This document shows, one piece after another, positions 1-64,000 of a DNA stretch of 64,000 nt (its first letter is position 1; every line of letters begins with the position of its first letter). Source of the DNA: a virus. The stretch covers positions 2,891 to 66,890 of IMG/VR virus record IMGVR_UViG_3300036881_000016; one strand, given 5' to 3'. A program made the translations under genes and the position numbers. The notes below the pieces were generated by a model. It had not been told where the DNA came from. It worked only from the letters and a program-made list of their open reading frames with translations, and did not search any database.

Positions 1-549
1 TTCTTGCTGGTTGGTTGCCGCGTTCAGGATGTCGTCAACAGGCGAGCTGTTGGTCCGGTCAGACCAATAGCAGAACGTAGAGCCTGCGCCTACACCTGTC
101 GGGTTCGACGTCTGTGCTTCGCCGGTGTATCTGCCGGCAGAGTCCCAAGCGCTTGCGGTCATTGCTGTTGCGATAAGGTCGCTTTCTCTTTTGAGAAGCA
201 TCTTGTCGGTCAACAGTTCCGTTGCGTCTGCGTGTAGATCGAAGATTGTGTCCGCGATCTTGAAATCCTCGTCTGTAAGGATTTTCTTTAGAGCCCACCG
301 CTTGACTGCATACGTGCCTTTGGTAAGACCGTACTCAGTGGCTACCGATGGAGTCCCTGCAGCGCGTTCCTGAACCTCATCCCTCATGAAGTCTTCTTGG
401 TTGTACTTCCAATACTGACCTGCTTTGTCATCGACGGGGAGGTTGGGACATACTAAACTTGCTACAAATGCATCATCGGCTTGGGTGTACTCTTCACTGT
501 AAGTCGTGAGTGCCCTGCTGATGTGCATCATATCGTAGGTTGGTTCCAT
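1..549 (-). CDS. Major capsid protein (HK97 fold, probably lambda gpE-like), N-terminal part; runs off the left edge
   Basis: Not in the ORF track. My translation from ATG 549 (RBS AGGAGGTGA) reads MEPTYDMMHISRALTTYSEEYTQADDAFVASLVCPNLPVDDKAGQYWKYNQEDFMRDEVQERAAGT... and is open to position 1. It follows the protease, scaffold and cement genes. Confidence 0.85.
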   Translation of the reverse strand, partial: MEPTYDMMHISRALTTYSEEYTQADDAFVASLVCPNLPVDDKAGQYWKYNQEDFMRDEVQERAAGTPSVATEYGLTKGTYAVKRWALKKILTDEDFKIADTIFDLHADATELLTDKMLLKRESDLIATAMTASAWDSAGRYTGEAQTSNPTGVGAGSTFCYWSDRTNSSPVDDILNAATNQQE

Positions 550-563
550 TTTTCTTCACCTCC

Positions 564-1352
564 TTATGTCGAAGTCACAAAGAATACCCAAATTGCGCCG
601 GTATCGGCGTTCGTAAAGGTCGTGGTGTGCGCGTAAGTCAAACCGAGAGTTGTTGCCGCCGTCACTGTGCAACCTGCGCCTCCGACTGCAGAAGCGTTTA
701 TCGCTGCTACTGCACCTGCTTGCCCACAGTTCGCCGACGTGAGCGATAGCACACCGCCGGTTACTGCGCCTGCGGATGAGGTCAGCGTCAGTGAACCGCT
801 CTTGCCTGCTACGCTGCATGGTGTGTCGATCGTTGCGTAAACTGCTGTGATCGTACCTGCGCTTGGCACCGGAATGCCTGTGACGATTGCGCCGTCAAGT
901 AGTAATGTAGCGAGTGGTACTCTCACTGGATGAATCACTGGTGCGCCTGCGGACACGCCGAGGCTTGGACCCTTGTTGTCGAGTAGGACTTCGCCTATGT
1001 CGCCTTGTAACTGCGAGGTCATTGCTACACCAACGATTGGGTTTGATCCCGTCGCGTGAATGAGCGTTCCGTCAGCTGCAGCTTCCATAGCCCACCCTGG
1101 CGTTGCTCCGCCAACACCAACGAGGTAAAATGACTTGCCGGTTGTCATAACCATGCAAATGTCATCCTGATTTCGCGGGTTTGTCTGTAGGATTCCCATT
1201 GACGGGTTAGCTGTTGCTGCGAGCGCGGCTCGACCATTACTGTCGATCTGAACGGCTGAGTAAATCAGGCCGGTTGCGTTTGTGAGGTCAGATGTGCATA
1301 TATTCGTTGCCGCGTGCATCGAATATACGTTGCCTGGTTGCATTGTCGCCAT
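564..1352 (-). CDS. Capsid cement/decoration protein (DUF2190-like N-terminus plus a beta-rich C-terminal domain)
   Basis: Small-residue-rich pattern 'AVQIDSNGRAALA..MGILQ..IVGVAMTS..GDIGEVLL'; lies between scaffold and MCP. Confidence 0.65.
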   Translation of the reverse strand: MATMQPGNVYSMHAATNICTSDLTNATGLIYSAVQIDSNGRAALAATANPSMGILQTNPRNQDDICMVMTTGKSFYLVGVGGATPGWAMEAAADGTLIHATGSNPIVGVAMTSQLQGDIGEVLLDNKGPSLGVSAGAPVIHPVRVPLATLLLDGAIVTGIPVPSAGTITAVYATIDTPCSVAGKSGSLTLTSSAGAVTGGVLSLTSANCGQAGAVAAINASAVGGAGCTVTAATTLGLTYAHTTTFTNADTGAIWVFFVTST

Positions 1353-2083
1353 TATGCTCGACCCCTTCGCTGCTCGATCTCGTCTTGATACGCGCCTGTA
1401 GAGTTGTAGGCTTCACGAATCACGGCTGTTTTCTTGACCTTGCCGGCGGACTTCTCCATCGCTTGTTTCACGATGGCATCGACTTTGCCTTGCGGCGAGT
1501 CTGAAGTATATCCTTTGCCAAGTTCCTCGAAAGCTTTGCTCGAAGTCATGCTCTTCGCCATCAGCTTGCTTGTGCCGGTAAGACCATCTTCCAGACCTTT
1601 GTAGACGTCTGGCGCTTTGGTCGCGACTTCGCGCAGGATGTTGGCGAGGTCCGGAATCGCAAGGTTCTCAAAATCCTTCGCCTTGTTTCCGAAAACTTCG
1701 ACTTGTCTCTCTTCTTCGTATTTAGCGGCCTTCGCCATCGCCTCTTTAGCGATCTTCTCATTCTCTGCGCTCTTTTTGAGAAGCATTTCGACGTAAGGCT
1801 TCGCTTCCTTCGGGACGTTTGCCAGATCAGGCAGTTCGCTTCCGCTCTTTGCCATCCCTGTCTTTACTTCCGGAGTCTCTGCAGGTTTTTCGCCGCCAAG
1901 CAGTGCAGGCAGCGAGCCTACGACACCCTTGAGTTCGTCAGCGCCGAGTGCTAGTGAACGCACGCCAAATCGCGTGTATTCTTGCACTTGCTCACTCGTC
2001 CCTTCTTTTTCAAAGAGTTCGGTAAGCTTTGCGTCAACGGAGGGGTCAAGTTCCGGAAGAGTCTCCATGAAATTGTCTTCCAT
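1352..2083 (-). CDS. Capsid scaffolding protein (putative)
   Basis: Charged, helical/coiled-coil 243-aa protein between protease and capsid genes. Confidence 0.6.
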   Translation of the reverse strand: MEDNFMETLPELDPSVDAKLTELFEKEGTSEQVQEYTRFGVRSLALGADELKGVVGSLPALLGGEKPAETPEVKTGMAKSGSELPDLANVPKEAKPYVEMLLKKSAENEKIAKEAMAKAAKYEEERQVEVFGNKAKDFENLAIPDLANILREVATKAPDVYKGLEDGLTGTSKLMAKSMTSSKAFEELGKGYTSDSPQGKVDAIVKQAMEKSAGKVKKTAVIREAYNSTGAYQDEIEQRRGRA

Positions 2084-2099
2084 GATGTTCTCCTATTTT

Positions 2100-4151
2100 T
2101 TAATTCAATGGGCAGTCTGCGCCTTCACAGGTCGCTACTATCGTGTGCATATTGTTCGCTGCTACTGCAACGAAGCCGACCGTTGCCGGTCGTATCTTTG
2201 TCAGTTTCAGGATCGTATCGACATCTCCGGCGTTCTTCGCCATATATCCAGGCGGAGCTTCGCCGTAGAGGCCTTCTAGTCTCCCGAACATGCTCTGACC
2301 CTTGTAGGTTCCAGCGTCGATTTCCTTTTTCAGGTCGTCTGAAACGCTGTGTGCTACACGCCAACTGCCAACAGGTATGTCACGATCTCCAAGCTTTTCA
2401 GGTTGGCTCGTGATGTAACTCTCAACAACTCGTGCGTCGGCTAGTTTCTGGTGCTCGGTATCCGCCAGCTGTGAATGCTCCATATACCAATGTGCCGCGT
2501 CTTGCAGGACTTCCGGCGGCGCCCAATGGTTTTGGTCATCCAGCTGGTTCGGCGCATAAACAACCCCTTGCACCACGTTCCTTTTGTCAGGGGCATCAGC
2601 CATAAACAGCCCGAATTGATGCTCGTTATCAGATAACGTAGCGGACTTACTCATATTTGAACTTGTGCTATTTGTGTCGTCGGATGTTCCGGTCGGCCAG
2701 CCCAATTTCTTCGAGTAAGCAGCTAATTGTCCGGCTATCTTTGCTTTATCTGCAGCCGGTATTCCCTGCGCCTGATCGAATCTTGATTTCGCTGCGTGAA
2801 TGGCGTCAGGAATAGCGAATAATACACCATCAATGACCGTAGCGATCGGGAATTTCATATCACTTGTTTTTCCGGTCCCTGGATCATATAAGAAGGCTCG
2901 CCCATATTTGCCCGTGTCAATCGTTCCGTCAGGCTTCTTAGCCCACGCTTTGAGTGTTTTGCGTGCCTGTCCTTCGTTCCAGCCAACGTCTTCGTGCGCT
3001 AGTGGTAACGCTGCGGCTTTCGCCATGTCGATTGCTACGAACTGAGGCTCTATTCCGCCGTCCAGAACTGTCTTGATCGCCTTTATCTTACGAACCAGTT
3101 CGGCGCCGGCCAGATTCACAGAGCCAGATTTAGCCATCTTCGTCAGGACTTTCGGATGCGGCAGTACAAAGTCTGCCATAATCGAATCTCCGATTCCCTG
3201 ACCAAGTGCTATCGTGAGGTCGGGGTCGAGGTTATCAAGTTCTTGTGCAAGGTTGTCCCGCCATTCGAGGACTTCGTTAGGTTTAGGACCGCGTGCATTG
3301 CCATCTTTACCCATCAACATAACCGGAACCTGATGCATGATCGCTACATCTGATCTCTTGAGCCCAAGAGGTGCGAGGTAATTCTTGTCGAACATCGCCC
3401 CTGCGACACCCACCATTGGCTTGCCGCGAACCATTTCAGCGTTGTCAGGCGAACCTTCGACGAATGCAATGAGTGGCTGTCCCTCTTTTAGGATTGGTAT
3501 TTGAGGTGGCACATCGCTCTTGTGCATATCAGTCCAGCCGAGTCGCTTTGAATAACCCGCCAGGACTGAGGCGATTCGAGCTTTAGCAGCGGCAGGAATA
3601 CTGCTTCCAAGCAAGCGCCCTTTTGCCGCCCGAATCGCGTTCGGCACCGCAGTAAGTGTCCCGTTTATAACTGTCGCTATTGGGAATTTATATGACGTCA
3701 GTAAGGTGGACGGGGTGCCGTGAAACAAGAAGCCCTGTCCGTACTTGGCCGTATCAACTGTTCCATCTGGTTTTGTAGCCCATTTCCGAAGTGCGGCTCT
3801 TGCGGCACCCGCATCCCACGTAGTTCCTGCCGAGGCCATTGGCATACCTGCTTTGGCTAACGGCAGATTCACCTCTTTTGGATTGGTGAACATTGGAGAA
3901 AGTGGCATACGGTTGCTGATCCGCAAGCCACGCTTTTTCATTTCGTTGTAAATGTTCTCGCCTGGCGTGACGAATGCCTGTGCCGGCTGTTCCATTCGGA
4001 TAGCGTCGCCGAACCATTCGTTATAGGCTCCCCATGCCTTAGCGAGTTGTGCGTCTGAAAACTTACCGAGGACGGCTGGTGTGACGCTCACTGAAGCAAT
4101 GAGCGATTGATCCAGGGCGCCCTTCTCTATTTCTTGTTCTGAAATCGACAT
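2100..4151 (-). CDS. Prohead protease (XkdF-like C-terminal domain) fused to a duplicated helical domain and a UDG-like domain
   Basis: C-terminal 'VVQGVVYAPNQLDDQNH..AAHWYM..EH..VVESYI..GSW..KGQSMFG' is XkdF-like. Two copies of 'W....AR..L..WA.KPDGT.DT.KYG..FL..KFPIATVI.G.L.A.P.AI.AAK.R' flank a family-4 UDG-like segment. Confidence 0.75.
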   Translation of the reverse strand: MSISEQEIEKGALDQSLIASVSVTPAVLGKFSDAQLAKAWGAYNEWFGDAIRMEQPAQAFVTPGENIYNEMKKRGLRISNRMPLSPMFTNPKEVNLPLAKAGMPMASAGTTWDAGAARAALRKWATKPDGTVDTAKYGQGFLFHGTPSTLLTSYKFPIATVINGTLTAVPNAIRAAKGRLLGSSIPAAAKARIASVLAGYSKRLGWTDMHKSDVPPQIPILKEGQPLIAFVEGSPDNAEMVRGKPMVGVAGAMFDKNYLAPLGLKRSDVAIMHQVPVMLMGKDGNARGPKPNEVLEWRDNLAQELDNLDPDLTIALGQGIGDSIMADFVLPHPKVLTKMAKSGSVNLAGAELVRKIKAIKTVLDGGIEPQFVAIDMAKAAALPLAHEDVGWNEGQARKTLKAWAKKPDGTIDTGKYGRAFLYDPGTGKTSDMKFPIATVIDGVLFAIPDAIHAAKSRFDQAQGIPAADKAKIAGQLAAYSKKLGWPTGTSDDTNSTSSNMSKSATLSDNEHQFGLFMADAPDKRNVVQGVVYAPNQLDDQNHWAPPEVLQDAAHWYMEHSQLADTEHQKLADARVVESYITSQPEKLGDRDIPVGSWRVAHSVSDDLKKEIDAGTYKGQSMFGRLEGLYGEAPPGYMAKNAGDVDTILKLTKIRPATVGFVAVAANNMHTIVATCEGADCPLN

Positions 4152-4154
4152 ATC

Positions 4155-5732
4155 TTATGCCCTCCTCGTCTTAGTTCGTGCAGGAATCTTCTTCTTAGCC
4201 GGCGGTTTCTTAGCTGGTGCTGGTTGCGTCGTCGGTTTAGCAAGTGCCGGAGGCGGTGCTGCTGCGCGTGCCCCGGGTTCTGCCGCCGTTACGGTCCCAC
4301 CTGCGAGGTCAGCCGAAGTCTCGTTAGTTGTTGGGCCTTCGACCCACGCTGCCTGCTGTGGTGTGGCTGCTGCTGCTGCTGCCATCGCTTCTTTGATGTG
4401 GTCTGCAATCTCGTTGTTCGCAGTTGTGTCCACGTGTGGCAGTCCCGCCTCGTCGAGTATTGCATTCAAGAGGTCGTCGTTCGGGAAGATCGCTGCGCTC
4501 GCCTTAACGAGGTTCGCCATCAACTTGCCGAGGTCCGCAACTTCAGTCTTAGCGACGTTGCCGTGAACCAGTTTCGGGATGCCTGAAACTGCGCCGAAGT
4601 CGTTGTATTCGGCTAACTGCGTCATCGCCTGCTTGTTTATTGTTTCGCAGATAGCATCGCAGATTGATTCGATAAACATAACAAAGAAACTCGATTTATT
4701 GCTCGAGAGTGCGTAGGAACCTGGCCCTCCGGACGGGAGTAACATAAAGTCGGCCTGCAGTCCTCGAGCGATCTCTGCCTGATATCTCTGGATAGGCTGC
4801 AACGTTGGCAACCCTGTTCCACGAGTGGTTAGTTGCTGGCCGCCGGTGAGCCCTATTGAATACATCGGCACGCTGGTTGCTGGCCACACATCTGAAGGGA
4901 TAACAAAGTTAGCGTCTTCATTTCTGCGAACGTTGTCAGCAATGTCCTGATACTTCTTGAGTACTTTCGTATTCTTTTTAAGCCAGTTCTCGGACGGGAT
5001 TCGCACTTCTGGCAGTCCAGCGACGTTTCGCTCAATGCCGATCAGTTCAATGAGTTCCAGTTTGTGTTTCGCGTACCAAGCCATATAGACCCCGCGCCAC
5101 CAGCTCTCACCTTCGGGGTTGTTCTTTGTGCTGTTGTGGCGGAAGTGGATGCACTTCTCTATCGGGATCGTGATGTATTCAGATGCAGGGATGAGTACCT
5201 GTTGCGTGAACCCTGTGAGTTCCTGCGTCTTGAGATCAAAGTCCCAACGATAAACAGTTTCTTGTGGTCTGAATCCCCACTTCTTCCAGCCTATGTGGCC
5301 GTCAGGGCGCCGCATCCAAACCATCTCAAACAAGCCGAAGCCCATATCAGGATAGGTTAGGATCTCATTCAACTTCTCCTGCCAGGACATATCGAGTGAA
5401 TTGAAAATACAATCAGTAGCAAAGTCTGCGAAGGCCTTGTCGCCGCTAAGCGTTCCGGCAGGTTGTATGAAAAACTCGACCTGGTGAATGGCCATCTTCG
5501 TAGCGTTGCCGACAGCCGCAACCGTGGCGTCGGTCCCCATCATAGTCTTATAGGTGCGAAGCCGTTGCTTACGGTTCTGTAACTTAGGAAGCCACTCTTC
5601 TAAGATGAATCCGTACGCTTCTCTCAGTCCTGGCTTACCGATCTCAGCCATCGTAGCAGCAGGCCGTCCGGCTCCTGGTGCTCTCCGTTTCACAATCTTA
5701 GCCGGTTTCGCCTTAGTTTTAGTCGCTGCCAT
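4155..5732 (-). CDS. Portal protein (DUF935/Mu gp29-like)
   Basis: Directly downstream of TerL, 525 aa. Motifs 'GFGLFEMVW', 'IPIEKCIHFRH..NNPEGESWWR..Y.AW..K', 'GIERNVAGLP', 'GSYALS'. Confidence 0.88.
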   Translation of the reverse strand: MAATKTKAKPAKIVKRRAPGAGRPAATMAEIGKPGLREAYGFILEEWLPKLQNRKQRLRTYKTMMGTDATVAAVGNATKMAIHQVEFFIQPAGTLSGDKAFADFATDCIFNSLDMSWQEKLNEILTYPDMGFGLFEMVWMRRPDGHIGWKKWGFRPQETVYRWDFDLKTQELTGFTQQVLIPASEYITIPIEKCIHFRHNSTKNNPEGESWWRGVYMAWYAKHKLELIELIGIERNVAGLPEVRIPSENWLKKNTKVLKKYQDIADNVRRNEDANFVIPSDVWPATSVPMYSIGLTGGQQLTTRGTGLPTLQPIQRYQAEIARGLQADFMLLPSGGPGSYALSSNKSSFFVMFIESICDAICETINKQAMTQLAEYNDFGAVSGIPKLVHGNVAKTEVADLGKLMANLVKASAAIFPNDDLLNAILDEAGLPHVDTTANNEIADHIKEAMAAAAAATPQQAAWVEGPTTNETSADLAGGTVTAAEPGARAAAPPPALAKPTTQPAPAKKPPAKKKIPARTKTRRA

Positions 5733-5738
5733 TGTTAA

Positions 5739-8294
5739 TCACAACTGGTCCATGTATTCGTATCCGCGTCCGTAGCTGACTCCCGGCATAATGCTTTTGT
5801 AAAGCCGACGCGTCAGGGAAAAAGTGTAGACGCCATATCTCATAGCGTCCATAAGATCATCGAAGCCTGCTTTCTTGTTCGGCAGTTCCATAACTCTACC
5901 TGCCTGATCCTTCGCTCGTTGGTAGCCGCCGATTTCAGAAAGGAAGTGGTCGCATTGAGTATGAATCTTGATACTATATTGCCTAACGGCGCCAATGCCG
6001 TCGAGGACATTCTTCTGTGCTGGCTGCGCGTTTAATCCGCCAATCTGCATCTCTTTGATGCTGGCCGGATTCGCCGAGTCACAATAAATAGGGATGTTTT
6101 CGGCTATGCCATTCGCGTTCAATTTGGACTTGATTGAATCAATGAAGTCTCGGTTAAGCTCCTCGCGCTGATACACCTCGTCAATGACGTAGAGGTCGTG
6201 GTTCTCATCGTCAATGCCCATCACGCAGAACGCCGAAGGGTGAGAATACCCGAAGTCAGCACCGCCGATGATCGTGTCAAACTTTGTCTCTTTCGGCTCG
6301 AAGCCCCACGGTTCCCAATTCTCATAGACCATCGCGCCGAGTTCACCCCAAAGTCCGAGCGTGTAAACCTTGAATCGGTTCTTGTCCTTGATGTTCTCAA
6401 GGGATTTCTTGTAAGCCTCATCAATAAACTCGTTGTCTTTATAGGTGTAGTGGCGAACGCTTGTGTCTTCATCTTCCAATGGTTGATCCTGATTGTCAAA
6501 GAACAGTTCGTGCAACCAATGGTTCCGGTCGATAGGATTGAATGTTAAGATAAGTTGTCGGGATTGTCCTTCGGGAAGTTCACGGCCACGAAGGCGCATC
6601 CGGATCATCTCAAATTCTTCAAGTGAAAGCTCTGTCGGCTCCTCAATCCACATCCCTGAGATATCGGTAAGGGACTTGATTGAGGCTGCAACCTCACCGC
6701 CTTGAGAATCCACGATCGCCATTCCTTGTATGACTGATCCGTTCTCGAACGTGATCTTCATAGTGGTGTTGTTGGGATGATACGGGATCAGATTCTCATT
6801 CAAAATCTGAATGAGCATACGATATGCCGTAACGCGCAACCGTGGCGACCAGGCTCGCATTACGATCGTCATTGAATTGGGATACTTGAGCGACTTCATT
6901 ATGACTTTCTGCGCTGCTGCGACTGAATTATGCGTTACTGTAAAGTCTTCAAGGAGATACCTACCGTCGCCGTCGAGTTGGAAGCCAACCCATTCGCCTT
7001 CCCCGTCTGGTTCAACTTTTATGGACGTTGCGCCTTCGGTTGACCCAAACTGGTGCGATGTTCTGGTTGCCTGCTTTCTGGCGATCTTAGTCGGAATCAT
7101 GTTTACAGCGCCCGTAATGTGCAGACGCCAATAAAGTCCCTCGAAACCGATAGATTTGATCGTCTTCTTGACTTTGCGACACGAACAACGCAGCCCTAGT
7201 GAATGACAGATGTACCGCACTTGTTTTGCGAGTTGTTCGTCTTTCTGAATAAAATCAAAGCCCCCGTGACTTATTGACCCGTCTGTGTCTATAAGTCCAG
7301 CCAGCAACGCCAAGCGCGTCTTTCGACTACCGTAAAGAAAATCGTCGGGAATATGCTTGTTATTAAGAAGATTGTAATGCTGGAATGCGTGGAGCAGCAC
7401 CGTAGCGACGCCACCTTTATTTCCATTTGTTAGGTGGTAGCTTCTTGCGGAGGTTCCTTTTTTACGAATGATTGTGGTTTTTAATAGCCACTCTGAAGCG
7501 AAGTTAAACAAAAATTCAACTATCTCGTCATCGGCGGTGGTAATCGTGGTGCTGTTTGAATGGCCATCCCCCAACCATAGTCCTAAGAAATACGGGTCAA
7601 CCTTTGGCTCAGTATTTTTGGGAAAATCGACTCCGACTGAAAATCCGTAGAAGTGGCGTTTCCACTTCTTCCCTTTTTCGAGGTATTCCGGAAGTGGGAT
7701 ATCAACAATGTCCGGCTCATCCGGATATACGCCTCTTGGGCGTTTGTAGTTGCCTGAGTCGTAAAGTTTGCCTTTGTCCTTCGTAGAGAAATCTGCTTTT
7801 TTAAGTGTGAGCGTATGTTGGTCGTTCACCACATAATCCATTCCGCGCGTCTGGTGAACCTTGTAAAGTGGGCCATACCCGCTGTGCGTTTCGACGACGT
7901 TTCTCGGGTTTGAATCAGGTCCCATAACTTGATCGCCGATTTTGATGTCCTCAACTTTTACAAGTTCTCCGTTGAACTTAACGACCAGTGTGCCTTTCTT
8001 CAAAGTCTTGCCAGCACCTGCGCCGCCTTCGGCCACTAGATAGCGTCGCTTCTCTAAGAAAAATGGAAGAAAACTCTCTTGCGGGAATGCTCGAGGCCTG
8101 ACTTCACGGCCAATGATCTCAGGACCGTATTCAGGGGGTTCTGCGCCTAACTTCAGAGCCTCGATATCGTGTGATTCAGGCTGAAAGGGAATGTCATCAT
8201 CGCCAAGGTCAAGGTCGATGTGGTCGATATCGCCATCTACACGTTCGTTTCGCTTCCAGGGCGATTTAATTCGCCGACCTTTTGCTGATGCCAT
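5739..8294 (-). CDS. terL: Terminase large subunit (PBSX/Terminase_3-like), interrupted by an intein
   Basis: Walker A GGAGAGK(T/S), Walker B 'GMWIEEPTE', coupling motif 'LTFNP', RNase H-like nuclease 'GADFGYSHP..YCDSANP..DDLMDAMRY'. Confidence 0.95.
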   Translation of the reverse strand: MASAKGRRIKSPWKRNERVDGDIDHIDLDLGDDDIPFQPESHDIEALKLGAEPPEYGPEIIGREVRPRAFPQESFLPFFLEKRRYLVAEGGAGAGKTLKKGTLVVKFNGELVKVEDIKIGDQVMGPDSNPRNVVETHSGYGPLYKVHQTRGMDYVVNDQHTLTLKKADFSTKDKGKLYDSGNYKRPRGVYPDEPDIVDIPLPEYLEKGKKWKRHFYGFSVGVDFPKNTEPKVDPYFLGLWLGDGHSNSTTITTADDEIVEFLFNFASEWLLKTTIIRKKGTSARSYHLTNGNKGGVATVLLHAFQHYNLLNNKHIPDDFLYGSRKTRLALLAGLIDTDGSISHGGFDFIQKDEQLAKQVRYICHSLGLRCSCRKVKKTIKSIGFEGLYWRLHITGAVNMIPTKIARKQATRTSHQFGSTEGATSIKVEPDGEGEWVGFQLDGDGRYLLEDFTVTHNSVAAAQKVIMKSLKYPNSMTIVMRAWSPRLRVTAYRMLIQILNENLIPYHPNNTTMKITFENGSVIQGMAIVDSQGGEVAASIKSLTDISGMWIEEPTELSLEEFEMIRMRLRGRELPEGQSRQLILTFNPIDRNHWLHELFFDNQDQPLEDEDTSVRHYTYKDNEFIDEAYKKSLENIKDKNRFKVYTLGLWGELGAMVYENWEPWGFEPKETKFDTIIGGADFGYSHPSAFCVMGIDDENHDLYVIDEVYQREELNRDFIDSIKSKLNANGIAENIPIYCDSANPASIKEMQIGGLNAQPAQKNVLDGIGAVRQYSIKIHTQCDHFLSEIGGYQRAKDQAGRVMELPNKKAGFDDLMDAMRYGVYTFSLTRRLYKSIMPGVSYGRGYEYMDQL
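6927..8006 (-). mobile_element. Intein (360 aa) with a LAGLIDADG homing endonuclease, inserted in the TerL Walker A motif
   Basis: Starts GK|TLKKGTLVVKFNGELVKVEDIKIGDQVMGPD (block A); block B 'VNDQH'; LAGLIDADG motifs 'PYFLGLWLGDG' and 'LLAGLIDTDG'; ends 'FTVTHN|S'. Confidence 0.93.
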
Positions 8295-8299
8295 TACGT

Positions 8300-8315
8300 G
8301 TTTCCTACAGGAAAC
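8300..8315. promoter_or_regulatory. 16-bp palindrome GTTTCCTACAGGAAAC (copy 1 of 6)
   Basis: Intergenic, immediately upstream of the terL start codon. Confidence 0.7.
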
Positions 8316-8318
8316 GGG

Positions 8319-8552
8319 CTACTCGGGTTCCACTCTGAGCAATATGCTGCCAGTAAGTTGTTCCGTGGCTTTTAAATGGAGCCTTAATTTGCCATCTTCC
8401 GGCATGATTTCAATGCGAATTATCGTTAATTTCTTCTGCTTCGCCTGATTTTCTTCTATTACGCTCTTAATTAACTCAAAATCGCTTCTGGAAACCCTTA
8501 ATACGAGCTTATTTTCGTCAACGGAGAAAGAACATCCCGCAGAATTGTCCAA
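8319..8552 (-). CDS. Hypothetical protein
   Basis: Co-oriented ORF with AGGTGAG RBS in the packaging operon. Confidence 0.55.
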   Translation of the reverse strand: MDNSAGCSFSVDENKLVLRVSRSDFELIKSVIEENQAKQKKLTIIRIEIMPEDGKLRLHLKATEQLTGSILLRVEPE

Positions 8553-8567
8553 AAACTCACCTCAAGT

Positions 8568-8753
8568 TTACCACTTCTTGCCGCCGTGGGCCTTGAATCC
8601 AGCGATGCGGCCTGCGGCCTTCGCGACTTGTTTCTTTGTCCCTTGTGCAAGTGCCTTACCTGTTGTGGGGCTTCTTAGAACGTGTGATCCCTTGGCGCCT
8701 TTCTTTTTGAGCTTAGTCTTCCCAGGGGTATTACCTGCTTTTTGAATTGGCAT
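8568..8753 (-). CDS. Small, highly basic protein (61 aa, no acidic residues)
   Basis: MPIQKAGNTPGKTKLKKKGAKG...; start reassigned to 8753, behind AGGAGGAG. Confidence 0.7.
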   Translation of the reverse strand: MPIQKAGNTPGKTKLKKKGAKGSHVLRSPTTGKALAQGTKKQVAKAAGRIAGFKAHGGKKW

Positions 8754-9271
8754 TTCTCCTCCTATCTGAATATATACACGACGCCGATTACGATGAGTGC
8801 TATAAGGCACGCGCCCACAATATCACCGATTGTCTGTTTTGACATCCCGATCCTCCTGTGCGAACGCTGCCTCGTAATAGACTTTCAACGTGATCCCTTC
8901 TGCATTAAGCATTAGATTCTGTAAGTTATCCATATAGCGACGAGCGATCTGTTCTGCCGTTTGGTGGCATCGCAGGTCACAACCTTCGCCTTCGTGTTCA
9001 AACATCTTTAGGGCCAGTCATGGTTTCCATCCGGATTCTCTTATCGTCAATATCCTCAATGTCGATCGGTTCTTTGCGTTCTTTCCGATAATCGAAAGAA
9101 TACGTGAACCGTTCCGGAGTCTGAATCATTTGATCCACGGTGGTACGACTCGTTGGACGCCCATATATGAGTCTTTGCTGCCTTTGTCTACATTGATGAT
9201 TTCATACTCTAAGTGGCTGCCGTCCTTGCATCGCGCCTTGTTGTTGCGTCCCATCGAATGTTTGAATGACA

Positions 9272-9691
9272 TTACTTAGGTCTGGTCCGCGTTCCTACGT
9301 TCGGTTGTGTCTTCGTTATTGGTCGGGTGCGAGTCCCGACGTTCGGCCCTGTGCCTTGTTTTGGTGGAGTTGTAGTTCCTGTATTCGGAGTCGCACCTGC
9401 GTTGGGCCGCGTTCGTTGTCCGATGTTAGGTGGCGTTCCTTGCACTGGTCGCGTTCTCGTCCCGCGTGCCTGAGTTACTGACGGCGCATTCGCAGTATTC
9501 GCTCCGATAATAGGGACGCCTTGTTTTGAGATATTCGCGCCTGACGCAACTGCTTGTGGTGTCGTGGTCACAGGTTTCGCTGTTCCTCCAACTGACTGGC
9601 CAGACGCGACGGGGGCCGAATACCCGGGAACCGCTGCATTGCCTTGTCTAACAGTCTGCTTCTTTCCAACCGTTACTTTTCCACGTGCCAT
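9272..9691 (-). CDS. Basic low-complexity protein with PN(I/V)G(Q/T)RTRP repeats
   Basis: MARGKVTVGKK...; T/P/G/R-rich with no acidic residues; three PNxGxRTRP copies. Confidence 0.65.
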   Translation of the reverse strand: MARGKVTVGKKQTVRQGNAAVPGYSAPVASGQSVGGTAKPVTTTPQAVASGANISKQGVPIIGANTANAPSVTQARGTRTRPVQGTPPNIGQRTRPNAGATPNTGTTTPPKQGTGPNVGTRTRPITKTQPNVGTRTRPK

Positions 9692-9698
9692 CGTTAAT

Positions 9699-9812
9699 TC
9701 ACTTCCCCTTTGCTTTCTTAGCCGCTCGTGCTGCGGCCATACGCGCACCGAAGTTTGCTTTGCTATTTGCCTTTGCAGGCTTCGCCGGAACCTTTACTGC
9801 TTTCTTTGCCAT
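9699..9812 (-). CDS. 37-aa Lys/Ala-rich, histone-H1-tail-like peptide
   Basis: Below the track cutoff. My translation: MAKKAVKVPAKPAKANSKANFGARMAAARAAKKAKGK; RBS AGGTGA. Confidence 0.65.
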   Translation of the reverse strand: MAKKAVKVPAKPAKANSKANFGARMAAARAAKKAKGK

Positions 9813-10195
9813 TTGTTTTCACCTGATCCCCAACCAGTTCAAAATCACGACAACCATTATGATTGTCACCACTACATTAAGATACGATACTTCCATTTTA
9901 GTTCACCTATTGCTCTTTCTATAACTTCTATCGAGCGAAATAATGGGTCTAATGCTTCCACCAAATCGTCTCTAAGTGCTTCCAAGTCAGATTCAAACAT
10001 CTTCACGCCTCTGAATGTATTGCACCATCCACGCTACCACGTCTTCCATAGACTTACTCTTACCATCCACGGCCTGCAACATTCCACCTCGTTTCATCAT
10101 CCACGTATGATCCTCACTTGAAACGAAAATCTTCTTTCTATCTGCAACCCATTTCTTGTAATACGTTGACGCCGGAGTCTCGCCTTTCGGAGGGT

Positions 10196-10690
10196 TCATA
10201 CGTCCTTAACCTCATCCCCGAACACAATCGTCACGCTTCCAGTAACCTCAGTCTTCCTCTCCTTGTTAAGTTGGAAAATATCATTGAACGTATCCTGCGC
10301 CATCTTGTATCTCTCGCGTTTCTCACGAGCGCTTAGATTCAGTTCATCTTCATTATCCATCATATCCGAATATTTATCCAACTGTTTCTGAGCCCGCTTG
10401 ATTGCCTTCGCCTTGTATTTCTTGATAAGCTTCTCGTTCTGCGCGAGCTCCATCTTCATTATATGATCGTCATACGCTTCCGCCCGGCGAATCCAATCGT
10501 GTTTCTTGCCGTATGATCTTAATGTGGAGGGTTGAAGGTCAAACTCGACTCCTGAGTATTTCTTCTGGACAGCCGTATAGGTCCTTGTGGGGCCATAATC
10601 ACGGAAAAAACAAAATAATTCATACGCCTTCGTAGGTTCGTCATCTCGACGATCCCAAGGATCATTAAGCTCTTTAGACTCTTCTGTCAT
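10196..10690 (-). CDS. Terminase small subunit-like HTH protein
   Basis: First gene of the packaging operon; 'PWDRRDDEPTKAYELF..FRDYGPTRT..WIRRAEAYD' followed by a helical region and a beta C-terminus. Confidence 0.6.
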   Translation of the reverse strand: MTEESKELNDPWDRRDDEPTKAYELFCFFRDYGPTRTYTAVQKKYSGVEFDLQPSTLRSYGKKHDWIRRAEAYDDHIMKMELAQNEKLIKKYKAKAIKRAQKQLDKYSDMMDNEDELNLSAREKRERYKMAQDTFNDIFQLNKERKTEVTGSVTIVFGDEVKDV

Positions 10691-10717
10691 CTACACTTGA
10701 CGTAGGCACCGGAGTTG

Positions 10718-10725
10718 TATAAAAA
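10718..10725 (-). promoter_or_regulatory. Archaeal-type TATA box (TTTTTATA) of the head operon
   Basis: 27 nt upstream of the ATG at 10690, which has no strong RBS; geometry of a leaderless archaeal transcript. Confidence 0.55.
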
Positions 10726-11368
10726 CCTATAAGAATCTGAGCGTTGATTTACTATCAGCGACGAGGGCATTAGAAGTCCCATGGTGGCAAATGTTTTCGT
10801 CGCAAAAACCTATAAACAATGAAGGCTATTTTCTTATGGGCGCCAGTAGGCAAGCGCTTGCCGATGACTGATACGCCCCTGATTTTAAAAAGTATTAAAT
10901 ACCTAGACAAGAATGCGTTACGTGCTTCAGCAGCACTCGCGGAAGACCACACCTAAGAGTCGAACACCTTGGCCTCACAATCTTTTCTCTGTTCGGCTCT
11001 TCCTTCCTTCTGATGGTTATGTTTTCTGTAACAATTTTAAAACGAATCAACACTGGTAGATTAATCCAGACGTCTTTGATGAATGATTGGGACCAGAATC
11101 GAGGGAAAAAGCCTCGAAAAAAATCCCAACCAATTAATTGACGGCCCTCTTTTGGTAATTAAGGTTCAAATAAAGCTTTAGCCGTAGGTATCTTTATATA
11201 TTAGTAGAATCGGGGAAAAAGAGACGAGAGTGTACTTATTGATGCATCACTTAAAAAATTAATATTATTCATAAATCTACTTTTATATTAATTCAGAAAT
11301 TCTCTTGGAAGTTTGAGGAGATGCCTAGGCTTTGCGTCCCTCCAGATTAGACGTAGGGATCGCTTGAA

Positions 11369-11403
11369 CTAGTGGCTAGTGGCTAGCGGCTAGGTGCTAG
11401 GAT
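11369..11403. repeat. Five tandem 7-bp CTAGNNN units
   Basis: CTAGTGG CTAGTGG CTAGCGG CTAGGTG CTAGGAT, bracketed by the inverted repeat TGAACT...AGTTCA. Confidence 0.8.
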
Positions 11404-13315
11404 CAGTTCACATTGTCTTAACTGCTTCCCGAATGAACACTATAGCATGTCTAATATGTAGTGGCACTAAGTATTTCTTTATATACTCTAGTCAGGTTGT
11501 GTTAGATTATTGTACAATACGAGAATGGATGCGGTCATATAGTTTTATTATTCTCTGGTTGTGTTAGTTTATTCTCTTGTTGTCTCATTGTTGTTGTATC
11601 ATCAAGATATAGTTCTCTTATGAGTTGAGTATTGGGTTATTATTGCTTATGATATGGGATGATAGAAGGCCCATCTATTGCTTACGAATGGCCCCGATAG
11701 GGTGGCGATATGGGCGGTCGAATCACGGGTGACTAGTTCCATATAAAGCCACCTGTCCAGAGTCAAGATTATAAAGAACGTCTGTGCGTTCTTTAAATGC
11801 TTAAATGAGCAATCTGCTAGGCGTTGGCGTTTGGATTTGCCACATCGGTTAAATATGGCTTCTATCTACAAGTTTGGATTATATCAGTTATCACTATTCA
11901 ATGCTTGTTGCTTGCTCTGATCGTTCTATTAATCGTATCATATAGTCTATCTATATATAGTATTAAATCTAAGTATAGGTTGTCTAATGCAAGAGGTGAC
12001 TTGAACCGTTATCTCTGAAGTTTAGAGGACATCGGATAGACCCGTAAGCGGAAAGGGTAGCCACTTAAACGCGGTGTGCGTGTGGTGAGGGGAGTTATGC
12101 GGGACGATGTTTGAAGAAGAGCACGTAGGAAATAGACTTGCTTGATGTGCTAACACGATAAGCGATAACTGTTGGCAGATATGGGAAACGACCTTATCAA
12201 GTATCGAGGAAGTTCATATACGATCTTTGGGATGATCTGACTTTAGTATATCCCTACTTTTTTATATGGCCGTGTGTGTTGCGTTGGGATAATACGCCAT
12301 AGAGGAAACGCTTAAATGTCGCCACAGAGAGCGAAACGGCCTTTCTAAAGTAGGTGAGTTTGAAAAATGTATAATGGAACGATGTTTTCAGGGATCACGA
12401 ACCTGCTCATACAGTTTGTGATTAACTACGCACTGCTGCACAATATCGGCATTAGCGGACTTACGCCACAAGGCGCGGCTAATATCTTGAGTTTAATCGT
12501 AGGTGCGTAATATGAGCTACAAACAAGAAATTGTGCGCTTAATCGAAGAGTACGAAGAGTATGAGAGAAACGACTTTATTGAGTGTGACTTTTTGGAGGA
12601 ATAGATTATGCTAAGTCATCAGGAGAAGCGTTTTTGTGCTGAGATCAAAGCACTTTTGGAGAAGTCGAGAAGCGGCCGAAGTGTGCCACCTGTTGACTAC
12701 GTTTATCTGATTGATAGAGTATTGCGCGAGAAAAATCCCGCGTTGAGTCATAGTGAATTTATGACGTGTTGCGGATTATGGACTTCTGCTGGTTTCGGAG
12801 GACGTGAATTATGAACACTACGCATAAAACGCGAAATAGGGCTGCTTTTATTAAGCGGTTCACTGTAGGACGTTCTTTAAATCGTGAAGACCGCGAAATT
12901 CAGAACTTAACGGGGGTGTGCGTTAATTCGAGGTGAATTATGAAGCTATCAAGTCTTGGAAAGTGCGGTCTTTCAAGTAGGAAGTTGACTGGCATTAAGA
13001 AGAGTGGCTTTAAGTCGGTGTCGCCTTCAATGCGGATTAATAAGGCACGTGTTGAACCTTGCCGCAGTAGGAAGTAAATTATGTCAAAACTAAGCATATT
13101 AGCCTATATCTCGGAATGCTGTTACGGCTGCGATTACCAACCAAAACGTGGTACAGCGTATTGTCAGATGCATCAAAAGCGAATTACGCAAAAGCTGTTG
13201 AGTTCTTGCGAGAACGCCATATAGTAAAAAGTCTCATTTATTGGCATTTCTGGGGCTTTTTTGTATGTTTTGGGGTATGTTTTAGGGCTATTAAACGGCC
13301 TTATTCTACCTCTTT

Positions 13316-13762
13316 TTATTTATTATTCTTATGCGGACAATGTCCATATTGCCCTTTGGCTATGTTGCAGTTATAGCAAAGGACTTGATAGCCTAGAGGG
13401 AAGTTTTCTTTTTTCAAGCGGCGATATAGGTTTGTGCCGTGATCGTGCTTGTTGTTTGTTGGTCGAATGTGGTCTATCGTGAGAAAAGCGCGTTCTGATT
13501 CGCCACAACAAGCGCATTTAATCTGACCGTTTGAATAATGTGAGAATACCTCGTCTCTTAACTGTATAAGATATTCCCTAACTTTGAGTCGTGATTTGGC
13601 ATTTACTTTCTCACGATAAATGCGGTCATTAGCTCGGCGGAATCTTCGGCGCTCATTAATTCTTGCTTGGTTCTTCTTTTGCCAAGCTTTTGTGAGTGTT
13701 AATAAGTGTTCTTTGTGATCGAGACGGTATTGTCTCTGGTATTCTGAACGATCTTTAAGCAT
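13316..13762 (-). CDS. HNH endonuclease-like protein
   Basis: 'CACCGE..FLTIDHI..YQVLCYNCNIAKG' with a basic helical N-terminus. Confidence 0.8.
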   Translation of the reverse strand: MLKDRSEYQRQYRLDHKEHLLTLTKAWQKKNQARINERRRFRRANDRIYREKVNAKSRLKVREYLIQLRDEVFSHYSNGQIKCACCGESERAFLTIDHIRPTNNKHDHGTNLYRRLKKENFPLGYQVLCYNCNIAKGQYGHCPHKNNK

Positions 13763-13881
13763 CGTGATAGATGTTTTAATGCAACGTCGCTTAAACCTTT
13801 TTGAAGGCTTAAAAAAGTGTTCTCGAATACCATAATCACTATGAAAAGCAAGGAGTTTAGGCCTTAAAACTACTCTCTAAA

Positions 13882-13943
13882 CTCTCTTTTTTATGTCGTC
13901 TTAACAAGATTCACAACTTGAGACGGCTTGAACTTTTGGAGAG
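13882..13943 (+). promoter_or_regulatory. Conserved leader hairpin, copy 1
   Basis: CTCTCTTTTTTATGTCGTCTTAACAAGATTCACAACTTGAGACGGCTTGAA; near-identical to 14632-14683. Confidence 0.65.
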
Positions 13944-13950
13944 CTGAATA

Positions 13951-14175
13951 ATGAGTGAATTAGCAAACAGTCTGTATTTTGTCGAATCTGACGCACGCAA
14001 AAGCCTGAGAGAACTTGAAGACACTTGCGCGTATCTTGTCAGAAATGGAAAGCTTGAATGGTTGGAAATTGTGCGCCGAATGATTGATGAAGCCAACGAG
14101 GGAGTAAGTCAGTTTATGCGAGGGGCGCAACATTACGATGAGCTTGTAAATGGTGAGCCGGTCGAGGTGTTTTAA
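13951..14175 (+). CDS. Hypothetical protein
   Basis: ORF with GGAGAG RBS directly after the leader hairpin. Confidence 0.6.
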   Translation: MSELANSLYFVESDARKSLRELEDTCAYLVRNGKLEWLEIVRRMIDEANEGVSQFMRGAQHYDELVNGEPVEVF

Positions 14176-14631
14176 AATGATACCTGCTGAGCTAATAGGA
14201 ACGCCAAAAACTGAGTATAGCGCACGTTTGATTGAACGTCTAAACGTCGTGGCTGAACTTGATAAGGTTAAGTTTGAGAATGACGACGGTGTTATTACTG
14301 GCTATTCGTTGAAGGCAATAAACGACTTTAGAACTTCAATGCTTGATGAAGTGAAGATACTTTTAACGCTTCATAAGATCGAAGTAGGCAAAACAAGCGG
14401 AGAGCTGATTTAAAATGACCCTCACTTGTAAGCATGATGATCTAGGAACGTGCGTTATTTATCCCAGTGATAGAACTGCGGCTTTTTGCGCTTCGCACTG
14501 TGAAAGTCGGCTCTGATACGGCATATACCGACTTGCAAGCATTTTATGATACGTTGGATAATGTCATAGACTGCGCTTTGCTTGGAAACGCCTATGCATT
14601 ACCATATATGGGTTAATTGAGGACAAAAATC

Positions 14632-14693
14632 CTCTCTTTTTTTATGTCGGCTTAACAAGGTTCAAAACTTGAGCTGGCTTGAATAAAAGGAGA
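14632..14693 (+). promoter_or_regulatory. Conserved leader hairpin, copy 2 (upstream of Ku)
   Basis: CTCTCTTTTTTTATGTCGGCTTAACAAGGTTCAAAACTTGAGCTGGCTTGAA, followed by AAAAGGAGA. Confidence 0.65.
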
Positions 14694-14703
14694 TGATTCA
14701 AAA

Positions 14704-15492
14704 ATGGCTAGGAGTATGCAAACAGCTACAATAAGCTTCGGGCTCGTAAATGTGCCTGTCAAGCTGTATAAGGCGGTCGAATCTCCGACCAGCATGCACA
14801 AGCATCATGCCATTGATGGCGGTCGAATCCGTCAAAAGCAATGGTGCGAGGTATGCAAAAAGGAAGTAACAAAAGACGAGGTAGTGAAAGGAACCGAAGT
14901 AAACGGTCAAGTCGTGACCGTGACCGAGGACGAGCTAAAAATGCTGCGTCCTGAAAAGTCGAGCGCAATAAAAATCGTGGAGTTTGTGCCACGATTTGAG
15001 ATTGATTCGCTTTACTTTGGAGCGCATTACTATCTTGGAGTTGACAAAAAGCAGCCGACTGAGCCCTTCTTTTTGCTTAGAAATGCGCTGCGAGAGTGCG
15101 GCAAAATCGCAATCGGAACATACACCAAGCGCGAAAAAGAATACGCTTGCGCGATTGAGCCTTACAAGTCAGGTTTGCTTTTGACTGACCTAAATTACCT
15201 TGAAGAGATAAGAGACATTGAAGAGATAGCGGTCAAAGAGCCGGAAGTCAACGATGAGGACTTGAAGCTCGCGCAAATGCTGATTAAGCAGCGTTCAGTT
15301 GACGAGTTAGATTTGAGCAAGTTCAAGGATTCGTTTAAAGCTGATCTTCAAGCATTAATCGCAACTAAAGCTGCTGGCGAGACTTTCAGCGTTGAATCCG
15401 AGCATTTAGAAGCTCCTAAGTCTACACTCAAAGAAGCACTTGAGGCGAGCCTGACTACTATAAACTGGCAAGCTGAGAAATCGGAGGCCTAA
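14704..15492 (+). CDS. ku: Prokaryotic Ku DNA end-binding protein
   Basis: 'RS....ISFGLVNVPVKLY.A..GRIRQK..C..KEV..DEVVKG.E..IVEFVP..EIDSLYF...YYL..LDLSKFKDSF' is the YkoV/Ku core. Confidence 0.95.
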   Translation: MARSMQTATISFGLVNVPVKLYKAVESPTSMHKHHAIDGGRIRQKQWCEVCKKEVTKDEVVKGTEVNGQVVTVTEDELKMLRPEKSSAIKIVEFVPRFEIDSLYFGAHYYLGVDKKQPTEPFFLLRNALRECGKIAIGTYTKREKEYACAIEPYKSGLLLTDLNYLEEIRDIEEIAVKEPEVNDEDLKLAQMLIKQRSVDELDLSKFKDSFKADLQALIATKAAGETFSVESEHLEAPKSTLKEALEASLTTINWQAEKSEA

Positions 15493-15771
15493 ATTATGAA
15501 TGAAGATGTGATGTTAAAATATCAAGAAATTAATTGCGGCGGAAGCTGCGCCGATGATTGCAGCACAGTTGATGAACTATCAGGTCAAGTTGAAGACTTA
15601 GAACTTGAGAACGCTACCGTGAGGCTTGCTTTGTCAAAAGAAGTAAGCCGTCTATCCGGTGAGAATCTTGATCTGTTTAAACGGTGCGAGAGACTTGAGC
15701 TTGCACTTGAAGAGGCTCGAAACGAGCTGGAACGTGAGCAACTTGACCGTCCTACTCCGTGGTGATCCGAA

Positions 15772-16266
15772 ATGAAAACAAACGAAGAGATATTCAAGGA
15801 GATCAAAGCCACTTTAAAGGGGCTTGATGATCTAGCCGCGTCGCTGACAATCGGCTCTATCAATGGGGGCCGTTTGTCAAACAAGCTTTGGGACGCAATT
15901 ATGGTAAATGAAATTTACCGAGAGAAAGCTGAAGCAAAGGGACTTCTAAAATTAGAAGTCAAGTTACCAAACGGTTTAGGCGTTTGTCACGATTGCGATA
16001 ATCCGCTTTGTGTGAATCCGAACCATTTGTTTCTCGGAACGCCTAAAGAAAATCACCATGACTCAGCTATTAAACGTCGGAGAGCCGACACGAACGCGGC
16101 TTTAAACGGTCGTGCGCGATTAACTTGGAGTGATGTTGAGAAGATTCGCGATCTGTATGAAACTGGAAAATATACTCAAAAGCAATTAGGTAATTGTTTC
16201 GGAGTTCCACAAACGCAGATAAGTAGAATCGTGCGAGGCGCGAGTTGGAGGGAATATTATGACTAA
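15772..16266 (+). CDS. Chimeric protein: unrelated N-terminus fused to a partial HNH and HTH tail
   Basis: 'VCHDCDNPLCVNPNHLFLGTPKEN' and 'ARLTWSDVEKIR..TQKQLG..FGV..ISRIVRG.SW'; the N-terminal CWxW part found in paralogues is missing. Confidence 0.7.
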   Translation: MKTNEEIFKEIKATLKGLDDLAASLTIGSINGGRLSNKLWDAIMVNEIYREKAEAKGLLKLEVKLPNGLGVCHDCDNPLCVNPNHLFLGTPKENHHDSAIKRRRADTNAALNGRARLTWSDVEKIRDLYETGKYTQKQLGNCFGVPQTQISRIVRGASWREYYD

Positions 16267-17002
16267 TCTAAAATGCCTAAAGAATTGTAAATACTGGTCG
16301 GAGTTGCTCGACAGATGTTGTAAGTGCTCGAATTGTAACTCAGATGAGTGCGATGTGTGCGCGAATCGCTGTGAAGCCGCTGTTTATGATGGCGAGATTC
16401 GATGCCCGGAATATCAAATAGAGGGCTCCGACAAATGGGGGATAATTGAAGATGGCATTAGAACTGCGTAAAAGACGGTCGGCTTATCAAGGCGGTTATC
16501 ACTTGAAGAGCCGGAAAAGTGAGAGAGATTGGGTTGCGCCGGTTTTGGATACGACGAAGCAAGCAAGTTTAGAGCTTGAAGTTGAACCGGAAGATAGGCC
16601 GACAGGCGATCCGCTTCTAAAATACGAGGTGACAAAGGAAGATGAAGATAAAAACTGAGATTGAAATTTTACAAGGACGAATCCGAGCCGTCACTGGCCG
16701 GTCGGCCTTTGTCAAGTATTGCGATACTGACGACGAGGCGCTTTTCAGGGCGCAACAGTGTTCAACAGTTGATGCTAACGGGATTATCAATGACTGTCAA
16801 TATCTTGACGGAACCGGCGAGTGCAGCTATCAAGATTCGGATTCGCTTTGCCCGATGATGCGAAAGTTTTGGGTGGTCAATCACGGCGAAGCTAGAGCAT
16901 TGGAAGTGTGCGGCGAAGCAAAATCGGAGGATAAAAGCAATAGAAGATGAAGCAAAATTTCTAAAAGGGATGTTGTTCAAATTTCAAGATGGAAGCTTAT
17001 AG

Positions 17003-17054
17003 CTTCCCTTTCTTTGTATGTCGGCTCCGATAGGGCGAAGCGGCCAAAGGGAGG
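17003..17054 (+). promoter_or_regulatory. Divergent third copy of the leader hairpin
   Basis: CTTCCCTTTCTTTGTATGTCGGCT...AGCGGCCAAAGGGAGG, overlapping the hairpin GGAAGCT-TAT-AGCTTCC. Confidence 0.45.
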
Positions 17055-17656
17055 TCAAATAGATGGAAAATTGCCAAAAAAGTTTTTCACGAAATAGCGA
17101 ATCCGACCAATTTGTAACTCACATTCAGAGAAAATATGGTTCGGCTTCGTCACTGAGTAAGCTTGTTGAAGGACTTGTGAAATTGGAGGCGAACAATGGC
17201 AGTAATAGTTAGCTGTCCTAAACTGAATTGTTATCTTGAGGGAAGCTACGCGGGCGTTCCGCCTTGCGAAGATATTAACGGCAAGTCGATTTGCGATTGC
17301 TCTGATAAATGCACACGGGAATTTACATGCACCGAATGTGACCAGAAATGTGGCGAGCGCAATGACATATTACAAAGCACCGAAAGGTAAGCCGAGTAAA
17401 GACCTGAAGCATTATTTTTGTTTCGTCTCGGCTTGCGAGGTAGGCAATGAAGAACTTTTGTCAGGAATTTGTCTCTATCAATTCAAAGTGGGACGAAAAC
17501 TGGTGAAGATTCTACTCGGCTCGGTCGAAAATGTAGGTTGGACTGCTGACCTAACACCTACAAGGGTAAACGAAGGCCTGAAAGGTAAGGAGTTTGACAG
17601 CGGTTCTGCATTGGAAGCACTGGCGGGTTTGAAATGGTGAAATGAGGTAATTAGAT

Positions 17657-18141
17657 ATGTATATCAAGGAAGTTATTATCGACAGCAAGCTCTCAGATCG
17701 TTTTTGGACGAAAGTTCATAAAACTGATTGGTGTTGGGAGTGGACAGGAATTACAGATACACGCGGATACGGACGAATCAGGGTTCAGAGAAATAAAAAA
17801 CGCGAGGAATATTTAGCACATCGTGTTGCATATTCGCTAACTTATGGTGCAATACCTGCTGGAAAATATGTCTGTCACGATTGCGACAACCCCCGGTGCG
17901 TTAATCCACGTCATCTATTCATAACAACGGCTCAGGGTAACTCGATTGACCGGAACCGGAAAGGTCGCAATGTTGATAACTCCGGCGAGAATCACGGAAG
18001 AGCTAAACTTAATTGGCGACTTGTACTGAGATTCGCAAAGCACGTGAGATGGGATTAACGCAGCGTGCGCTATCGCGCATCTACGGCGTGACTCGCACTG
18101 CGACGCGATATGCAATAATGGAAAAAACTTGGAGGGAATGA
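17657..18141 (+). pseudogene. HNH homing endonuclease with a frameshift before the C-terminal HTH
   Basis: 'RFWTKV..CWEWTG..GYG..AHRVAY..VCHDCDNPRCVNPRHL'. The -1 frame from about 18025 encodes EIRKAREMGLTQRALSRIYGV...KTWRE*, matching the tails of the paralogues. Confidence 0.7.
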
Positions 18142-18369
18142 TGAGTCGCTTGTGTAATTGTCCTTATTCAAGGGAAGCAGTTAAGAATTGTCGGCGTGGC
18201 TACTGGAAGGATGGCGAGATGTTTTGTCTTTGCACAAAGGATTGCGCGAGGTGCTATGCTGACTCGAAGCGAATGGTTCCGATGCACGCCGACTTGAACG
18301 CTGAATACAAGGCGTCGATAGCAATTAAAACGAATCAAGCGAAAGAAAAAATGAAAGGTGAGGCTAATC

Positions 18370-19530
18370 ATGTTGGAGAAAATAAAGCGACTAGTTAAGG
18401 GTGAAATTTGGGACGAGTTAGTCTTCGAGCCTGAACGTGCTCCGAGAGTAGCTTACAGCAAGCCGGAAGTGATTGAGACGCCTCAGCAAACGGCGATTCG
18501 AGCGGCGATCCGAGAAATTGAACGGCTCGTGGGAACGTCATTAAACCGGCATGAGGCAATGGTATATCGCGAAGCTTATCGGCTGTTGATCGAAGGGCAA
18601 TTTCACGCCTATTGTTCTCATACCATCGGTGAATATCACGCCGGAGATTGTAACTTGCGTCAACTTTTGCTTCGCGGTGCGCTCCGAGCATCATTTTCAA
18701 GCAAGAGTGCGTTGCTTCACTTCGCGATGACTGGCGCTACGGGATCAGGAAAGAATGATCTCATTGAGAACATGGCGAAGATCCTGCCGGTAAAGAATGT
18801 GGTTATGTATTCAAGCATAACGCCACAGGTTCTTTATTACGAGATGCGCCTTCCGTTTCCCGGAGTGAAGAATGGATGGACGATGAACCCTGACCATTTC
18901 AAGAACTGCATAATCTGCATCACTGAGATCGCAGATTCAAAGGCTTTCACAGCATTGAAGGCGTTCGCTGAACTAAACGAGTTCAGTTCTTACACGCACA
19001 AGGCGACGAGTGGACAACGATCATTAGACCTTACGGTTCGTGGGCCGAGATCGGTATGGGTTTCGAGCGTGATGGGAATAAAGGATGACCAAGCGAACAG
19101 GCGGTTCATTCATAACGAGATGGATGAGCAAAACCTTGCGAGGCGTGAGGCTAGAGTGCAAACGATTACTGACAGTTTGCTCTCGCAAACAAATCTCGCT
19201 GATGATCCGCGAATGAGAATCTGCCGAGCGGGGTTTGATCTTCTATTCGCGAGCAATCCGAAATTTGAGCAACCAACGACTGACGTGGCAGCGGTGATCT
19301 CTGACCTGAACGTTCTGCTTGACCGGACTGACCATTCACCAAGCCAGTTCAAACAACTCTACGCTCTTATAGAGTGCGGAGCTGCGCTGAGACAATTCGA
19401 GCGAGGCTATTGCAGGATTGAGATGCAGGATGTTTGTGAGGGCTGGTTCCTGAGCGGCTTCGAGACAGAAAAAGAACTATTGCTAGGCGGTCAATGGGTT
19501 AAGCCCGTTGATCCGATGGATGGTTGTTAA
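18370..19530 (+). CDS. AAA+/P-loop ATPase, putative replicative helicase-like
   Basis: Walker A GATGSGKN, Walker B-like 'IICITE', 'SSITPQVLYY', Arg-finger-like 'DDQANRRF'; RBS AGGTGAGG. Confidence 0.65.
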   Translation: MLEKIKRLVKGEIWDELVFEPERAPRVAYSKPEVIETPQQTAIRAAIREIERLVGTSLNRHEAMVYREAYRLLIEGQFHAYCSHTIGEYHAGDCNLRQLLLRGALRASFSSKSALLHFAMTGATGSGKNDLIENMAKILPVKNVVMYSSITPQVLYYEMRLPFPGVKNGWTMNPDHFKNCIICITEIADSKAFTALKAFAELNEFSSYTHKATSGQRSLDLTVRGPRSVWVSSVMGIKDDQANRRFIHNEMDEQNLARREARVQTITDSLLSQTNLADDPRMRICRAGFDLLFASNPKFEQPTTDVAAVISDLNVLLDRTDHSPSQFKQLYALIECGAALRQFERGYCRIEMQDVCEGWFLSGFETEKELLLGGQWVKPVDPMDGC

Positions 19531-21207
19531 AATAGGGGATTCAAAAATGGGTGTGGCTAGTTTATTACTTAAAATGGGAATGTTCTTGACGGTCTTAGTG
19601 TGGGGTGGACTTCTAGTTCTCTTTACCCTACTCTTATTTTGGCCGTTAGGCATAATTTTACTGTTCCTGTGGCTGATCTTGTTAGCTATTATAAATTGAG
19701 GAGGAATTAAATGACAACAACGTATCTTTGTAAGCGGCGCCAAGAATATGTCCGATATTACGCTATGCCTAGCTGGCTCAAACTCCTAAAGAGGCTGGGA
19801 CTAAGCAGAGTTAAAATTCGCCGTATAATTTATGGGCGGCGTAAATCGCTTGGAAGTGATGTGTTTGTTAACGATTTGAAATGGCATTGGGAGTGGTAGG
19901 AGGTGAGAACAAATGACAACATATCTGTGTAAGCGAGACAGTATTGAGTTCTACGATCTTGATGACCTGTGCGCTAACTGCGAGATGGGCGAAATTATAG
20001 AGACTGAGAAAGGGATGCTGAAAACCGTGTGCATAGGAGAGTTCCGCGAGGTGCTTCGATAAATGACATATCATTCAGATGCCGGTTGCTCGTATGTGCT
20101 GAACCAAGAGGGGCCAGACTATGAGTATGAACGTATGATCGAATCCGAGCGGTCGCACGTTTGGAAGACTCGGTGTCGGTTCTGTGAGCATTTCGATGAC
20201 CCGGACAGGATGTCGAGAAAATATCTTGAGCAATATTATTCGGAAGGCGTCGGCTGGAATCCTTTTTGCAGCGCCGATGTGGATGATACCGACGGCGGAG
20301 AATGTGAGGACTACAAGAGGAGATCATGAGATGAACATAGAAGCGCGCCTTAAAGAGCGGGCCAATGAATGGGAGACAATCTCTTTTCATAATGTGCATA
20401 CGCGCAAGGTAACGTGGGAAGATTGCGTTCAGATAAGTCACGGGTTCGGTGCTATATGTCCCGACTGTAGGCACGCGCCGAAATGCTTTGCGAAGCGGTG
20501 CAGATATGGTTAAGAAGCGAAAAATCTGTATGAACTGCAAGTATCATGACCGGCCGTTTCGCGGTTCCTTTTGGTGCGAAGCCAAGAAACAGCAGCTTGA
20601 ATACAAGACGGGCGTAGGAAAAGGCTGCACGCTATTCGAGCTTGATACCTACTACGACTGGTATGAGTATGATGATGGGATTAAAAAATATGTGTTGATT
20701 GATCCCGCTACTATGAAGCCGGTGGAAAAATGAAAGGATTTACACTGGGCCAACTGGCTCGACTTGAACGCGACTATGAATACATAGGCGCACCTGCCGA
20801 TGCGTGGCGCACATTGTTCCATATCTTGGGGTGGCCAGATCAGTTTACACCTGAAGCGTATGACTTTGCTGAGGTGCTGGCGATGCAAACGTGGGAAGCC
20901 GCCGAAATGAAACGGAGGTTACTGGAGGTCAAGAAATGAAGATCGTTAATAAGAACGGTGAAGTTGTCGGCCACTTTCGGCAGATCACTTCACGAGACGG
21001 ATATAAGGCAATAGCGGAAGCAGAGATCACGGATCGCGATGCGGTATTGCAGATAACTTCCGACATTGAGCAATGGAATAACCAACCCGACCGGCGGGAT
21101 CGCTCCGGAGAATTTGACGTTGCGCCTGATATGACAGCTTGGGACGATCCAAAAGTCGGCATGGCAAAAGCGGATCAACCTAAGACGTTGCGGGAGCGAA
21201 TGAAAGA

Positions 21208-21693
21208 ATGATACCGATTAGACAAGTTGCACTCGATGGACAGCCGATGATGCAGGGGATTTGTGGCCGTTGCCACCGAGCGCTGAAGGTTCCAGAGAGT
21301 GTGATCCGAGGTTTTGGCCCAATCTGTTGGGCTAAGATTCAGGCAGATCAAGAACAGGAACGGCAGGAATCCTTGCCGCGCACGATCACCGATCCGAGGA
21401 AAGCTGCCGTGGCTTTGCTCGAGCTGCGGGAGTATGTAATGTTGCATCTCAAGCGGGACCGTTGTTTCTGTGGGATGCCGTACGAAAGGTGCGAGCTTGA
21501 AACCTATGACTACGGTGATTCAAAGGCTGGCTACGTGTTGGATGGTTTTAAATATCGCCAGTGGGCGTATCTAAGATGCCCTAAGTGCAAAAACGATGAG
21601 GCTTTATGGAAAATCCTAAAGACCGACGAGGAGCGTGGAATACATGCCGTCAAAGAATCCGGAAGTCCTCAAGAGATGGCAGCGCCGGAATAA
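21208..21693 (+). CDS. DUF6011-like Zn-finger protein
   Basis: 'CGRCHRALKVPESVIRGFGPICW' plus further Cys pairs. Confidence 0.7.
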   Translation: MIPIRQVALDGQPMMQGICGRCHRALKVPESVIRGFGPICWAKIQADQEQERQESLPRTITDPRKAAVALLELREYVMLHLKRDRCFCGMPYERCELETYDYGDSKAGYVLDGFKYRQWAYLRCPKCKNDEALWKILKTDEERGIHAVKESGSPQEMAAPE

Positions 21694-22318
21694 GAAGCAC
21701 CTCAATGCTTACCTAAGCATCTACCGGCGACAGAGGCGGGAAGGAAACGTTACGCTGTGTGAGAATGACTGCTTTGCTTTAGCGGCGGCCTGCAAAGCTG
21801 GCAACCTTAAAGAAGTGCAGGCTATTCTTGAAACAACTGGCGTGATGGATGCCGAAAAGATGGCGTTCTATGATCGCAAGGTCAACGAAACGGTGCGCCT
21901 TGAGCGTCACCTAGTCTGGCTCGTAAATGATATTGCCAACATGATTGCGAAGGATGCAGACGCAGGGATGAGTGTCAAAGTCAAAGGAGTTGGTGTTCTA
22001 AAAGTTGAAGAGTGGACGAGCTACATCGAGACTCGTAAGTTCCTTGTGTATGGCGATCCGAAGGATGATCCGGACCTGGAACCGACAGATCACCGATTCA
22101 AAGGTGCGGCTTTCGGGTTCGATGTGATGCCGGGGGATCGTTTCTTCTGGCACGGTCAACTTGGAGAACAAGGCGTTGCCGCAACAAGGAATAACTATCT
22201 CTCGTTTTCGCTGCATATTCCAGAGATTGTTACTGCATTTGCAGGTAAGCAGGATGAGATTATAAATAAATTGTTGAGATCGTTTACGGAGTTGAGGCAT
22301 TTGGTCGGCTCTACCTGA
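21635..22318 (+). CDS. Hypothetical protein
   Basis: 227-aa co-oriented ORF at the end of the first plus-strand gene run. Confidence 0.6.
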   Translation: MEYMPSKNPEVLKRWQRRNKKHLNAYLSIYRRQRREGNVTLCENDCFALAAACKAGNLKEVQAILETTGVMDAEKMAFYDRKVNETVRLERHLVWLVNDIANMIAKDADAGMSVKVKGVGVLKVEEWTSYIETRKFLVYGDPKDDPDLEPTDHRFKGAAFGFDVMPGDRFFWHGQLGEQGVAATRNNYLSFSLHIPEIVTAFAGKQDEIINKLLRSFTELRHLVGST

Positions 22319-22456
22319 TTCGTCGTTCAGTTTGACACAATCAGGCCAGTGAATTAGCCGGCATGTGTTAGTCGCATGCGACTATGATCGACAAGGTGAA
22401 TCCGAGGCCGTGACGGGCTTATCTACCAAACAAAACTGTTCTTTTGTTGCATGCGA

Positions 22457-22783
22457 TTACCGTCTGAAGATTCTTTTCCACCAGGGAGTCATGATCTTCT
22501 CAGCTGCCGGAAGTAACTTTATTGTAGCCAATGCGTATTCACCTCGGAGCTCCTCGAGCATTGAACGCAACTCTTGAAGTTCTTGATCCTTCGCTGCAAG
22601 CAGTTCAGCTTTGTGAATATTGTCGATCCGAAGTTGTTCAGTCTCTTGTGTTTGTGGTGAGTAGTATTTCTCAAGAGCGAGCTGAACGATGTTGCCTCTT
22701 GGGATGCTTTCGCCTTGTGATTGATCTTCCAGCTTCTCGGCCAGTTCATCCGAGACTTCGATCCGAAGTTTGTTTAAAGGCAT
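22457..22783 (-). CDS. Ribbon-helix-helix + coiled coil + C-terminal amphipathic helix protein
   Basis: 'KLRIEVSDELAEKLE..IPRGNIVQLALEKYY' (RHH-like), heptad coiled coil, C-terminus 'PWWKRIFRR'. Confidence 0.7.
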   Translation of the reverse strand: MPLNKLRIEVSDELAEKLEDQSQGESIPRGNIVQLALEKYYSPQTQETEQLRIDNIHKAELLAAKDQELQELRSMLEELRGEYALATIKLLPAAEKIMTPWWKRIFRR

Positions 22784-22812
22784 AGAGGATGATTGGAAGC
22801 ATAGGTCAAAAC

Positions 22813-22828
22813 GTTTCCTACGGGAAAC
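22813..22828. promoter_or_regulatory. 16-bp palindrome GTTTCCTACGGGAAAC (copy 2)
   Basis: Intergenic, about 30 nt upstream of the RHH gene. Confidence 0.75.
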
Positions 22829-23077
22829 CGTATTTAAAGAATATGTGTCGTAACATATTCTTTATAAATGAATCCGTAACTCACAAATATGTGTCATGCT
22901 TCCGAAGATAGCACCGGAAAAAGATAGTTTATTTATTATCGGAAAAATTCTCCCGTTGAGCATGTTCTTACTTTATATAAATACCTTACGAAATATGGTG
23001 AGAATCGGCGAAACATTAGCATGGTTCGAGCATGTTGTGTTTCGGAGGTTAACACAGGAACCATAGTTTGAGATTCA

Positions 23078-23085
23078 TTTATATA
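23078..23085 (+). promoter_or_regulatory. TATA box TTTATATA
   Basis: 22 nt upstream of ATG 23108, which has no RBS. Confidence 0.5.
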
Positions 23086-23107
23086 TGATCTGTGACGAGT
23101 ATAGACT

Positions 23108-23509
23108 ATGGCAGATATGTTTAGATTCATCGCTGATGATGACAAATCTTTTTGGAAACGTATCAGCTCAAGAGTCGATGGCTGTCGGACTCCTCATTGC
23201 TGGGAGTTAAAGGATGAGGAAGACGGACAAATATATCTTGATCGAAAGCGCGTCGATACAGCGACGGGAGGTAAGCGAGGTCGATATGTACAGATCCGAC
23301 GCCTTCTATTTCTTGTAAGCTGGGGTGTCATATTACCGGGACGCAAGATAACTATGCGCTGCGGGAATACCAAGTGCGTTAACCCAGCTCATGCAAGAAT
23401 GAAAGGTGTTCCAGCAGAATACGGTCAGATTCAGATGCTCATAAACTCAAAGTATCTGACAGAAGATCAAGCGAAAATGTGGTATGTTGAGGCAAGGGAG
23501 GAACAGTGA
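23108..23509 (+). CDS. Degenerate HNH-fold protein
   Basis: 'FWKRI..CWEL..MRCGNTKCVNPAH'; the His usually found before the first Cys of the HNH motif is absent. Confidence 0.6.
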   Translation: MADMFRFIADDDKSFWKRISSRVDGCRTPHCWELKDEEDGQIYLDRKRVDTATGGKRGRYVQIRRLLFLVSWGVILPGRKITMRCGNTKCVNPAHARMKGVPAEYGQIQMLINSKYLTEDQAKMWYVEAREEQ

Positions 23510-23698
23510 ACGACACCGAACTTTTGGATCGAGTTGTCGAGATATTTGGAAGGACAGAATTTCGTGGCTTTGATGGCTTGACGGCTCAAAGCGCAGAAGT
23601 AGCAATTTAGCATACCCTTATAAGCAACCACTTCACATAGGTTTACTTGTATCTTCGTAGTAAGAAGATATTTAAATGTAGCAGGAAGTGTGCTGTGT

Positions 23699-24778
23699 AT
23701 GGTAGTTGCTGAAGTTGAAGCACCAATTAGTCTAGCCAAGGAGCATTTGCCCCTCAGGGTAGAACGTAAGTTGGTCAGGCCGAATCAATTCAATCCTCGA
23801 ACAAAGTATGACCGCGAGGACTTAACGGACCTGATGCCGAACATTGCAGCAAACGGCGTGAAAGACCCGTTGCTGGTTCGCCCGATCCCAAAAGACGAAG
23901 AGGGCCATATCTATGAAGTTGTAGACGGAGATCGTCGGCTGCGTGCCGCGACAGAGCTAAAGATCGCTAAGTTTGACGTATGGGTGAAGCGTATGTCAGA
24001 CGTCGAAGTGATGAAAGAGGGCACGATCTTTAACTTCTTTAGACGAAACATCGGTCCCGTCGAAGTAGGCCGAGCGCTTTCAACATTATATAAGGCGCCG
24101 GAATATGAGATGATGTCGCTCACGAAGTTTGCGCACACTATGGGATTCTCAAAAGGTGACGCCTCACGTTTGATGGCACTCCCAGACGGCTTGTCGATGG
24201 AGATTCAAGAGAAGGTTGCACCTCAAGGCAAGACACGCCGAATCCCTGAAGGCAGCATTGATGGCCGCACCGCGTATTACTTTACGCGAATCCCGAAAGG
24301 TGAGCGCCAGGTAGAAGTCGCCGACGCTGTAGCGGCTGTGCCGAAGCTGCGGGGAGATAGGGTAGGTAAGGTCGTCGAAGAAGCAAAGCAGCATCCGGAG
24401 GAGCCTGCAACCGAGATAATCGAGAAGCTTCTTAAAAGAGATGAGCACACCGGCGGTCCGACCCTCACGATGTCGCTTGAGGACTATCAGAAGATCGAGC
24501 AAGGCAAGAAGTCTACAGTCGTGGTGCGCGGTTCAGCTGTGCAGCCTGGCGTCAGACCGGAAGCGGAAGTAACACCGCTCGTCAGGGGCAAGCCTCTGAA
24601 GGTGATGGAGACATACCGGCGCAATCTCTCAAAGTTTAAGGATCGAGATGCAGAGCGCGATGGCTACAAGAACCTTGAAGAGTTCAAAGCGAAGTGGACT
24701 GAGCGATATGGGGAATGGCCCGAAGATGAATCAGTCTCAATAATTCAGTTCTACAGCGCTGACCAGTTAAAACATTAG
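23699..24778 (+). CDS. parB: ParB/Spo0J-family protein with HTH and a C-terminal ASCH-like domain
   Basis: 'PNQFNPR..NGVKDPLLVRP..YEVVDGDRRLRAA' (ParB CTPase motif); HTH 'SLTKFAHTMGFSKGDASRLMAL'; C-terminal 'KIEQGKKSTVVVR..DAERDGYKNLEEFKAKW..Y..VSIIQF' is ASCH-like. Confidence 0.85.
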   Translation: MVVAEVEAPISLAKEHLPLRVERKLVRPNQFNPRTKYDREDLTDLMPNIAANGVKDPLLVRPIPKDEEGHIYEVVDGDRRLRAATELKIAKFDVWVKRMSDVEVMKEGTIFNFFRRNIGPVEVGRALSTLYKAPEYEMMSLTKFAHTMGFSKGDASRLMALPDGLSMEIQEKVAPQGKTRRIPEGSIDGRTAYYFTRIPKGERQVEVADAVAAVPKLRGDRVGKVVEEAKQHPEEPATEIIEKLLKRDEHTGGPTLTMSLEDYQKIEQGKKSTVVVRGSAVQPGVRPEAEVTPLVRGKPLKVMETYRRNLSKFKDRDAERDGYKNLEEFKAKWTERYGEWPEDESVSIIQFYSADQLKH

Positions 24779-24780
24779 TG

Positions 24781-24815
24781 GGTAGGAACACTCGTTCCTA
24801 CCATCTTATTTTCTT
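24781..24815 (+). terminator. Hairpin plus pyrimidine tract after parB
   Basis: GGTAGGAAC-ACTC-GTTCCTACC followed by ATCTTATTTTCTT. Confidence 0.55.
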
Positions 24816-24861
24816 ACCTCTACCGAAAAGTTCTTATTAAGAACATCTAATTAGTAAGCGC

Positions 24862-24877
24862 GTTTCCGAGAGGAAAT
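24862..24877. promoter_or_regulatory. Palindrome GTTTCCGAGAGGAAAT (copy 3)
   Basis: Intergenic, just downstream of parB. Confidence 0.6.
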
Positions 24878-25171
24878 GTATTGAGGGAGGGGCACAGTGA
24901 TACACAGTCTTGTCTTGATGATATCGTCTTTAAGTAGCACACAGCTCGACCAGTTAACGGTAGCGCTTAGAAAGATGGGGGGCCGTGACGAAGAACACCC
25001 ATTAGCAAAGCCGGTGCCGACGGATGACGAAGGCGACCTAGGGCCAGTGATTGATGAAGTGGACGCGCTTATCCAAACCGGCGCGGAAGAGCATCGACGT
25101 TTATGGAGCGCACTAGAACGACTAGAAGGCAAACTTGATGCGTTGGAAGTTAATCGCGAGGTGTTTTAGAT

Positions 25172-25187
25172 GTTTCCCGTAGGAAAC
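25172..25187. promoter_or_regulatory. Palindrome GTTTCCCGTAGGAAAC (copy 4)
   Basis: Exact reverse complement of copy 2; extends to TGTTTCC..GGAAACA. Confidence 0.7.
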
Positions 25188-25278
25188 ACCGAGGAGGTGG
25201 ATCACGTCCGAGATCAGGCGCCAGCGGTCTCAGTATCGTCGGCGATGGGAGAACAGTAACAGCATTAGTCTTGACGCA

Positions 25279-25485
25279 TTGGATGAGCAAATCATCCAGT
25301 GTATTTTTAAAAACCCCGGTATTAGTATCGCGGGGATGTGGCGCCGCTTATCAAAGAGCATGGAGCCGCCACGTATCTATGTCATTCATTATCGCGTTAA
25401 GACTCTTGAAGCTGCTGGAATTTTAGTAACGGCACGAATAGCGAACGAGCGTAGATGCCGTCTCGCGCAAGGAGGGAAGAGGTGA
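25279..25485 (+). CDS. Winged-helix DNA-binding protein
   Basis: 'DEQIIQCI.KNPGISI..IHYRVKTLEAAGILV'. Confidence 0.6.
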   Translation: MDEQIIQCIFKNPGISIAGMWRRLSKSMEPPRIYVIHYRVKTLEAAGILVTARIANERRCRLAQGGKR

Positions 25486-25747
25486 GCGAGTTTAGAGATA
25501 GCCAAGAGATAATCGAATGTCAAAAAGAGTGCTACGTCTCGCGACGAGTGCATGAGATTCACGATTCAAAGATAGGGATTTCGCACCACTTCGCTGACGA
25601 GGTTCGGTGTCCGTTGAATCGTGAGGTCATAGAAGGTTGTTTCGATTGCGACTACACTGACATCTTGAGCCGCTGTTGTTATCCTGTCAACATTATGGAA
25701 GCAATTCACGATGGCAAAGCGAGGCCGTGGGAGGAAGGAGATGACGA

Positions 25748-26077
25748 GTGAAAGCGGATGAACTTCTCCTTGCTTCCATAGCCGTTCCGAATCCGAAGTG
25801 GGAGAAGCTGAGGCGCAAACACCTGAAAGAACATAACCGATGCGCGGCCTGCGACACACGAAGGAACCTCGAGGCCCATCACATCCGACCAACGCAATGG
25901 TATAAGGAGCTGACACTTGATCCGAGCAATCTAATCACGCTCTGCACGAAGCCGGCGAATCACCATTTGAGTGAAGGTCACTTGATGGACTTCAAAAGCT
26001 ACAACGAAAACGTGGTTGCTGACTGCGCCTGGATGCTGAAACGCCAGAAGCACCGACCGATATGGAGGCGATTTTGA
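25748..26077 (+). CDS. HNH endonuclease
   Basis: 'WEKLRRKHL..CAACD..LEAHHI..LDPSNLITLC..HH'. Confidence 0.85.
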   Translation: MKADELLLASIAVPNPKWEKLRRKHLKEHNRCAACDTRRNLEAHHIRPTQWYKELTLDPSNLITLCTKPANHHLSEGHLMDFKSYNENVVADCAWMLKRQKHRPIWRRF

Positions 26078-26372
26078 GCAAGATATACCAATGTCCTAGT
26101 TGTTCACAGTTCATGCTCAAGAGGTTCCATTCATTCTGCAACATCAGCACCGAACGAGTTTGGGAAGCAACCGCAGCCCCAACGTGTGAAAGCTGCCTGA
26201 ACGATCCGAGCGAATGCGCCCACAAGCACATCACTGCATCTATAGAAAAGAAGATTAAGTATTGTCAATTTTGGGTTTCTAAAACATACGATCCGATGAT
26301 TGAAATTGAAATAAAAGATGATTGTGAACCAGGCGATCATGTGAAAGTGACGATTAGTAAGGAGGGGATAAG

Positions 26373-26573
26373 ATGAGTCAGGTCGAAGTGTGGGATTTGC
26401 TTCGCACGAAGACGGAACCTGTGACGGTTCCAGAGATCGCGATGGAGTTGGGCTACAACACAAGCTCAATCTACAAGTTTCTGCATGGCCTCAAGATGCG
26501 GGGTGTTATTATCACGACGAAATACGGCAAGGGCCATCGGTTTAGTTTAAACGAACGAGGGAGGAAGTCATGA
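26373..26573 (+). CDS. Winged-helix protein
   Basis: 'PVTVPEIAMELGYNTSSIYKFLHGLKMRGVI'. Confidence 0.75.
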   Translation: MSQVEVWDLLRTKTEPVTVPEIAMELGYNTSSIYKFLHGLKMRGVIITTKYGKGHRFSLNERGRKS

Positions 26574-28095
26574 ATGATACGGAGATTTTGGAACAGGTCA
26601 GAGAGATGATTCTTAATCTGGCAGCGAGGAGTGAGCCAGTTTTTACGCGACCACTCGCGGAGATCATAGCGTATATCAGTGAGAATAGCGGGCCGGCGCG
26701 GTCGATGAAGCGCGAGCTGGCACAGCGCGCGTGGGATGCGGAAAAGGTGATCCGAGAAATTGTGCGCGATGAGTTGCATACTGCTCAGATCACCTCAAAG
26801 GTAGCAAAGCTGATCTTCGAGCTGAGTGTGCCGGATCAGATGAAAATTGAGCTGCTGGAAAACGATGTTCAGCTAGAAGTGCGGGACCGTGACGATAAAC
26901 TACTGTATGTAATAACTACGTTTGATATCAAGGAGGCCAAAGATGGAGATGGATGTTCCGGCGGGTGTAACTGTCGAACGTAACGGGAAGATTATCGGGA
27001 CCGTCAGATCGTTCAATATGTATGTAGGAAATATGCCAACGATCACCGTGACTGTCGCTGATTGGGATGCGTTTGACGAAATCATAGAGGCAATGAAAGG
27101 GAGGTATTGAAGGTATTGAATATGCTACTTTTTCCACAGATTGTTCCTTGGCCACTCGTAAGTTTCTTACTCGGCCAGGGTTGGGCGTCGTTGATATGGG
27201 TTTTCTTGGTGATCTAATGCAGAAGTCTTATGGAGGCATTGAAAGGTGACCATGAGCTGCAACAACTGTTGTGTTTATATGGCACTTTATGTTAAAGAAG
27301 GCAAGAGCTGCCCGTTCTACCTCAGTATTGGAGAGATGAAACGGCGAGAGGAGGCGCAATGCAAGACAGAAAAAATTCTCGAAGAGCAAGAAGAAAGGAT
27401 GCGGAGCCAATAATGTGCTCGCAATGCGGCAAAGAGATCAAGACGAGCACGCGAGAAACCTACTACAGTGGAATCCGCGGGGGTGAAACATATGCGCTGC
27501 ATCCAGCGTGCCGAGCGCAATGGCTCGAAGATTGGGCCAGGTTAGGTAACGAAACTCGCAAGCAGATCTACGAAGGCGGCAGGTGGATGTTTTAAAATGG
27601 CGGACCGCGACTATGATTGGATAATGAACAGAATCGGGACCGGCGACGTCGAAGAGCGAATAGAACATCCTACGCCGGTGTGGGTAGGATGGCTTGCGAT
27701 CGCGGCGCTAGTGCTGCTAATTGTTTTCTTTTATCTGATGGAGGTAAAGGTGATCTAATGATTGAAACTGAAATGGTTAGAGCGCGTTGCCAGGGCTGCA
27801 GCATGCGAGGGAGTGCCGAATGTGAACATTGCATGCCGAGACCAAGAGGTGCGACGAGATTTCAAAGCGCCTGCCAGTTTGTATGTGCGATCCTGCTAAC
27901 GCCGGTCTTTGTCTACCTGTTTTTGATAGCCGATATCGTTGATTGGTTGGGGGATCATGTCTACAGAAAAAAAGGTTGATCGACTCAGAGCTAGGGACTT
28001 AGCGGCAAAGACCGACCGCTATATCATGTATGGCTACAAGCAACACGACGCGGAATTGCTTGCCGCAGCGGAACTAGAAGACGAGGAAGAAAAGA

Positions 28096-28308
28096 ATGCA
28101 AGCACCCAACAAGTATAGCAATCCGTCGAACAACAGGGCTAGGCGGCAATGGAAACAAAGCAAGCGCGATGCGGGCTACATTAACGTAAATATGTGGCTT
28201 GAACCGGAGCTGAGTGAGCCGATTAGAAAGATAGCGACTGACAAAATGTTGCCGTTCTCGACGGCAGTTGAGGTAGTATTGCGAGAAGCACTCTCAGGTG
28301 AAAAATGA
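28096..28308 (+). CDS. RHH-like DNA-binding protein
   Basis: 'RDAGYINVNMWL..IRKIA..FSTAVEVVLREAL'. Confidence 0.5.
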   Translation: MQAPNKYSNPSNNRARRQWKQSKRDAGYINVNMWLEPELSEPIRKIATDKMLPFSTAVEVVLREALSGEK

Positions 28309-29216
28309 CTTCTTACCACGGAAAAAATACTTGGATGTGTGGTGATTGCGTTGCACTTTTAGGTGAATCTTACGACGACTTAAAATGTATTTATAATCTT
28401 AGCACAAATGCATTCGGACACTGTTTAGGGCATCAGGAAAAGAAGAAAAAGAAAAGGGGTGAAAAATGACAAAGTGTAGTCTTTGTGGAGATGAGCGTAA
28501 GAACATAATCTGGTTCGTCAACGACAAGCCGGCGTGCAAGAAGCATCACGATATGATCCTGCACATCTCGACGGCCTTTGATATCGTCGGGATCAAGTTT
28601 GAACAAAGGATGGAGAATGATAGCGACAGGTGAAGAGTTGGTTTACTCTGTTGGCCATTATATCAAATACCAATGCGCGCTACTACCTGCTACTGAAGCA
28701 CCCTCTACGATGCAGGAGGTCTTTAGCTCTTACAAAGGATGGGTTAAACGATATGATCGTTCGTGGGCATTAATCGACGGTGTAACAATCCGTGATTTCA
28801 GCAGGGCGCTTCGGGCTATTGAGCTAGACCTGGGCATAACCTTGATCCGAGGCCGCAATACAAGAGGCAAACGGCACGTTGAGGTAACGATCAGACCGCT
28901 CACGTAAATGACCAATGCTTTATAGTATTAAAAGGAAGAATAAGTAACGAACAATGGAGGTGAAATATGGATGGTGTGGAACTAGTAGCTGTGCTCGCTG
29001 GACTTGCAGCCGTGACGTCGTGGATCGGCATGTTCACTAGTGTAGACAAGGATGGCTACATAACTGACATAAAGGAAATGAAATTCGCGGTGGTCTGCGT
29101 GAGTATCGCGTGGCTCGCTACATTGTTGGTAGGGGTGTGGTTGATTTTATGAATCGAAGTGATGAAGTGCTGAAGGAGCTGCGAAAACTTAACGAAGCAA
29201 ACGACAAGCTTCGTAA

Positions 29217-29705
29217 GGATACCGAGAAGAGAAGAGTGCAAAAGCTAGACTGAGATATCACGAGAATCACGATCTTTGCTTACAAATAGCCAAAAAGGAT
29301 TACGTAGCGCACCAAGCGGAGAGACAAGCAAAGACTAGACAATACCGAAAGGAACATCCGGAAAAAGTTTGCGCGGCAGTAAGAAACTGGTTCAAAGCAA
29401 ACCCACAGAAACGAGTCTTATACGAACAGATTCGTCGCACTCGCAAACGAGGAACCGGAGGTTCATATACCATCGGTGAATTGAATGATTTATTCGCTCA
29501 GCAAGAAGGCTTTTGTGCCTATTGTGGTGAGTTGTTATACGGACGGTTTGACTCCGAGGTTCACGTAGAACACAGAACCCCTGTCTCGAAAGGAGGCAGT
29601 AGTAATATAGAAAACATTGCTCTGACTTGTGCTAAATGCAATTTGACTAAGGGTACTCTAACCGATGAGGAGTTTATTTTAAAACTTGGAGGCCGCCGTG
29701 TATGA
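29217..29705 (+). pseudogene. HNH endonuclease paralogous to 31381-31923, lacking an in-frame canonical start for its N-terminal part
   Basis: The frame is open from about 29217 (..WFKANPQKRV..RRTRKRGTGGSYT..ELNDLFAQQEGFCAYCG..HVEHRTP.SKGGS..NI.L.C..CN..KG). The nearest upstream ATG (29149) is in another frame. Confidence 0.6.
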
Positions 29706-29998
29706 ACGAAGAGATTCTGGACACAGACAACTGTCTAATCTTAGACGTTAAATACACCCGTCGCGACTGTGCGATCTGCGAGGTCGAAGGTTGTATCCAG
29801 GCCATTGAAGCAAAGAAGGAATTGATAGGAGTGAGCTCATGAAGATGAAGCGAAGAATGAAAGTGAAGCGATATGTGACGAATGTAGTTGTGCTGGTTAT
29901 CCTCACTGCAGCAGCGGTGTTTCTCTTCCTCGGGAGAGTTTCGCCAAAAGCGGTGAGAGATAAAACAAAGCGAATGCACGTGTTAGGAGGTGAATTGA

Positions 29999-30280
29999 AT
30001 GGTAAGTCCAAGAATTAGAGAAGTAGCAGACGACAAAGAGATGGCCCGTGTTATCGACGACTTTATGACTCAGGGCTACACGGTCAAGGAATCGGGAGAG
30101 CGGTCAGCGTTGCTGAAGAAAAAGTCGTGGGGATCAGGGGCAGGTATTATCGTGTCGATAGTCCTAGCTGCGATCCTGACGGTCTTCACGTTGGGGATCA
30201 GTTGGTTAATCCCGATAGTCTATGTGATATACGCGCACTATGCAGCCCCGGAAGTCCTGATCCGGTTGCCGATGGAGTAA
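29999..30280 (+). CDS. Small membrane protein
   Basis: 'IDDFMTQGYTVKE' followed by a hydrophobic hairpin; RBS AGGAGGTGA. Confidence 0.65.
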   Translation: MVSPRIREVADDKEMARVIDDFMTQGYTVKESGERSALLKKKSWGSGAGIIVSIVLAAILTVFTLGISWLIPIVYVIYAHYAAPEVLIRLPME

Positions 30281-30307
30281 AGTAACAGAGGAAGTATAGA
30301 CCCAACT

Positions 30308-30790
30308 ATGGCCAAGCTTACAAAGTTCCAAAGAGAAGAGATACAACGGAAGTATCGAGAGCATGAAAAGAATCAGCCGGCGCTTGGACGCGAGTATGGC
30401 GTTTCCCAGAAGACAATCAGTCGGATAGTTAATGGCCAGGTGCTTAAAGGTCTCCGGCGCAAGCTCGATGCTGTTGATAAGTGGATACTCCGATGTATCA
30501 AACAGAGCGAAGGGCTGTCAATGATGGATGTCTACCGCTGTGTTAATCTTGAAGCAGAGGGAAATGTGCTTGGCATAGTCTGTAATGAGCAGTTCATACG
30601 GTATCGGATCAACTCACTGGAAGCAATGGGCCATATCTACACCGTTCGGGTGAAGGGTAAACCCGCTGTTAGAAGGGTATATCTACAGGAACAAAAGAAG
30701 TTTGAAGCGTTGACGGCGGTGATTCATGATGGGAGCGATCCAACCATTAGAGCCAAGACTTTTCTCACAGATCGAAGTAAGCGGCCATAG
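30308..30790 (+). CDS. HTH + winged-helix transcription regulator
   Basis: 'NQPALGREYGVSQKTISRIVNG', then 'LDAVDKWIL..IRYRINSLEAMGHI', which resembles 25279-25485. Confidence 0.7.
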   Translation: MAKLTKFQREEIQRKYREHEKNQPALGREYGVSQKTISRIVNGQVLKGLRRKLDAVDKWILRCIKQSEGLSMMDVYRCVNLEAEGNVLGIVCNEQFIRYRINSLEAMGHIYTVRVKGKPAVRRVYLQEQKKFEALTAVIHDGSDPTIRAKTFLTDRSKRP

Positions 30791-31214
30791 GGGGTCTTGC
30801 TGGCTTTGGAACGGCGTTAAGGATGACCATGGCTACGGAAAAATGAGCCGGAATGGCCACGAGGAACGGGTGCATCGAATTATGTATAAGCTAGTTAACG
30901 GTGAGATTCCGAACGGCTTGTTTGTTTTGCATCGCTGCGATACGCCGGCTTGCGTGAATCCGGATCATCTATTTGTGGGAACACAAAAAGATAACATGCA
31001 GGATTGCATCAAGAAGGGCCGCTTCAATGCCAAAGGCCCGACCGCCGAACAAAGCGGAACCGCAAAGCTAACCCAAAGAGAAGTGAACCACATCCGGTTC
31101 TTCTATGATATGGGCGCAACTCAAACAGAAATAGCGGAAGAATACGAAGTGTCAATCTCTACGATTTCTTTAATAGTAAGAGAACGCACTTGGAAGCACT
31201 CGTTGGTAGAGTGA
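30726..31214 (+). CDS. HNH homing endonuclease with HTH tail
   Basis: 'CWLWNG..GYG..VHR..VLHRCDTPACVNPDHLFVGTQKDNMQD'. Confidence 0.9.
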   Translation: MMGAIQPLEPRLFSQIEVSGHRGSCWLWNGVKDDHGYGKMSRNGHEERVHRIMYKLVNGEIPNGLFVLHRCDTPACVNPDHLFVGTQKDNMQDCIKKGRFNAKGPTAEQSGTAKLTQREVNHIRFFYDMGATQTEIAEEYEVSISTISLIVRERTWKHSLVE

Positions 31215-31311
31215 GAGATGGAAACGACGGTTAGTTATTCCCTAGCAGGTAACTTACCTCACGAATCATCTCCAAAGGTTCGAGGCCGTCGCCATAACCT
31301 TTCACTCTGCT

Positions 31312-31327
31312 ATTTCCTACGGGAAAC
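31312..31327. promoter_or_regulatory. Palindrome ATTTCCTACGGGAAAC (copy 5)
   Basis: Lies between two HNH genes. Confidence 0.65.
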
Positions 31328-31380
31328 AAAATGAAGGAATAGAAGAAAATGGCAAAAGTAAATGAAAGGTTGAACTGAAG

Positions 31381-31923
31381 ATGCCAGCGCATTCGTCTGC
31401 GGAATATCTGCAAAAGTGGCGTGCTGATAACTGTCAGCATGTCAAAGACTACGCCTTGAAGTGGCGTTTAACGAACAAAGAGTATGTAAAATCATATATG
31501 CAGAAGTATCGAGCAGAGAACAAGCAGAAAATCGCTGAGCAAGAAAAACAATACCGCCAGCAAAACCATGCACGTTACCAGCAATGGTGGCGAGAATGGG
31601 ACAAGGCGAACCCAGAAAAAGTGAGAGTGAAACACCATAAGCGCCGAGCGCGATTATTAGGGAACGGCGGTGCATTTACTGCCGATGAATTGAGTGAGAG
31701 ATTTGAAGCACAGGAAGGAAGGTGTTACTATTGCGGGCGGTTACTTTACGCCTCGTTCGATCGAGACATCCACGTAGATCATAAAACACCCCTCGCAAGA
31801 GGTGGTTCGAACGAGATAAGCAACATCGCACTTGCATGCTCAGCCTGCAATTTCTCTAAAGGCGCTAAAACCGAAGAAGAGTATTTGAAATATGAAGAAT
31901 CAAGAAGAATTTGTTCCATCTGA
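31381..31923 (+). CDS. HNH endonuclease
   Basis: 'CYYCG..HVDHKTPLARGGSNEISNIALACSACNFSKG'. Confidence 0.9.
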   Translation: MPAHSSAEYLQKWRADNCQHVKDYALKWRLTNKEYVKSYMQKYRAENKQKIAEQEKQYRQQNHARYQQWWREWDKANPEKVRVKHHKRRARLLGNGGAFTADELSERFEAQEGRCYYCGRLLYASFDRDIHVDHKTPLARGGSNEISNIALACSACNFSKGAKTEEEYLKYEESRRICSI

Positions 31924-32542
31924 AGACGAAGAACGCGAAGCAACAACGAACGGCTTCAAAATATCTCACGGCAAGCCACAGCCAGACAAGCGCGTGATAG
32001 AGCCCGAAGAGATTCGCGCAGAAGCGCCAGTCCAGAAGCCTTACCGCAACGAAACGGTTGTACGATCGCAGCCGGCGCAGGCAACACCCGCGCAGCGAAT
32101 GGAGGCTGACGAAGAGGGTTTTCCTGAGCATCAGACATTCAGCCTCAAGCCAGTACCTCGCAAGTCGTTCTGGGAAGAGGGTATGTATGAGGTAAAGATT
32201 GACAGGGCGTGGCAAGCTATAGAACCTGATAACTTCCATACGGACCCTGCAACTGGCGAGCCGATGCAAGCGTGCTTCATGCACGTTCTCTATGTCACTG
32301 TAGACGGTGTGGCCCTCGAAGGCAGGACTTCAATGAGCCGCCATAAGAAGAGTCAGTTGACGGCGTTGTTGACCGCGATCTTTGGTGCGAACCCTCCACT
32401 GGACATCGAAAGTGATGATTTAGTTGGACGGCACCTGCAGATCGTGGTCAAGAACAAAGTCAGTGCTACTACTGGAAATGAATATCCAACAGTCAAAGAC
32501 TGGTTGCGTAGCTCGCGACAGTTTGAACCGGCAGGTAAGTGA
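31892..32542 (+). CDS. Putative single-stranded DNA-binding protein (phage OB-fold-like)
   Basis: 'EGMYEVKI..SQLTALL..FG..DDLVGRHLQIVV....G.EY..V' resembles DUF669-like phage SSBs. Confidence 0.5.
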   Translation: MKNQEEFVPSEDEEREATTNGFKISHGKPQPDKRVIEPEEIRAEAPVQKPYRNETVVRSQPAQATPAQRMEADEEGFPEHQTFSLKPVPRKSFWEEGMYEVKIDRAWQAIEPDNFHTDPATGEPMQACFMHVLYVTVDGVALEGRTSMSRHKKSQLTALLTAIFGANPPLDIESDDLVGRHLQIVVKNKVSATTGNEYPTVKDWLRSSRQFEPAGK

Positions 32543-33000
32543 TGTATTCCGGTGATTGTTATAACTCCCACAACTTAGACAACGCCGTAGTGGCTGACGA
32601 CAAAGGCGTCTTTCATTTCGCAAGGGAGCTGCCGGAGAAAGAGCGCACACCGGCGCTTATGCGGATACTCGCAGAGGGGCTCGTAATGGAGTTCAAAGAA
32701 AAAGCAGTGGACATCAACGCGAGCGTCGGGAAGATTGAACTAAGCTTCTTCCTTGACGGCCACTTATACAGGGTGCATACGGAGTAGGTATGACGGGGCG
32801 CACACATCCGCAAGAGACGGAACTGGTTCAGTGTCCGTGTGGGCAAATGTTTGTTCGCACAAACTGGACGCACGGAGCCGGGGCGTACCGGAACAATCAC
32901 CGAGGACGCCCTAGAACACTTTGCGAATCTTGTCGTGCTCTGTCGAGAAGAGGAATGTCTTACGGTACTGAATTAGCAAATAAAGGAGGTGAGATCAAAG

Positions 33001-33186
33001 ATGATAAGCGAATCTATGTTTAGAAGTGCGCTAAAAGACGCAGGCGCACATAAGGTTAGCAAAGCAGCCCTCACGAAATTTCAGGCGTGGATGCTAACGC
33101 TAATGAACGACGAAGCAACAAAGGCCGTCGATAGAATGACTGCTGGAAGGCGAGTAACAGTTCTAGCAGACGACATAGGAGAGTGA
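33001..33186 (+). CDS. Archaeal-type histone (61 aa, truncated alpha-3)
   Basis: MISESMFRSALKDAGAHKVSKAALTKF..EATKAVDRMTAGRRVTVLADDIGE aligns with HMf motifs (KDAGAERVS..A, RKTIKAEDI); RBS AGGAGGTGA. Confidence 0.82.
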   Translation: MISESMFRSALKDAGAHKVSKAALTKFQAWMLTLMNDEATKAVDRMTAGRRVTVLADDIGE

Positions 33187-33190
33187 TCCA

Positions 33191-34432
33191 ATGGGAGTCA
33201 GTTTAGACTATAGTGTCTCAGTAACGGCAGGAAGCATCGGGGAAGTCCCGCAATACATTAAGGACTGGCACATAAATACCGTCGAGTTGGTTTCAACCGG
33301 CGGGGCAGGTAACAATTACGCGAGTCAGCTCGCGTATCTCAAGGGTCTTGGAGTCAAGCCGGTGCTCGATATCGAGATGGATATCTGGGCAGGCGGTCAG
33401 ATTCAATCGCCTATTGGCAACTTTACGAGCTTCCTGCAATCCTGCAAGGCGGCAGGCTGGCCGACACTCAGCTCAGAAGGTGGCAGAGCCGGTGATCCGA
33501 GCTTCATTAAGGGGCTAGGACTCGGCTACATCAACTACAACTGCGACCAGTGTGGCTTGTGGCAGAACATCTATTCCGATGTTGGAACCGTGATGAATCT
33601 CTGGGAGTGTTACTATCCTTCCGAGGTTGGTTACATCACGCAGGGCGCAAACGCTACTAAAGGCAAAGCGAACGGCGTTCTAGCCGGTGCTTGGCGTGAC
33701 GCAGCGGAACATTCAAAATGCTACTTCTCGAAAGACGCGCCGAATTACGCAAATGCGCCGAACAAGAAATTCAAAGGCGACAACGATATCCTTCAGAACA
33801 GCATCAACGGAGCGCAACCTAGCTACGAGTCAATAATTGATTCGCTCATAGCATTAGGATGCTCAGTAACGCGGTTCGACGTTTGGGGTGGAACAGCGTC
33901 AAGCAGAGCGCAGAATCAGGCCTGCGGCTTCGATTCAATAGTCGCTAACTTGCAGAAGAACCACCCACCTAACGGCATTGGACCTGCGCCACCCCCTCCG
34001 GTAACAAAGAAAATGTTTGCATCGGTTCCAGTGAGCTGTTCTATGGTTCCTGGTCGCATCGACGAGTTTGTTAAAGGGACCGATAGCACACTGTGGCACA
34101 ACTATCCAGCGATAGGCGCGGCTAACTGGCAGTCGCTAGGCGGCGTTCTTACGTCGGCACCTGCTTGCATCACGCGGGCCGGCAAGATCATAGACGTCGT
34201 TGCACGCGGTTCAAACGGTGGCTGTTACCTGAAGGAATGGAACGGCACTCAATGGCTCGACTGGAAAGACCTTGGCGGCGTTGTAGCTGCAAATACTCCA
34301 TTAGGGATCATTGCAGTGAACGACAACAGCCTAAACGTCTATGTTATCGGGAGCGACGGCAATGTATGGGTCAAGTCAATGGTGAATGCTGTGTGGAGTA
34401 ATTGGAAGAGGGACGCAACCGTAATGGGGTGA
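33191..34432 (+). CDS. Putative glycoside-hydrolase-like domain + Pro linker + PLL-type beta-propeller lectin repeats
   Basis: C-terminal 'WQSLGGVLTSAPA..DVVARGSNG..W..W.DLGG' repeats; the N-terminal alpha/beta domain is paralogous to 45373-46065 and to an insert in 48095-51790. Confidence 0.6.
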   Translation: MGVSLDYSVSVTAGSIGEVPQYIKDWHINTVELVSTGGAGNNYASQLAYLKGLGVKPVLDIEMDIWAGGQIQSPIGNFTSFLQSCKAAGWPTLSSEGGRAGDPSFIKGLGLGYINYNCDQCGLWQNIYSDVGTVMNLWECYYPSEVGYITQGANATKGKANGVLAGAWRDAAEHSKCYFSKDAPNYANAPNKKFKGDNDILQNSINGAQPSYESIIDSLIALGCSVTRFDVWGGTASSRAQNQACGFDSIVANLQKNHPPNGIGPAPPPPVTKKMFASVPVSCSMVPGRIDEFVKGTDSTLWHNYPAIGAANWQSLGGVLTSAPACITRAGKIIDVVARGSNGGCYLKEWNGTQWLDWKDLGGVVAANTPLGIIAVNDNSLNVYVIGSDGNVWVKSMVNAVWSNWKRDATVMG

Positions 34433-35839
34433 ACCCAACATCAACACGCCGGTACCGTGTCGGAACTGTGGACGGCCAATGCTTCTAGTGCACAGTTCGC
34501 TCGGAGGAGACAACCCAAGTCTCCTCTGTCCTTTTTGTATTACAAAGCAAGACATAATACATAAGCAAACAAATCCGCTGTTAGGCATGTGGAACCTAGG
34601 GGGAGATTAAACGCGAGAGGAAGATTCATATCAGAGAAAGAAAGCACCCACACTTGAAGAGTTAGTGAATAAGCGTTTGAAAGAGGTCGAAGGTGAAGTT
34701 CGAGAACTGAAAGGTGCGCTCACATCGCTTGAAGAATACGTGAACCGTTTAGGATTACTCAATGATCCTGACCGGATAGGTGAGGAGGTAATAAGGGAGG
34801 TAATACGTGTCATCAAAGAAGCAGAAGTCCGACGGCATCCCGGCAGTATATAAACCAATAACACTCAACCTCCCTCAGCCGCAAAACGAGCAGCAATTCA
34901 AAGCGCTTGCGATGGTAATATATCAGATTAATCTTGGGGAGTTTATGAGACGATGGCGGTGGGAAAAGAAACTTGTAGATAAGCTACCAATAATGGAGCT
35001 CGCGCAAGTGCCACCACAGATGAACATTAAGATGGTCGATGCGGAAGCAGCAGTGGAGAACAAGGACGCAGTTCTAGGTCAAAATTAGGAGGCAGGAAAT
35101 GGAAATCGAAATACCGGCTGCGAGAGAAGAGGCTGAATCGTGGGTAAAAGAACACCTGACAGATTACCTAGTATTCGTATCTCGGGGGGAAGGAGTCGTA
35201 GAGGTTCAACTTGATCAAGCTTTTCGTAATGGGTTCTTTATCCACATGAACGAATGGATGAAAGACCTTAAATTTGTGGCGACGCTGAAGGAAGGTAAAC
35301 CCTTATTCGGGAGGAAGAAAGATGACTAATGTAATTTGCGTATGTGGTGCTGAAGCGCCAATAGTTATAATTACTGAACAGGAACCTGACGAGGAGATTA
35401 GGGAAGAGTTTTTCGGCAAGAAGCTTGTGCGGTGCGAAGCGTGTCACACACTTACCCTTGTAGACGAAGAGCTGCAAGAACAGCTCGATGAAGCCGAGGA
35501 GATTGGCAGACGCGATGGATGCGAGCCGCCACTTGTGCAAATCGTTGATGCAAAAGAAGAAGCTGAACGCAATGCAAAGAAAATTAAGGTTGAAGACAAC
35601 GGCAAAGGTATTTTAAAGTTATCAAGACAATAGGAGGTGTTACAAGGTTATCGTTTATACCGCCCCGCAAACTGCAATGGCGCCATCCGTGGCTCCGTTA
35701 TAAAGTTTCGCGGCTCGACCATGCCTTTACGGGAATTTATTGTAGTGTCACAGTCGCCGTTCTAGCGATTATGGCTTCAGCCCCGTTATGGCTCGGTTGT
35801 GCAGCGTGCAGGGTGTAAAAAACAGAACATAAAGGCAAA

Positions 35840-36103
35840 ATGGCGATGGATGATGTTAGGAATTTGCTCAGAGAATCGGGCCGTGGCATGACCTTAGAAG
35901 AGCTGGCCCACGCTACTGGCTTAGCTAAAGGAACGGTCCAGCGCAACGTCGCCGATCTCTGGAAAAAACATGAAATTTCGCGGATGTATAAGTTCAATGA
36001 GCTTAACATCCGCTACGTTTATTACTTCTACGGCTCGAACTTAGTGGGCGACAATCAGATGAGGGGTGCATGGCCAAAACAGAAGGTTGCGATAAAAAGG
36101 TAG
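35840..36103 (+). CDS. Winged-helix protein
   Basis: '[25 protein letters not shown]'. Confidence 0.75.
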
Positions 36104-36528
36104 ATACGCCTTGCGAGAACTTTAAGGGTTACATCATGCCCAACGGTTATGGCTACCAGCATGATCCGGTGCGATACGAACGTGGCGAGAAAAACTTGGT
36201 TTACGCGCACCGCTTGGCATACGAACGGCACTTCGGACCGATACCAAAAGGGGTGTGTGTTTGCCACCGTTGCGATAACCGCGCTTGTATCCGTCCAGAT
36301 CATCTTTTTCTAGGAACGCATAAAGACAACACTCAGGATGCGGTCAAAAAAGGCCGCATGCCACGAGGCGAGCAAAGCGTCCTTGCGAAACTCACGATGG
36401 CGCAAATTGGCGAGATTCGGAAGCGCTACAAGAAATGGGTTGTCGGGACGCCCCAACTCGCTAAGGAGTATAGGGTAAGCAAAGCCACAATATTACGTAT
36501 TATCCATAACGAGCGATATAGGGGCTGA
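36070..36528 (+). CDS. HNH homing endonuclease with HTH tail
   Basis: '[38 protein letters not shown]'. Confidence 0.9.
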
Positions 36529-36532
36529 TCTG

Positions 36533-37024
36533 ATAGCAAAGAAAGGATATCCGTTTGAAGCGTTCATTAGGTCGGCGCTGATTGACTTTTGCGTGGAGTA
36601 TCGTATCCCCGCGTACGTGAGACGTGAATATCAGAACGTCCCCAATTTTATCGGCTGTGACATCACCGTTGACTCACCGTATCCAAGTTGGCATATAGCG
36701 ATAGAGTGTAAGAGCCGCGTGCCTGCGAAGCGATACAACTTCGCGAAGATGTTTCCACATAATCAGTTCGAGCGCATTAATGAGTATCTACAGCTCTCCG
36801 GACGACGTGGTTTTTTGGCAATCCAAGTCCACAAGCGGCCTAAAAATAAGGTCTATGTAATAAAGTGGCATGATCTGGATGAACTTTATGCTCGCGGACA
36901 GCCCTCGTTTAGAATGTTCGATCCATCGGAGCTGCCCAGACCAGTGAATAAGGATGAGGTTGCCGCACGTGAGCTGGTTGAGAATGGGGACGGTATGCAA
37001 AATTTGAATGAGGTATTCTTATGA
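36533..37024 (+). CDS. Holliday junction resolvase (Hjc/RecU-like PD-(D/E)xK nuclease)
   Basis: 'CDITV..IAIECKS..HNQFE..L..SG..GFLAI'. The frame extends upstream to 'IAKKGYPFEAFI', the G..FE N-terminal motif of this family. Confidence 0.75.
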   Translation: MAKKGYPFEAFIRSALIDFCVEYRIPAYVRREYQNVPNFIGCDITVDSPYPSWHIAIECKSRVPAKRYNFAKMFPHNQFERINEYLQLSGRRGFLAIQVHKRPKNKVYVIKWHDLDELYARGQPSFRMFDPSELPRPVNKDEVAARELVENGDGMQNLNEVFL

Positions 37025-37523
37025 TGCAAATTAATGTAGAGAAGAGGAGGTGAACAAATGACAGGTCCAGCATTTTGTGTTCAACGTCAGTTACTAGGAC
37101 TGATGCAATCGTGCGAATGCACAGTGAATGATTGTGCTTTTGAGCCGGTCTGTGAGGCTATGAGGGAAATCCTTGCACCACCAACAAAAGCTAAGAAAGG
37201 AGCCAAAAAGAAATGAGTCTCAAGGATGAACTAAATACAGAATGTTTCGCATTTGAAAAACTAGCGGATGAACTTGAATCAGTCCTGGCGGATTTGCGTA
37301 ATGGGATTGATCCGACGCGCACACGCATACGGTTAAAAATCGTCTGCGCTGAACTACATCTGCAACGAGAGCGCGTTGACCGGATGGTGAAAGACGCGGA
37401 GGAGGGAGCACCCGCGCCGGAACCAAAGATATCAACATTTAGCAGTGTGTTCCACGGGCCATTTCACGGGGAGGCCCAAGTCAATTTTTCAAAGCTTGTT
37501 TATGATTCTGGTAAGGAGGATAG

Positions 37524-38735
37524 ATGATAACTAAAACTAAGAAAGGTCACGGCCTGGGGTGGAAGCCCCAATTAAAAGATCACCGTGATTATAGATACGA
37601 AGATCACGTGAGACTAATGATGGCTGAAGCGTTACAGCCTACAGACCTAACTAACTTGGTCAGCACAGTCAAGAATCAAGGCCAATTAGGTGCGTGCGTT
37701 GCTCACGGAACCACGTCAGGATTTGAAGCGTGTCAGATGAAGGCAAAGTTAGCACCCGTGTTAGGCTGCAGGCTGCTTGTCTATCGTGATGCGAGGATCA
37801 TAGGCGGTGACTTCCCTGGCGACAATGGGTGTAATATCAGAGATGGTATCCACGCGACTGTTCAGGACGGCGTGGCACCTGAAACTGATTGGGCTTACAA
37901 TATAAGCCAGTTTGATGACACTCCACCAGCGAAAGCGGTCGCGGATGCGGTGAAATCTGAGACCGTGAGCTACTATTTGCTTGATGGCTCGAGCACCACG
38001 CAGATGATTGCGAACATAGACAACTGCCTCTGTGTGACAGGCCTTCCGGTGGTTTACGGAATGCCAGTCTACCAACAATACGAAGACGTAGGCAGCGACG
38101 GAATCATTGAGATGCCGTCAGGGGCGTCAATCGGTGGTCACTGCAATGCACTCTGCGGCGTCACTGGATTCACCGCCAGCGACTATTACATCACCCTAAA
38201 TTCGTGGGGGACAGGTTGGGGCAAAGGATACGGCAAGTTCAGTGGGGGATTCGGCTTGATCCCTAGACCGTATATCCAGAACTATGCAAGTGACAGTTGG
38301 GTAATTGCTACGGAGAGTCAGATCAATCCGACTCCTCCTCCGGTGACGCACGTAACTGCAAATTCATCGCCAATGCTTATGGCAAGTGGTGATCGGTTTG
38401 TAACGGGTTCAGACAAAGCAGTGTGGCAACAGCACGCAGCTGCATGGAAGTCCCTCGGCGGGGTAGTTCTCGGTGCGCCAGCATCATGCACAGACGGCAC
38501 CAATGTTGACGTCTTTGCAGTTGGAAGCAACGGGGCTATCTGGTGGAAGCGCAATGCGAATGCGTGGGTATCCCTTGGTGGCACAGCTCTTGTAGGCTCA
38601 GTCCCAAGCGCAGCATACGTCAACGGCGTGTTGACTGTTGATGTTGAAGGCACAAACCACACGATATACGAAAAGAAGTATGTCAGCGGTGTGTGGACAA
38701 CCGCGTGGGCCGCAGTAGCATTGAACTTGAACTAA
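37524..38735 (+). CDS. Papain-family (C1A) cysteine peptidase with C-terminal PLL-type lectin repeats
   Basis: Catalytic motifs 'NQGQLGACVAH', 'GGHC', 'NSWG'; xylellain-like N-terminus 'GLGWKP..DHRD'; PTPPPVT linker; 'WKSLGG..APA..DVFAVGSNGAIW'. Confidence 0.9.
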   Translation: MITKTKKGHGLGWKPQLKDHRDYRYEDHVRLMMAEALQPTDLTNLVSTVKNQGQLGACVAHGTTSGFEACQMKAKLAPVLGCRLLVYRDARIIGGDFPGDNGCNIRDGIHATVQDGVAPETDWAYNISQFDDTPPAKAVADAVKSETVSYYLLDGSSTTQMIANIDNCLCVTGLPVVYGMPVYQQYEDVGSDGIIEMPSGASIGGHCNALCGVTGFTASDYYITLNSWGTGWGKGYGKFSGGFGLIPRPYIQNYASDSWVIATESQINPTPPPVTHVTANSSPMLMASGDRFVTGSDKAVWQQHAAAWKSLGGVVLGAPASCTDGTNVDVFAVGSNGAIWWKRNANAWVSLGGTALVGSVPSAAYVNGVLTVDVEGTNHTIYEKKYVSGVWTTAWAAVALNLN

Positions 38736-39620
38736 TTTAAAAGGCGTGAGGCGGTCGGGAGCCCGTTCTTGCGCTCTACTTTCTTTCTTAGGGGTGGGAA
38801 AATAGATGAAACAAATGGATGTGAAACCAGTTAAGACTTGTTTAGACCTACTAACGCCCGGCTACGAGTATCGCGGCGGCGTTAAAAAATGCCAATGGTG
38901 TCACGGGACTTTCGCTGACGGTCAACATAAGAACGAGCTAATCAAGCGCAGCAAAGACGAGAGCACCTCAGTAGGGATGATGTGCGATGATTGCTATAAT
39001 TATCTAATCGTTGGACCCGAGATTGACTTCATTGGCCACGCAATTTACGCGAGGCACGTACACGAACATATTCGAGACTACGACGACCGGCACGTGCCGA
39101 GCTACGACCCGAAGAAAAGTTTGAAAGAGTTGGCACAATCTTAAGTGAGTGACACGGCGCGAGCCGGTTCAACACCGGACAATACTTGCAGAACCATTCA
39201 GGCAGTAAGGAAAATAGAACCGCGCCGAGTCTCACCGTTTGATTGAATGGTAATACGACTGCGCTCGCCAGTCTTCACAGAGAACGTCCTTGATGCTGTG
39301 ATAGCGCCTGCGTAAGCAGTTGCGCGGTCGAGCGTGATAAACGTCGTCTATCTTCGGACTGATCTCAGCGAGATCATCAATGATTGTAATAACTAACTGA
39401 TGATTGTGATCTTTATAAGGCTGGTAAAGAAGATGTTCGTATTCAGAAGTGAACTTGGTTTCGCTGCAGTCTTGCACGTTCTTAGCTAGTTCGTGGCCGA
39501 CCATCGCTTGCTTGATTCTTGCCAGTTTGATATTGATCCTGAAGCACTTGATTGCTTCTATAGGGCAAGACGAGACGGGTTTGCAGGGTTTGTACATAAT
39601 AAAGAAAAAAGAGTAGACTA

Positions 39621-39845
39621 TTAGTAGTCTACCACTGGTTGTTCGTCTTCTATCGTCGTGAGCAACGTTGCTAATGCCGTGAGGATCACTACGATTATGC
39701 CGAGGGCGCCAGCTTCCGTCGCAGTCAGTTGGATGAAGCTACCGACTTGGTTCACGATCCCTATTACCATACCGATAATTAAGATCGCTACAGCAAGAGG
39801 GCTCAATGATGGATTTGGATCGACTCTAAGTGCCATTTTTATCAC
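39621..39845 (-). CDS. Small two-TM membrane protein (holin-like position)
   Basis: Two hydrophobic helices and an acidic tail, near the end of the late operon. Confidence 0.55.
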   Translation of the reverse strand: MIKMALRVDPNPSLSPLAVAILIIGMVIGIVNQVGSFIQLTATEAGALGIIVVILTALATLLTTIEDEQPVVDY

Positions 39846-39848
39846 CTC

Positions 39849-40478
39849 CTAATGTATATGTACAGTTGTGAATAGGAGCGCTAATACAACTGTAACGATG
39901 AATCCGACGACGATTCCGATGACGTACTGCTGAGTTTTGATCTTGTCTTTTCGTGTATCATCTTTAAGTGCGTCAATCTTAAGGACGCATGCATCTTTAA
40001 CTTCCACCATAAGCTCGCGCATAGTCGTCATGCGAGAGGTTACTTCTTTTTCCATAGTATCGAAGTCTGTGCGTAGTTGCTCACACTCCTTGGATACCAC
40101 GCCAACATCGGCGACCAAACCGCTAATCTGTTCCGCACGTGTCGCTTGTCCAACTTCCAGTAATCCCTCAGCTTTGTTTACTCCGTTGATTTTGTCGCCC
40201 AATCCTTTGTTTACCCCTTCGATCTTATCTTCTAATCGTTGTATTCGTTCATCAGAGCCGCGTCTGTACCGATCTCCGCGATCCCACTGGTAGCTGCCGT
40301 CTATGTTCCTTTTATCCGGTATTCGCGACGAGTCTTCTAACGCCTTGGTAGCCGCATTACACGCATCGTCAATCATCTTCTGCGCTTTCTCGGCTGCCGC
40401 TTGTATGCGCTCTTGGGCCACTAACGCTGAGTCGTCAAGTTTCTTAATCGCGTCGGCTGCTTTAGTTGCTTGGGTCAT
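39849..40478 (-). CDS. Coiled-coil protein with C-terminal TM anchor
   Basis: Heptad-rich body; C-terminal 'YVIGIVVGFIVTVVLALLF'. Confidence 0.7.
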   Translation of the reverse strand: MTQATKAADAIKKLDDSALVAQERIQAAAEKAQKMIDDACNAATKALEDSSRIPDKRNIDGSYQWDRGDRYRRGSDERIQRLEDKIEGVNKGLGDKINGVNKAEGLLEVGQATRAEQISGLVADVGVVSKECEQLRTDFDTMEKEVTSRMTTMRELMVEVKDACVLKIDALKDDTRKDKIKTQQYVIGIVVGFIVTVVLALLFTTVHIH

Positions 40479-40798
40479 AAGTTCTGTAACTGTTCCTCAG
40501 CAAGTCGGTCTTCCTCTGCAGCTGCGTCAATCATTTCGCGTGCGGATTCCTGCTCCTTTTGGATCAAGTCTCTCGCTTTCGTTACGGCTACAGAGAGCAA
40601 GTCTCTTGCTCGAAGCGCCGCTTCCGATATGAGACTTCGGGCTTCTTCTGCCGCAACTTCCATCAGTGCATTAGCCGCTGCCTCTGCTTCTCCAAGTCGG
40701 ATTTTAGCGGCCTCTTCTGCAGTTTCCCGCCGAGTTCGCATCCGCGCTTCGATCTTTTCAATGAGTTCTTTCTTTTCAGTGTCCATCCGTTCGTTCAC
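40475..40798 (-). CDS. Ala/Glu-rich coiled-coil protein
   Basis: About 11-residue periodicity 'A(A/V)..AR.L(I/L)'. Confidence 0.65.
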   Translation of the reverse strand: MNERMDTEKKELIEKIEARMRTRRETAEEAAKIRLGEAEAAANALMEVAAEEARSLISEAALRARDLLSVAVTKARDLIQKEQESAREMIDAAAEEDRLAEEQLQNL

Positions 40799-41067
40799 CT
40801 CCCAACTCTTTTATGCTTCAAGTGGTATCCTTTTCTATAAGCTGCTACACGCTTGATTTTGTAGCCTGTCTTATGCTTGTAGGCCTTGTGTTTAATTCCC
40901 TTCTTGTATGGCGCCGTTCTGTGGATGTGATAGCCTGTCTTATGAACGTAACTTTTATGGGGGTGGTGCGCTTTCGGTCGCGCTCCTCGAGCACCTGGTC
41001 TAGCTGCATGACTGCCTTTGTGGGGATGGCGAATACCCTTTTTATGTATATAAATTCCACGGGGCAC
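40795..41067 (-). CDS. His/Lys/Arg-rich protamine-like protein
   Basis: 90 aa with no acidic residues; internal repeat 'HKxYxHKTGYxIxRxAxYxKG'. Confidence 0.65.
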   Translation of the reverse strand: MPRGIYIHKKGIRHPHKGSHAARPGARGARPKAHHPHKSYVHKTGYHIHRTAPYKKGIKHKAYKHKTGYKIKRVAAYRKGYHLKHKRVGR

Positions 41068-41227
41068 CGCACCGGTCTCCTATGGCCAAACGCGCCTCGC
41101 AAGGATATTATGGATGTGCCCATCAGAAACTCCAAATTTGCTAACTAACTGAGCTATATGTAACGCACCATCCCAACCGAAAATTTCACTCAGTTTCATT
41201 TATTACTCCGCTGGCATTGCATTTTAT

Positions 41228-42787
41228 TTAGATCAGGTTAAGTCCGACTCCTGAATATGTTGCGCCCCCCTCAAGCTGAATGTTAGCTCCTGTGCCTGAA
41301 TCAAGGAAGTCATTGGCAATTGCACGAGTACTGGTGACAGTTGAGGAGTTAATCAACAACCCATACAATGTGTTGGGCGCTGCTGCAGTCCATACGACAT
41401 TTCCTATTAACGTGGTGTGGTCATGGGTAGCTCCGGAAGCGCCCCATAACGAGATGCCTGAATACAGGCTATTCGCCTGAAGACCACATTGGGCAATCTC
41501 GTTATTCGTGAGCATATTGTACAGCATATTACATCCGGCCGTATTGCCGACCAATTTCAAGCCGTCCCCCGCCGAGCCGGTAATTATATTTCCTGCCACT
41601 TTGTTAGCGTCGCAGTGCGATCCTGCCGGAGCGCTGACATAAAGTCCTTCACCCCCTACGGTGCTAATCTGGTTATCTTTTATAAACCCATAATTACCGC
41701 TAAAGGCAATGCCACAGGCGTAACACAACTCGATAAGACTATTCCGAATAATCTGGTTTGAGTTATACCCCGCGGGCTCCTCAAAGAAAATCCCCCCGCC
41801 TTTGGCTCCGGTTATGGTCATATCGTAAACGAGCACATTACCCCCCGTTGCGTGAATTCCGTGTTGTCCAGTAGGCGACGGCCACACGTTAGTATTGCCT
41901 GTTCCTAAAGTGTAACCTGCACCACCGCCATTGAGTAACATATCATGCACCACGATATCCGTCGATGCCCCTATATCGACCATAGGAACGTCGTCGGCAC
42001 CGATCCCCATCGTGATCGTTGTCTGGTCGCCGCAACCTGCAAAAATCGTGCCACTAGGAGGGGTGATGCTACTATCTATAACGCAGTCACCTTCGCTGAG
42101 CATTACCGTTCCGCCGCAGAGAGGCAGCGCATCGAACGCTTCATTTATGATCTCCTCTGCGTCAGCGTAGCCGGCAGTCGTTGGAATTTGGAAGTCCGCA
42201 TTTTGTCGCATCTTGGGACTCGCGTTTGGCATAGCGACTATTACCGCATAAGCCTGAGCGCCACCGGTTGCCACGAACTTGCGCTGGTCAATAAGATTGA
42301 CGTTCGTGACCATCGACAGCCCTTGCGTCACATTGATCTGACAGATAGGAATCTGCCATCGCACACCATACGTCTGCGTGAGCGACTGTGGCATTGGACC
42401 GGAGAGTTTGCTGCCAGACGGATACGCGGCTCCGTTAGTCCCTGGTAGAATCTTCGAGGTAATACCGCCGTTCAACCCCCATTTACATTCAAGGACTAAC
42501 AGATCGGCTCTGGTTCCAGCAGAAGTATTAGGGGCGATGTCCGGCGGTCCGAACGATTTGATCGTATCATTGATGTAGCCGTGGCCTTGAATATAGGCGG
42601 CTCCGGTGTCCATATTGATTGTCAACGGCTGTGCCGGATCGCCGGTCACTTCGAGTTGGTTAAGCGAGTCATTGAAGCTCACCGACATAACGCCGGTTCC
42701 CATCAGGTACCTGAATAACTGAGCCCACTGGTTCTCAGTCATCGTATTTCCTGGTTGTGTCGAAAATGGATAGCTTGATTCAGTCAT
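41228..42787 (-). CDS. Tail fibre/spike with right-handed beta-helix (pectin-lyase-like)
   Basis: N-terminal baseplate-attachment pattern 'GAAYIQGH..RADLLVL..WQIPICQINV..DQR'; 'INEAFDALP..GGTVMLSEG' followed by parallel beta-helix repeats. Confidence 0.8.
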   Translation of the reverse strand: MTESSYPFSTQPGNTMTENQWAQLFRYLMGTGVMSVSFNDSLNQLEVTGDPAQPLTINMDTGAAYIQGHGYINDTIKSFGPPDIAPNTSAGTRADLLVLECKWGLNGGITSKILPGTNGAAYPSGSKLSGPMPQSLTQTYGVRWQIPICQINVTQGLSMVTNVNLIDQRKFVATGGAQAYAVIVAMPNASPKMRQNADFQIPTTAGYADAEEIINEAFDALPLCGGTVMLSEGDCVIDSSITPPSGTIFAGCGDQTTITMGIGADDVPMVDIGASTDIVVHDMLLNGGGAGYTLGTGNTNVWPSPTGQHGIHATGGNVLVYDMTITGAKGGGIFFEEPAGYNSNQIIRNSLIELCYACGIAFSGNYGFIKDNQISTVGGEGLYVSAPAGSHCDANKVAGNIITGSAGDGLKLVGNTAGCNMLYNMLTNNEIAQCGLQANSLYSGISLWGASGATHDHTTLIGNVVWTAAAPNTLYGLLINSSTVTSTRAIANDFLDSGTGANIQLEGGATYSGVGLNLI

Positions 42788-42802
42788 TTTTACTCCTTTA
42801 TT

Positions 42803-43321
42803 TTAAGCAACTTTTCTAGCGATAGGCATTTTTTTATGATCTCGAAGCGCGATTGTCAAGCCGTCAGCCTGAGTCGGAGGCAACGGCAATACCGCCGTCA
42901 GTGACACATCCGGAGGTTCATAGCCGGCAGGCGTCTGTGCGATTGTCGGCAATGGATTTTTGGCGCCCCAATCGACACTTAATTCGTTCGCCCACTTGGT
43001 AGTCTTCCAAGCCGGAGAAGCGGCGGCAGAGGCGCTCGCAGCAGGCGTCGCTTTTGGTGTCGCAGCTGGCGCGGTTGGCGTGGCCGCTTTAGTGGTGGAT
43101 GCTACCGATTTCTGAATCGCTGCAAAGACATCGTTCTCTGCGCCACCGCCGCAGCTCGAGACTTGCGATCCGTCGCATAAGACCGCGCAGGGGTAACACG
43201 CGCAACTGCCCGATTCAGTATTGTTGTATTTAATGTCCGCATTATTGAGCATCGTTTCAAGGTTAGCGCAATGCGGACATCCTGACAAAGTGATTATCGT
43301 TGGTGTACAAGCTTGTGCCAT
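42803..43321 (-). CDS. Glutaredoxin-like CPHC protein with Ala/Pro/Thr linker
   Basis: 'IITLSGCPHCANLETMLNNADIKY..YP.AVL.DG' glutaredoxin pattern. Confidence 0.6.
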   Translation of the reverse strand: MAQACTPTIITLSGCPHCANLETMLNNADIKYNNTESGSCACYPCAVLCDGSQVSSCGGGAENDVFAAIQKSVASTTKAATPTAPAATPKATPAASASAAASPAWKTTKWANELSVDWGAKNPLPTIAQTPAGYEPPDVSLTAVLPLPPTQADGLTIALRDHKKMPIARKVA

Positions 43322-43339
43322 TTTTCTTTCACCTTTTAG

Positions 43340-45358
43340 TTACGGGAAGTTCCCGCCAAGCGATTCCCAATCAGACCATTTTTCAGAAGCGGTGCCAAAG
43401 CTTCTATGCCATATCGCTCGGTCGTTGCCACGGGCAAAATAATGAACCGTGGAACCATCTGCAGTAATTTGTACCTCCGGAGAACTGACTATAGTTGTGT
43501 TGTCAGTTACCCACGAGTTCCAAAAAGCTCCGTTGTATTCTCTGTATGCTACCTTATTGTTGCTAGTCGTGATAAACAGATAAATCTTGCCATTATACCC
43601 ACACGCGGCAGGGTGGTTCGTTGATTCTACTTTCGGACCTCCAAGCGAATGCCACGCACTCCAAGCGGTCCCGCTCCAATATCTCCACCATGTATAGCCA
43701 TCGGTGCCTTGCACAAATACTGCAAGCTGGTTAGCTGCATAACTGCACGCTCCTGGTCCGGAATTTGCTTTGCCGCCGAGAGTAAGCCACTGTGACCAGA
43801 CGCCATCGTTGTAGTATTTTTGGAACACGGCGCCGTTAGTGCCGGTAACAAATATATCATTCCTTAAGGGGGCCATTGAACAACATGCAGGACCATGCGC
43901 CGTCTGACCGCCGAGATTGGTCCACGCCACATAGTTGCTACCCTCATATGTGGTTTCGTACACGGCACCGTTTGTTCCCACCACATACACAGAGACATAC
44001 TCGGGCGTCCGGGAAACTGCGCAAGGGGAATAGTTGAAGGTTCCGTCCCCACCCGGAAGTATCCAGCCAGACCACGACGTCCCGTCGAATGTGTTGTGAG
44101 TGAGTGCTGATGGCTGCGTTCCGTTACAACCAAAAACATCTATTGTATGTAAACCGTCGTTCAGCACTGCTGCTGCGTGTGTCCCTGGTGCAATTATGGG
44201 CGCGGCATTAGGTGGTGTAGGGCCACCGCTGGCGGCTGTAATGGCTTCCGATGGAGGGGCAGGCCCGGCTGATCCGGGGTTCACGAAACAAACATTATAC
44301 GCTCTTTTCTCGGCTGTATCACTGCCCACAAAAAAGGAGAAACTTCCATCTTTCTCTGGCCATATCTTCCCCAATGACCAACTCTTCCCTGCGGGGTTGC
44401 GCGTCCATATCTCAAGCTGTCCGGTGTAAGGTCTATCGGCAATCCAATGTTCAGAATTATCTACCCATCCAGCAATACCAGAGATTTGAACCTTAAACTC
44501 AATATGCTGCGAGGTGCTACTGCCTGAGACGCCGGTGAAGCCGATCCATAAGTGTTTACAGGGACATTGAACCTGTGGCACTGCAGCTTTGGCGGCGGTA
44601 GAACCGGATGCTGATGCTGTAGGTACTGCCCCTCCCGCCCACAACGGAAGGTCATCTTTCCAATTACCACCACCAGAAAGGTTTAACGCTGTATTATCTT
44701 CTCTCCAAGAATAAAAATAACATCCACATGGGAATCCAGTCACAGCGTCATCAGCGCAAGGAGAACCAGTATCAATACAGTTACCTATAGAGTAGGCTGA
44801 ACCAAGGCCCATCCCGCTACCGTTTATAACAAGCTGAAGGTAATAATTTGTATGAAGCTGCACGTCCCAATTTGGCCATACATAATATGTCCTACCCTCA
44901 CTTCCAACGGAGGGAGCCCCCATATTAACAGGCGCAGAATTCCCGGTGCCCACCCATAACTGACAACTTGCGCTTAATGTACCTTCGACAGTAAAATTAT
45001 AGGTACTTGCATAGCCGGAACCGCTACCTACACCATGGAAATATGCGTACAAATTGTTTCCACCGGCGGCAAATAATTTTCCATCATTTCCATTTTGGTA
45101 ATCAGTTATACCTGCCATCGGCCACCACTGATTAACATTCAATCCAACTTGCCAGGTGTGTTGGTACGGATTACTAAGGCCACCATAAACTCGTATTCCA
45201 TCAGTATTTGCATCTAGTGGACCCCATACCGGATGCCCAACTGAATTTAGGGCGTATTGATTTCGTACTGCAGATCCGTTATAAGTACTACCGCCGGTGC
45301 CAAAATTTGTGATGCCGGAAGAGTTATTAGCAAAAGTGTAATGGATATATTGTGACAT
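43340..45358 (-). CDS. Putative receptor-binding protein: beta-rich N-terminal domains + PLL-type lectin propeller
   Basis: About six 'W..LGG....P.......FV.GT.G...' blades at the C-terminus. Confidence 0.7.
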   Translation of the reverse strand: MSQYIHYTFANNSSGITNFGTGGSTYNGSAVRNQYALNSVGHPVWGPLDANTDGIRVYGGLSNPYQHTWQVGLNVNQWWPMAGITDYQNGNDGKLFAAGGNNLYAYFHGVGSGSGYASTYNFTVEGTLSASCQLWVGTGNSAPVNMGAPSVGSEGRTYYVWPNWDVQLHTNYYLQLVINGSGMGLGSAYSIGNCIDTGSPCADDAVTGFPCGCYFYSWREDNTALNLSGGGNWKDDLPLWAGGAVPTASASGSTAAKAAVPQVQCPCKHLWIGFTGVSGSSTSQHIEFKVQISGIAGWVDNSEHWIADRPYTGQLEIWTRNPAGKSWSLGKIWPEKDGSFSFFVGSDTAEKRAYNVCFVNPGSAGPAPPSEAITAASGGPTPPNAAPIIAPGTHAAAVLNDGLHTIDVFGCNGTQPSALTHNTFDGTSWSGWILPGGDGTFNYSPCAVSRTPEYVSVYVVGTNGAVYETTYEGSNYVAWTNLGGQTAHGPACCSMAPLRNDIFVTGTNGAVFQKYYNDGVWSQWLTLGGKANSGPGACSYAANQLAVFVQGTDGYTWWRYWSGTAWSAWHSLGGPKVESTNHPAACGYNGKIYLFITTSNNKVAYREYNGAFWNSWVTDNTTIVSSPEVQITADGSTVHYFARGNDRAIWHRSFGTASEKWSDWESLGGNFP

Positions 45359-45372
45359 TGTATTCTCTTTAT

Positions 45373-46065
45373 CTATTTTGAAGCGCCGCCGTAATGTTGA
45401 ATCAACTCTTGCGCCAAGTCTACACAGCTAGAAGATAGGGTATTAGAATCACCCCAAAAACATATAGTATCACAGCCGCCCTGGTCAATAATGTTCATAT
45501 AATTAGCTGCAAATCCTAGCGGATTTGGATACTGGATCAAGATGCCTAGATGTCGCGCACCCGCTGTCACCGCTGCTGAAAGGCAATCCAATGTAGAGAG
45601 CACAGTTAAACCATTCTGTCCATCGTAGGTCTGTATATAGTCCCAATGTCCCCCTACAGGGTGGTTCCAAGGAGCCGCATACATATTCACTTGTTCACCA
45701 AATAAGGCTGAAGTAATGTCCAATAGTCCATAGTTAATGTATGTACAATAGTTCGCCGCTGTGCCCACCACAGAGCCCCCGCACCCTTCACCTGCAATGC
45801 AGTCCCATCCAGAACTTGCCAATGCACTGAAATATCCCGCATACGGTGCACCCGCTGCGTTAGGTTGCGTAACGGCTGTCGACACATCATTAAGAGTACT
45901 GAATACTGCAGTTGGGATTCCGGCACGATGTATTGCAGCCGCAGTTCCGGCAGCAACGCCGGTGCCGTCCCACGGATACACAAGTCCTGCTTCGTTGAAC
46001 CCCATTGAGGCTAATTGACTGAGGTTATCAAGATTGCCGAAATGCGCCGCAAACCGTTTCGCCAT
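45373..46065 (-). CDS. Stand-alone copy of the putative glycoside-hydrolase-like domain
   Basis: 'LSQLASMGF..YFSALASSGWDCIAGEG..YINY' matches 33191 'SQLAYLKGLG..FLQSCKAAGWPTLSSEG..YINY'. Confidence 0.55.
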   Translation of the reverse strand: MAKRFAAHFGNLDNLSQLASMGFNEAGLVYPWDGTGVAAGTAAAIHRAGIPTAVFSTLNDVSTAVTQPNAAGAPYAGYFSALASSGWDCIAGEGCGGSVVGTAANYCTYINYGLLDITSALFGEQVNMYAAPWNHPVGGHWDYIQTYDGQNGLTVLSTLDCLSAAVTAGARHLGILIQYPNPLGFAANYMNIIDQGGCDTICFWGDSNTLSSSCVDLAQELIQHYGGASK

Positions 46066-46542
46066 TTAGTCTAGATTTCCCCCCAAGTCCACCCACGCTG
46101 CACTCCAAGCGGTGCCGCTCCAAATTCTCTGCCAGAGTTCGCCCGACATTCCCTGCCCATACACCCAAATCGAGGTCTTAGCACCGCTCGCGCCGGAATT
46201 GTAACAATACGCAGTCAGTCCTGAACTGAACTGGCCGCCAAGGCTACCGTTCCATGCGCTCCAGATGCCGGCTGCATACGATCTGTACCAGCACGCTTGG
46301 TCACTTCCCACAACGAAAATCCAATGAGAAGTGCCATCTGTGCAAGCAGCAGGATTGAACCCCTTCGCTTCAAGAACGGTTATACGCTCTTCGTGATCTG
46401 CCTGAGTTTCAAGGACGCCACTGTCCCCATTAACCTGTACCTGGTCGTTCAGCGTGCTATTAATATCACTAATACTTGCACTGTGGTTGATGAGGTTCTG
46501 AGCCACTGCATTTTTATAATCCGCGTCGCTTGCGTTTAACAT
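46066..46542 (-). CDS. Short coiled coil + PLL-type lectin blades (fibre-like)
   Basis: 'DHEERITVLE' coiled-coil motif, then 'IFVVGSD..W..W..LGG' blades. Confidence 0.65.
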   Translation of the reverse strand: MLNASDADYKNAVAQNLINHSASISDINSTLNDQVQVNGDSGVLETQADHEERITVLEAKGFNPAACTDGTSHWIFVVGSDQACWYRSYAAGIWSAWNGSLGGQFSSGLTAYCYNSGASGAKTSIWVYGQGMSGELWQRIWSGTAWSAAWVDLGGNLD

Positions 46543-46544
46543 AA

Positions 46545-48095
46545 TTACGCCATTAACATCTGTTGAATCTGTTTTGTAGTCACTTTCTGCGTTTTCATCG
46601 CCTGAGTGGGTTGCTTGGCTAAAGCTGCTGAAAGTGCTGTCCCTGAACCACCGCCGCTCGTGGAAGTCGGAACGGAGTATTGGATAGCTGTTATAATCTC
46701 AGTTACCTGTCGGCTCCCTACGACAATAATCACTTTATCCCCTAACTGGAAGTCTCGAGGATACCTGACCTGATCCGTCTCTTGGATCGTCAGCGTCATA
46801 GATGTGTTTATGATCGATTGTGTGAGTGCAAGGTTGTTCGTTTGAACCATGCTGGCATTGATAATCGCCGAGGAATCCGTTGCTTTCGACGTAGCCGCAC
46901 TTATCCACGACTCCCATCGACCGAAACTGCCGATTGAAGCAATGTCGCCACTGGGTAGCATTGTCTTATCGGGACCTGTATCAGGCCCGCAGCCCCATAT
47001 CATATTCGCAGTAGGATGGCCACTAGCGAGCGTATAATCTTTCAGGTTGCCACTTTCGACGCTGAAGATAAGATCGTTGTTTTGTGCCAGGTTGTTGCCG
47101 ATGAACGTGTCAAAAACCAGCTCATTGCCGACCTGCGTGGTCTGGAAGTTGACACTTCCGCTCGCGCATACGTCCTGAACCTGCGTCAAAAGATTCTCGC
47201 CGCGAGCACTCGAGGTAATGACGCCGCCTACTGCTGTCGGCGCAGCAACCGCTAGATACGGGATTGCTCGGGTGCCGAACTGGTCAGAGCACGCTCCTAT
47301 GCCTGCATTAAAGAAAACCAGCTCCTTAGCTACTTTATCAGCAGGGCCGGTTCTTATGTCGTAGCCTGTGTAAGCTGGATCATCAACGATGCCGCCACTC
47401 GTCTGGTATACCATGCCGCCAGTCGTCGCTATGTCAGGCGTAAGGATCGCTGGATACTGTTGCGGGACCGCTAGTGTCAGGGTATTGGTGCTGAAGTCTA
47501 CACCTGAAAGGGCGATCGAAGCGCTTGCGTAAGAACTGTTAAGTTGATTCCAGTTTGAATACACCGTTCCGTCCGGACCGACAAGTTGAACGGTATTGCC
47601 CTCCATGAAGCCTTCGGCGTCTGCAACCACGATCGGTACATCGTATTCTTCACCTGCAGGGCAGCCTTTAGTGACGCTCGTTGAGATGCCCACGCACGAA
47701 CGTAGAACCCCAAACTTCCATTTCTGTGCCACAACATCGAAGATCGGACCTGTCACGACGGGGTAACAGATTCTCGCAGAAAGGTAAGCGTTGTCACAAC
47801 CGCCGATAATTGTTGTTGTTTCCGCACCTGCCGATAATGTTTGCTTAATGCCCTGCGATGAAATTGGACCGTCGATCAGCAAGACGCCATCTCGATAGAA
47901 CTTAACGCCGCTGTTCTCGTCGATATCGTAGCTGTTAAAATCCTGAGTCCGCATGTCCAACTGCCAACTCGAGACGTCATTCAGCTTGAGCGTATGTAGC
48001 CATTGCGTGAACCGCGTGATCTCGTCTACGTCTTCCAAGTCCTTGTCACGTAAGACTATGACATTATCCGCTTCGACTAGAGGACTTCCTGGCAC
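46545..48095 (-). CDS. Baseplate hub/tail protein (siphovirus Gp37-like)
   Basis: Follows Dit; 'LKLNDVSSWQL..FYRDG..GPI', 'FS.E.GNL', 'RYPRDFQLGDKV'. Confidence 0.75.
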   Translation of the reverse strand: MPGSPLVEADNVIVLRDKDLEDVDEITRFTQWLHTLKLNDVSSWQLDMRTQDFNSYDIDENSGVKFYRDGVLLIDGPISSQGIKQTLSAGAETTTIIGGCDNAYLSARICYPVVTGPIFDVVAQKWKFGVLRSCVGISTSVTKGCPAGEEYDVPIVVADAEGFMEGNTVQLVGPDGTVYSNWNQLNSSYASASIALSGVDFSTNTLTLAVPQQYPAILTPDIATTGGMVYQTSGGIVDDPAYTGYDIRTGPADKVAKELVFFNAGIGACSDQFGTRAIPYLAVAAPTAVGGVITSSARGENLLTQVQDVCASGSVNFQTTQVGNELVFDTFIGNNLAQNNDLIFSVESGNLKDYTLASGHPTANMIWGCGPDTGPDKTMLPSGDIASIGSFGRWESWISAATSKATDSSAIINASMVQTNNLALTQSIINTSMTLTIQETDQVRYPRDFQLGDKVIIVVGSRQVTEIITAIQYSVPTSTSGGGSGTALSAALAKQPTQAMKTQKVTTKQIQQMLMA

Positions 48096-51000
48096 TATAT
48101 TCCCTCGTATCGCTGTATCAACTGCACGTTAATCATACTTTGTCCATACGTAGCGAGGCCCATTTCAACTTCGATAACGTTAGCTGTCGGCACGAACCCC
48201 CAAAACGTATTCCCGTCAGGGTCCATTGCGAAGCGCAGGTTATACATCCCGCCCACATCGGTCGTACTTCCTGACGAAGCTGGCACCCATACACTTATAC
48301 TTCCCGAACCGTGGCACGTTGGGCATACTTCGGTGCCTCCGCAGGTAGCGCATGCAGCGATAACGCCGGTTCCGTGACAGGTGGGACATACTTCTGATTT
48401 CATATAGCCGCTTCCGATAAAGTCCGCAGCCCGCGTGCTACCGACGGTATGCGCTTGCTCAGTCGCGTCTATAACGACTGCTTCGCCAGCTACTAGATCG
48501 TGGTTAAGCTGAAAGACGTCGCCAGTTGTAACATTCGTGAGTGTTGGAACGCACCCCGGCCCTGTAATTGTCCACACAGGAAATGTTTTATCTTCTCCAT
48601 TGTTTTGCAGGACCACGCGAGCCCCGATGAAGTTCTGGCCGAGGCGCCACGTCATCGGCGGTCCGCAAGTGTCCTCGAGCACATCATCTGAAACAGGGTC
48701 AACTCCCGTAGTATGGACGCCACAGAACGCTTTAACAAAGATTCCACCGCGATAGATCGCAATCGTGGCAGGCATACCGCCTTTCAGGGCGTCAATCGCC
48801 CCATACGGCGGTGGCACAGGTGGCCCACATGCACAGTGAAACGCATACGCTTCTGGATACAGAACCTTAGCTGCGTCCATGCCAATGCTCAGTTCGGTTC
48901 CATCGTAACTCGGATCGTGATCCTGAATCTCAACGAATGTCAGCGCCAGATTGGTAAACTCTGCCTGCAGCGCGTGAAGCTGCGCCTTTGCGGTGAGGCA
49001 CGGGGGACAACCGCGCATCCAGAAGATCACTATATTGCAGTTATCATTAATTCCCGCCGTGTCTCGCGTGGCCCCGGTAGGCGTCAAAAACGTGTCATTA
49101 GTGTCAACTTCCGTGACATACGCTTCACCCGCAACCGTGTAATTATTAGCAAGCGGATTAGCCAATGTCAGAACAGTTGGGCTATCCACGGAAGAAATTT
49201 CGTTCACCTCTTTAACCAGTAGGGTATCAACGACGCAAAGGTTTAGCGTAACACCGAATGCCGACGGGGCGGTGAATCCTAGATGTGTAGAATCTCCGGC
49301 GTACATGACCCTAAATGTGTGAATGCCTACGGTGCTTGTAAACGGAATATCATAGTTCCCTGCGCTGTTAGTAGTAGTTGTAGCCCGTTGCGTCCACGTG
49401 CCGGATACGTCTTCCCACAGGCTGATGGTTGCTCCCGTGAGCGCTGCGCCGGTAATCAGTTCTGTCAATGTGCCTGTAAACTCACACGTCCCTGCGGGAC
49501 TCGTAGTGTAGTTCATTGTAAGACTAACCGCTTTATGTGTCGGTTGCGTCCACGTATAGGTAGTCCCGTCTAAGAGATGCGTTCCGGGGTAGTATCCTGC
49601 AATCTCAGATATTATGGTATCAAAATTGAGCGACTTATAAAGACTAATCTGCTCGGGTTCACTATCCCGCGCGGTTACTGCGTTATACTTAGGTCGGAAC
49701 CACACGACAAAACTTGTCATCCCTACGTAGTTGATGTAACTCCAATCAAAGACGTCTTTATACGTCGGTGAGGTTCCATTCAAAGAGTTAGTAAGCATCT
49801 CGTTAATGCCCTTTGAATCGTCTGGCCGAACATACGCAAGTATCCCGCTCTTGACGCTTGGAGATGATAGATACGCCGCCGTAGTCCACGCTTGCACATA
49901 GGGAAGCGACGCTGATTGGTAGAGATCAAAGTTGTTATGATAAACGCCTGTGCCAGATGTGTCGGGGTTTGTCGTCGTCCCTGGCCACGGTGTAGCATTA
50001 TCATTGATATATTTGAGCCCAAGCGAGTTAAGGTATGCTGGATCACCCACCCTATCACCTGAGTTGCCGCCCATAACATAGCGCCATCCGGCGTTATAGA
50101 GTGAGACGAGCCAATCGTGCCACGTAGAGAGCGGCTTTGTGTGGTCGTTCGTGACAACGGAGATATCAATCGCGGCCCACATATTATTCCCGTAATTTGG
50201 GTTGGCCGCGTGGGTATCGTGGATAATGTGATATTCAGTTGAATAGTTATCGCTAGTTGCCTCGGCAATGCAGATGATACCCATAAAACCGTTGTAACCG
50301 AAGTATTGTATCTCACCGTCGTTAATCATGCTCGGCGGTAAGCCAGCCATATAATTAATAGGATATGTAAACGTTCCAATCGCCACTACAAGAGAGGCCT
50401 TAGAAGCCGCAAACGATCCGTATTTAACGTTGCCTTCGAGCGCACCGAATATCTTTTCGAACAGCCACGTAAGCCACGATGATAGCGACGGGTCTTGTTT
50501 TGTTATAGTGGTAACAGTATCTCCTGCGTAACTTGCTGTATAAGAAACCCATCCAACATGCGGTTCCCGGACGGTTATTGAATAAGCACCATTTTTGTCT
50601 GTCGTTGCACTCCCCATATTCGACATTCCCATCGGTGTAGACCTTTGTAGCGCAATCTTTTGCCCTATGACTCCTACATTTTTTGCTTTAAGCGTGCCGG
50701 ATAACGTGAATGTACTATTAACCGCTGGATTACTAGGAGAAACCGCTAATGTTAGTGTCGTTGCGGCGGTAGTTCCGACTGTGATCGGCAACGTTGGAGA
50801 AGTGGATGTGTGGAAATTTACTTCATCGGCTAGAAGTTTCACTATGAACGAGAATACGTCCTCGATGTCAGGAATCCATGTGAAGTTATAATTGCCGTTC
50901 GCGTTTGTTATAACGGTATGCGTAGTCGTCACTCCGTTGGAAGTGGTCATACTAACCTCGCATACAGAGTTTGAAACATTCGTGCCGCTCACTGAAACGG

Positions 51001-51790
51001 CTGTTCCAGAAACGTGAACTATCTGGTTGACTTGCGGATTTGAATTGTCGGTATTGATGCTTATCGAAGTGTTTTGCACGATGGATTCTGTGGCTTTAAG
51101 CGATTCTTTCACTTCTTCCGAGAACTCGGGCTCAGCCCCCTCAGTCCCTAGAACAAACTTGGCTGCGCGAATCTCAAGTTTGGCACCTACCGCACAGTTG
51201 ATGGTATTATCAACGACAATCTGCGTGTCGCCTTCGCTTGCATCCTGTGCGACTGCCATTAGCTCAGTGAGCGTGAAGAAATTAGCGGTCCACGGATCGC
51301 TGGAGAAGTTCTTTTCAATCTCTGAGCCTGGCGGATCATACCAGTAGGGATCAAGAGCGTCAACATATAGTGGCACAAAGCCCCAGGAGAGTTGCCTATT
51401 TGAGTCATCGGCGAATGTATCAAAGCCCTTTGAATACCTGCAATACAACACCCTGGTTTGTCCCTCTTCGTTTGTTACCCAAAGCTGTACATCGTTATTT
51501 GGATTGAGCGATCTACGCAGTTTTGAGAGGTTATGATGAAAGTCCGCTGGCGAATTGCCTCGGATATAAAGCGGAAGATAAACCTCTCTGATGCCGTATT
51601 GGACCTGAGCTAACTCTGCGCCTGCAATATTCGGAACTTGGTCGCTCGTGAGCGTAACAGGCATCCCGTGATGGCCGGTAACTCCGTCCATAAGGTTATA
51701 AATGCCATCGTAGCAAGTTGGGTCATCGGTCGGCGCAACTTGTAAGTTGTAACTTTCCCCATCTGCAGTTTTGAGTATCCAAGTTTCCAT
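48095..51790 (-). CDS. Distal tail (Dit-like) protein with large multi-domain insertion
   Basis: N-terminal 'REVYLPLYI..LRRSLNP..RVLYCRY..ALDPYWY' and C-terminal 'NNGEDKTFPVWTITGP..P.LTN.TTG..FWGFVPTANVI' are Dit-like. Ig-like, GH-like, thioredoxin-like and CxxCxGxG inserts lie between or within them. Confidence 0.8.
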   Translation of the reverse strand: METWILKTADGESYNLQVAPTDDPTCYDGIYNLMDGVTGHHGMPVTLTSDQVPNIAGAELAQVQYGIREVYLPLYIRGNSPADFHHNLSKLRRSLNPNNDVQLWVTNEEGQTRVLYCRYSKGFDTFADDSNRQLSWGFVPLYVDALDPYWYDPPGSEIEKNFSSDPWTANFFTLTELMAVAQDASEGDTQIVVDNTINCAVGAKLEIRAAKFVLGTEGAEPEFSEEVKESLKATESIVQNTSISINTDNSNPQVNQIVHVSGTAVSVSGTNVSNSVCEVSMTTSNGVTTTHTVITNANGNYNFTWIPDIEDVFSFIVKLLADEVNFHTSTSPTLPITVGTTAATTLTLAVSPSNPAVNSTFTLSGTLKAKNVGVIGQKIALQRSTPMGMSNMGSATTDKNGAYSITVREPHVGWVSYTASYAGDTVTTITKQDPSLSSWLTWLFEKIFGALEGNVKYGSFAASKASLVVAIGTFTYPINYMAGLPPSMINDGEIQYFGYNGFMGIICIAEATSDNYSTEYHIIHDTHAANPNYGNNMWAAIDISVVTNDHTKPLSTWHDWLVSLYNAGWRYVMGGNSGDRVGDPAYLNSLGLKYINDNATPWPGTTTNPDTSGTGVYHNNFDLYQSASLPYVQAWTTAAYLSSPSVKSGILAYVRPDDSKGINEMLTNSLNGTSPTYKDVFDWSYINYVGMTSFVVWFRPKYNAVTARDSEPEQISLYKSLNFDTIISEIAGYYPGTHLLDGTTYTWTQPTHKAVSLTMNYTTSPAGTCEFTGTLTELITGAALTGATISLWEDVSGTWTQRATTTTNSAGNYDIPFTSTVGIHTFRVMYAGDSTHLGFTAPSAFGVTLNLCVVDTLLVKEVNEISSVDSPTVLTLANPLANNYTVAGEAYVTEVDTNDTFLTPTGATRDTAGINDNCNIVIFWMRGCPPCLTAKAQLHALQAEFTNLALTFVEIQDHDPSYDGTELSIGMDAAKVLYPEAYAFHCACGPPVPPPYGAIDALKGGMPATIAIYRGGIFVKAFCGVHTTGVDPVSDDVLEDTCGPPMTWRLGQNFIGARVVLQNNGEDKTFPVWTITGPGCVPTLTNVTTGDVFQLNHDLVAGEAVVIDATEQAHTVGSTRAADFIGSGYMKSEVCPTCHGTGVIAACATCGGTEVCPTCHGSGSISVWVPASSGSTTDVGGMYNLRFAMDPDGNTFWGFVPTANVIEVEMGLATYGQSMINVQLIQRYEGI

Positions 51791-51791
51791 T

Positions 51792-54700
51792 TTATTGCCC
51801 CGCTAAGTGGTGGTATTGCTCAAGCTCGCGAATCGCTGCGAATACCTCGCGCTTTATATTCTCGTTATCACTGACGATGCTCACCTGATATGTCGGCGCA
51901 CCCGATGTTAGTCCCGATAAGGCTTTAATGAGTGTGTCTACAAGTGTGGACGAGAATGAACCACTAGAACCGCCCGATCCAACAATGGCACCTGACCCAA
52001 AGTGCGGCAATGTATTAATGAGGCTGCCCCAGTCTTCACCCCATCGGTGCTTAGGAACTACCATCTCAGCTTCTCCCGCTTCGGCAATGACGGCAGCGAC
52101 ACCATGCACCTTCGGAGCAAAAACACCGCCTGTTGCCACAGGAATAGTCACAGGGCCAATGGTAATGCTTCCGGTGATTAGCGAGTGAACGTCAATACTC
52201 CCACCCGTTATGAGGTCCCCCCAAAGGGTTTTCGCTCCGCCTGTGATGTAAGTCGACCAGATGTCATGAGCGCCACCAGTGATGTAACTCCAAATGTCGT
52301 GAGCACCCCCCGTGATGTAACTCCAAATGTCGTGAGCACCCCCCGTAATATATGACCAGATATCATGCGCCCCGCCGGTTATGTAAGTCCAGACACTATG
52401 AGCTCCGCCCGTTATGTATGACCAGATATCATGCGCCCCGCCGGTGATGTATGACCAGATGTCATGCGCTCCACCAGTGATATAACTCCAAATGTCATGT
52501 GCTCCGCCAGTGATATATGACCAAATATCGTGTGCGGTCCCCGTGATCCACGTCCAGACTTCCTTAGCGGTGCCGGTGATCCACGTCCAAATCTCTTTAG
52601 GTGCGCCGGTAATGAAGTCCCATATAGACTTAGCGCCACCGACAACGGTAGTTGCAGCTGAACCGACCGCGCTTGTAACTTGGCCTGGAACTGCGCCCCA
52701 ATTAGTTTTCATAAGGGGTGCTAGTGGGCCTTGATCGAGATCGAAGATGCCACCTTTGGTAAGTTTGCTAAATTCCGCTCCGTAGTCAGCTTTAGCGAGA
52801 GGAGCTAACGGGCCATTATTGAGGTCGAAGATGCCCCCTTTGGTTAATGCGCCCCAGTCAACCGAACCAGCCGCCCCCATTATTTTGGATGGCAGGTTGA
52901 TCATGCCGGGCACGCTTTGAGCGCTGCTTTGAGCGCCCTCTGTCGTGTTATAGAGCCGAGGCTTCTTTAAACCAAAAAGATTATTTATGCTGTAGCCACC
53001 ACCTAAGTTGCCCAAGGAGTCAAGGGCGCCCTGCGGGCTCAAATTCGGCATCGCCGGTGCCTTGAGGCCACCAAAGAAGTTTCCTATACTACCCAAGCCA
53101 CCCATAATGGCGCTTGCACCTGGTAGGTTCTGTGGTAATAACGAACCATTTCCGAATATTCCACCCGCCATTGGATTGGTGAGATTGCCTCCGAAATTTG
53201 CCATTCCCCCTAGACTACCAAGGGCGCCCCCCAGATTCCACGTTTCGGGATCAAACGCACTTATACTCCCTAATATGCTGGAGGTGGGCCATTTGATGTT
53301 ACCAAGTGAGCTAAGTGCTGAGTCACCCAACGAACCAAATGGATTCTTTAACGGATTGTTAGGGTCAAAAGATTGGCTAGATGTATTAGATGATGAGTTC
53401 TGGGTCTTGTTGCCTGTTGCGAACTGGCCCAGACCCATAGCATCTAGGATAAACGTCCCCCAATCAATGTGGGACATCGCGTCTGTTATGCCTTTTTGGA
53501 AGCCGTTAACAAGGGCGTCGCCAGCGTCTTGCCCTGCTTGCGCGAGTTTACTGGTGCCGGACTGACCAAATGATGCTGTGCCGAGATTCGGGGATGTTAT
53601 CTGTTGGCCGATAATGTTCCCTGTGGATGTTCCAGGACCCCCACTACTCCCACCGCTGTAAATGCCTGCTTGATCGCCCGCGACTGTCGCAATCATTGAC
53701 CCAAGTATCTCGCCGATGGCGGTTCCGATGCCTGTCCAATCGACATCGTGCTCCATATAATCAGCGAGCTTACCTGCAAGTGGCTGAATCCCATCCATTA
53801 TGAGCTGCCACAGATCGCCAAGTCCGCTCTGAAAACCGCTAACGAAGTTCTTAGCAGCAGTTATACCCACGCCGACGAGATTTGGCTGACCAGTAGTGAT
53901 TAGGGCAGTTGGGATGAGATCGCTTAAACCGCCAACGAGCGAGTTAAGTGCAAGTTGTATCGCATATCGAAGACCGGAACCAAGGGCGGTTCCAACGCCG
54001 GTCCAGTTGATACCTTGAATCCAATTCATGAGACTAATCTGAATATAGTCCCATACAGGCCCAATCGTGGCCATTGACAGTTTTATGGAGTTAGAAATAT
54101 CATTTGGGATTTGGGTAGCAAGTGCGCCCCACGGAACGCTATTTTCCCAAGTCGTAAAACTTGTCTCTATAGTGTTCCAGATAGGTGTTAAGTCCTTTTG
54201 AAGATCATTCAGACCTGCGATGATTGCTATAGGTATCTTCTTGGCGTCCGCAGTCCAATTAACGCCATTGACCCAAGTGGTGAAGTCTGCTGACGCTGTG
54301 GTCCATATCTTCTTAAGGTCCGTTGTCAGCGTGGTTATGCCTGTGACGATCGCCGCTGATATCTTCTTGCCGTCGCCAACCCAATCAACACTGTTGTACC
54401 ACGTAGTAAAATCCGTCGCGACCGTATCCCATATCGTTTTAAGATCCGCTGGCAGTTTGCTTACACCTGCGACGATCTGAGTGGAAATAGTCTCGCCAAG
54501 ACCCTCCCAGTTGATCTTGCTTATCGTATTCCACATATCGGTGAAGCCGCTAGTAAAATCCGCAAATCCTGCTTTGTAGTTTCCACTGAGTATGTAACTC
54601 AGTCCGGAGGAGATGTGGCTTCCTAATGTAGTAAAAGCACCAGCCACGGTTCCAAGAGTGCCCTCAAGCTCACTAAGAGTATCTCGAAACTGTGCAGAGC

Positions 54701-56171
54701 TTGTATAAGCAAGATAAAATGCAGCGGCCATAGGCGCGATGATGGCGACTAATGCACCAATAGCTACCGTCGCGACGATTATCACCGGAGCAAGCAAAGC
54801 CATAACGCCTACGATGAGCGGAAGAGCTGTGACAACCGCACCGACGGCAGTAACGATAGATCCAAATGCTGAGATAAGCCCTCCAATGATTACTAGCGCC
54901 GGACCTATTGCAGCAACGAGGCCGACTACTACAAAAATTGCGTCAGCGACGGGCGTGGGAAGGTCACTGAATGCACTTGCTAAGTCACCAATTATGCCGA
55001 TGACGTCTTTGATGAGTGGCATCAGCTGAGTGAATGCCGAGATCAACTTCTCGCCGAGAGGGTTCAAAGCGATCTCAAGGGCGTTCTTCATTATATCAAT
55101 AGACTGTGCGAATGTGATGGTGCTGGCGCCGACGGTATTAAGACTAATTGACATCCCGTTAGACAACGCAATGAACTGCGCTGCAGTCAGGTTGCCGTCT
55201 TTAATCACGTTAAAAACGTTATCCGCAAAACGGGAACCAAATATGTTTGCTGCATCGCCAACAGAGATAAGGCCGTGCTGTATGCCGTAGAAAACACCCT
55301 GAAGCTGGTCGGCAGTGGTATTGCCCTGGATACCAGCATCCTTCATTGACTTGGTTACGTCATCGACCCACGCAGCGGGTTTGGCCGCAGCCATGCCCTT
55401 GCCAAGGTTGGCCCACGCATAGGCAATTCCCTGCATCGTGCGCGTGACATCCAAACCTTTACTTTCAATATCGCCGATTATTGGGATAATCTGTTGAAGC
55501 GAGAAACCAGCGGATTCAATAACCGGCTTATAGGTGGTAAGGTCGGTGAGGATCGAAGTAACCGGAACCCTGGCAGCTTGGGCTGCGGTATAAACCTGGT
55601 TCATGAAGCCTTCGGTCGCCTTTGCCGAAACACCCCAACTCTGTATAGCTGCCGTAAACTCAGAAGCGAGCGAAGATGCGCTTTCGCCAGTCATTCTCGA
55701 AACGTCGAGGATGTTCTTAGAAATCTCGGAGATAGCGTAGGCGCCCTCAGAGAGTTTGTTATTGACTGTTGTAAGGACTGTTGCCGTGTCAGTGAAACTA
55801 TTTGGGACTGTTGAAGCAAGGTTATCAAACTGCGTCTCGAGGCCCGCGAGCTTAGAACCAGTCGCGCCCGTTCCTGCGATGATGATAGCATACGCTTTTT
55901 GAACATTATTGGCCGCAAGTAAAGCAGCGGCGCCGACTGCAACGATAGGTGCTGTAACCATCAGCGACATGCCGACACCAGCGGCGGTCATTGTGGCGCC
56001 GAATGCTTTTATAGATGCCCCTGCACTGGTTATAGCTGCCCCTATAGTTGCGAAAGGCGTTACCGCTGCAGCGCCGAATGCTTTTATAGATACACCGGCA
56101 CTTGCGAGAGATGCATCTAACCCAACGCTGTCACCTAAGATGTGGACGATAATCGGCTCTACTGTTGCCAT
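51792..56171 (-). CDS. Tape measure protein (1459 aa)
   Basis: Long Ala/Gly-rich helical protein with hydrophobic segments and Trp-periodic repeats; C-terminal 'ATGG..AEAGEAEMVVP'; follows the chaperone genes. Confidence 0.93.
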   Translation of the reverse strand: MATVEPIIVHILGDSVGLDASLASAGVSIKAFGAAAVTPFATIGAAITSAGASIKAFGATMTAAGVGMSLMVTAPIVAVGAAALLAANNVQKAYAIIIAGTGATGSKLAGLETQFDNLASTVPNSFTDTATVLTTVNNKLSEGAYAISEISKNILDVSRMTGESASSLASEFTAAIQSWGVSAKATEGFMNQVYTAAQAARVPVTSILTDLTTYKPVIESAGFSLQQIIPIIGDIESKGLDVTRTMQGIAYAWANLGKGMAAAKPAAWVDDVTKSMKDAGIQGNTTADQLQGVFYGIQHGLISVGDAANIFGSRFADNVFNVIKDGNLTAAQFIALSNGMSISLNTVGASTITFAQSIDIMKNALEIALNPLGEKLISAFTQLMPLIKDVIGIIGDLASAFSDLPTPVADAIFVVVGLVAAIGPALVIIGGLISAFGSIVTAVGAVVTALPLIVGVMALLAPVIIVATVAIGALVAIIAPMAAAFYLAYTSSAQFRDTLSELEGTLGTVAGAFTTLGSHISSGLSYILSGNYKAGFADFTSGFTDMWNTISKINWEGLGETISTQIVAGVSKLPADLKTIWDTVATDFTTWYNSVDWVGDGKKISAAIVTGITTLTTDLKKIWTTASADFTTWVNGVNWTADAKKIPIAIIAGLNDLQKDLTPIWNTIETSFTTWENSVPWGALATQIPNDISNSIKLSMATIGPVWDYIQISLMNWIQGINWTGVGTALGSGLRYAIQLALNSLVGGLSDLIPTALITTGQPNLVGVGITAAKNFVSGFQSGLGDLWQLIMDGIQPLAGKLADYMEHDVDWTGIGTAIGEILGSMIATVAGDQAGIYSGGSSGGPGTSTGNIIGQQITSPNLGTASFGQSGTSKLAQAGQDAGDALVNGFQKGITDAMSHIDWGTFILDAMGLGQFATGNKTQNSSSNTSSQSFDPNNPLKNPFGSLGDSALSSLGNIKWPTSSILGSISAFDPETWNLGGALGSLGGMANFGGNLTNPMAGGIFGNGSLLPQNLPGASAIMGGLGSIGNFFGGLKAPAMPNLSPQGALDSLGNLGGGYSINNLFGLKKPRLYNTTEGAQSSAQSVPGMINLPSKIMGAAGSVDWGALTKGGIFDLNNGPLAPLAKADYGAEFSKLTKGGIFDLDQGPLAPLMKTNWGAVPGQVTSAVGSAATTVVGGAKSIWDFITGAPKEIWTWITGTAKEVWTWITGTAHDIWSYITGGAHDIWSYITGGAHDIWSYITGGAHDIWSYITGGAHSVWTYITGGAHDIWSYITGGAHDIWSYITGGAHDIWSYITGGAHDIWSTYITGGAKTLWGDLITGGSIDVHSLITGSITIGPVTIPVATGGVFAPKVHGVAAVIAEAGEAEMVVPKHRWGEDWGSLINTLPHFGSGAIVGSGGSSGSFSSTLVDTLIKALSGLTSGAPTYQVSIVSDNENIKREVFAAIRELEQYHHLAGQ
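52200..52636 (-). repeat. 33-bp/11-aa tandem repeat (AHDIWSYITGG) in the tape measure gene
   Basis: Seven exact amino-acid copies plus degenerate flanking copies; copies differ at synonymous positions. Confidence 0.9.
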
Positions 56172-57148
56172 TTAGTTCCCCGTAGCTTTCTTTATGCGCT
56201 CACTGACTGCGTTCAGATACTCTACGTCGGCGCCTACGTCTTCATCAGGCAGCGTGGATGGTGGTGTAACCTCGTCGATTCTCACTGCGTTCTTTACTTC
56301 CTTCGCAAAAAGCGTCTCTACTACTTGGGGGGTAAGGTGAACCGGTGCGACTTTGCCTTCGATCTCGCCGCGCATAACCTGTTGCAGGTATGCACGATCG
56401 CCTGTAGCGTCACGCGCAGCCGCTTTTTGCGGCTTCTTGCCGGACATCCCGTAGCTTACGCCGTAGGCGATTACATCAGCGAATCGCTCTTCGTAAGCTA
56501 GATGGGCTGCTATCATCTCATGTAGCTCTACCAGTGCATAGTCCCACCAGAATTCACGGGGACGTAATTTTAACGTTCCGTATGCGTGCTTCTTTAACTC
56601 TCCCCAGTCAAGGGTCCATTTTTTTCTGCGGCTGCTACTTGGCCTTCTTCCGCTGCCTTTTGAGCCGCAGCAATCTCCTCGTCAGTAATTCCGAACGCGT
56701 TTTGTAGGGCTTTATCCACTTGCTCCGAGTAATATTTTATTTTAGCAAGTTCCATCATGTCGTCCAGCTCTTCGAGTTTAAGCATCCGAGTTTCCCAAAG
56801 AAGCCCCGCCCAAAGAAACACCTTGAGCTGCGACCATGACATCCCCATCCCCGCTCTCTGCCATCTAAGGATAACCGAGATAGGTGTGGTCGGATTGCCT
56901 GTATTCACATCCGGATAATGATTCTCTATCTTTTCTATTGCTCCCATTTTAAAGTCGATCCGTCGAACATCGTTGTCCTTAAAGACAACTTCGACCGACG
57001 TATCTGATCCTGCCCCGTTCATATTGCGTCCTCCTTTCGGTCCTTTCACGGGCTTGTCGTGAACTATGGATTCATCGCCGTTCGTGACAGCTCCTCCTTT
57101 CGCTTTTCTGAGCCCATCTGTTCCAAGTCCTGCCTTTCGTTCTGCCAT
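56172..57148 (-). CDS. Tail assembly chaperone, long form made by -1 frameshift (gpGT-like)
   Basis: Slippery A AAA AAT at 56624-56618. The -1 frame reads KWTLDWGELKKHAYGTLKLRPREFWWDYALVELHEMIAAHLAYEER and continues into ORF 56172-56516. Confidence 0.8.
56594..57148 (-). CDS. Tail assembly chaperone, short form (gpG-like)
   Basis: Between the tube genes and TMP; 'RIDFKMGAIEKIE..LKVFLWAGL'. Confidence 0.8.
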   Translation of the reverse strand: MAERKAGLGTDGLRKAKGGAVTNGDESIVHDKPVKGPKGGRNMNGAGSDTSVEVVFKDNDVRRIDFKMGAIEKIENHYPDVNTGNPTTPISVILRWQRAGMGMSWSQLKVFLWAGLLWETRMLKLEELDDMMELAKIKYYSEQVDKALQNAFGITDEEIAAAQKAAEEGQVAAAEKNGPLTGES

Positions 57149-57157
57149 ACTTTTCCT

Positions 57158-57673
57158 CTAAGGAACCGTGAAGATTCCCATCGAACCGTGTGCCTGCATG
57201 TTTGCGTCGCAGTTGAGCGTTATCATGCCATACGTTGCCGAGTTCGGATCGGGATCAATGTAGTGATCCAGATAAGGGATAACGAACGACTTTTCGACGT
57301 CTGCCTGTAAGACATTCATCACGAAGTTATGCAGGCCTGCATCGTTTGTTCCCGCCGCGTTGGCACACGCCAATGGCATACTACACGCCACTTTGCATAC
57401 TGCGGTAACAGTCACACCCCAGGCACCTGCAGTCTTGAGAGTCAAGAAGTTGAGATTGCCTGTAGGCGTGAATGTCACGGTAGCTGGTAACGAACCTGTG
57501 ACAAATGTTTCCTGTGCAGTTCCTAATGCAGTTAACGCGGTTACGACCGGCGGTGAAGTCGTCAGTCCTTCTTTGAGTGGTTCCGGTTCGGGTTCCTGTG
57601 ACACAGGCGTTGCCCATCCATCAGTTTCAGGTTCCGGTTCCACCGTGTCAGTTACTTCTTTGCTTTTAGCCAT
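57158..57673 (-). CDS. Putative tail-associated structural protein
   Basis: Beta-rich; distantly resembles the adjacent 57675-58241 protein. Confidence 0.5.
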   Translation of the reverse strand: MAKSKEVTDTVEPEPETDGWATPVSQEPEPEPLKEGLTTSPPVVTALTALGTAQETFVTGSLPATVTFTPTGNLNFLTLKTAGAWGVTVTAVCKVACSMPLACANAAGTNDAGLHNFVMNVLQADVEKSFVIPYLDHYIDPDPNSATYGMITLNCDANMQAHGSMGIFTVP

Positions 57674-57674
57674 T

Positions 57675-58241
57675 TTACGACCCCACTTGGAACAAACCTA
57701 CGTTAAACGACGTGGCACTACTGTAATTTATGCTTATGTTGCCGTCATCATCAATGAAGTCGTTTGTGTGTGCTGTAGTGTCGAAGTTAACTGATATGTC
57801 TGCACTGCCAGCAACGGCAACAACAAGGTCCGCGCCGCCTAGCCATAATGTCGCTGTCCGCGCCGTGGTGTAATTGTTGACTAAACCAGCGGCGGCGTCG
57901 ATTGTGACTGCATTTCCGTTGACCGATAATACGGTGCAGTATTCGCGCCCCGCACTGTCTACGATTGTACACTGATTGCCGACGTTGAACTTGCTGCCCA
58001 ATGTAACGTTAATCACTGCTTGACCTGCATTTGCATTGCTAGTAAGCACTGAGTTGACTGGCGCGGCCCCTCCTGGGCGCGTCGTGGGAATCGTGACGGT
58101 GATCGATGGAACGCCGGCGTTCTGGAACCTAATAAATTCAGGTTTTGAGGACGGCTTGAACCGATCTCCGCACGCTGTCGCTGCAGCTAATGTCTGCTTG
58201 ACCCCAACTGTGGTTATAGGTGTAGGCGTTAAACTCGCCAT
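57675..58241 (-). CDS. Putative tail-associated structural protein with an inserted beta-module
   Basis: 'GDRF..FIRFQNAG..SITVTI..DDDGNISINYS'. Confidence 0.55.
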   Translation of the reverse strand: MASLTPTPITTVGVKQTLAAATACGDRFKPSSKPEFIRFQNAGVPSITVTIPTTRPGGAAPVNSVLTSNANAGQAVINVTLGSKFNVGNQCTIVDSAGREYCTVLSVNGNAVTIDAAAGLVNNYTTARTATLWLGGADLVVAVAGSADISVNFDTTAHTNDFIDDDGNISINYSSATSFNVGLFQVGS

Positions 58242-58253
58242 GATCTCCTACTC

Positions 58254-58703
58254 CTACGATGCCATCGTTGGGAATGTAAGCGGTCCGTCTGCAGTGAACG
58301 TTCCTTTTAGAGTAGCTTCTGTCGCTACTTGGTAGTCAAGCGTTGCAGTTTCCATGTATCCAAATCCCTGCGCCACATAGCCGCCAGGGAATAGAAGTTC
58401 GACTTGAACCCGGCCTGGTTGGTTTGCAGAGTTGTCCATAAACGTTGATCGTATGTAGTCTATGGTCGCTTCTGCGTGAACACCGTCGGACTGAAGCCAG
58501 TGCATGCCAGTAAAGTCTATTGACCAATCACGGTCGCCGGGTACTCTGTATGTCCATCTGTTTGAACCTTTCCAGTTAACTGCAATAGTCGTCATCTTAA
58601 GGTTCAACGTGCATCCTCTTTGACCGAAAAGCGTTGTCCACGTGCTAGCTATATTCAGTTTTAGCAGTACGTCGGTCCCGATCAAGGGAATTTCGCCAGC
58701 CAT
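58254..58703 (-). CDS. Tail tube (major tail) protein, TP901-1-like
   Basis: 'GTDVLL..GQRGCTL..W...PG.RDWSIDF.G..G.GY......AT..GTF...GPL'. Confidence 0.85.
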   Translation of the reverse strand: MAGEIPLIGTDVLLKLNIASTWTTLFGQRGCTLNLKMTTIAVNWKGSNRWTYRVPGDRDWSIDFTGMHWLQSDGVHAEATIDYIRSTFMDNSANQPGRVQVELLFPGGYVAQGFGYMETATLDYQVATEATLKGTFTADGPLTFPTMAS

Positions 58704-58726
58704 TTTTTATTACACCTCTTTTAGTT

Positions 58727-58742
58727 GTTTCCTTTAGGAAAC
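58727..58742. promoter_or_regulatory. Palindrome GTTTCCTTTAGGAAAC (copy 6)
   Basis: In the 55-bp gap upstream of the tail tube gene; followed by GGG, as in copy 1. Confidence 0.7.
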
Positions 58743-58758
58743 GGGTTTAGTTCGGGTT

Positions 58759-59163
58759 TCACGCCTGCCGGATATTGAACTGAAAGATAGTTGAGCCCTT
58801 CCACGTTCTTCGATCGCGTTGGAGCGCACTAGGAACAGTTCGTTCGTGAATTTGAAGGTAGTTAAAGAAGCCATTGTCTAGCACGATATTTATGCTTGTT
58901 ATTGCCGCTCTAATATCGTCTATGGCGTCTTTCACCGCGTTTGAATTTTCGCTTTCATCCCATACATTAATAGTTGCTCTAAGCTTCTCAATCGTGGTCG
59001 TCTTCGTCTGGATAGTTGAGATTATGTCCACGCTCGCTATTTCAATATATGGGGGCGGTTGGTTCTTCCGTGGCTTTTCTGAAACATTCCAGTCTGGAAG
59101 TGCCGCTTCAATGCGGCCTACTAATGCAACTTGTAAATCGTATGCAGCGGAATTTAGTGTCAT
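58759..59163 (-). CDS. Tail terminator (DUF3168-like)
   Basis: 'LQVALV..PPYIEI..INVW..VK..IDDI..A' and position next to the tube gene. Confidence 0.75.
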   Translation of the reverse strand: MTLNSAAYDLQVALVGRIEAALPDWNVSEKPRKNQPPPYIEIASVDIISTIQTKTTTIEKLRATINVWDESENSNAVKDAIDDIRAAITSINIVLDNGFFNYLQIHERTVPSALQRDRRTWKGSTIFQFNIRQA

Positions 59164-59657
59164 AAACCTATCAGTTCACTTAATGCAAGTTCAATTTGCA
59201 GCATTAGCATTGCAGGAAGCTTTTCTTGCGCTAGGTATGCAATATATTGTTTGCTCTCCACACCTTTCTCCCCGATTGTGCGAGCGACCACGTATGCGAA
59301 CTGTTTGTTAGTATATGATGTGCTATTGTGCCTCGAAGCCCACCCTAACAACGCCGCTACTGGAGGAGGTGTAGAACCAGGAGCGCGAGCAAATGGATTG
59401 GCGGGGACGGCCTCAATAGCCGTTGAATATTGTGCCATTGAACGCAGTTGTGCATCAAAGATCGCGGTCGGAGTCGCGGGTACTATATCTATCAATGACT
59501 TCGCGGCCCCGGTGTCAACCTTGATATCATCTTTGGCCATACCCTCAGCTTCTTCGAGGGCTATGTTGACGCCCGCTGCACAGCTCGCCGGAGCGATAGC
59601 TGCGAACGCTTCTAACGAGGCGATACAAGCTATGTCATCCACATAAACATCTGCCAT
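59160..59657 (-). CDS. Tail completion protein (HK97 gp10-like)
   Basis: 'AK..KVDTG..QYS.AIE..PPV..L..WA..AYVVARTI..KG..QY'. Confidence 0.75.
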   Translation of the reverse strand: MADVYVDDIACIASLEAFAAIAPASCAAGVNIALEEAEGMAKDDIKVDTGAAKSLIDIVPATPTAIFDAQLRSMAQYSTAIEAVPANPFARAPGSTPPPVAALLGWASRHNSTSYTNKQFAYVVARTIGEKGVESKQYIAYLAQEKLPAMLMLQIELALSELIGL

Positions 59658-59700
59658 TCTCTCTCTCCGTATCGTTCTTTCGTGATTTATACTTATTTAA

Positions 59701-60378
59701 TTAGCTCATATCAAGAATTGGGTTGATGAATATACGCCCCCTGACTGCGACGAGTGTCGCCGGCTCTTGATATATATTTGATGGCAACATGGGTGACGGA
59801 AACGTAACTTGCGCCATGTGGTCCCAAAGTATCGGCGTCCCGTAAGATTTCGTAGCCGGAAGGATCGTGTCACCTGGAAGCAAGCTGAACATAAACATGC
59901 TGATAATCTTTGTCACAGCTGCGCCGTTGGCGGTGGTGTACTGGTTCTGCAACGGAGTAACCATCGTGATAGTAAAAGTTCCAGGATTTATCGTCGCTAT
60001 TTGATTGACTTCACTCCCACTCGCGCTTGTGATATTCACGATGTCCCCAGGCGCGAAGTCGAGCGTGCGCCAGCCATCATTAGGGCGTGGGGCGAACCCG
60101 CTGACCTGAGCGACTTTGATACTTGGTTGACCGGCGTTTGCAGTAACCGTCACTAGACTGCTCGGCGCCGTATCCAACATTACGAGCATAGTTGAAGTAT
60201 CTTTCTTGATCTGGCTAATGCCATTAAAACTCGCCTTCCACGTTACCGAGCCGCCCGTTATATCTCGCGGCGTAACTCCATCCGGCATAACTGTATTGAC
60301 AAAGACGTTCAGTGATGCTTGCTCATCCATATGAATGTCCACGATCATGCCAGTTGCAACGATTGATCCATTTGTCAT
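59701..60378 (-). CDS. Structural protein, BppU-N-like fold with an inserted beta-module
   Basis: 'DGVTPRDITGGSVTW..[insert]..FSLLPGDT..RGRIFI.P'. Confidence 0.5.
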   Translation of the reverse strand: MTNGSIVATGMIVDIHMDEQASLNVFVNTVMPDGVTPRDITGGSVTWKASFNGISQIKKDTSTMLVMLDTAPSSLVTVTANAGQPSIKVAQVSGFAPRPNDGWRTLDFAPGDIVNITSASGSEVNQIATINPGTFTITMVTPLQNQYTTANGAAVTKIISMFMFSLLPGDTILPATKSYGTPILWDHMAQVTFPSPMLPSNIYQEPATLVAVRGRIFINPILDMS

Positions 60379-60382
60379 TATC

Positions 60383-60622
60383 TCACCCTAGAGTTATCGA
60401 GCTTTGTATTACCCCTGTAAGCACGCAGGATGGCCACGCCATAAATTCAAACGGGATAACTACCGGGTCATCATTACCGTAGGCTACATCCCCTGATTCG
60501 TCAACGAAGCGACCTCCCCGTGATAACGCGAATAGTCCGAACTCAGTGGTAAAGAAGTTACCGTTGCGATACGCAGTTAGCCCTTCATCGGTTATTATCA
60601 TTGAACGATCCGTGACATTCAC
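60383..60622 (-). CDS. Small protein with one TDEGL..FTTEFGL..SRGG.FVDESGDV module
   Basis: The module recurs twice in 60960-61745. Confidence 0.6.
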   Translation of the reverse strand: MNVTDRSMIITDEGLTAYRNGNFFTTEFGLFALSRGGRFVDESGDVAYGNDDPVVIPFEFMAWPSCVLTGVIQSSITLG

Positions 60623-60960
60623 GCCTCTTCGAGGATCGCTATGCCTCTAAACAGGCCGCGTTTATAGCCGCCAATAACAAACTCTGCAATATGCGTGTAT
60701 TCACCAGGAGCGAGGCCTACAGTTTCCCAACCTATTATTGTTATGACAATAGTCCCGTCGTCATTGATCTCTATGCCGCCATCTGCGCTAGTCTTTGTAA
60801 CAACGTCGCCAGAGCCCCCCTGCAGACGCCATTGAACGATGCCATTCGCCAGCGTAGTCTCGATCGTCGCTTTGGTGCTATCTGTATAAATCGTTGCGCC
60901 TATTTGTTTAAACTCCCCTATGGTGATTGGCGGGTCTATAATATCCTGATACCTTAACAT
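60619..60960 (-). CDS. BppU-N-like structural protein
   Basis: 'KTSADGGIEI..GTIVITI..ET.GL.PG.Y....LFRG'. Confidence 0.55.
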   Translation of the reverse strand: MLRYQDIIDPPITIGEFKQIGATIYTDSTKATIETTLANGIVQWRLQGGSGDVVTKTSADGGIEINDDGTIVITIIGWETVGLAPGEYTHIAEFVIGGYKRGLFRGIAILEEA

Positions 60961-61745
60961 TACTCTAAATCTCCATCAAGGTCTGTTTGATCTAATGTAG
61001 AACCTTCGAGCCATAAAGGAAAACCAATAATCGCCCAAGAAATTTGCGTGGCAAGTTCAACATCTGGAACAACCCCCTGCACGATGTGCATGCTAATCAA
61101 AGGCGCGAGAGCTTGTAGGAGTATGTCAGGAACTTTTGGAGTCACACCGACATCTACGTGTGGTTTCAACGCAGCTAACGTGACATTAGGAACAACCACT
61201 TGAGAAAAGGCGTGGCCTATTGCAGGTGGAATTGCTACTGAAGAGACGTTAGGAACGACCGTCTGGGTCGGCCCTACGTCTACCGACGGTTTGTTCGTCG
61301 CGTCGGTCACGTTCGGAACGACAGTCTGGATTGGCCCTACGTCCACCGAAGGTAGTATCGGCGCCGCTATTGCTACATCTGGTGTTGAAGGCACTACTCT
61401 AATGCCTACTGTTGGAGCGTCAGGGGCAAGTGACACATCTGGCACGACGGACTGAACTATCGTTACATCCCTACCGTACATCACGTCTCCCGATTCATCC
61501 ACGAACCGACCGCCCCGCGATAACGCCTGCAATCCAAACTCAGTAGTAAAATAGTTACTGTCGCGTACCGCGAGTAATCCTTCGTCGGTCACGGCAGTTT
61601 GAACGATGCGCCGGTCGCTGCCGTATGTTACATCTCCAGATTCATCGACGAACGGCCCTCCGCGTGATAACACGAGTAGTCCAAACTCAGTAGTAAAGAA
61701 GTTGCCATCACGTTTTGCGGTTAGCCCTTCGTCAGTTACTATCAT
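60960..61745 (-). CDS. Repeat protein: two ~42-aa modules + V/P-rich 'VVP(D/N)V' stalk repeats
   Basis: Internal repeats visible in the translation. Confidence 0.65.
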   Translation of the reverse strand: MIVTDEGLTAKRDGNFFTTEFGLLVLSRGGPFVDESGDVTYGSDRRIVQTAVTDEGLLAVRDSNYFTTEFGLQALSRGGRFVDESGDVMYGRDVTIVQSVVPDVSLAPDAPTVGIRVVPSTPDVAIAAPILPSVDVGPIQTVVPNVTDATNKPSVDVGPTQTVVPNVSSVAIPPAIGHAFSQVVVPNVTLAALKPHVDVGVTPKVPDILLQALAPLISMHIVQGVVPDVELATQISWAIIGFPLWLEGSTLDQTDLDGDLE

Positions 61746-61988
61746 GGGGATACTGGCACCAACGGTAAATAAGTCAAATTGTAATGCGCCATCGCGGCAT
61801 CAATCGTAGCGAAGTCGATGTACCCACCTAGAATTGTTATCGCGTTCGGCCCTACCGGAGTGTCTACCCAATTAATGATGTTTACTTGATACCATACTCC
61901 GGTTGAGTTGTTGACATAATCTCCGTTCGGATTAAGCACCATTTGATACAAATTATGACCTGACGCGGCAGTTTTATACATTTTACAC

Positions 61989-63374
61989 CTACGTTGTAGA
62001 GTTTACCGTCCATCCTAAGTTAGTTGCTATAGATTGTGTGCACGAACCCGCGCCTGTTGCGCCGGTTATCCGTATTACCTGCCCGCCCGAAACTGATGGG
62101 AGCGACGTGAATAGGACGTTAAGTTGGGCGGCAGTCATCGTTGTGTATGCTACGTCAATCTGCGGGGGTGTAGCGTAAAGGAACGTTGATGATGGGCTAA
62201 ACGTTAGGCTCTGTAATCTGTTCGGTTTGCCACTAGCTCCTGCTGCGTTTATCACGCTGAAAAGTGTGTTCGGGAACGACGGGTTGCGTAGTTGTTCGCA
62301 GCTTGTGAGCATTGAGTCTGCTTGCACGGGTGTTGCGCCTCCGAATACGCCACCCGTCACGCCACCAGTTAACGTTAGATTTGAGAGTGAGTAGCAGGCG
62401 TTGAACATGCCCGTCGCGTTGGTTAGGAGTGGCATTGGAGGGAGTGTGATTGATTGGAGTGAGTAGCAGTATTGAAACATGCTCGTCGCGGTGGTAAGTA
62501 GTGGCATTGGGGGGAGTGTGAGGGATTGGAGTGAGTAGCAGGCGTTGAACATGCCCGTCGCGTTGGTTAGGAGTGGCATTGGAGGGAGTGTGATTGATTG
62601 GAGCGAGGAGCAGTTTTGAAACATACTCGTCGCGTTGGTTAGGAGTGGCATGGGGGGGAGTGTGATTGATTGGAGCGAGGAGCAGCCGGAGAACATACTC
62701 GTCGCGGTGGTAAGTAGTGGCATTGGAGGGAGTGTGAGGGATTGGAGTGAGTAGCAGTATTGAAACATGCTCGTCGCGGTGGTAAGTAGTGGCATTGGGG
62801 GGAGTGTGATGGATTGTAAGGAATAGCCGTACATAAGTGACAGACCCGTCAGCGCCGCCCCGTAGGTGATAATGCACGATTGGAGTTGTAAGGGGTGCGG
62901 CCCGCCTGCTGTCGTGTACCAGATAATTGACGTAAGCGACGGCGTGTTAAATACCGCGCTTAAATAGCCGTGGTACTGAGGGTTTGTAGCGAGGTTGTGT
63001 GATTGGATGCTCCATGTTTTAAGGGCAATTCCCGCTTTAGATGAGGTGATGGTTATAACAAACGTCGTGTATCCCAATGAGCATGACTTGCCCGTTCCGA
63101 CTGCGTATGTGTGCTGCGCGGCCGTTCCGCTTGTATAACTTGCTATAATTCCGTCACCCCAGTTGACCTGATACGGTTGTCCTGAAACCGTTGTGGCTGA
63201 GAAAGCGTACGTAGCGAGTGACAGGTCATTCACAATAAACTGGATTCCACCTGCCGGGCATGTCATTATCGGCCAGTCAGCGGGCGGTTGCCAGTTGTTG
63301 TAGGTTCCGTAGCCAGTGCTAGGAATATTGGTGTATTGCGCTGCTGCTTTTTTACTGCGTGTTCCTAAGCCCAT
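61989..63374 (-). CDS. Leucine-rich-repeat (BspA/DUF285-like) fibre/adhesin with a PKD-like N-terminal domain
   Basis: 'VNWGDG..HTY' PKD-like motif; six 24-aa repeats; C-terminal cap ending 'GWTV'. Confidence 0.8.
   Translation of the reverse strand: MGLGTRSKKAAAQYTNIPSTGYGTYNNWQPPADWPIMTCPAGGIQFIVNDLSLATYAFSATTVSGQPYQVNWGDGIIASYTSGTAAQHTYAVGTGKSCSLGYTTFVITITSSKAGIALKTWSIQSHNLATNPQYHGYLSAVFNTPSLTSIIWYTTAGGPHPLQLQSCIITYGAALTGLSLMYGYSLQSITLPPMPLLTTATSMFQYCYSLQSLTLPPMPLLTTATSMFSGCSSLQSITLPPMPLLTNATSMFQNCSSLQSITLPPMPLLTNATGMFNACYSLQSLTLPPMPLLTTATSMFQYCYSLQSITLPPMPLLTNATGMFNACYSLSNLTLTGGVTGGVFGGATPVQADSMLTSCEQLRNPSFPNTLFSVINAAGASGKPNRLQSLTFSPSSTFLYATPPQIDVAYTTMTAAQLNVLFTSLPSVSGGQVIRITGATGAGSCTQSIATNLGWTVNSTT
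62391..62822 (-). repeat. Six tandem 72-bp units (SLQS[I/L]TLPPMPLLT[T/N]AT[S/G]MFxxC[Y/S])
   Basis: Near-identical DNA repeats visible directly. Confidence 0.92.
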
Positions 63375-63377
63375 AGT

Positions 63378-64000
63378 TTATCCTGTTATAGTCCAGCCTT
63401 TGCCTGCGGCGAGGCTGTGTAATGCGGTGCTTGAAATCGTGCTCGTTGAACCCGGAGATGATGATGCGGGTATAAGCAAAACAACTGACGTGTTCACGTT
63501 GACCGTTTGTATTGGGTTGCCATAGAATACTGTTCCACTTCCATCGCTTCCACCGAACGTTATTGGTGTCGCTGGAACTGCCTGCGTGGCGATTTGAAAT
63601 GTGTTAGCGGTTGTATTCAGCACGACATACGGCGTGTTCACCGAGAATCCTGTGGTTGTCGCTAGTGTCGGGAAGTAAACGAGTGTTCCGTTGGGGATTC
63701 CGTGAGCTGTGAGGTTAACTACGCTTGTCGCTTGCGTGAATGTGACAGACCGAGCCGTGTTGATGCCTGTGCCGGTCATCTCCATTCCAGCGACTAAGCC
63801 GGTCGTGCTTGCCATTGTAACCGCTGTTGAACCCAACGTCGGCGTTCCGTTCAGCGTGATAAGCGTCTCACCTGTGTCGCCTGTTATATTCACCGTCTTT
63901 GCTAGGTTGTTTGGAAGTGAGCTGAATATCGTGTTAATTTGTGCTGCCGTGAGTGTGCAATAGGATATGTCGAGTTGCGGAGGTGTTGCATAAGCGAACG
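63378..64000 (-). CDS. C-terminal part of a second LRR-cap fibre-like protein (start lies outside the window)
   Basis: The frame is open to the right edge: FAYATPPQLDISYCTLTAAQINTIFSSLP..ITG..GWTITG, paralogous to the C-terminal cap of 61989-63374. Confidence 0.75.
   Translation of the reverse strand, partial: FAYATPPQLDISYCTLTAAQINTIFSSLPNNLAKTVNITGDTGETLITLNGTPTLGSTAVTMASTTGLVAGMEMTGTGINTARSVTFTQATSVVNLTAHGIPNGTLVYFPTLATTTGFSVNTPYVVLNTTANTFQIATQAVPATPITFGGSDGSGTVFYGNPIQTVNVNTSVVLLIPASSSPGSTSTISSTALHSLAAGKGWTITG

Follow-up and report, generated by a model that had tools for sequence, protein, structure and literature searches.

Dispersed 16-bp palindromes in a tailed virus genome as candidate regulatory sites of an orphan ParB-like protein

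The question raised by this locus is which protein acts on a 16-bp palindrome, GTTTCC-N4-GGAAAC, that recurs in non-coding DNA of a tailed virus, and what the sites are for. A preliminary description of this DNA listed six copies and took them for parS-like or master-operator sites, bound by the viral ParB or by a neighboring RHH protein. The window analyzed in this study is the whole 64-kb stretch, which corresponds to positions 2891-66890 of a record of 66,890 bp.

Copies of the palindrome and the genes beside them

The window contains four exact copies of the palindrome and six when one mismatch is allowed. Four exact copies were reached in 0 of 100 dinucleotide shuffles (shuffle mean 0.00), and six copies at up to one mismatch were also reached in 0 of 100 (mean 0.11, largest 2). 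The exact copies start at 8300, 22813, 25172 and 58727 and the one-mismatch copies at 24862 and 31312; the coordinates and letters given earlier for all six were verified. Extending the scan to the whole record of 66,890 bp, a check that had been proposed together with the shuffling, revealed no seventh copy at up to one mismatch, and the two matches with two mismatches (window positions 9023 and 19175) looked unrelated. When the spacing was varied, TTTCC-Nx-GGAAA occurred six times at x=4 and not at all at any other x within 0-12, and the everted arm order had 0 occurrences. Measured between their centres, the two arms are 10 bp apart. All six copies are non-coding relative to the ORFs accepted as genes, as the preliminary description held, and the probability of this by chance is about 1e-5 (0.149^6) with a generous non-coding fraction of 14.9%. 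An IMG/VR scan using the motif plus one flanking base per side returned at least 119 single matches. These are chance matches, since the five large contigs checked (5/5) have one copy each.

The sites and the features discussed below are as follows.

5739..8294, minus strand, terL (intein-containing), the gene downstream of site A
8300..8315, site A, exact; terL ATG 5 nt downstream, stop of the upstream ORF 3 nt before the site
22457..22783, minus strand, RHH-like protein; long helix, conserved C-terminal LLPAAE..PWW(K/T)R, divergent beside parB in this virus and in distant relatives
22617..25482, no strand, cassette missing from the relative G001; N-terminal part of the RHH-like gene to site D
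22813..22828, site B, exact; in the divergent region between the RHH-like gene and HNH/parB
23699..24778, plus strand, orphan ParB-like protein; ParB_N (GDRRLRAA), Noc/ParB-type HTH DNA-binding domain, C-terminal ASCH
24781..24802, plus strand, terminator-like hairpin and T run after parB
24862..24877, site C, one mismatch (GGAAAT); 84 nt past the parB stop, behind the terminator-like hairpin
25172..25187, site D, exact; 2 nt past the stop of a 90-aa ORF, with GAGGAGGTG directly after
31312..31327, site E, one mismatch (ATTTCC); HNH gene inserted just downstream in this virus
31892..32542, plus strand, 216-aa protein of no known family; its gene is served by site E in G001
58254..58703, minus strand, major tail (tube) protein gene, downstream of site F
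58727..58742, site F, exact; tail terminator gene on one side, major tail (tube) gene on the other

Start codons follow the sites at 5-29 nt, a placement that fits the earlier term master operator, while the late-gene repression proposed with it is hypothetical. Two sites are directly upstream of terL and of the tail tube gene, as had been noted. At site A the 3' arm (sense AGGAAAC) is the sole Shine-Dalgarno-like stretch ahead of terL, and site F has the tail terminator stop 16 nt upstream and the tail tube ATG 23 nt downstream. Site B is 29 nt from the minus-strand ATG of the RHH-like gene, with a TTTAAATA box on the minus strand 2 nt ahead of it, and the GTG of the 90-aa ORF is 19 nt downstream of site C. 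The counterpart of site E in G001 lies 21 nt ahead of the ATG of the 216-aa protein gene, and G011 encodes a homologue of this protein. Three of the six sites (B, C and D) are within 1 kb of parB, one 871 nt before it and the others 84 and 394 nt after it, which bears out the claim that three sites surround parB within 2.4 kb.

Reading of the flanks of all six sites found no shared promoter box at a fixed distance; a promoter-like box stands beside site B only, and perhaps also beside site C. Sigma-70-like promoters were not enriched (6 found, 15.1 expected). No tRNA genes were found. At least nine HNH genes occur in 67 kb, and two to three of the six sites are near one. Homing endonuclease genes may insert beside conserved sites, although by a rough estimate the proximity of sites and HNH genes is within chance.

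The ParB-like protein and the half-site code

The proposed binder has the N-terminal and DNA-binding domains of the ParB family. Its ParB_N domain matches PF02195 at E 4.3e-16, the GxxRxxA arginine patch of ParB is present in the translation as GDRRLRAA, and G80, D81, R82, R83, L84 and A87 are invariant across 12 ParB homologues. A profile of this protein's own family matched Noc (7nfu) at E 1e-20 over positions 10-239, with ParB/Spo0J also matched through the HTH region, and a Foldseek search with the AF2 model found Noc, Spo0J, ParB and KorB. Against the Noc DNA-binding domain on its site (6y93_B) the model has a TM of 0.77 by target; the N-domain is poorly modeled (pLDDT <50, residues 1-99). 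The C-terminal 100 residues match ASCH proteins (YqfB 9kyf, TM 0.72 by target, and ZmASCH), and in the structure comparison the usual C-terminal ParB dimerisation domain is absent, with ASCH in its place. A recent survey describes a large number of orphan ParB fusions in phages and archaea to which no role has been assigned, ASCH fusions among them (PMC12704722). The nearest Atlas cluster combines ParB_N and ASCH, and the closest homologues, encoded on contigs of 69.7, 51.5, 11.0, 14.7 and 67.7 kb, have 53-80% identity. A viral_contigs search with ParB alone gave no matches, and a genome_contigs search with ParB gave one distant N-domain match only.

The half-site of parS reads GTTTCA and that of the Noc site (NBS) reads ATTTCC, and the arms of parS abut as GTTTC-N4-GAAAC. 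The half-site GTTTCC agrees with each of them at 5 of 6 letters, with G1 as in parS and C6 as in the Noc site, so the resemblance pointed out earlier holds in the form of a hybrid. Each of the six copies, like those of all relatives, has the geometry GTTTC-N6-GAAAC, and the arms do not abut as they do in parS; the centre is thus 2 bp wider than in parS and NBS, which agrees with the letters for these sites in the preliminary description as well as with those given above. In an HMMER alignment, R193 of the viral ParB falls on an arginine of Noc that we take to be R186, and 12 of the 13 ParBs whose loci have C6 palindromes retain it. The half-sites of parS and the Noc site are described as differing at positions 1 (G/A) and 6 (A/C), and an Arg at ParB position 201 as reading C6 (PMC7383237). 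Counting against ParB as the binder, the residue aligned with ParB position 173 is Lys in this virus, whereas distant clades have Val or Ser there although they share G1.

Conservation in relatives and rival explanations

The orthologous terL and tail sites were compared among G000 (this virus), G001, G006 and G008. In six pairwise comparisons 0 of 72 arm positions differed, whereas in the spacer 9 of 24 did and in the flanks 106 of 180, the flank count being inflated by indels in this ungapped comparison. Site A is retained in G001, G008 and G010, and site F in G001, G002 and G006, with one outer mismatch in G003 and G004. With fixed arms and a drifting spacer and flanks, the pattern fits a dimeric DNA-binding protein better than an RNA hairpin. 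In wider searches, 50,697 isolated phage records held no similar DNA and only <60% identical matches to the portal protein, genome_contigs held no prophage relative by terL, and searches with the 216-aa protein and the 227-aa neighbour had G001 as their sole match.

The relative G001, a complete record by CheckV, has three sites with perfect arms and has neither a ParB_N gene nor an RHH-like gene. It lacks the part of the RHH-like gene that encodes the N terminus, together with site B, an HNH gene (23108-23509), parB, sites C and D and the 90-aa ORF between them. Of the RHH-like gene, 17 aa remain in frame in G001 (tblastn E 7e-5), and for this reason G001 is, judged by its sequence, a deletion derivative from which the cassette was lost. 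Three further IMG/VR records are contigs nearly identical to G001 (terL protein 100% identical), and the lineage is therefore viable without ParB. Among the 35 of 59 ORFs scanned (nested and structural ones omitted), the G001-specific ORFs gave no other relevant ParB-like or DNA-binding family. Sites that persist without ParB and the RHH-like protein speak against a binder from the cassette, unless its loss was recent.

A different kind of evidence comes from 17 loci with a 37-40% identical ParB, several of them near-duplicates and all retrieved through ParB, in which 18 same-frame 16-bp palindromes were found in 55 kb (20 shuffles: 0-4). Their letters differ (GTTAACC.., GTTGACC..), and at 7 of the 17 loci the first palindrome lies 15-45 nt past parB; L049 and L054 have no palindrome in the 16-bp frame. 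The genome G011 (53 kb, 93% complete) has five same-frame sites, compared with 0 for a control pattern. These read TTAACC-NN-GGTTAA, and two of them follow parB while the others are 7-30 nt ahead of starts. However, the distant loci were fetched via ParB, and any co-inherited neighbor, the RHH-like gene included, co-varies equally.

The persistence of three sites with no arm changes in G001 favors operators of some other dimeric regulator, either a core protein shared with G001 or a host protein, with ParB simply encoded in a region rich in regulated genes. Two winged-helix proteins are candidates (26373-26573 and 35840-36103, Pfam HTH_11 and HTH_IclR), and both are in G001, at 97% and 60% identity. 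For neither, though, did tblastn at E <= 0.01 give a match in G011 or in the distant loci, and another regulator would leave unexplained why the half-site agrees with the ParB/Noc code and why same-frame palindromes stand right after distant parB homologues, so we regard it as unlikely, while giving it more weight than the other alternatives. The RHH-like protein, the second binder named in the preliminary description, would bind the palindromes as a tetramer. Its gene starts 29 nt from site B, it is paired with parB in G011, L053, L056/57 and L062, and its promoter in L057 and in G011 holds a variant of the family palindrome, 10-12 nt past a TATA-like box. The protein is missing from G001, however, and its RHH fold is weakly supported: Pfam RHH_1 was matched in 2 of 5 members (best E 0.014), Foldseek with the monomer model gave nothing below E 2, and pLDDT is 46-61 over the N-terminal 40 residues of that model. 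RHH dimers read short subsites via one beta ribbon, and arms of 6 bp that are separated by a whole helical turn and leave the centre free are not what they usually recognize; such arms suit an HTH dimer better. A second inverted repeat, GAATATGT-N6-ACATATTC, adjoins the RHH-like gene and is probably the likelier operator for its product, which may be a partner of ParB or a regulator of its own. Binding of the six palindromes by this protein is accordingly improbable.

We consider it just as improbable that the palindromes act as 5' UTR RNA hairpins on translation, stability or processing. Their distance to start codons would suit such a role, as would the Shine-Dalgarno-like stretch of terL being the 3' arm only; folding energies are -4.8 to -9.8 kcal/mol, and three of the four plus-strand loops are UACG or GAGA, tetraloop types that are stable. 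On the other hand, folding Z-scores are only -0.5 to -2.5, the arms show no compensatory change while the loop is free, which is the reverse of the usual RNA pattern, the outer pair is broken on the sense strand at site E and at the G003/G004 tail site, and the G011 sequence would have a 2-nt loop. A terminator is not indicated either, with no T run after any site and none of the sites listed by a terminator scan. Five peat metatranscriptome runs held 6-9% of the tail-region words, and the four examined yielded short contigs without start or end information; a relative's metatranscriptome contig runs across site F. Least probable are ParB-bound dispersed centromeres of a plasmid-like prophage resembling N15. 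The dispersed sites, a protein of the ParB family and the lack of an integrase in PHROGs and Pfam scans are compatible with it, but ParA (PF13614, PF01656) was found in 0 of 4 records (G000, G001, G011 and G006; controls 14/14), the ParA-binding motif [LFI]G[KR]G[LFI] does not occur in the ParB sequence, and G001 persists without ParB. Together with the missing dimerisation domain, these results do not support the partition or parS role that had been suggested.

Our preferred reading, to which we assign a probability of about 0.5, is that the six palindromes are ParB-cognate, KorB/OB-like regulatory sites and candidates for ParB binding. That ParB binds them we infer from its Noc-type domain, the half-site match, the clustering at parB and the same-frame palindromes beside distant ParBs, and the effect of binding is likewise inferred; the earlier proposal of ParB as binder stands to this extent and is weakened by the three sites of the ParB-less G001, the wider half-site spacing, the missing dimerisation domain, the poorly modeled N-domain and the two distant loci that have no palindrome in this frame. 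The sites most likely serve gene control and not DNA segregation, since the absence of ParA and the position of the sites at gene starts point most likely to a KorB/OB-like working. In such a mechanism a ParB-like dimer would sit on double-stranded DNA with each HTH domain reading one GTTTCC arm and the 4-bp centre uncontacted, in the same reading mode as ParB on parS and Noc on its site. By analogy, a CTP-dependent clamp would load at the few dispersed sites and would lower or time expression of the adjacent genes, namely the RHH-like gene, the ORF after parB, the 216-aa protein gene, terL and the tail tube gene. The conserved RHH-like neighbor might take part.

More tentatively, tailed viruses of peat, possibly archaeal ones, could share a KorB-like circuit made of an orphan ParB-HTH-ASCH clamp and a conserved RHH-like partner, with loading sites where packaging, tail and replication-type genes begin and with site letters (GTTTCC.., GTTAACC.., GTTGACC..) that have diversified with the ParB clade into a private code per lineage. 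ParB-fold clamps do more than segregate DNA, as KorB, VirB, BisD and Noc illustrate, and in this window one orphan ParB-ASCH protein can be linked to a defined set of DNA sites to which it may bind. Related viruses supply naturally occurring specificity variants of these sites, and G001 is a deletion derivative that arose in nature. Should ParB prove to be the binder, the virus would encode a ParB regulon that does without ParA, uses a hybrid of the parS and NBS codes and has a new spacing of the half-sites, and it could show which changes of geometry are compatible with ParB specificity and clamp loading. Should ParB not bind, the sites would nonetheless point to an unknown factor that regulates packaging and tail genes.

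Comparison with known systems

The IR sites of phage-plasmid N15 are dispersed over its genome and have an effect on late genes. Like N15, for which SopB and the centromere sites IR1-4 are described (PMC7205306), this virus encodes a ParB-type protein and has a few inverted repeats spread over its genome. N15, however, has SopA and has been proven to be a plasmid prophage, whereas neither ParA nor plasmid functions were found in this virus. With ParB-parS and Noc-NBS, as these are described in the source cited above, the locus shares a homologous DNA-binding domain, the letters of the hybrid half-site and an Arg at the C6-reading position. It differs in that the half-sites are 2 bp further apart, ASCH replaces the dimerisation domain and the context is neither one of partition nor one of nucleoid occlusion.

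The stoperators of cluster A mycobacteriophages such as L5 and D29 are described as 13-bp, asymmetric sites oriented with transcription and bound by a monomeric immunity repressor, and D29 as a deletion derivative that is without repressor and has well conserved stoperators (PMC5712189). A short site repeated in short intergenic gaps across a phage genome is common to both cases, and D29, as presented in that paper, parallels G001. Stoperators, however, are asymmetric and present in many copies, whereas the site here is a palindrome in only six copies, and no repressor family was found in the PHROGs and Pfam scans.

The counterpart in the proposed mode of action is KorB of plasmid RK2 (IncP-1), a ParB-family CTP clamp that is described as repressing genes with the small DNA-binding partner KorA (PMC11790492). 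There are 12 OB sites on RK2 according to the title of a reference cited in that paper (PMC11790492). KorB has IncC as its ParA partner, a C-terminal domain of its own and a 13-bp site (core TTTAGCGGCTAAA), whereas the protein described in this study belongs to a tailed virus without ParA, ends in ASCH and has as its candidate site a 16-bp palindrome in the parS/Noc code at gene starts inside operons. What the virus and RK2, so described, have in common is a ParB-family protein together with a short palindrome in several dispersed copies.

Palindromes and genome layout

The palindrome GTTTCC-N4-GGAAAC occurs at the six positions named in the preliminary description, exactly at 8300, 22813, 25172 and 58727 while the copies at 24862 (GGAAAT) and 31312 (ATTTCC) each carry a single mismatch, at an outer base. 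None of 100 dinucleotide-preserving shuffles reached four exact copies (shuffle mean 0.00) or six copies at one mismatch or fewer (mean 0.11, largest 2). TTTCC faces GGAAA six times at spacing 4 and never at spacings 0-3 or 5-12, the everted order is also absent, and no further copy stands in the 2,890 record bases that precede the window. About two palindromes of the 16-bp frame are expected per genome by chance; GTTTGCTCTCGCAAAC at 19175-19190, within ORF 18358-19530, is a perfect palindrome differing symmetrically from the motif at arm position 5.

All six copies are non-coding and three flank parB, as had been described, and placement directly upstream of terL and the tube gene was confirmed. 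Five lie shortly upstream of a start codon in the local transcription direction (for site E, in the relative G001). The stop codon of the ORF upstream of terL is 3 nt ahead of site A.

Sites and main genes of the window
8300, site A, 5 nt before the terL start; its 3' arm is the sole SD-like stretch there
22813, site B, 29 nt before the RHH-like gene (22457-22783, minus strand)
24862, site C, 19 nt before the start of a 90-aa ORF behind parB
25172, site D, no clear gene start behind the site
31312, site E, 21 nt before the start of a 216-aa protein gene in the relative G001; in the window an HNH gene is inserted there
58727, site F, 23 nt before the tube gene start
10196-10690, terS, and 5739-8294, terL, with portal and protease fusion, leftward late block
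58759-59163, tail terminator, 58254-58703, tube, and 51792-56171, tape measure, late block continued across the record ends
about 12600-39150, rightward block with Ku, at least nine HNH genes and ParB
13316, 15772, 17657, 23108, 25748, 29481, 30726, 31381 and 36070, HNH endonuclease ORFs (at least nine, within 13316-36528)

The viral record (66,890 bp, 99% complete by CheckV) is siphovirus-like, and its load of homing-type genes is unusually heavy. Compared with G001, the HNH gene at 31381-31923 has been inserted (window 31367-31903), 40 nt past site E; it supplants codons 1-5 of the 216-aa protein gene and leaves a 9-codon stub (31349-31378). The terL gene contains an intein with Hint and LAGLIDADG domains (window 6929-8007), a 1,077-bp stretch missing from terL of G001, and terL of the distant virus G011 is split by an HNH gene. 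In a 683-aa protein (2100-4151), a domain of the uracil-DNA-glycosylase superfamily (residues 230-340) is combined with a prohead protease domain of XkdF type (521-624). Tandem repeats occur in the tape measure gene (33-nt period, 52222-52650) and in a BspA-type LRR protein gene (72-nt period, 62313-62888). A 46-nt direct repeat, 89% identical (13887-13932 and 14638-14683), lies just 5' of ORF 13951 and Ku (14704); a related stretch is found near 17020, and the repeats are candidates for early promoters.

Conservation of the sites

Relatives were found by protein-based searches blind to the motif. G001 (67,854 bp, complete, 67-95% nucleotide identity) holds the terL, tube and 31312 sites, and the terL site is also present in G008. 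A third relative, G006, carries a site 6 nt before terS and another before the tube gene, but none ahead of terL. When orthologous sites were compared in six pairs, 0 of 72 arm positions differed, against 9 of 24 in the spacer and 106 of 180 in the 15+15 nt flanks, the last an ungapped count and hence inflated by indels. Arm variants were seen only at the outermost base. Invariance of the arms around a free center, a distance of 10 bp between arm centers and the lack of compensatory change would be expected of a symmetric dimer bound to double-stranded DNA. RNA hairpin elements would be another explanation; the hairpins fold at a modest -4.8 to -9.8 kcal/mol, with z from -0.5 to -2.5, and invariant arms around a free center with no compensatory change are the reverse of what such elements usually show.

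ParB and its RHH-like neighbor

The predicted ParB (23699-24778, plus strand) has a ParB_N domain with a GDRRLRAA patch. The best match to a profile of 12 homologues was Noc (7nfu, E 1e-20), followed by ParB/Spo0J, with the matches extending through the helix-turn-helix region. The AF2 model, with a mean pLDDT of 71, is good for residues 100-362 but poor for the N-domain; Foldseek matched it to Noc, Spo0J, ParB and KorB and to the DNA-binding domain of Noc in complex with its site (6y93_B), and its predicted C-terminus to ASCH proteins. The nearest Atlas cluster combines ParB_N and ASCH. ParA was not found in the window's record, G001, G011 or G006 by searches positive in 14 of 14 control genomes, and ParB has no ParA-binding motif; this is therefore an orphan, non-partition ParB.

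The RHH-like gene also stands next to parB, in divergent orientation, in G011, L053, L056/57 and L062, and this recurrence indicates a conserved module. The RHH-like proteins (alignment A2) share an invariant C-terminal KLLPAAE...PWW past a long helix, a motif that might serve as a docking peptide. Beside site B, at 22838-22881 and 23065-23098, are another inverted repeat, GAATATGT-N6-ACATATTC, and a 34-nt imperfect inverted pair that surrounds the HNH upstream region; the RHH-like protein may use these as its operator. TTTATATA and TTTAAATG boxes occur at 23078-23085, 23671-23678 and 22830-22837. The ATGs of HNH 23108 and parB 23699 follow such boxes after 21-22 nt with no SD in between, a spacing that would suit an archaeal TATA box with leaderless mRNA, and in L057 and G011 the RHH-like genes are preceded by similar boxes. 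Sigma-70-like promoters are scarce.

Proposed binder and probable role of the sites

According to PMC7383237, the parS and Noc half-sites are distinguished by positions 1 (G vs A) and 6 (A vs C), with C6 read by Arg at ParB position 201 and position 1 by residue 173. GTTTCC combines G1 with C6. In the profile alignment, R193 of the window's ParB aligned with the Noc arginine in ..ERHAR.. and K155 with a Noc Gln; the residue mapping is inferred, with that arginine taken to be Noc R186. Use of the ParB alignment to scan metagenome contigs yielded 26 loci, their ParBs 37-40% identical or weaker matches. GTTTCC-N4-GGAAAC at one mismatch or fewer was absent from these and L045 (27 loci, 101 kb). 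Many of the distant loci have palindromes of their own that share the 16-bp frame, GTTAACC-NN-GGTTAAC and GTTGACCGCGGTCAAC among them. Seventeen loci (55 kb) held 18, compared with 0-4 in 20 shuffles; the first lay 15-45 nt 3' of parB in 7 of the 17, several loci being near-duplicates. Variants of 17-18 bp were seen by eye in four more. G011 (53 kb, 93% complete) has TTAACC-NN-GGTTAA five times and a control pattern 0 times; two copies follow parB and the rest are 12, 14 and 7 nt ahead of starts, one of them that of the HNH gene within terL.

The RHH-like protein had been offered as an alternative binder, but the second inverted repeat and the ATATGTGTC words repeated beside its gene are better candidates than the palindromes for its own operator. 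G001 is a counter-example to ParB as binder, since it keeps three sites and has neither ParB (tblastn best E 6.1, Pfam model also negative) nor the RHH-like gene. However, a 17-aa in-frame remnant, 88% identical to RHH-like residues 63-79, persists there in a 31-codon open stretch, and this indicates that G001 lost the cassette (22617-25482, from the N-terminal part of the RHH-like gene through parB to site D) rather than never having it; its counterpart is about 660 bp with a different HNH gene. Mainly because this loss may be old or recent, the probability that the palindromes are regulatory sites of ParB is put at no more than about 0.5.

ParB dimers would nucleate on the palindromes. The proposed role in genome segregation is not supported, as no ParA was found in the four records and ParB has no ParA-binding motif. 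An effect on gene expression is likely instead because the sites are at gene starts and ParA is absent. One site falls between a TATA-like box and the expected transcript start of the RHH-like gene. The effect might be repression, late-gene timing or another. By analogy, the window's ParB would resemble KorB, the ParB-family regulator that acts on expression in plasmid RK2 (PMC11790492). The retention of sites in G001 after loss of the cassette resembles mycobacteriophage D29, a deletion derivative that keeps the stoperators of its lost repressor (PMC5712189).

Follow-up and report, generated by a model that had tools for sequence, protein, structure and literature searches.

A set of three proteins, with DNA sites of two kinds, in the genome of a non-integrating tailed virus may well constitute an orphan ParB/parS-type cassette that lacks ParA and is equipped with an RHH regulator, and this cassette probably controls or maintains the viral genome. 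The window analyzed comprises 64 kb of a 66.9-kb (66,890-bp) siphovirus-like record, 99% complete, from an uncultured tailed virus of peat. We infer that the host is likely archaeal. The observations of the original prediction, which described a partition or maintenance module at this position, are confirmed, and its interpretation, segregation of an extrachromosomal provirus by a CTP clamp and a membrane anchor, is partly supported.

Gene Content and Genomic Setting

The cassette and the ORF that follows it are as follows.

22457–22783, − strand: RHH (CopG-like) protein, 108 aa, with an RHH domain, a long helix, and a conserved C-terminal motif
23108–23509, + strand: degenerate HNH_3-like (His-Me finger) protein, 133 aa (phrog_1872, 5.2e-11)
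23699–24778 (alternative start 23690), + strand: orphan ParB with a ParB-CTPase N-domain, a Noc/ParB-type HTH, and an ASCH fold
24897–25169, + strand: 90-aa ORF with a Shine-Dalgarno-like motif and a palindrome copy on each side

The region had been described as a divergently transcribed island that interrupts the early arm. The RHH gene does lie on the opposite strand, but ParB runs with the early arm. That description was also incomplete in gene content, having overlooked the conserved gene at 23108–23509. The 90-aa ORF has no family match and was not found in distant relatives.

The reported absence of ParA and integrase from the window holds for the whole 66,890-bp record. Neither these proteins nor a tubulin is found in the record or in one 93%-complete relative. 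Walker-type ParA profiles PF13614 and PF01656 give no match at E ≤ 1 in genome G000, and PF01656 gives none in the relative G001, with the control profiles for the ParA and integrase searches matching in 14/14 genomes. Similarly, PF00091, used for TubZ/TubR partners, has no match in G000 or G001 (control positive in 13/14 genomes).

The ParB-HTH-ASCH Protein

The N-terminal domain of the ParB matches Pfam ParB_N, PF02195 (59.2 bits, cut-off 26.3), and the protein matches TIGR00180 (81.5, cut-off 58.45). Structural comparisons show that residues 99–235 superpose on Noc/ParB DNA-binding domains (Z 10.2, rmsd 2.7, 115 aligned), and phmmer aligns residues 22–185 to ParB and Noc chains. Together with the motif GDRRLRAA, these matches bear out a ParB that retains a GxRR motif and an HTH. 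The predicted structure of the N-domain is poor (pLDDT < 50 for residues 1–98). In the alignment of 12 family members, GDRR, the GxxR phosphate-binding motif, is invariant, as are R61 and P62 of Box I. The third nucleotide-binding box, ENxxR, is not intact: the E is lost in 12/12 members and the N in 3/12, with the R kept, so that NTP use may differ or be lost. More distant ParB-ASCH relatives retain ENxQR.

The best structural match of residues 253–355 is the ASCH protein YqfB (Z 12.1, rmsd 2.2, 95/101 aligned), and other ASCH proteins also match (PH0355, Z 10.7; a Lactobacillus ASCH protein, Z 9.7). This fold match upholds the predicted ParB-HTH-ASCH architecture, although the Pfam ASCH model (PF04266) has no match to the protein at E ≤ 0.1. 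In the Atlas cluster nearest to the ParB protein, PF04266 is present in 86% of members. The ASCH fold stands in place of the ParB_C dimerization domain (PF23552), which has no match in the protein; clamp closure is therefore uncertain. Of the proposed CTP clamp, the ParB N-domain and GDRR are thus present, but the ParB_C domain needed by a canonical clamp is replaced. The ParA-binding motif [LIF]G[KR]G[LIF], a pattern taken from PMC12704722, is found in the N terminus of 0/12 ParBs.

Fusions of the ParB-CTPase fold to ASCH/DUF3850 (PUA-like) domains have been cataloged (bioRxiv 10.1101/2025.10.10.680097; PMC12704722). As far as the accessible sections of that catalog extend, ASCH fusions are enriched in archaea, orphan ParBs are frequent on mobile elements, and fusions of both types, ParB-ASCH and ParB-DUF3850, are found repeatedly among archaea and phages. 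The cataloged ParB-ASCH fusions share the domain architecture of the virus ParB, whereas the DUF3850 fusions stand, in those sections, beside parA, which the virus cassette lacks. For the ASCH fusions, the same sections assign neither a function nor binding sites nor partners. An Atlas cluster of ParB-ASCH/ParB-DUF3850 fusions has 121 members.

The RHH/Coiled-Coil and HNH-like Proteins

The RHH protein carries the C-terminal motif GEYALAT.KLLPAAEK.MTPWWKRIFRR and ends in PWWKRIFRR. Residues 4–44 align with the full length of the 45-aa CopG repressor when the profile of the 12-member RHH family is used (E 0.0076). AlphaFold2 predicts helices at 12–21 and 29–40, positions expected for an RHH domain, followed by a single helix at 43–107 (pLDDT 80–96). 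These results are in line with the RHH/coiled-coil protein first described. No Pfam family is matched at E ≤ 0.1, and the monomer model has no structural match. Amphipathic and rich in aromatic and basic residues, the tail has the highest hydrophobic moment in the protein (0.90) and a net charge of +4 in 11/12 homologues. This moment is reached by 404 of 5,000 shuffles of the tail, which indicates that composition counts more than residue order, and two of the 12 tails are much less amphipathic. The C-terminal motif is 72–83% identical in relatives with diverged RHH domains. The likeness to TubY suggested earlier survives in the helix and the basic amphipathic tail that follows it, but the N-domain is CopG-like rather than MerR-type (a Pfam search found no MerR match), and there is no tubulin.

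The HNH-like protein keeps Cys/His zinc ligands and a C...C.NP.H stretch and is catalytically degenerate as judged from its sequence. The general-base His and the His of the CHxCDN stretch are replaced in 8/8 cassette HNH-like homologues; in an alignment with four bona fide HNH_3 genes from the window, three keep both, and the fourth (15772–16263) is without the general-base His. In Pfam, HNH_3 gives no match to the HNH-like protein, and zf-His_Me_endon reaches 15.1 bits (cut-off 27). The gene lies upstream of ParB in 16/27 related loci and is not beside ParB in L002, L004, and L009.

DNA Sites of the Cassette

GTTTCC-N4-GGAAAC, a 16-bp motif, heads the palindrome families of the record and has the following copies in the window.

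8300–8315: 6 nt upstream of the large-terminase (TerL) start (8294, − strand)
22813–22828: RHH leader, 30 nt before the RHH start and downstream of a TATA-like box
24862–24877: GTTTCCGAGAGGAAAT, one mismatch, 84 nt after the ParB stop
25172–25187: GTTTCCCGTAGGAAAC, 394 nt after the ParB stop
31312–31327: one mismatch, between two HNH endonuclease genes
58727–58742: 24 nt before the start of the tail-tube gene (58703, − strand)

Three palindromes had been noted at the outset; they are the copies at 22813, 24862, and 25172–25187, to which those at 8300, 31312, and 58727 are added here. Six copies compare with 0.11 expected, and 0/100 shuffles reach six. The stems are invariant and the loops variable, and all six copies are noncoding and intergenic (P ∼6e-5, with 19.6% of the sequence noncoding in the gene list of the analysis). 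Near parB, the palindromes are cognate-looking and parS-like in placement, which at the level of sequence suggests that ParB binds them; they could instead be sites of the RHH protein or of the HNH-like one. Because copies stand at gene heads (RHH leader, TerL, and tail tube), regulation of the KorB kind fits as well as a centromere does.

The remaining sites are as follows.

22369–22384: perfect 16-bp palindrome TAGTCGCATGCGACTA, with a degenerate copy at 22444–22459 that overlaps the RHH stop codon
22835–22864: inverted repeat TAAAGAATATGT-N6-ACATATTCTTTA, unique in the window, overlapping TATA-like boxes at 22832–22839 and 22861–22868
23078–23085, + strand: TATA-like box TTTATATA, ∼27 nt ahead of the ATG start at 23108
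23650–23670: imperfect palindrome TATCTTCGTA-G-TAAGAAGATA, adjoining a TATA-like box
23669–23676: TATA-like box, 27 nt upstream of the ParB ATG
24781–24802, + strand: terminator-like hairpin and then a T-rich tail, directly 3′ of the ParB stop

The inverted repeat at 22835–22864 is a candidate RHH operator, and AATATG/CATATT half-sites are found at 22840, 22854, 22886, and 22992. The TATA-like box at 23078–23085 is a candidate promoter of a leaderless HNH-like/ParB transcript. Between positions 22200 and 25400 there are no sigma-70-like sites, compared with 4.0 ± 1.9 in shuffled sequences. The palindrome at 22369–22384, which has two matches at ≤3 mismatches (0.15 expected; 0/100 shuffles reach two), may mark the 3′ end of converging genes.

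Conservation among Relatives

The cassette genes are syntenic among relatives. The co-occurrence expected of a module is observed: in five separate distant relatives, whose ParB is only 37–42% identical, the RHH gene is divergent and located upstream of ParB. Palindromes are also kept directly after parB, but their sequences are different. In G001, the top palindrome family is TTAACC-N2-GGTTAA, which occurs five times when ≤1 mismatch is allowed (shuffles average 0.15 and reach at most 2); two copies closely follow parB and one small ORF, one adjoins a terminase fragment, and a degenerate copy is found in the RHH leader. A palindrome lies ≤50 nt after the ParB stop in 9/15 loci examined, and exact palindromes show a 7-fold excess in the first 150 nt beyond parB (8 in 2,100 nt versus 34 in 63,917 nt; Poisson 2e-5). 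No clear palindrome is present within 700 nt after parB in L002, L011, L012, and L013. L001 and L013 have analogous palindromes in the position matching the 22813–22828 copy.

The HTH recognition helix differs among the GTTTCC, TTAACC, and TTGACC groups, yet the recognition helix of the TTAACC-type L009 also occurs in L005 and L010, where the palindrome after parB is GGCGCC. About 80 nt ahead of the RHH gene, three clades share a TATA-like box at a conserved position, and repeats particular to each clade flank it. L009 has an Orc1/Cdc6 initiator gene between RHH and ParB.

Proposed Function and Alternatives

In the proposed ParB/parS-type cassette, ParB dimers would recognize the GTTTCC-N4-GGAAAC palindromes through the HTH, and the NTP-gated N-domain would then spread or clamp on adjacent DNA. 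At the divergent promoters, the RHH protein would bind the clade-specific repeats on either side of the TATA-like boxes, thereby setting the level of RHH itself and of the HNH-like/ParB operon, while its C-terminal motif would serve as a docking or membrane-binding peptide. The main output would be control at the level of the viral DNA itself, with site-headed operons (RHH, terminase, and tail tube) silenced or timed in the style of KorB with KorA. Genome maintenance is a possible second output, as in the phage-plasmid N15, the centromere sites of which lie near late genes.

Motor-less partition, in which ParB on the palindromes and a membrane-bound RHH tail would tether episomes for passive segregation, a Noc-like link divided over two proteins, is unlikely. 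The lack of an integrase and a partition NTPase in two near-complete genomes is consistent with it, as are the palindrome pair directly after parB, which recalls plasmid centromeres, the amphipathic, positively charged RHH tail, and the C-terminal motif conserved despite RHH-domain divergence. The virus also recurs in peat metagenomes (17 studies, 2018–2025). By analogy to TubY, in which a membrane-binding tail is likewise combined with a DNA-binding domain and a coiled coil, a membrane tether is a plausible role for the RHH protein. However, the ParB family occurs in none of the representative genomes of the 185,579 species searched, and there is no sign of a provirus or an episome, of lysogeny, or of a carrier state; RNA-library contigs span late genes and the RHH gene and therefore give no lysogen-like expression pattern. 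The frequency with which shuffled tails attain the hydrophobic moment and the two weakly amphipathic tails also weigh against a tether, and partition does not require sites in front of late genes. Rather less likely still is a combined arrangement, in which ParB-ASCH at the palindromes would be captured by the invariant LLPAAE...PWWKR peptide of the RHH/coiled-coil protein, and the amphipathic end of that peptide would insert into the membrane. This two-protein, motor-less DNA-membrane tether of an archaeal virus would allow an integrase-less episome to be inherited without ParA, ParM, or TubZ, and the same complex would silence late operons.

A role in packaging or replication is improbable. 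ParB-HTH-ASCH would mark pac-like or origin sites for the terminase or the replisome, with the RHH protein only regulating the operon. The palindrome 6 nt before the terminase gene, the one abutting the terminase fragment of G001, and the Orc1/Cdc6 gene of L009 point this way. Nevertheless, most palindrome copies are not close to packaging or replication genes, the cassette is 14 kb away from the terminase, Orc1/Cdc6 is absent from both G000 and G001, and a precedent for a canonical-type ParB in packaging was not found.

Equally little weight is given to a reader of, or enzyme acting on, modified nucleic acids, in which the ASCH domain would be the business end and the ParB part would target DNA or RNA. 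YqfB, the best fold match of the ASCH segment, is an ac4C (N4-acetylcytidine) amidohydrolase, the recurrence of ASCH and DUF3850 fusions in archaea and phages is compatible with such a role, and a phage thymine dioxygenase is activated by a ParB. Yet no modification enzyme is recognized in the cassette or the window, the sequence identity between the segment and ASCH proteins is only 9–16%, and a common fold does not prove common activity. It is very improbable that there is no functional unit and that the cassette reflects synteny of one virus lineage with palindromes that act in RNA, as hairpins or terminators. The relatives, which all derive from similar metagenomes, could belong to a single lineage, and RNA could fold into the 6-bp stem and 4-nt loop, but the stems are invariant while the loops vary, the relatives' palindrome is continuous over 14 bp without a loop, the sites change along with the cassette across clades, and synteny persists at a ParB identity of 37–42%.

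The locus joins a member of the ParB-ASCH class to its likely DNA sites and regulator and to a third, conserved partner, which makes the nucleotide switch, site specificity, and the role of ASCH directly assayable. If it silences operons, the clamp-plus-lock principle of KorB/KorA would extend to viruses, probably of archaea. If it maintains a non-integrating genome, it would give tailed viruses that infect uncultured peat microbes a route to persist without an integrase or a partition motor.

Comparison with Known Systems

In KorB-KorA from plasmid RK2, a ParB-family protein is likewise paired with a small dimeric DNA-binding partner, palindromes stand at several operon heads, and the outcome is silencing, not segregation alone. 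The DNA-binding domain of KorB superposes on residues 103–231 of the virus ParB (Z 6.3), although the KorB Pfam domain is not found in the latter. KorA is an HTH protein, whereas the virus partner is an RHH/coiled-coil protein, and the host of the virus is probably archaeal. KorB has its own C-terminal dimerization domain and a ParA partner, IncC.

The DNA-binding domain of Noc is the best match to that of the virus ParB (Z 10.2), but the Noc model TIGR04285 scores 65 bits against a cut-off of 315. Noc is an orphan ParB paralogue without ParA that binds scattered palindromes of the 16-bp class, links DNA to the membrane by an amphipathic helix at its own N terminus, and keeps the ParB C-terminal domain. 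In the virus, the candidate helix is on the separate RHH protein, and ASCH replaces the C-terminal domain.

TubY of type III TubZRC systems has a DNA-binding domain and a coiled coil; its C-terminal tail, basic and amphipathic, binds both membranes and DNA, and the protein binds upstream of the partition operon. TubY differs in having a MerR-type HTH, a tetrameric state, and a lysine cluster and in working with TubZ and TubR, whereas the candidate partner of the virus RHH protein is a ParB. Similar to ParABS/SopABC, the cassette has palindromic sites after parB and elsewhere in the phage genome and no integrase; N15 has four separate IR centromere sites. In contrast to ParABS/SopABC, the virus lacks ParA/SopA, the ParA-binding motif, and ParB_C.

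The virus RHH protein also resembles, by description, Par of the staphylococcal plasmid pSK1 in combining a DNA-binding domain with a coiled coil, the domain in Par being HTH and not RHH. Par is a bacterial single-protein partition system that keeps its replicon stable with no NTPase and no ParB. Atlas DUF536 clusters score 0.88–0.89, a hint of likeness to pSK1 Par.

Composition and conservation of the cassette

The genes of the cassette are as follows.

Genes of the cassette
22457–22783, minus strand, ribbon-helix-helix (RHH) gene, CopG-like; 108 residues, C terminus PWWKRIFRR
23108–23509, plus strand, HNH-like gene; 133 residues
23699–24778, plus strand, ParB-HTH-ASCH gene; alternative GTG start possible at 23690

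The cassette is real, conserved, and richer than described in the original prediction, which listed an RHH gene and a ParB gene. Both genes are borne out, and all of the features described for them are present in the window; the conserved gene at 23108–23509 that lies between them was overlooked. Metagenome and virus scans yielded 27 related loci. Homologues of the HNH-like gene are found directly upstream of ParB in 16 of these loci, and this gene is not one of the stray homing endonucleases of the window. The RHH gene is positioned divergently upstream wherever the upstream sequence suffices and the HNH-like gene is present, namely in the contig of L001, L008, and L019, in L012 and L013, and in L018, with partial copies in L020 and L022. 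Locus L009, a 5.6-kb contig, also has the RHH gene, and an Orc1/Cdc6 AAA+ initiator gene (1632–2780) is found between RHH and ParB in place of the HNH-like gene; L009 may come from a plasmid, or from another virus equipped with this cassette. Loci L002 and L004 have ParB without the RHH and HNH-like genes in the available sequence. In L013, a second, different ParB_N protein of 362 residues (4949–6037; PF02195, 7e-17) is encoded 0.6 kb downstream of the cassette ParB. This list of parts and its conservation constitute the firm part of the analysis.

The virus record is 66,890 bp long (CheckV completeness 99%), with no terminal repeats at its ends; positions 2891–66890 of it make up the window. 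Its minus strand carries a large terminase with an intein, a Mu-type portal, and tail genes (tube, tape measure, Dit-like, and Gp37-like), and the plus-strand arm from ∼11 to 39.5 kb contains small genes, a Ku homologue, and many HNH endonucleases. The earlier statement that the window lacks ParA and integrase extends to the whole record, in which no integrase, ParA (AAA_31 or CbiA), or tubulin was found, with controls detected in 13–14 of 14 genomes. The StbA/ParM search, for which the control was detected in 0 of 14 genomes, is uninformative.

The ParB-HTH-ASCH protein

The ParB protein passes Pfam ParB_N and TIGR00180, contains the motif GDRRLRAA, and aligns with Caulobacter ParB and Noc over residues 22–185. 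The N-terminal domain is modeled poorly, with an alignment depth of only 12 sequences, and its identity therefore rests on sequence. In the same model, residues 99–235 superpose on the DNA-binding domain of Noc (Z 10.2) and residues 253–355 on ASCH proteins (YqfB, Z 12.1, rmsd 2.2 Å, 95 of 101 residues); the Pfam ASCH model does not match the protein. The nucleotide pocket retains the GxxR arginines and Box I; the third-box glutamate is missing in 12 of 12 family members. The nucleotide preference is unpredictable because ParB folds are reported to bind CTP, ATP, or GTP (bioRxiv 10.1101/2025.10.10.680097; PMC12704722). For a clamp to close without ParB_C, a second site of dimerization would be needed, perhaps provided by the ASCH domain.

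In a 5.8-billion-protein set, 11 full-length homologues of ParB are found at 38–80% identity, and a profile search of 1.84 billion representatives at E ≤ 1e-30 gives 26 proteins, of which ∼15 are full-length ParB-HTH-ASCH. A single-protein search of viral contigs returned no relative, and genome contigs gave no full-length relative, only a 30%-identical match to the N-terminal domain in one bacterial MAG. At least 80% of ParB is covered by 0 of 30 records in the phage collection and 0 of 274 in the plasmid collection.

The HNH-like protein

The HNH-like protein belongs to a small family of 11 members, all of which are without a Pfam domain. When the cassette homologues are aligned with four HNH_3 genes of the window, the general-base histidine and the CHxCDN histidine prove to be missing in 8 of 8 homologues, and the C...C.NP.H zinc-binding stretch is retained. 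We infer that the protein is a nuclease-dead zinc-finger DNA binder.

Palindromic sites and promoters

The three palindromes of the original prediction are present; all are copies of one 16-bp motif, GTTTCC-N4-GGAAAC, which occurs six times in the window at ≤1 mismatch versus 0.11 expected (0 of 100 shuffles reach six). The 2,890 nt of the record that precede the window contain no further copy. All six copies are intergenic (P ∼6e-5, from an incomplete gene list).

Copies of GTTTCC-N4-GGAAAC
8300, 6 nt before the terminase start codon
22813, 30 nt before the RHH start codon
24862 and 25172, 84 and 394 nt past the ParB stop codon, on either side of a 90-aa ORF
31312, between two HNH genes
58727, 24 nt before the tail-tube start codon

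Other palindromes at the 3′ end of the RHH gene
22369–22384, perfect 16-bp palindrome TAGTCGCATGCGACTA, not related to the six-copy motif
22444–22459, degenerate copy of TAGTCGCATGCGACTA, 75 nt from the perfect copy

The arrangement recurs in relatives with other sequences. In G001, the 53-kb, 93%-complete record that contains L001, the top palindrome family is TTAACC-N2-GGTTAA (5 copies at ≤1 mismatch; shuffle mean 0.15). Two of these copies come shortly after parB, separated from it by one small ORF. The leader of the RHH gene has a degenerate copy, and one copy abuts a terminase ATPase fragment. Across loci, palindromes of the types TTAACC, TTGACCGCGGTCAA, and GGCGCC-TAAC-GGCGCC lie ≤50 nt from the ParB stop codon in 9 of 15 loci, usually paired and 105–220 nt apart, and no clear palindrome is found within 700 nt of this codon in L002, L011, L012, and L013. 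Exact palindromes are enriched seven-fold in the 150 nt after parB (Poisson 2e-5; L012, a duplicate of L013, is left out of the count), and the exact window palindrome occurs in 0 of 28 loci. The putative cis-sites move with the cassette across clades. The ParB recognition helix differs among the GTTTCC, TTAACC, and TTGACC groups. The GGCGCC loci have the same recognition helix as a TTAACC locus, and the GGCGCC element may therefore belong to something else. In several relatives, the palindrome is an uninterrupted 14-mer with no loop, and palindrome stems are invariant where loops vary; duplex DNA sites are thus more likely than RNA hairpins.

The window, L001, and L013 each have a TATA-like box ∼80 nt ahead of the RHH start codon, with clade-specific inverted repeats on either side. 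The half-sites of these repeats reappear in front of a second TATA-like box, which lies ∼27 nt upstream of the ATG of the HNH-like gene, and a third box with a palindrome is found 27 nt before the ParB ATG. Sigma-70-like sites in 22200–25400 number 0 versus 4.0 ± 1.9 in shuffles. This layout would suit an RHH repressor acting on archaeal-type promoters. A profile of the 12-member RHH family aligns over the entire CopG repressor (E 0.0076).

Possible functions of the cassette

A regulatory or marking role, with genome maintenance as a possible second role, is tentatively preferred, at somewhat short of an even chance. ParB dimers would read the palindromes and then spread or clamp via the nucleotide-binding N-terminal domain, and the RHH protein would control the level of cassette expression by binding operators around the TATA-like boxes. 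KorB/KorA is reported to silence from sites at operon heads, and four IR sites serve as the centromere of N15. Silencing of the KorB/KorA kind is consistent with the candidate sites in the leader of the RHH gene and at the start of the terminase and tail-tube genes. A centromere like that of N15 is consistent with the paired sites behind parB in a genome lacking an integrase. These two roles are not mutually exclusive.

The original prediction proposed a motor-less membrane tether, consisting of a ParB clamp plus a membrane-anchoring RHH protein; this reading is considered unlikely. The RHH model has two RHH helices followed by one helix (residues 43–107), and a Foldseek search with the monomer found no match at E ≤ 0.001. 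The tail has the highest hydrophobic moment of the protein and a charge of +4 in 11 of 12 homologues, and it resembles the membrane-targeting ends of MinD and the tail of TubY. The moment of the real tail is matched by 8% of shuffled residue orders.

The RHH domains of distant homologues have diverged, with 7–14% identity over the first 42 residues (ungapped, an underestimate owing to indels), and the 18 residues ending in LLPAAE are 72–83% identical and followed by PWW(K/T)R. The conservation of this C-terminal peptide, set against a divergent DNA-binding domain, suggests that it has a conserved partner.

The cassette would be new within the ParB/parS theme, as an orphan, ASCH-tailed ParB whose companions are an RHH/coiled-coil protein and a presumably inactive HNH protein, and its carrier is probably an archaeal virus.

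Host and environment

An archaeal host is likely. Counted in its favor are the Orc1/Cdc6 gene of L009 (Cdc6_lid, 5e-18) and the ASCH fusion, a class of ParB reported as enriched in archaea (bioRxiv 10.1101/2025.10.10.680097; PMC12704722). Counted against it, the structural genes have their closest relatives in bacterial phages, at ∼30% identity; the best portal matches in the phage collection, ∼28–31% identical, are to Arthrobacter phages and a fecal phage. The genome-contig scan with ParB found no host genome and no provirus.

The virus sequence has been recovered repeatedly from peat metagenomes (17 studies, 2018–2025); six of the matching rows may come from the source sample itself. In three metatranscriptome runs, short contigs map to the RHH gene (22507–22709, 0 differences), to 22967–23172, and to terminase-region sequence, and none was seen on 23676–24999. 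Such contigs indicate presence only and say nothing about expression state, as DNA may be in RNA libraries. With contigs on the RHH gene and also on late genes, no life-style conclusion is drawn.

Other features of the window

Within the large terminase gene, Hint and LAGLIDADG homing-endonuclease domains lie between the terminase parts, constituting the intein. In G001, the terminase ATPase part is followed by an HNH_3 gene of its own, and a ParB-type palindrome lies between the two. The window contains at least eight free-standing HNH-family endonuclease genes, one of which (30726–31214) bears a sigma-70 region-4-like HTH domain; the separate ORF 30308–30790 is a weaker match to this domain.

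Additional genes of the window
2100–4151, minus strand, 683-aa protein with a uracil-DNA-glycosylase-superfamily domain and XkdF-like prohead protease
5739–8294, minus strand, large terminase
13316–13762, 15772–16266, 17657–18058, 25748–26077, 29481–29705, 30726–31214, 31381–31923, and 36070–36528, HNH-family endonucleases
14704–15492, plus strand, Ku70/80-like DNA-end-binding protein (Pfam Ku 2.9e-40; phrog_4873 6.9e-54)
33191–34432, plus strand, 413-aa protein, lectin-like over residues ∼273–407 (Photorhabdus PLL/PHL β-propeller lectins, E 9e-36)
37524–38735, plus strand, papain-family cysteine protease domain
61989–63374, minus strand, BspA-type leucine-rich-repeat protein

A uracil-DNA-glycosylase-domain protein is found in G001 as well, and the Ku70/80-like protein hints at end-joining of a linear genome. 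The 413-aa protein of the early arm is without a Pfam match. A 390-aa protein (18358–19530) has no PDB or NCBIfam match and shows no similarity to the Orc1/Cdc6 of L009. At 9898–10200, one metatranscriptome contig of run X20 skips 301 nt and has 12 other letters in their place, which suggests a strain variant without this segment.
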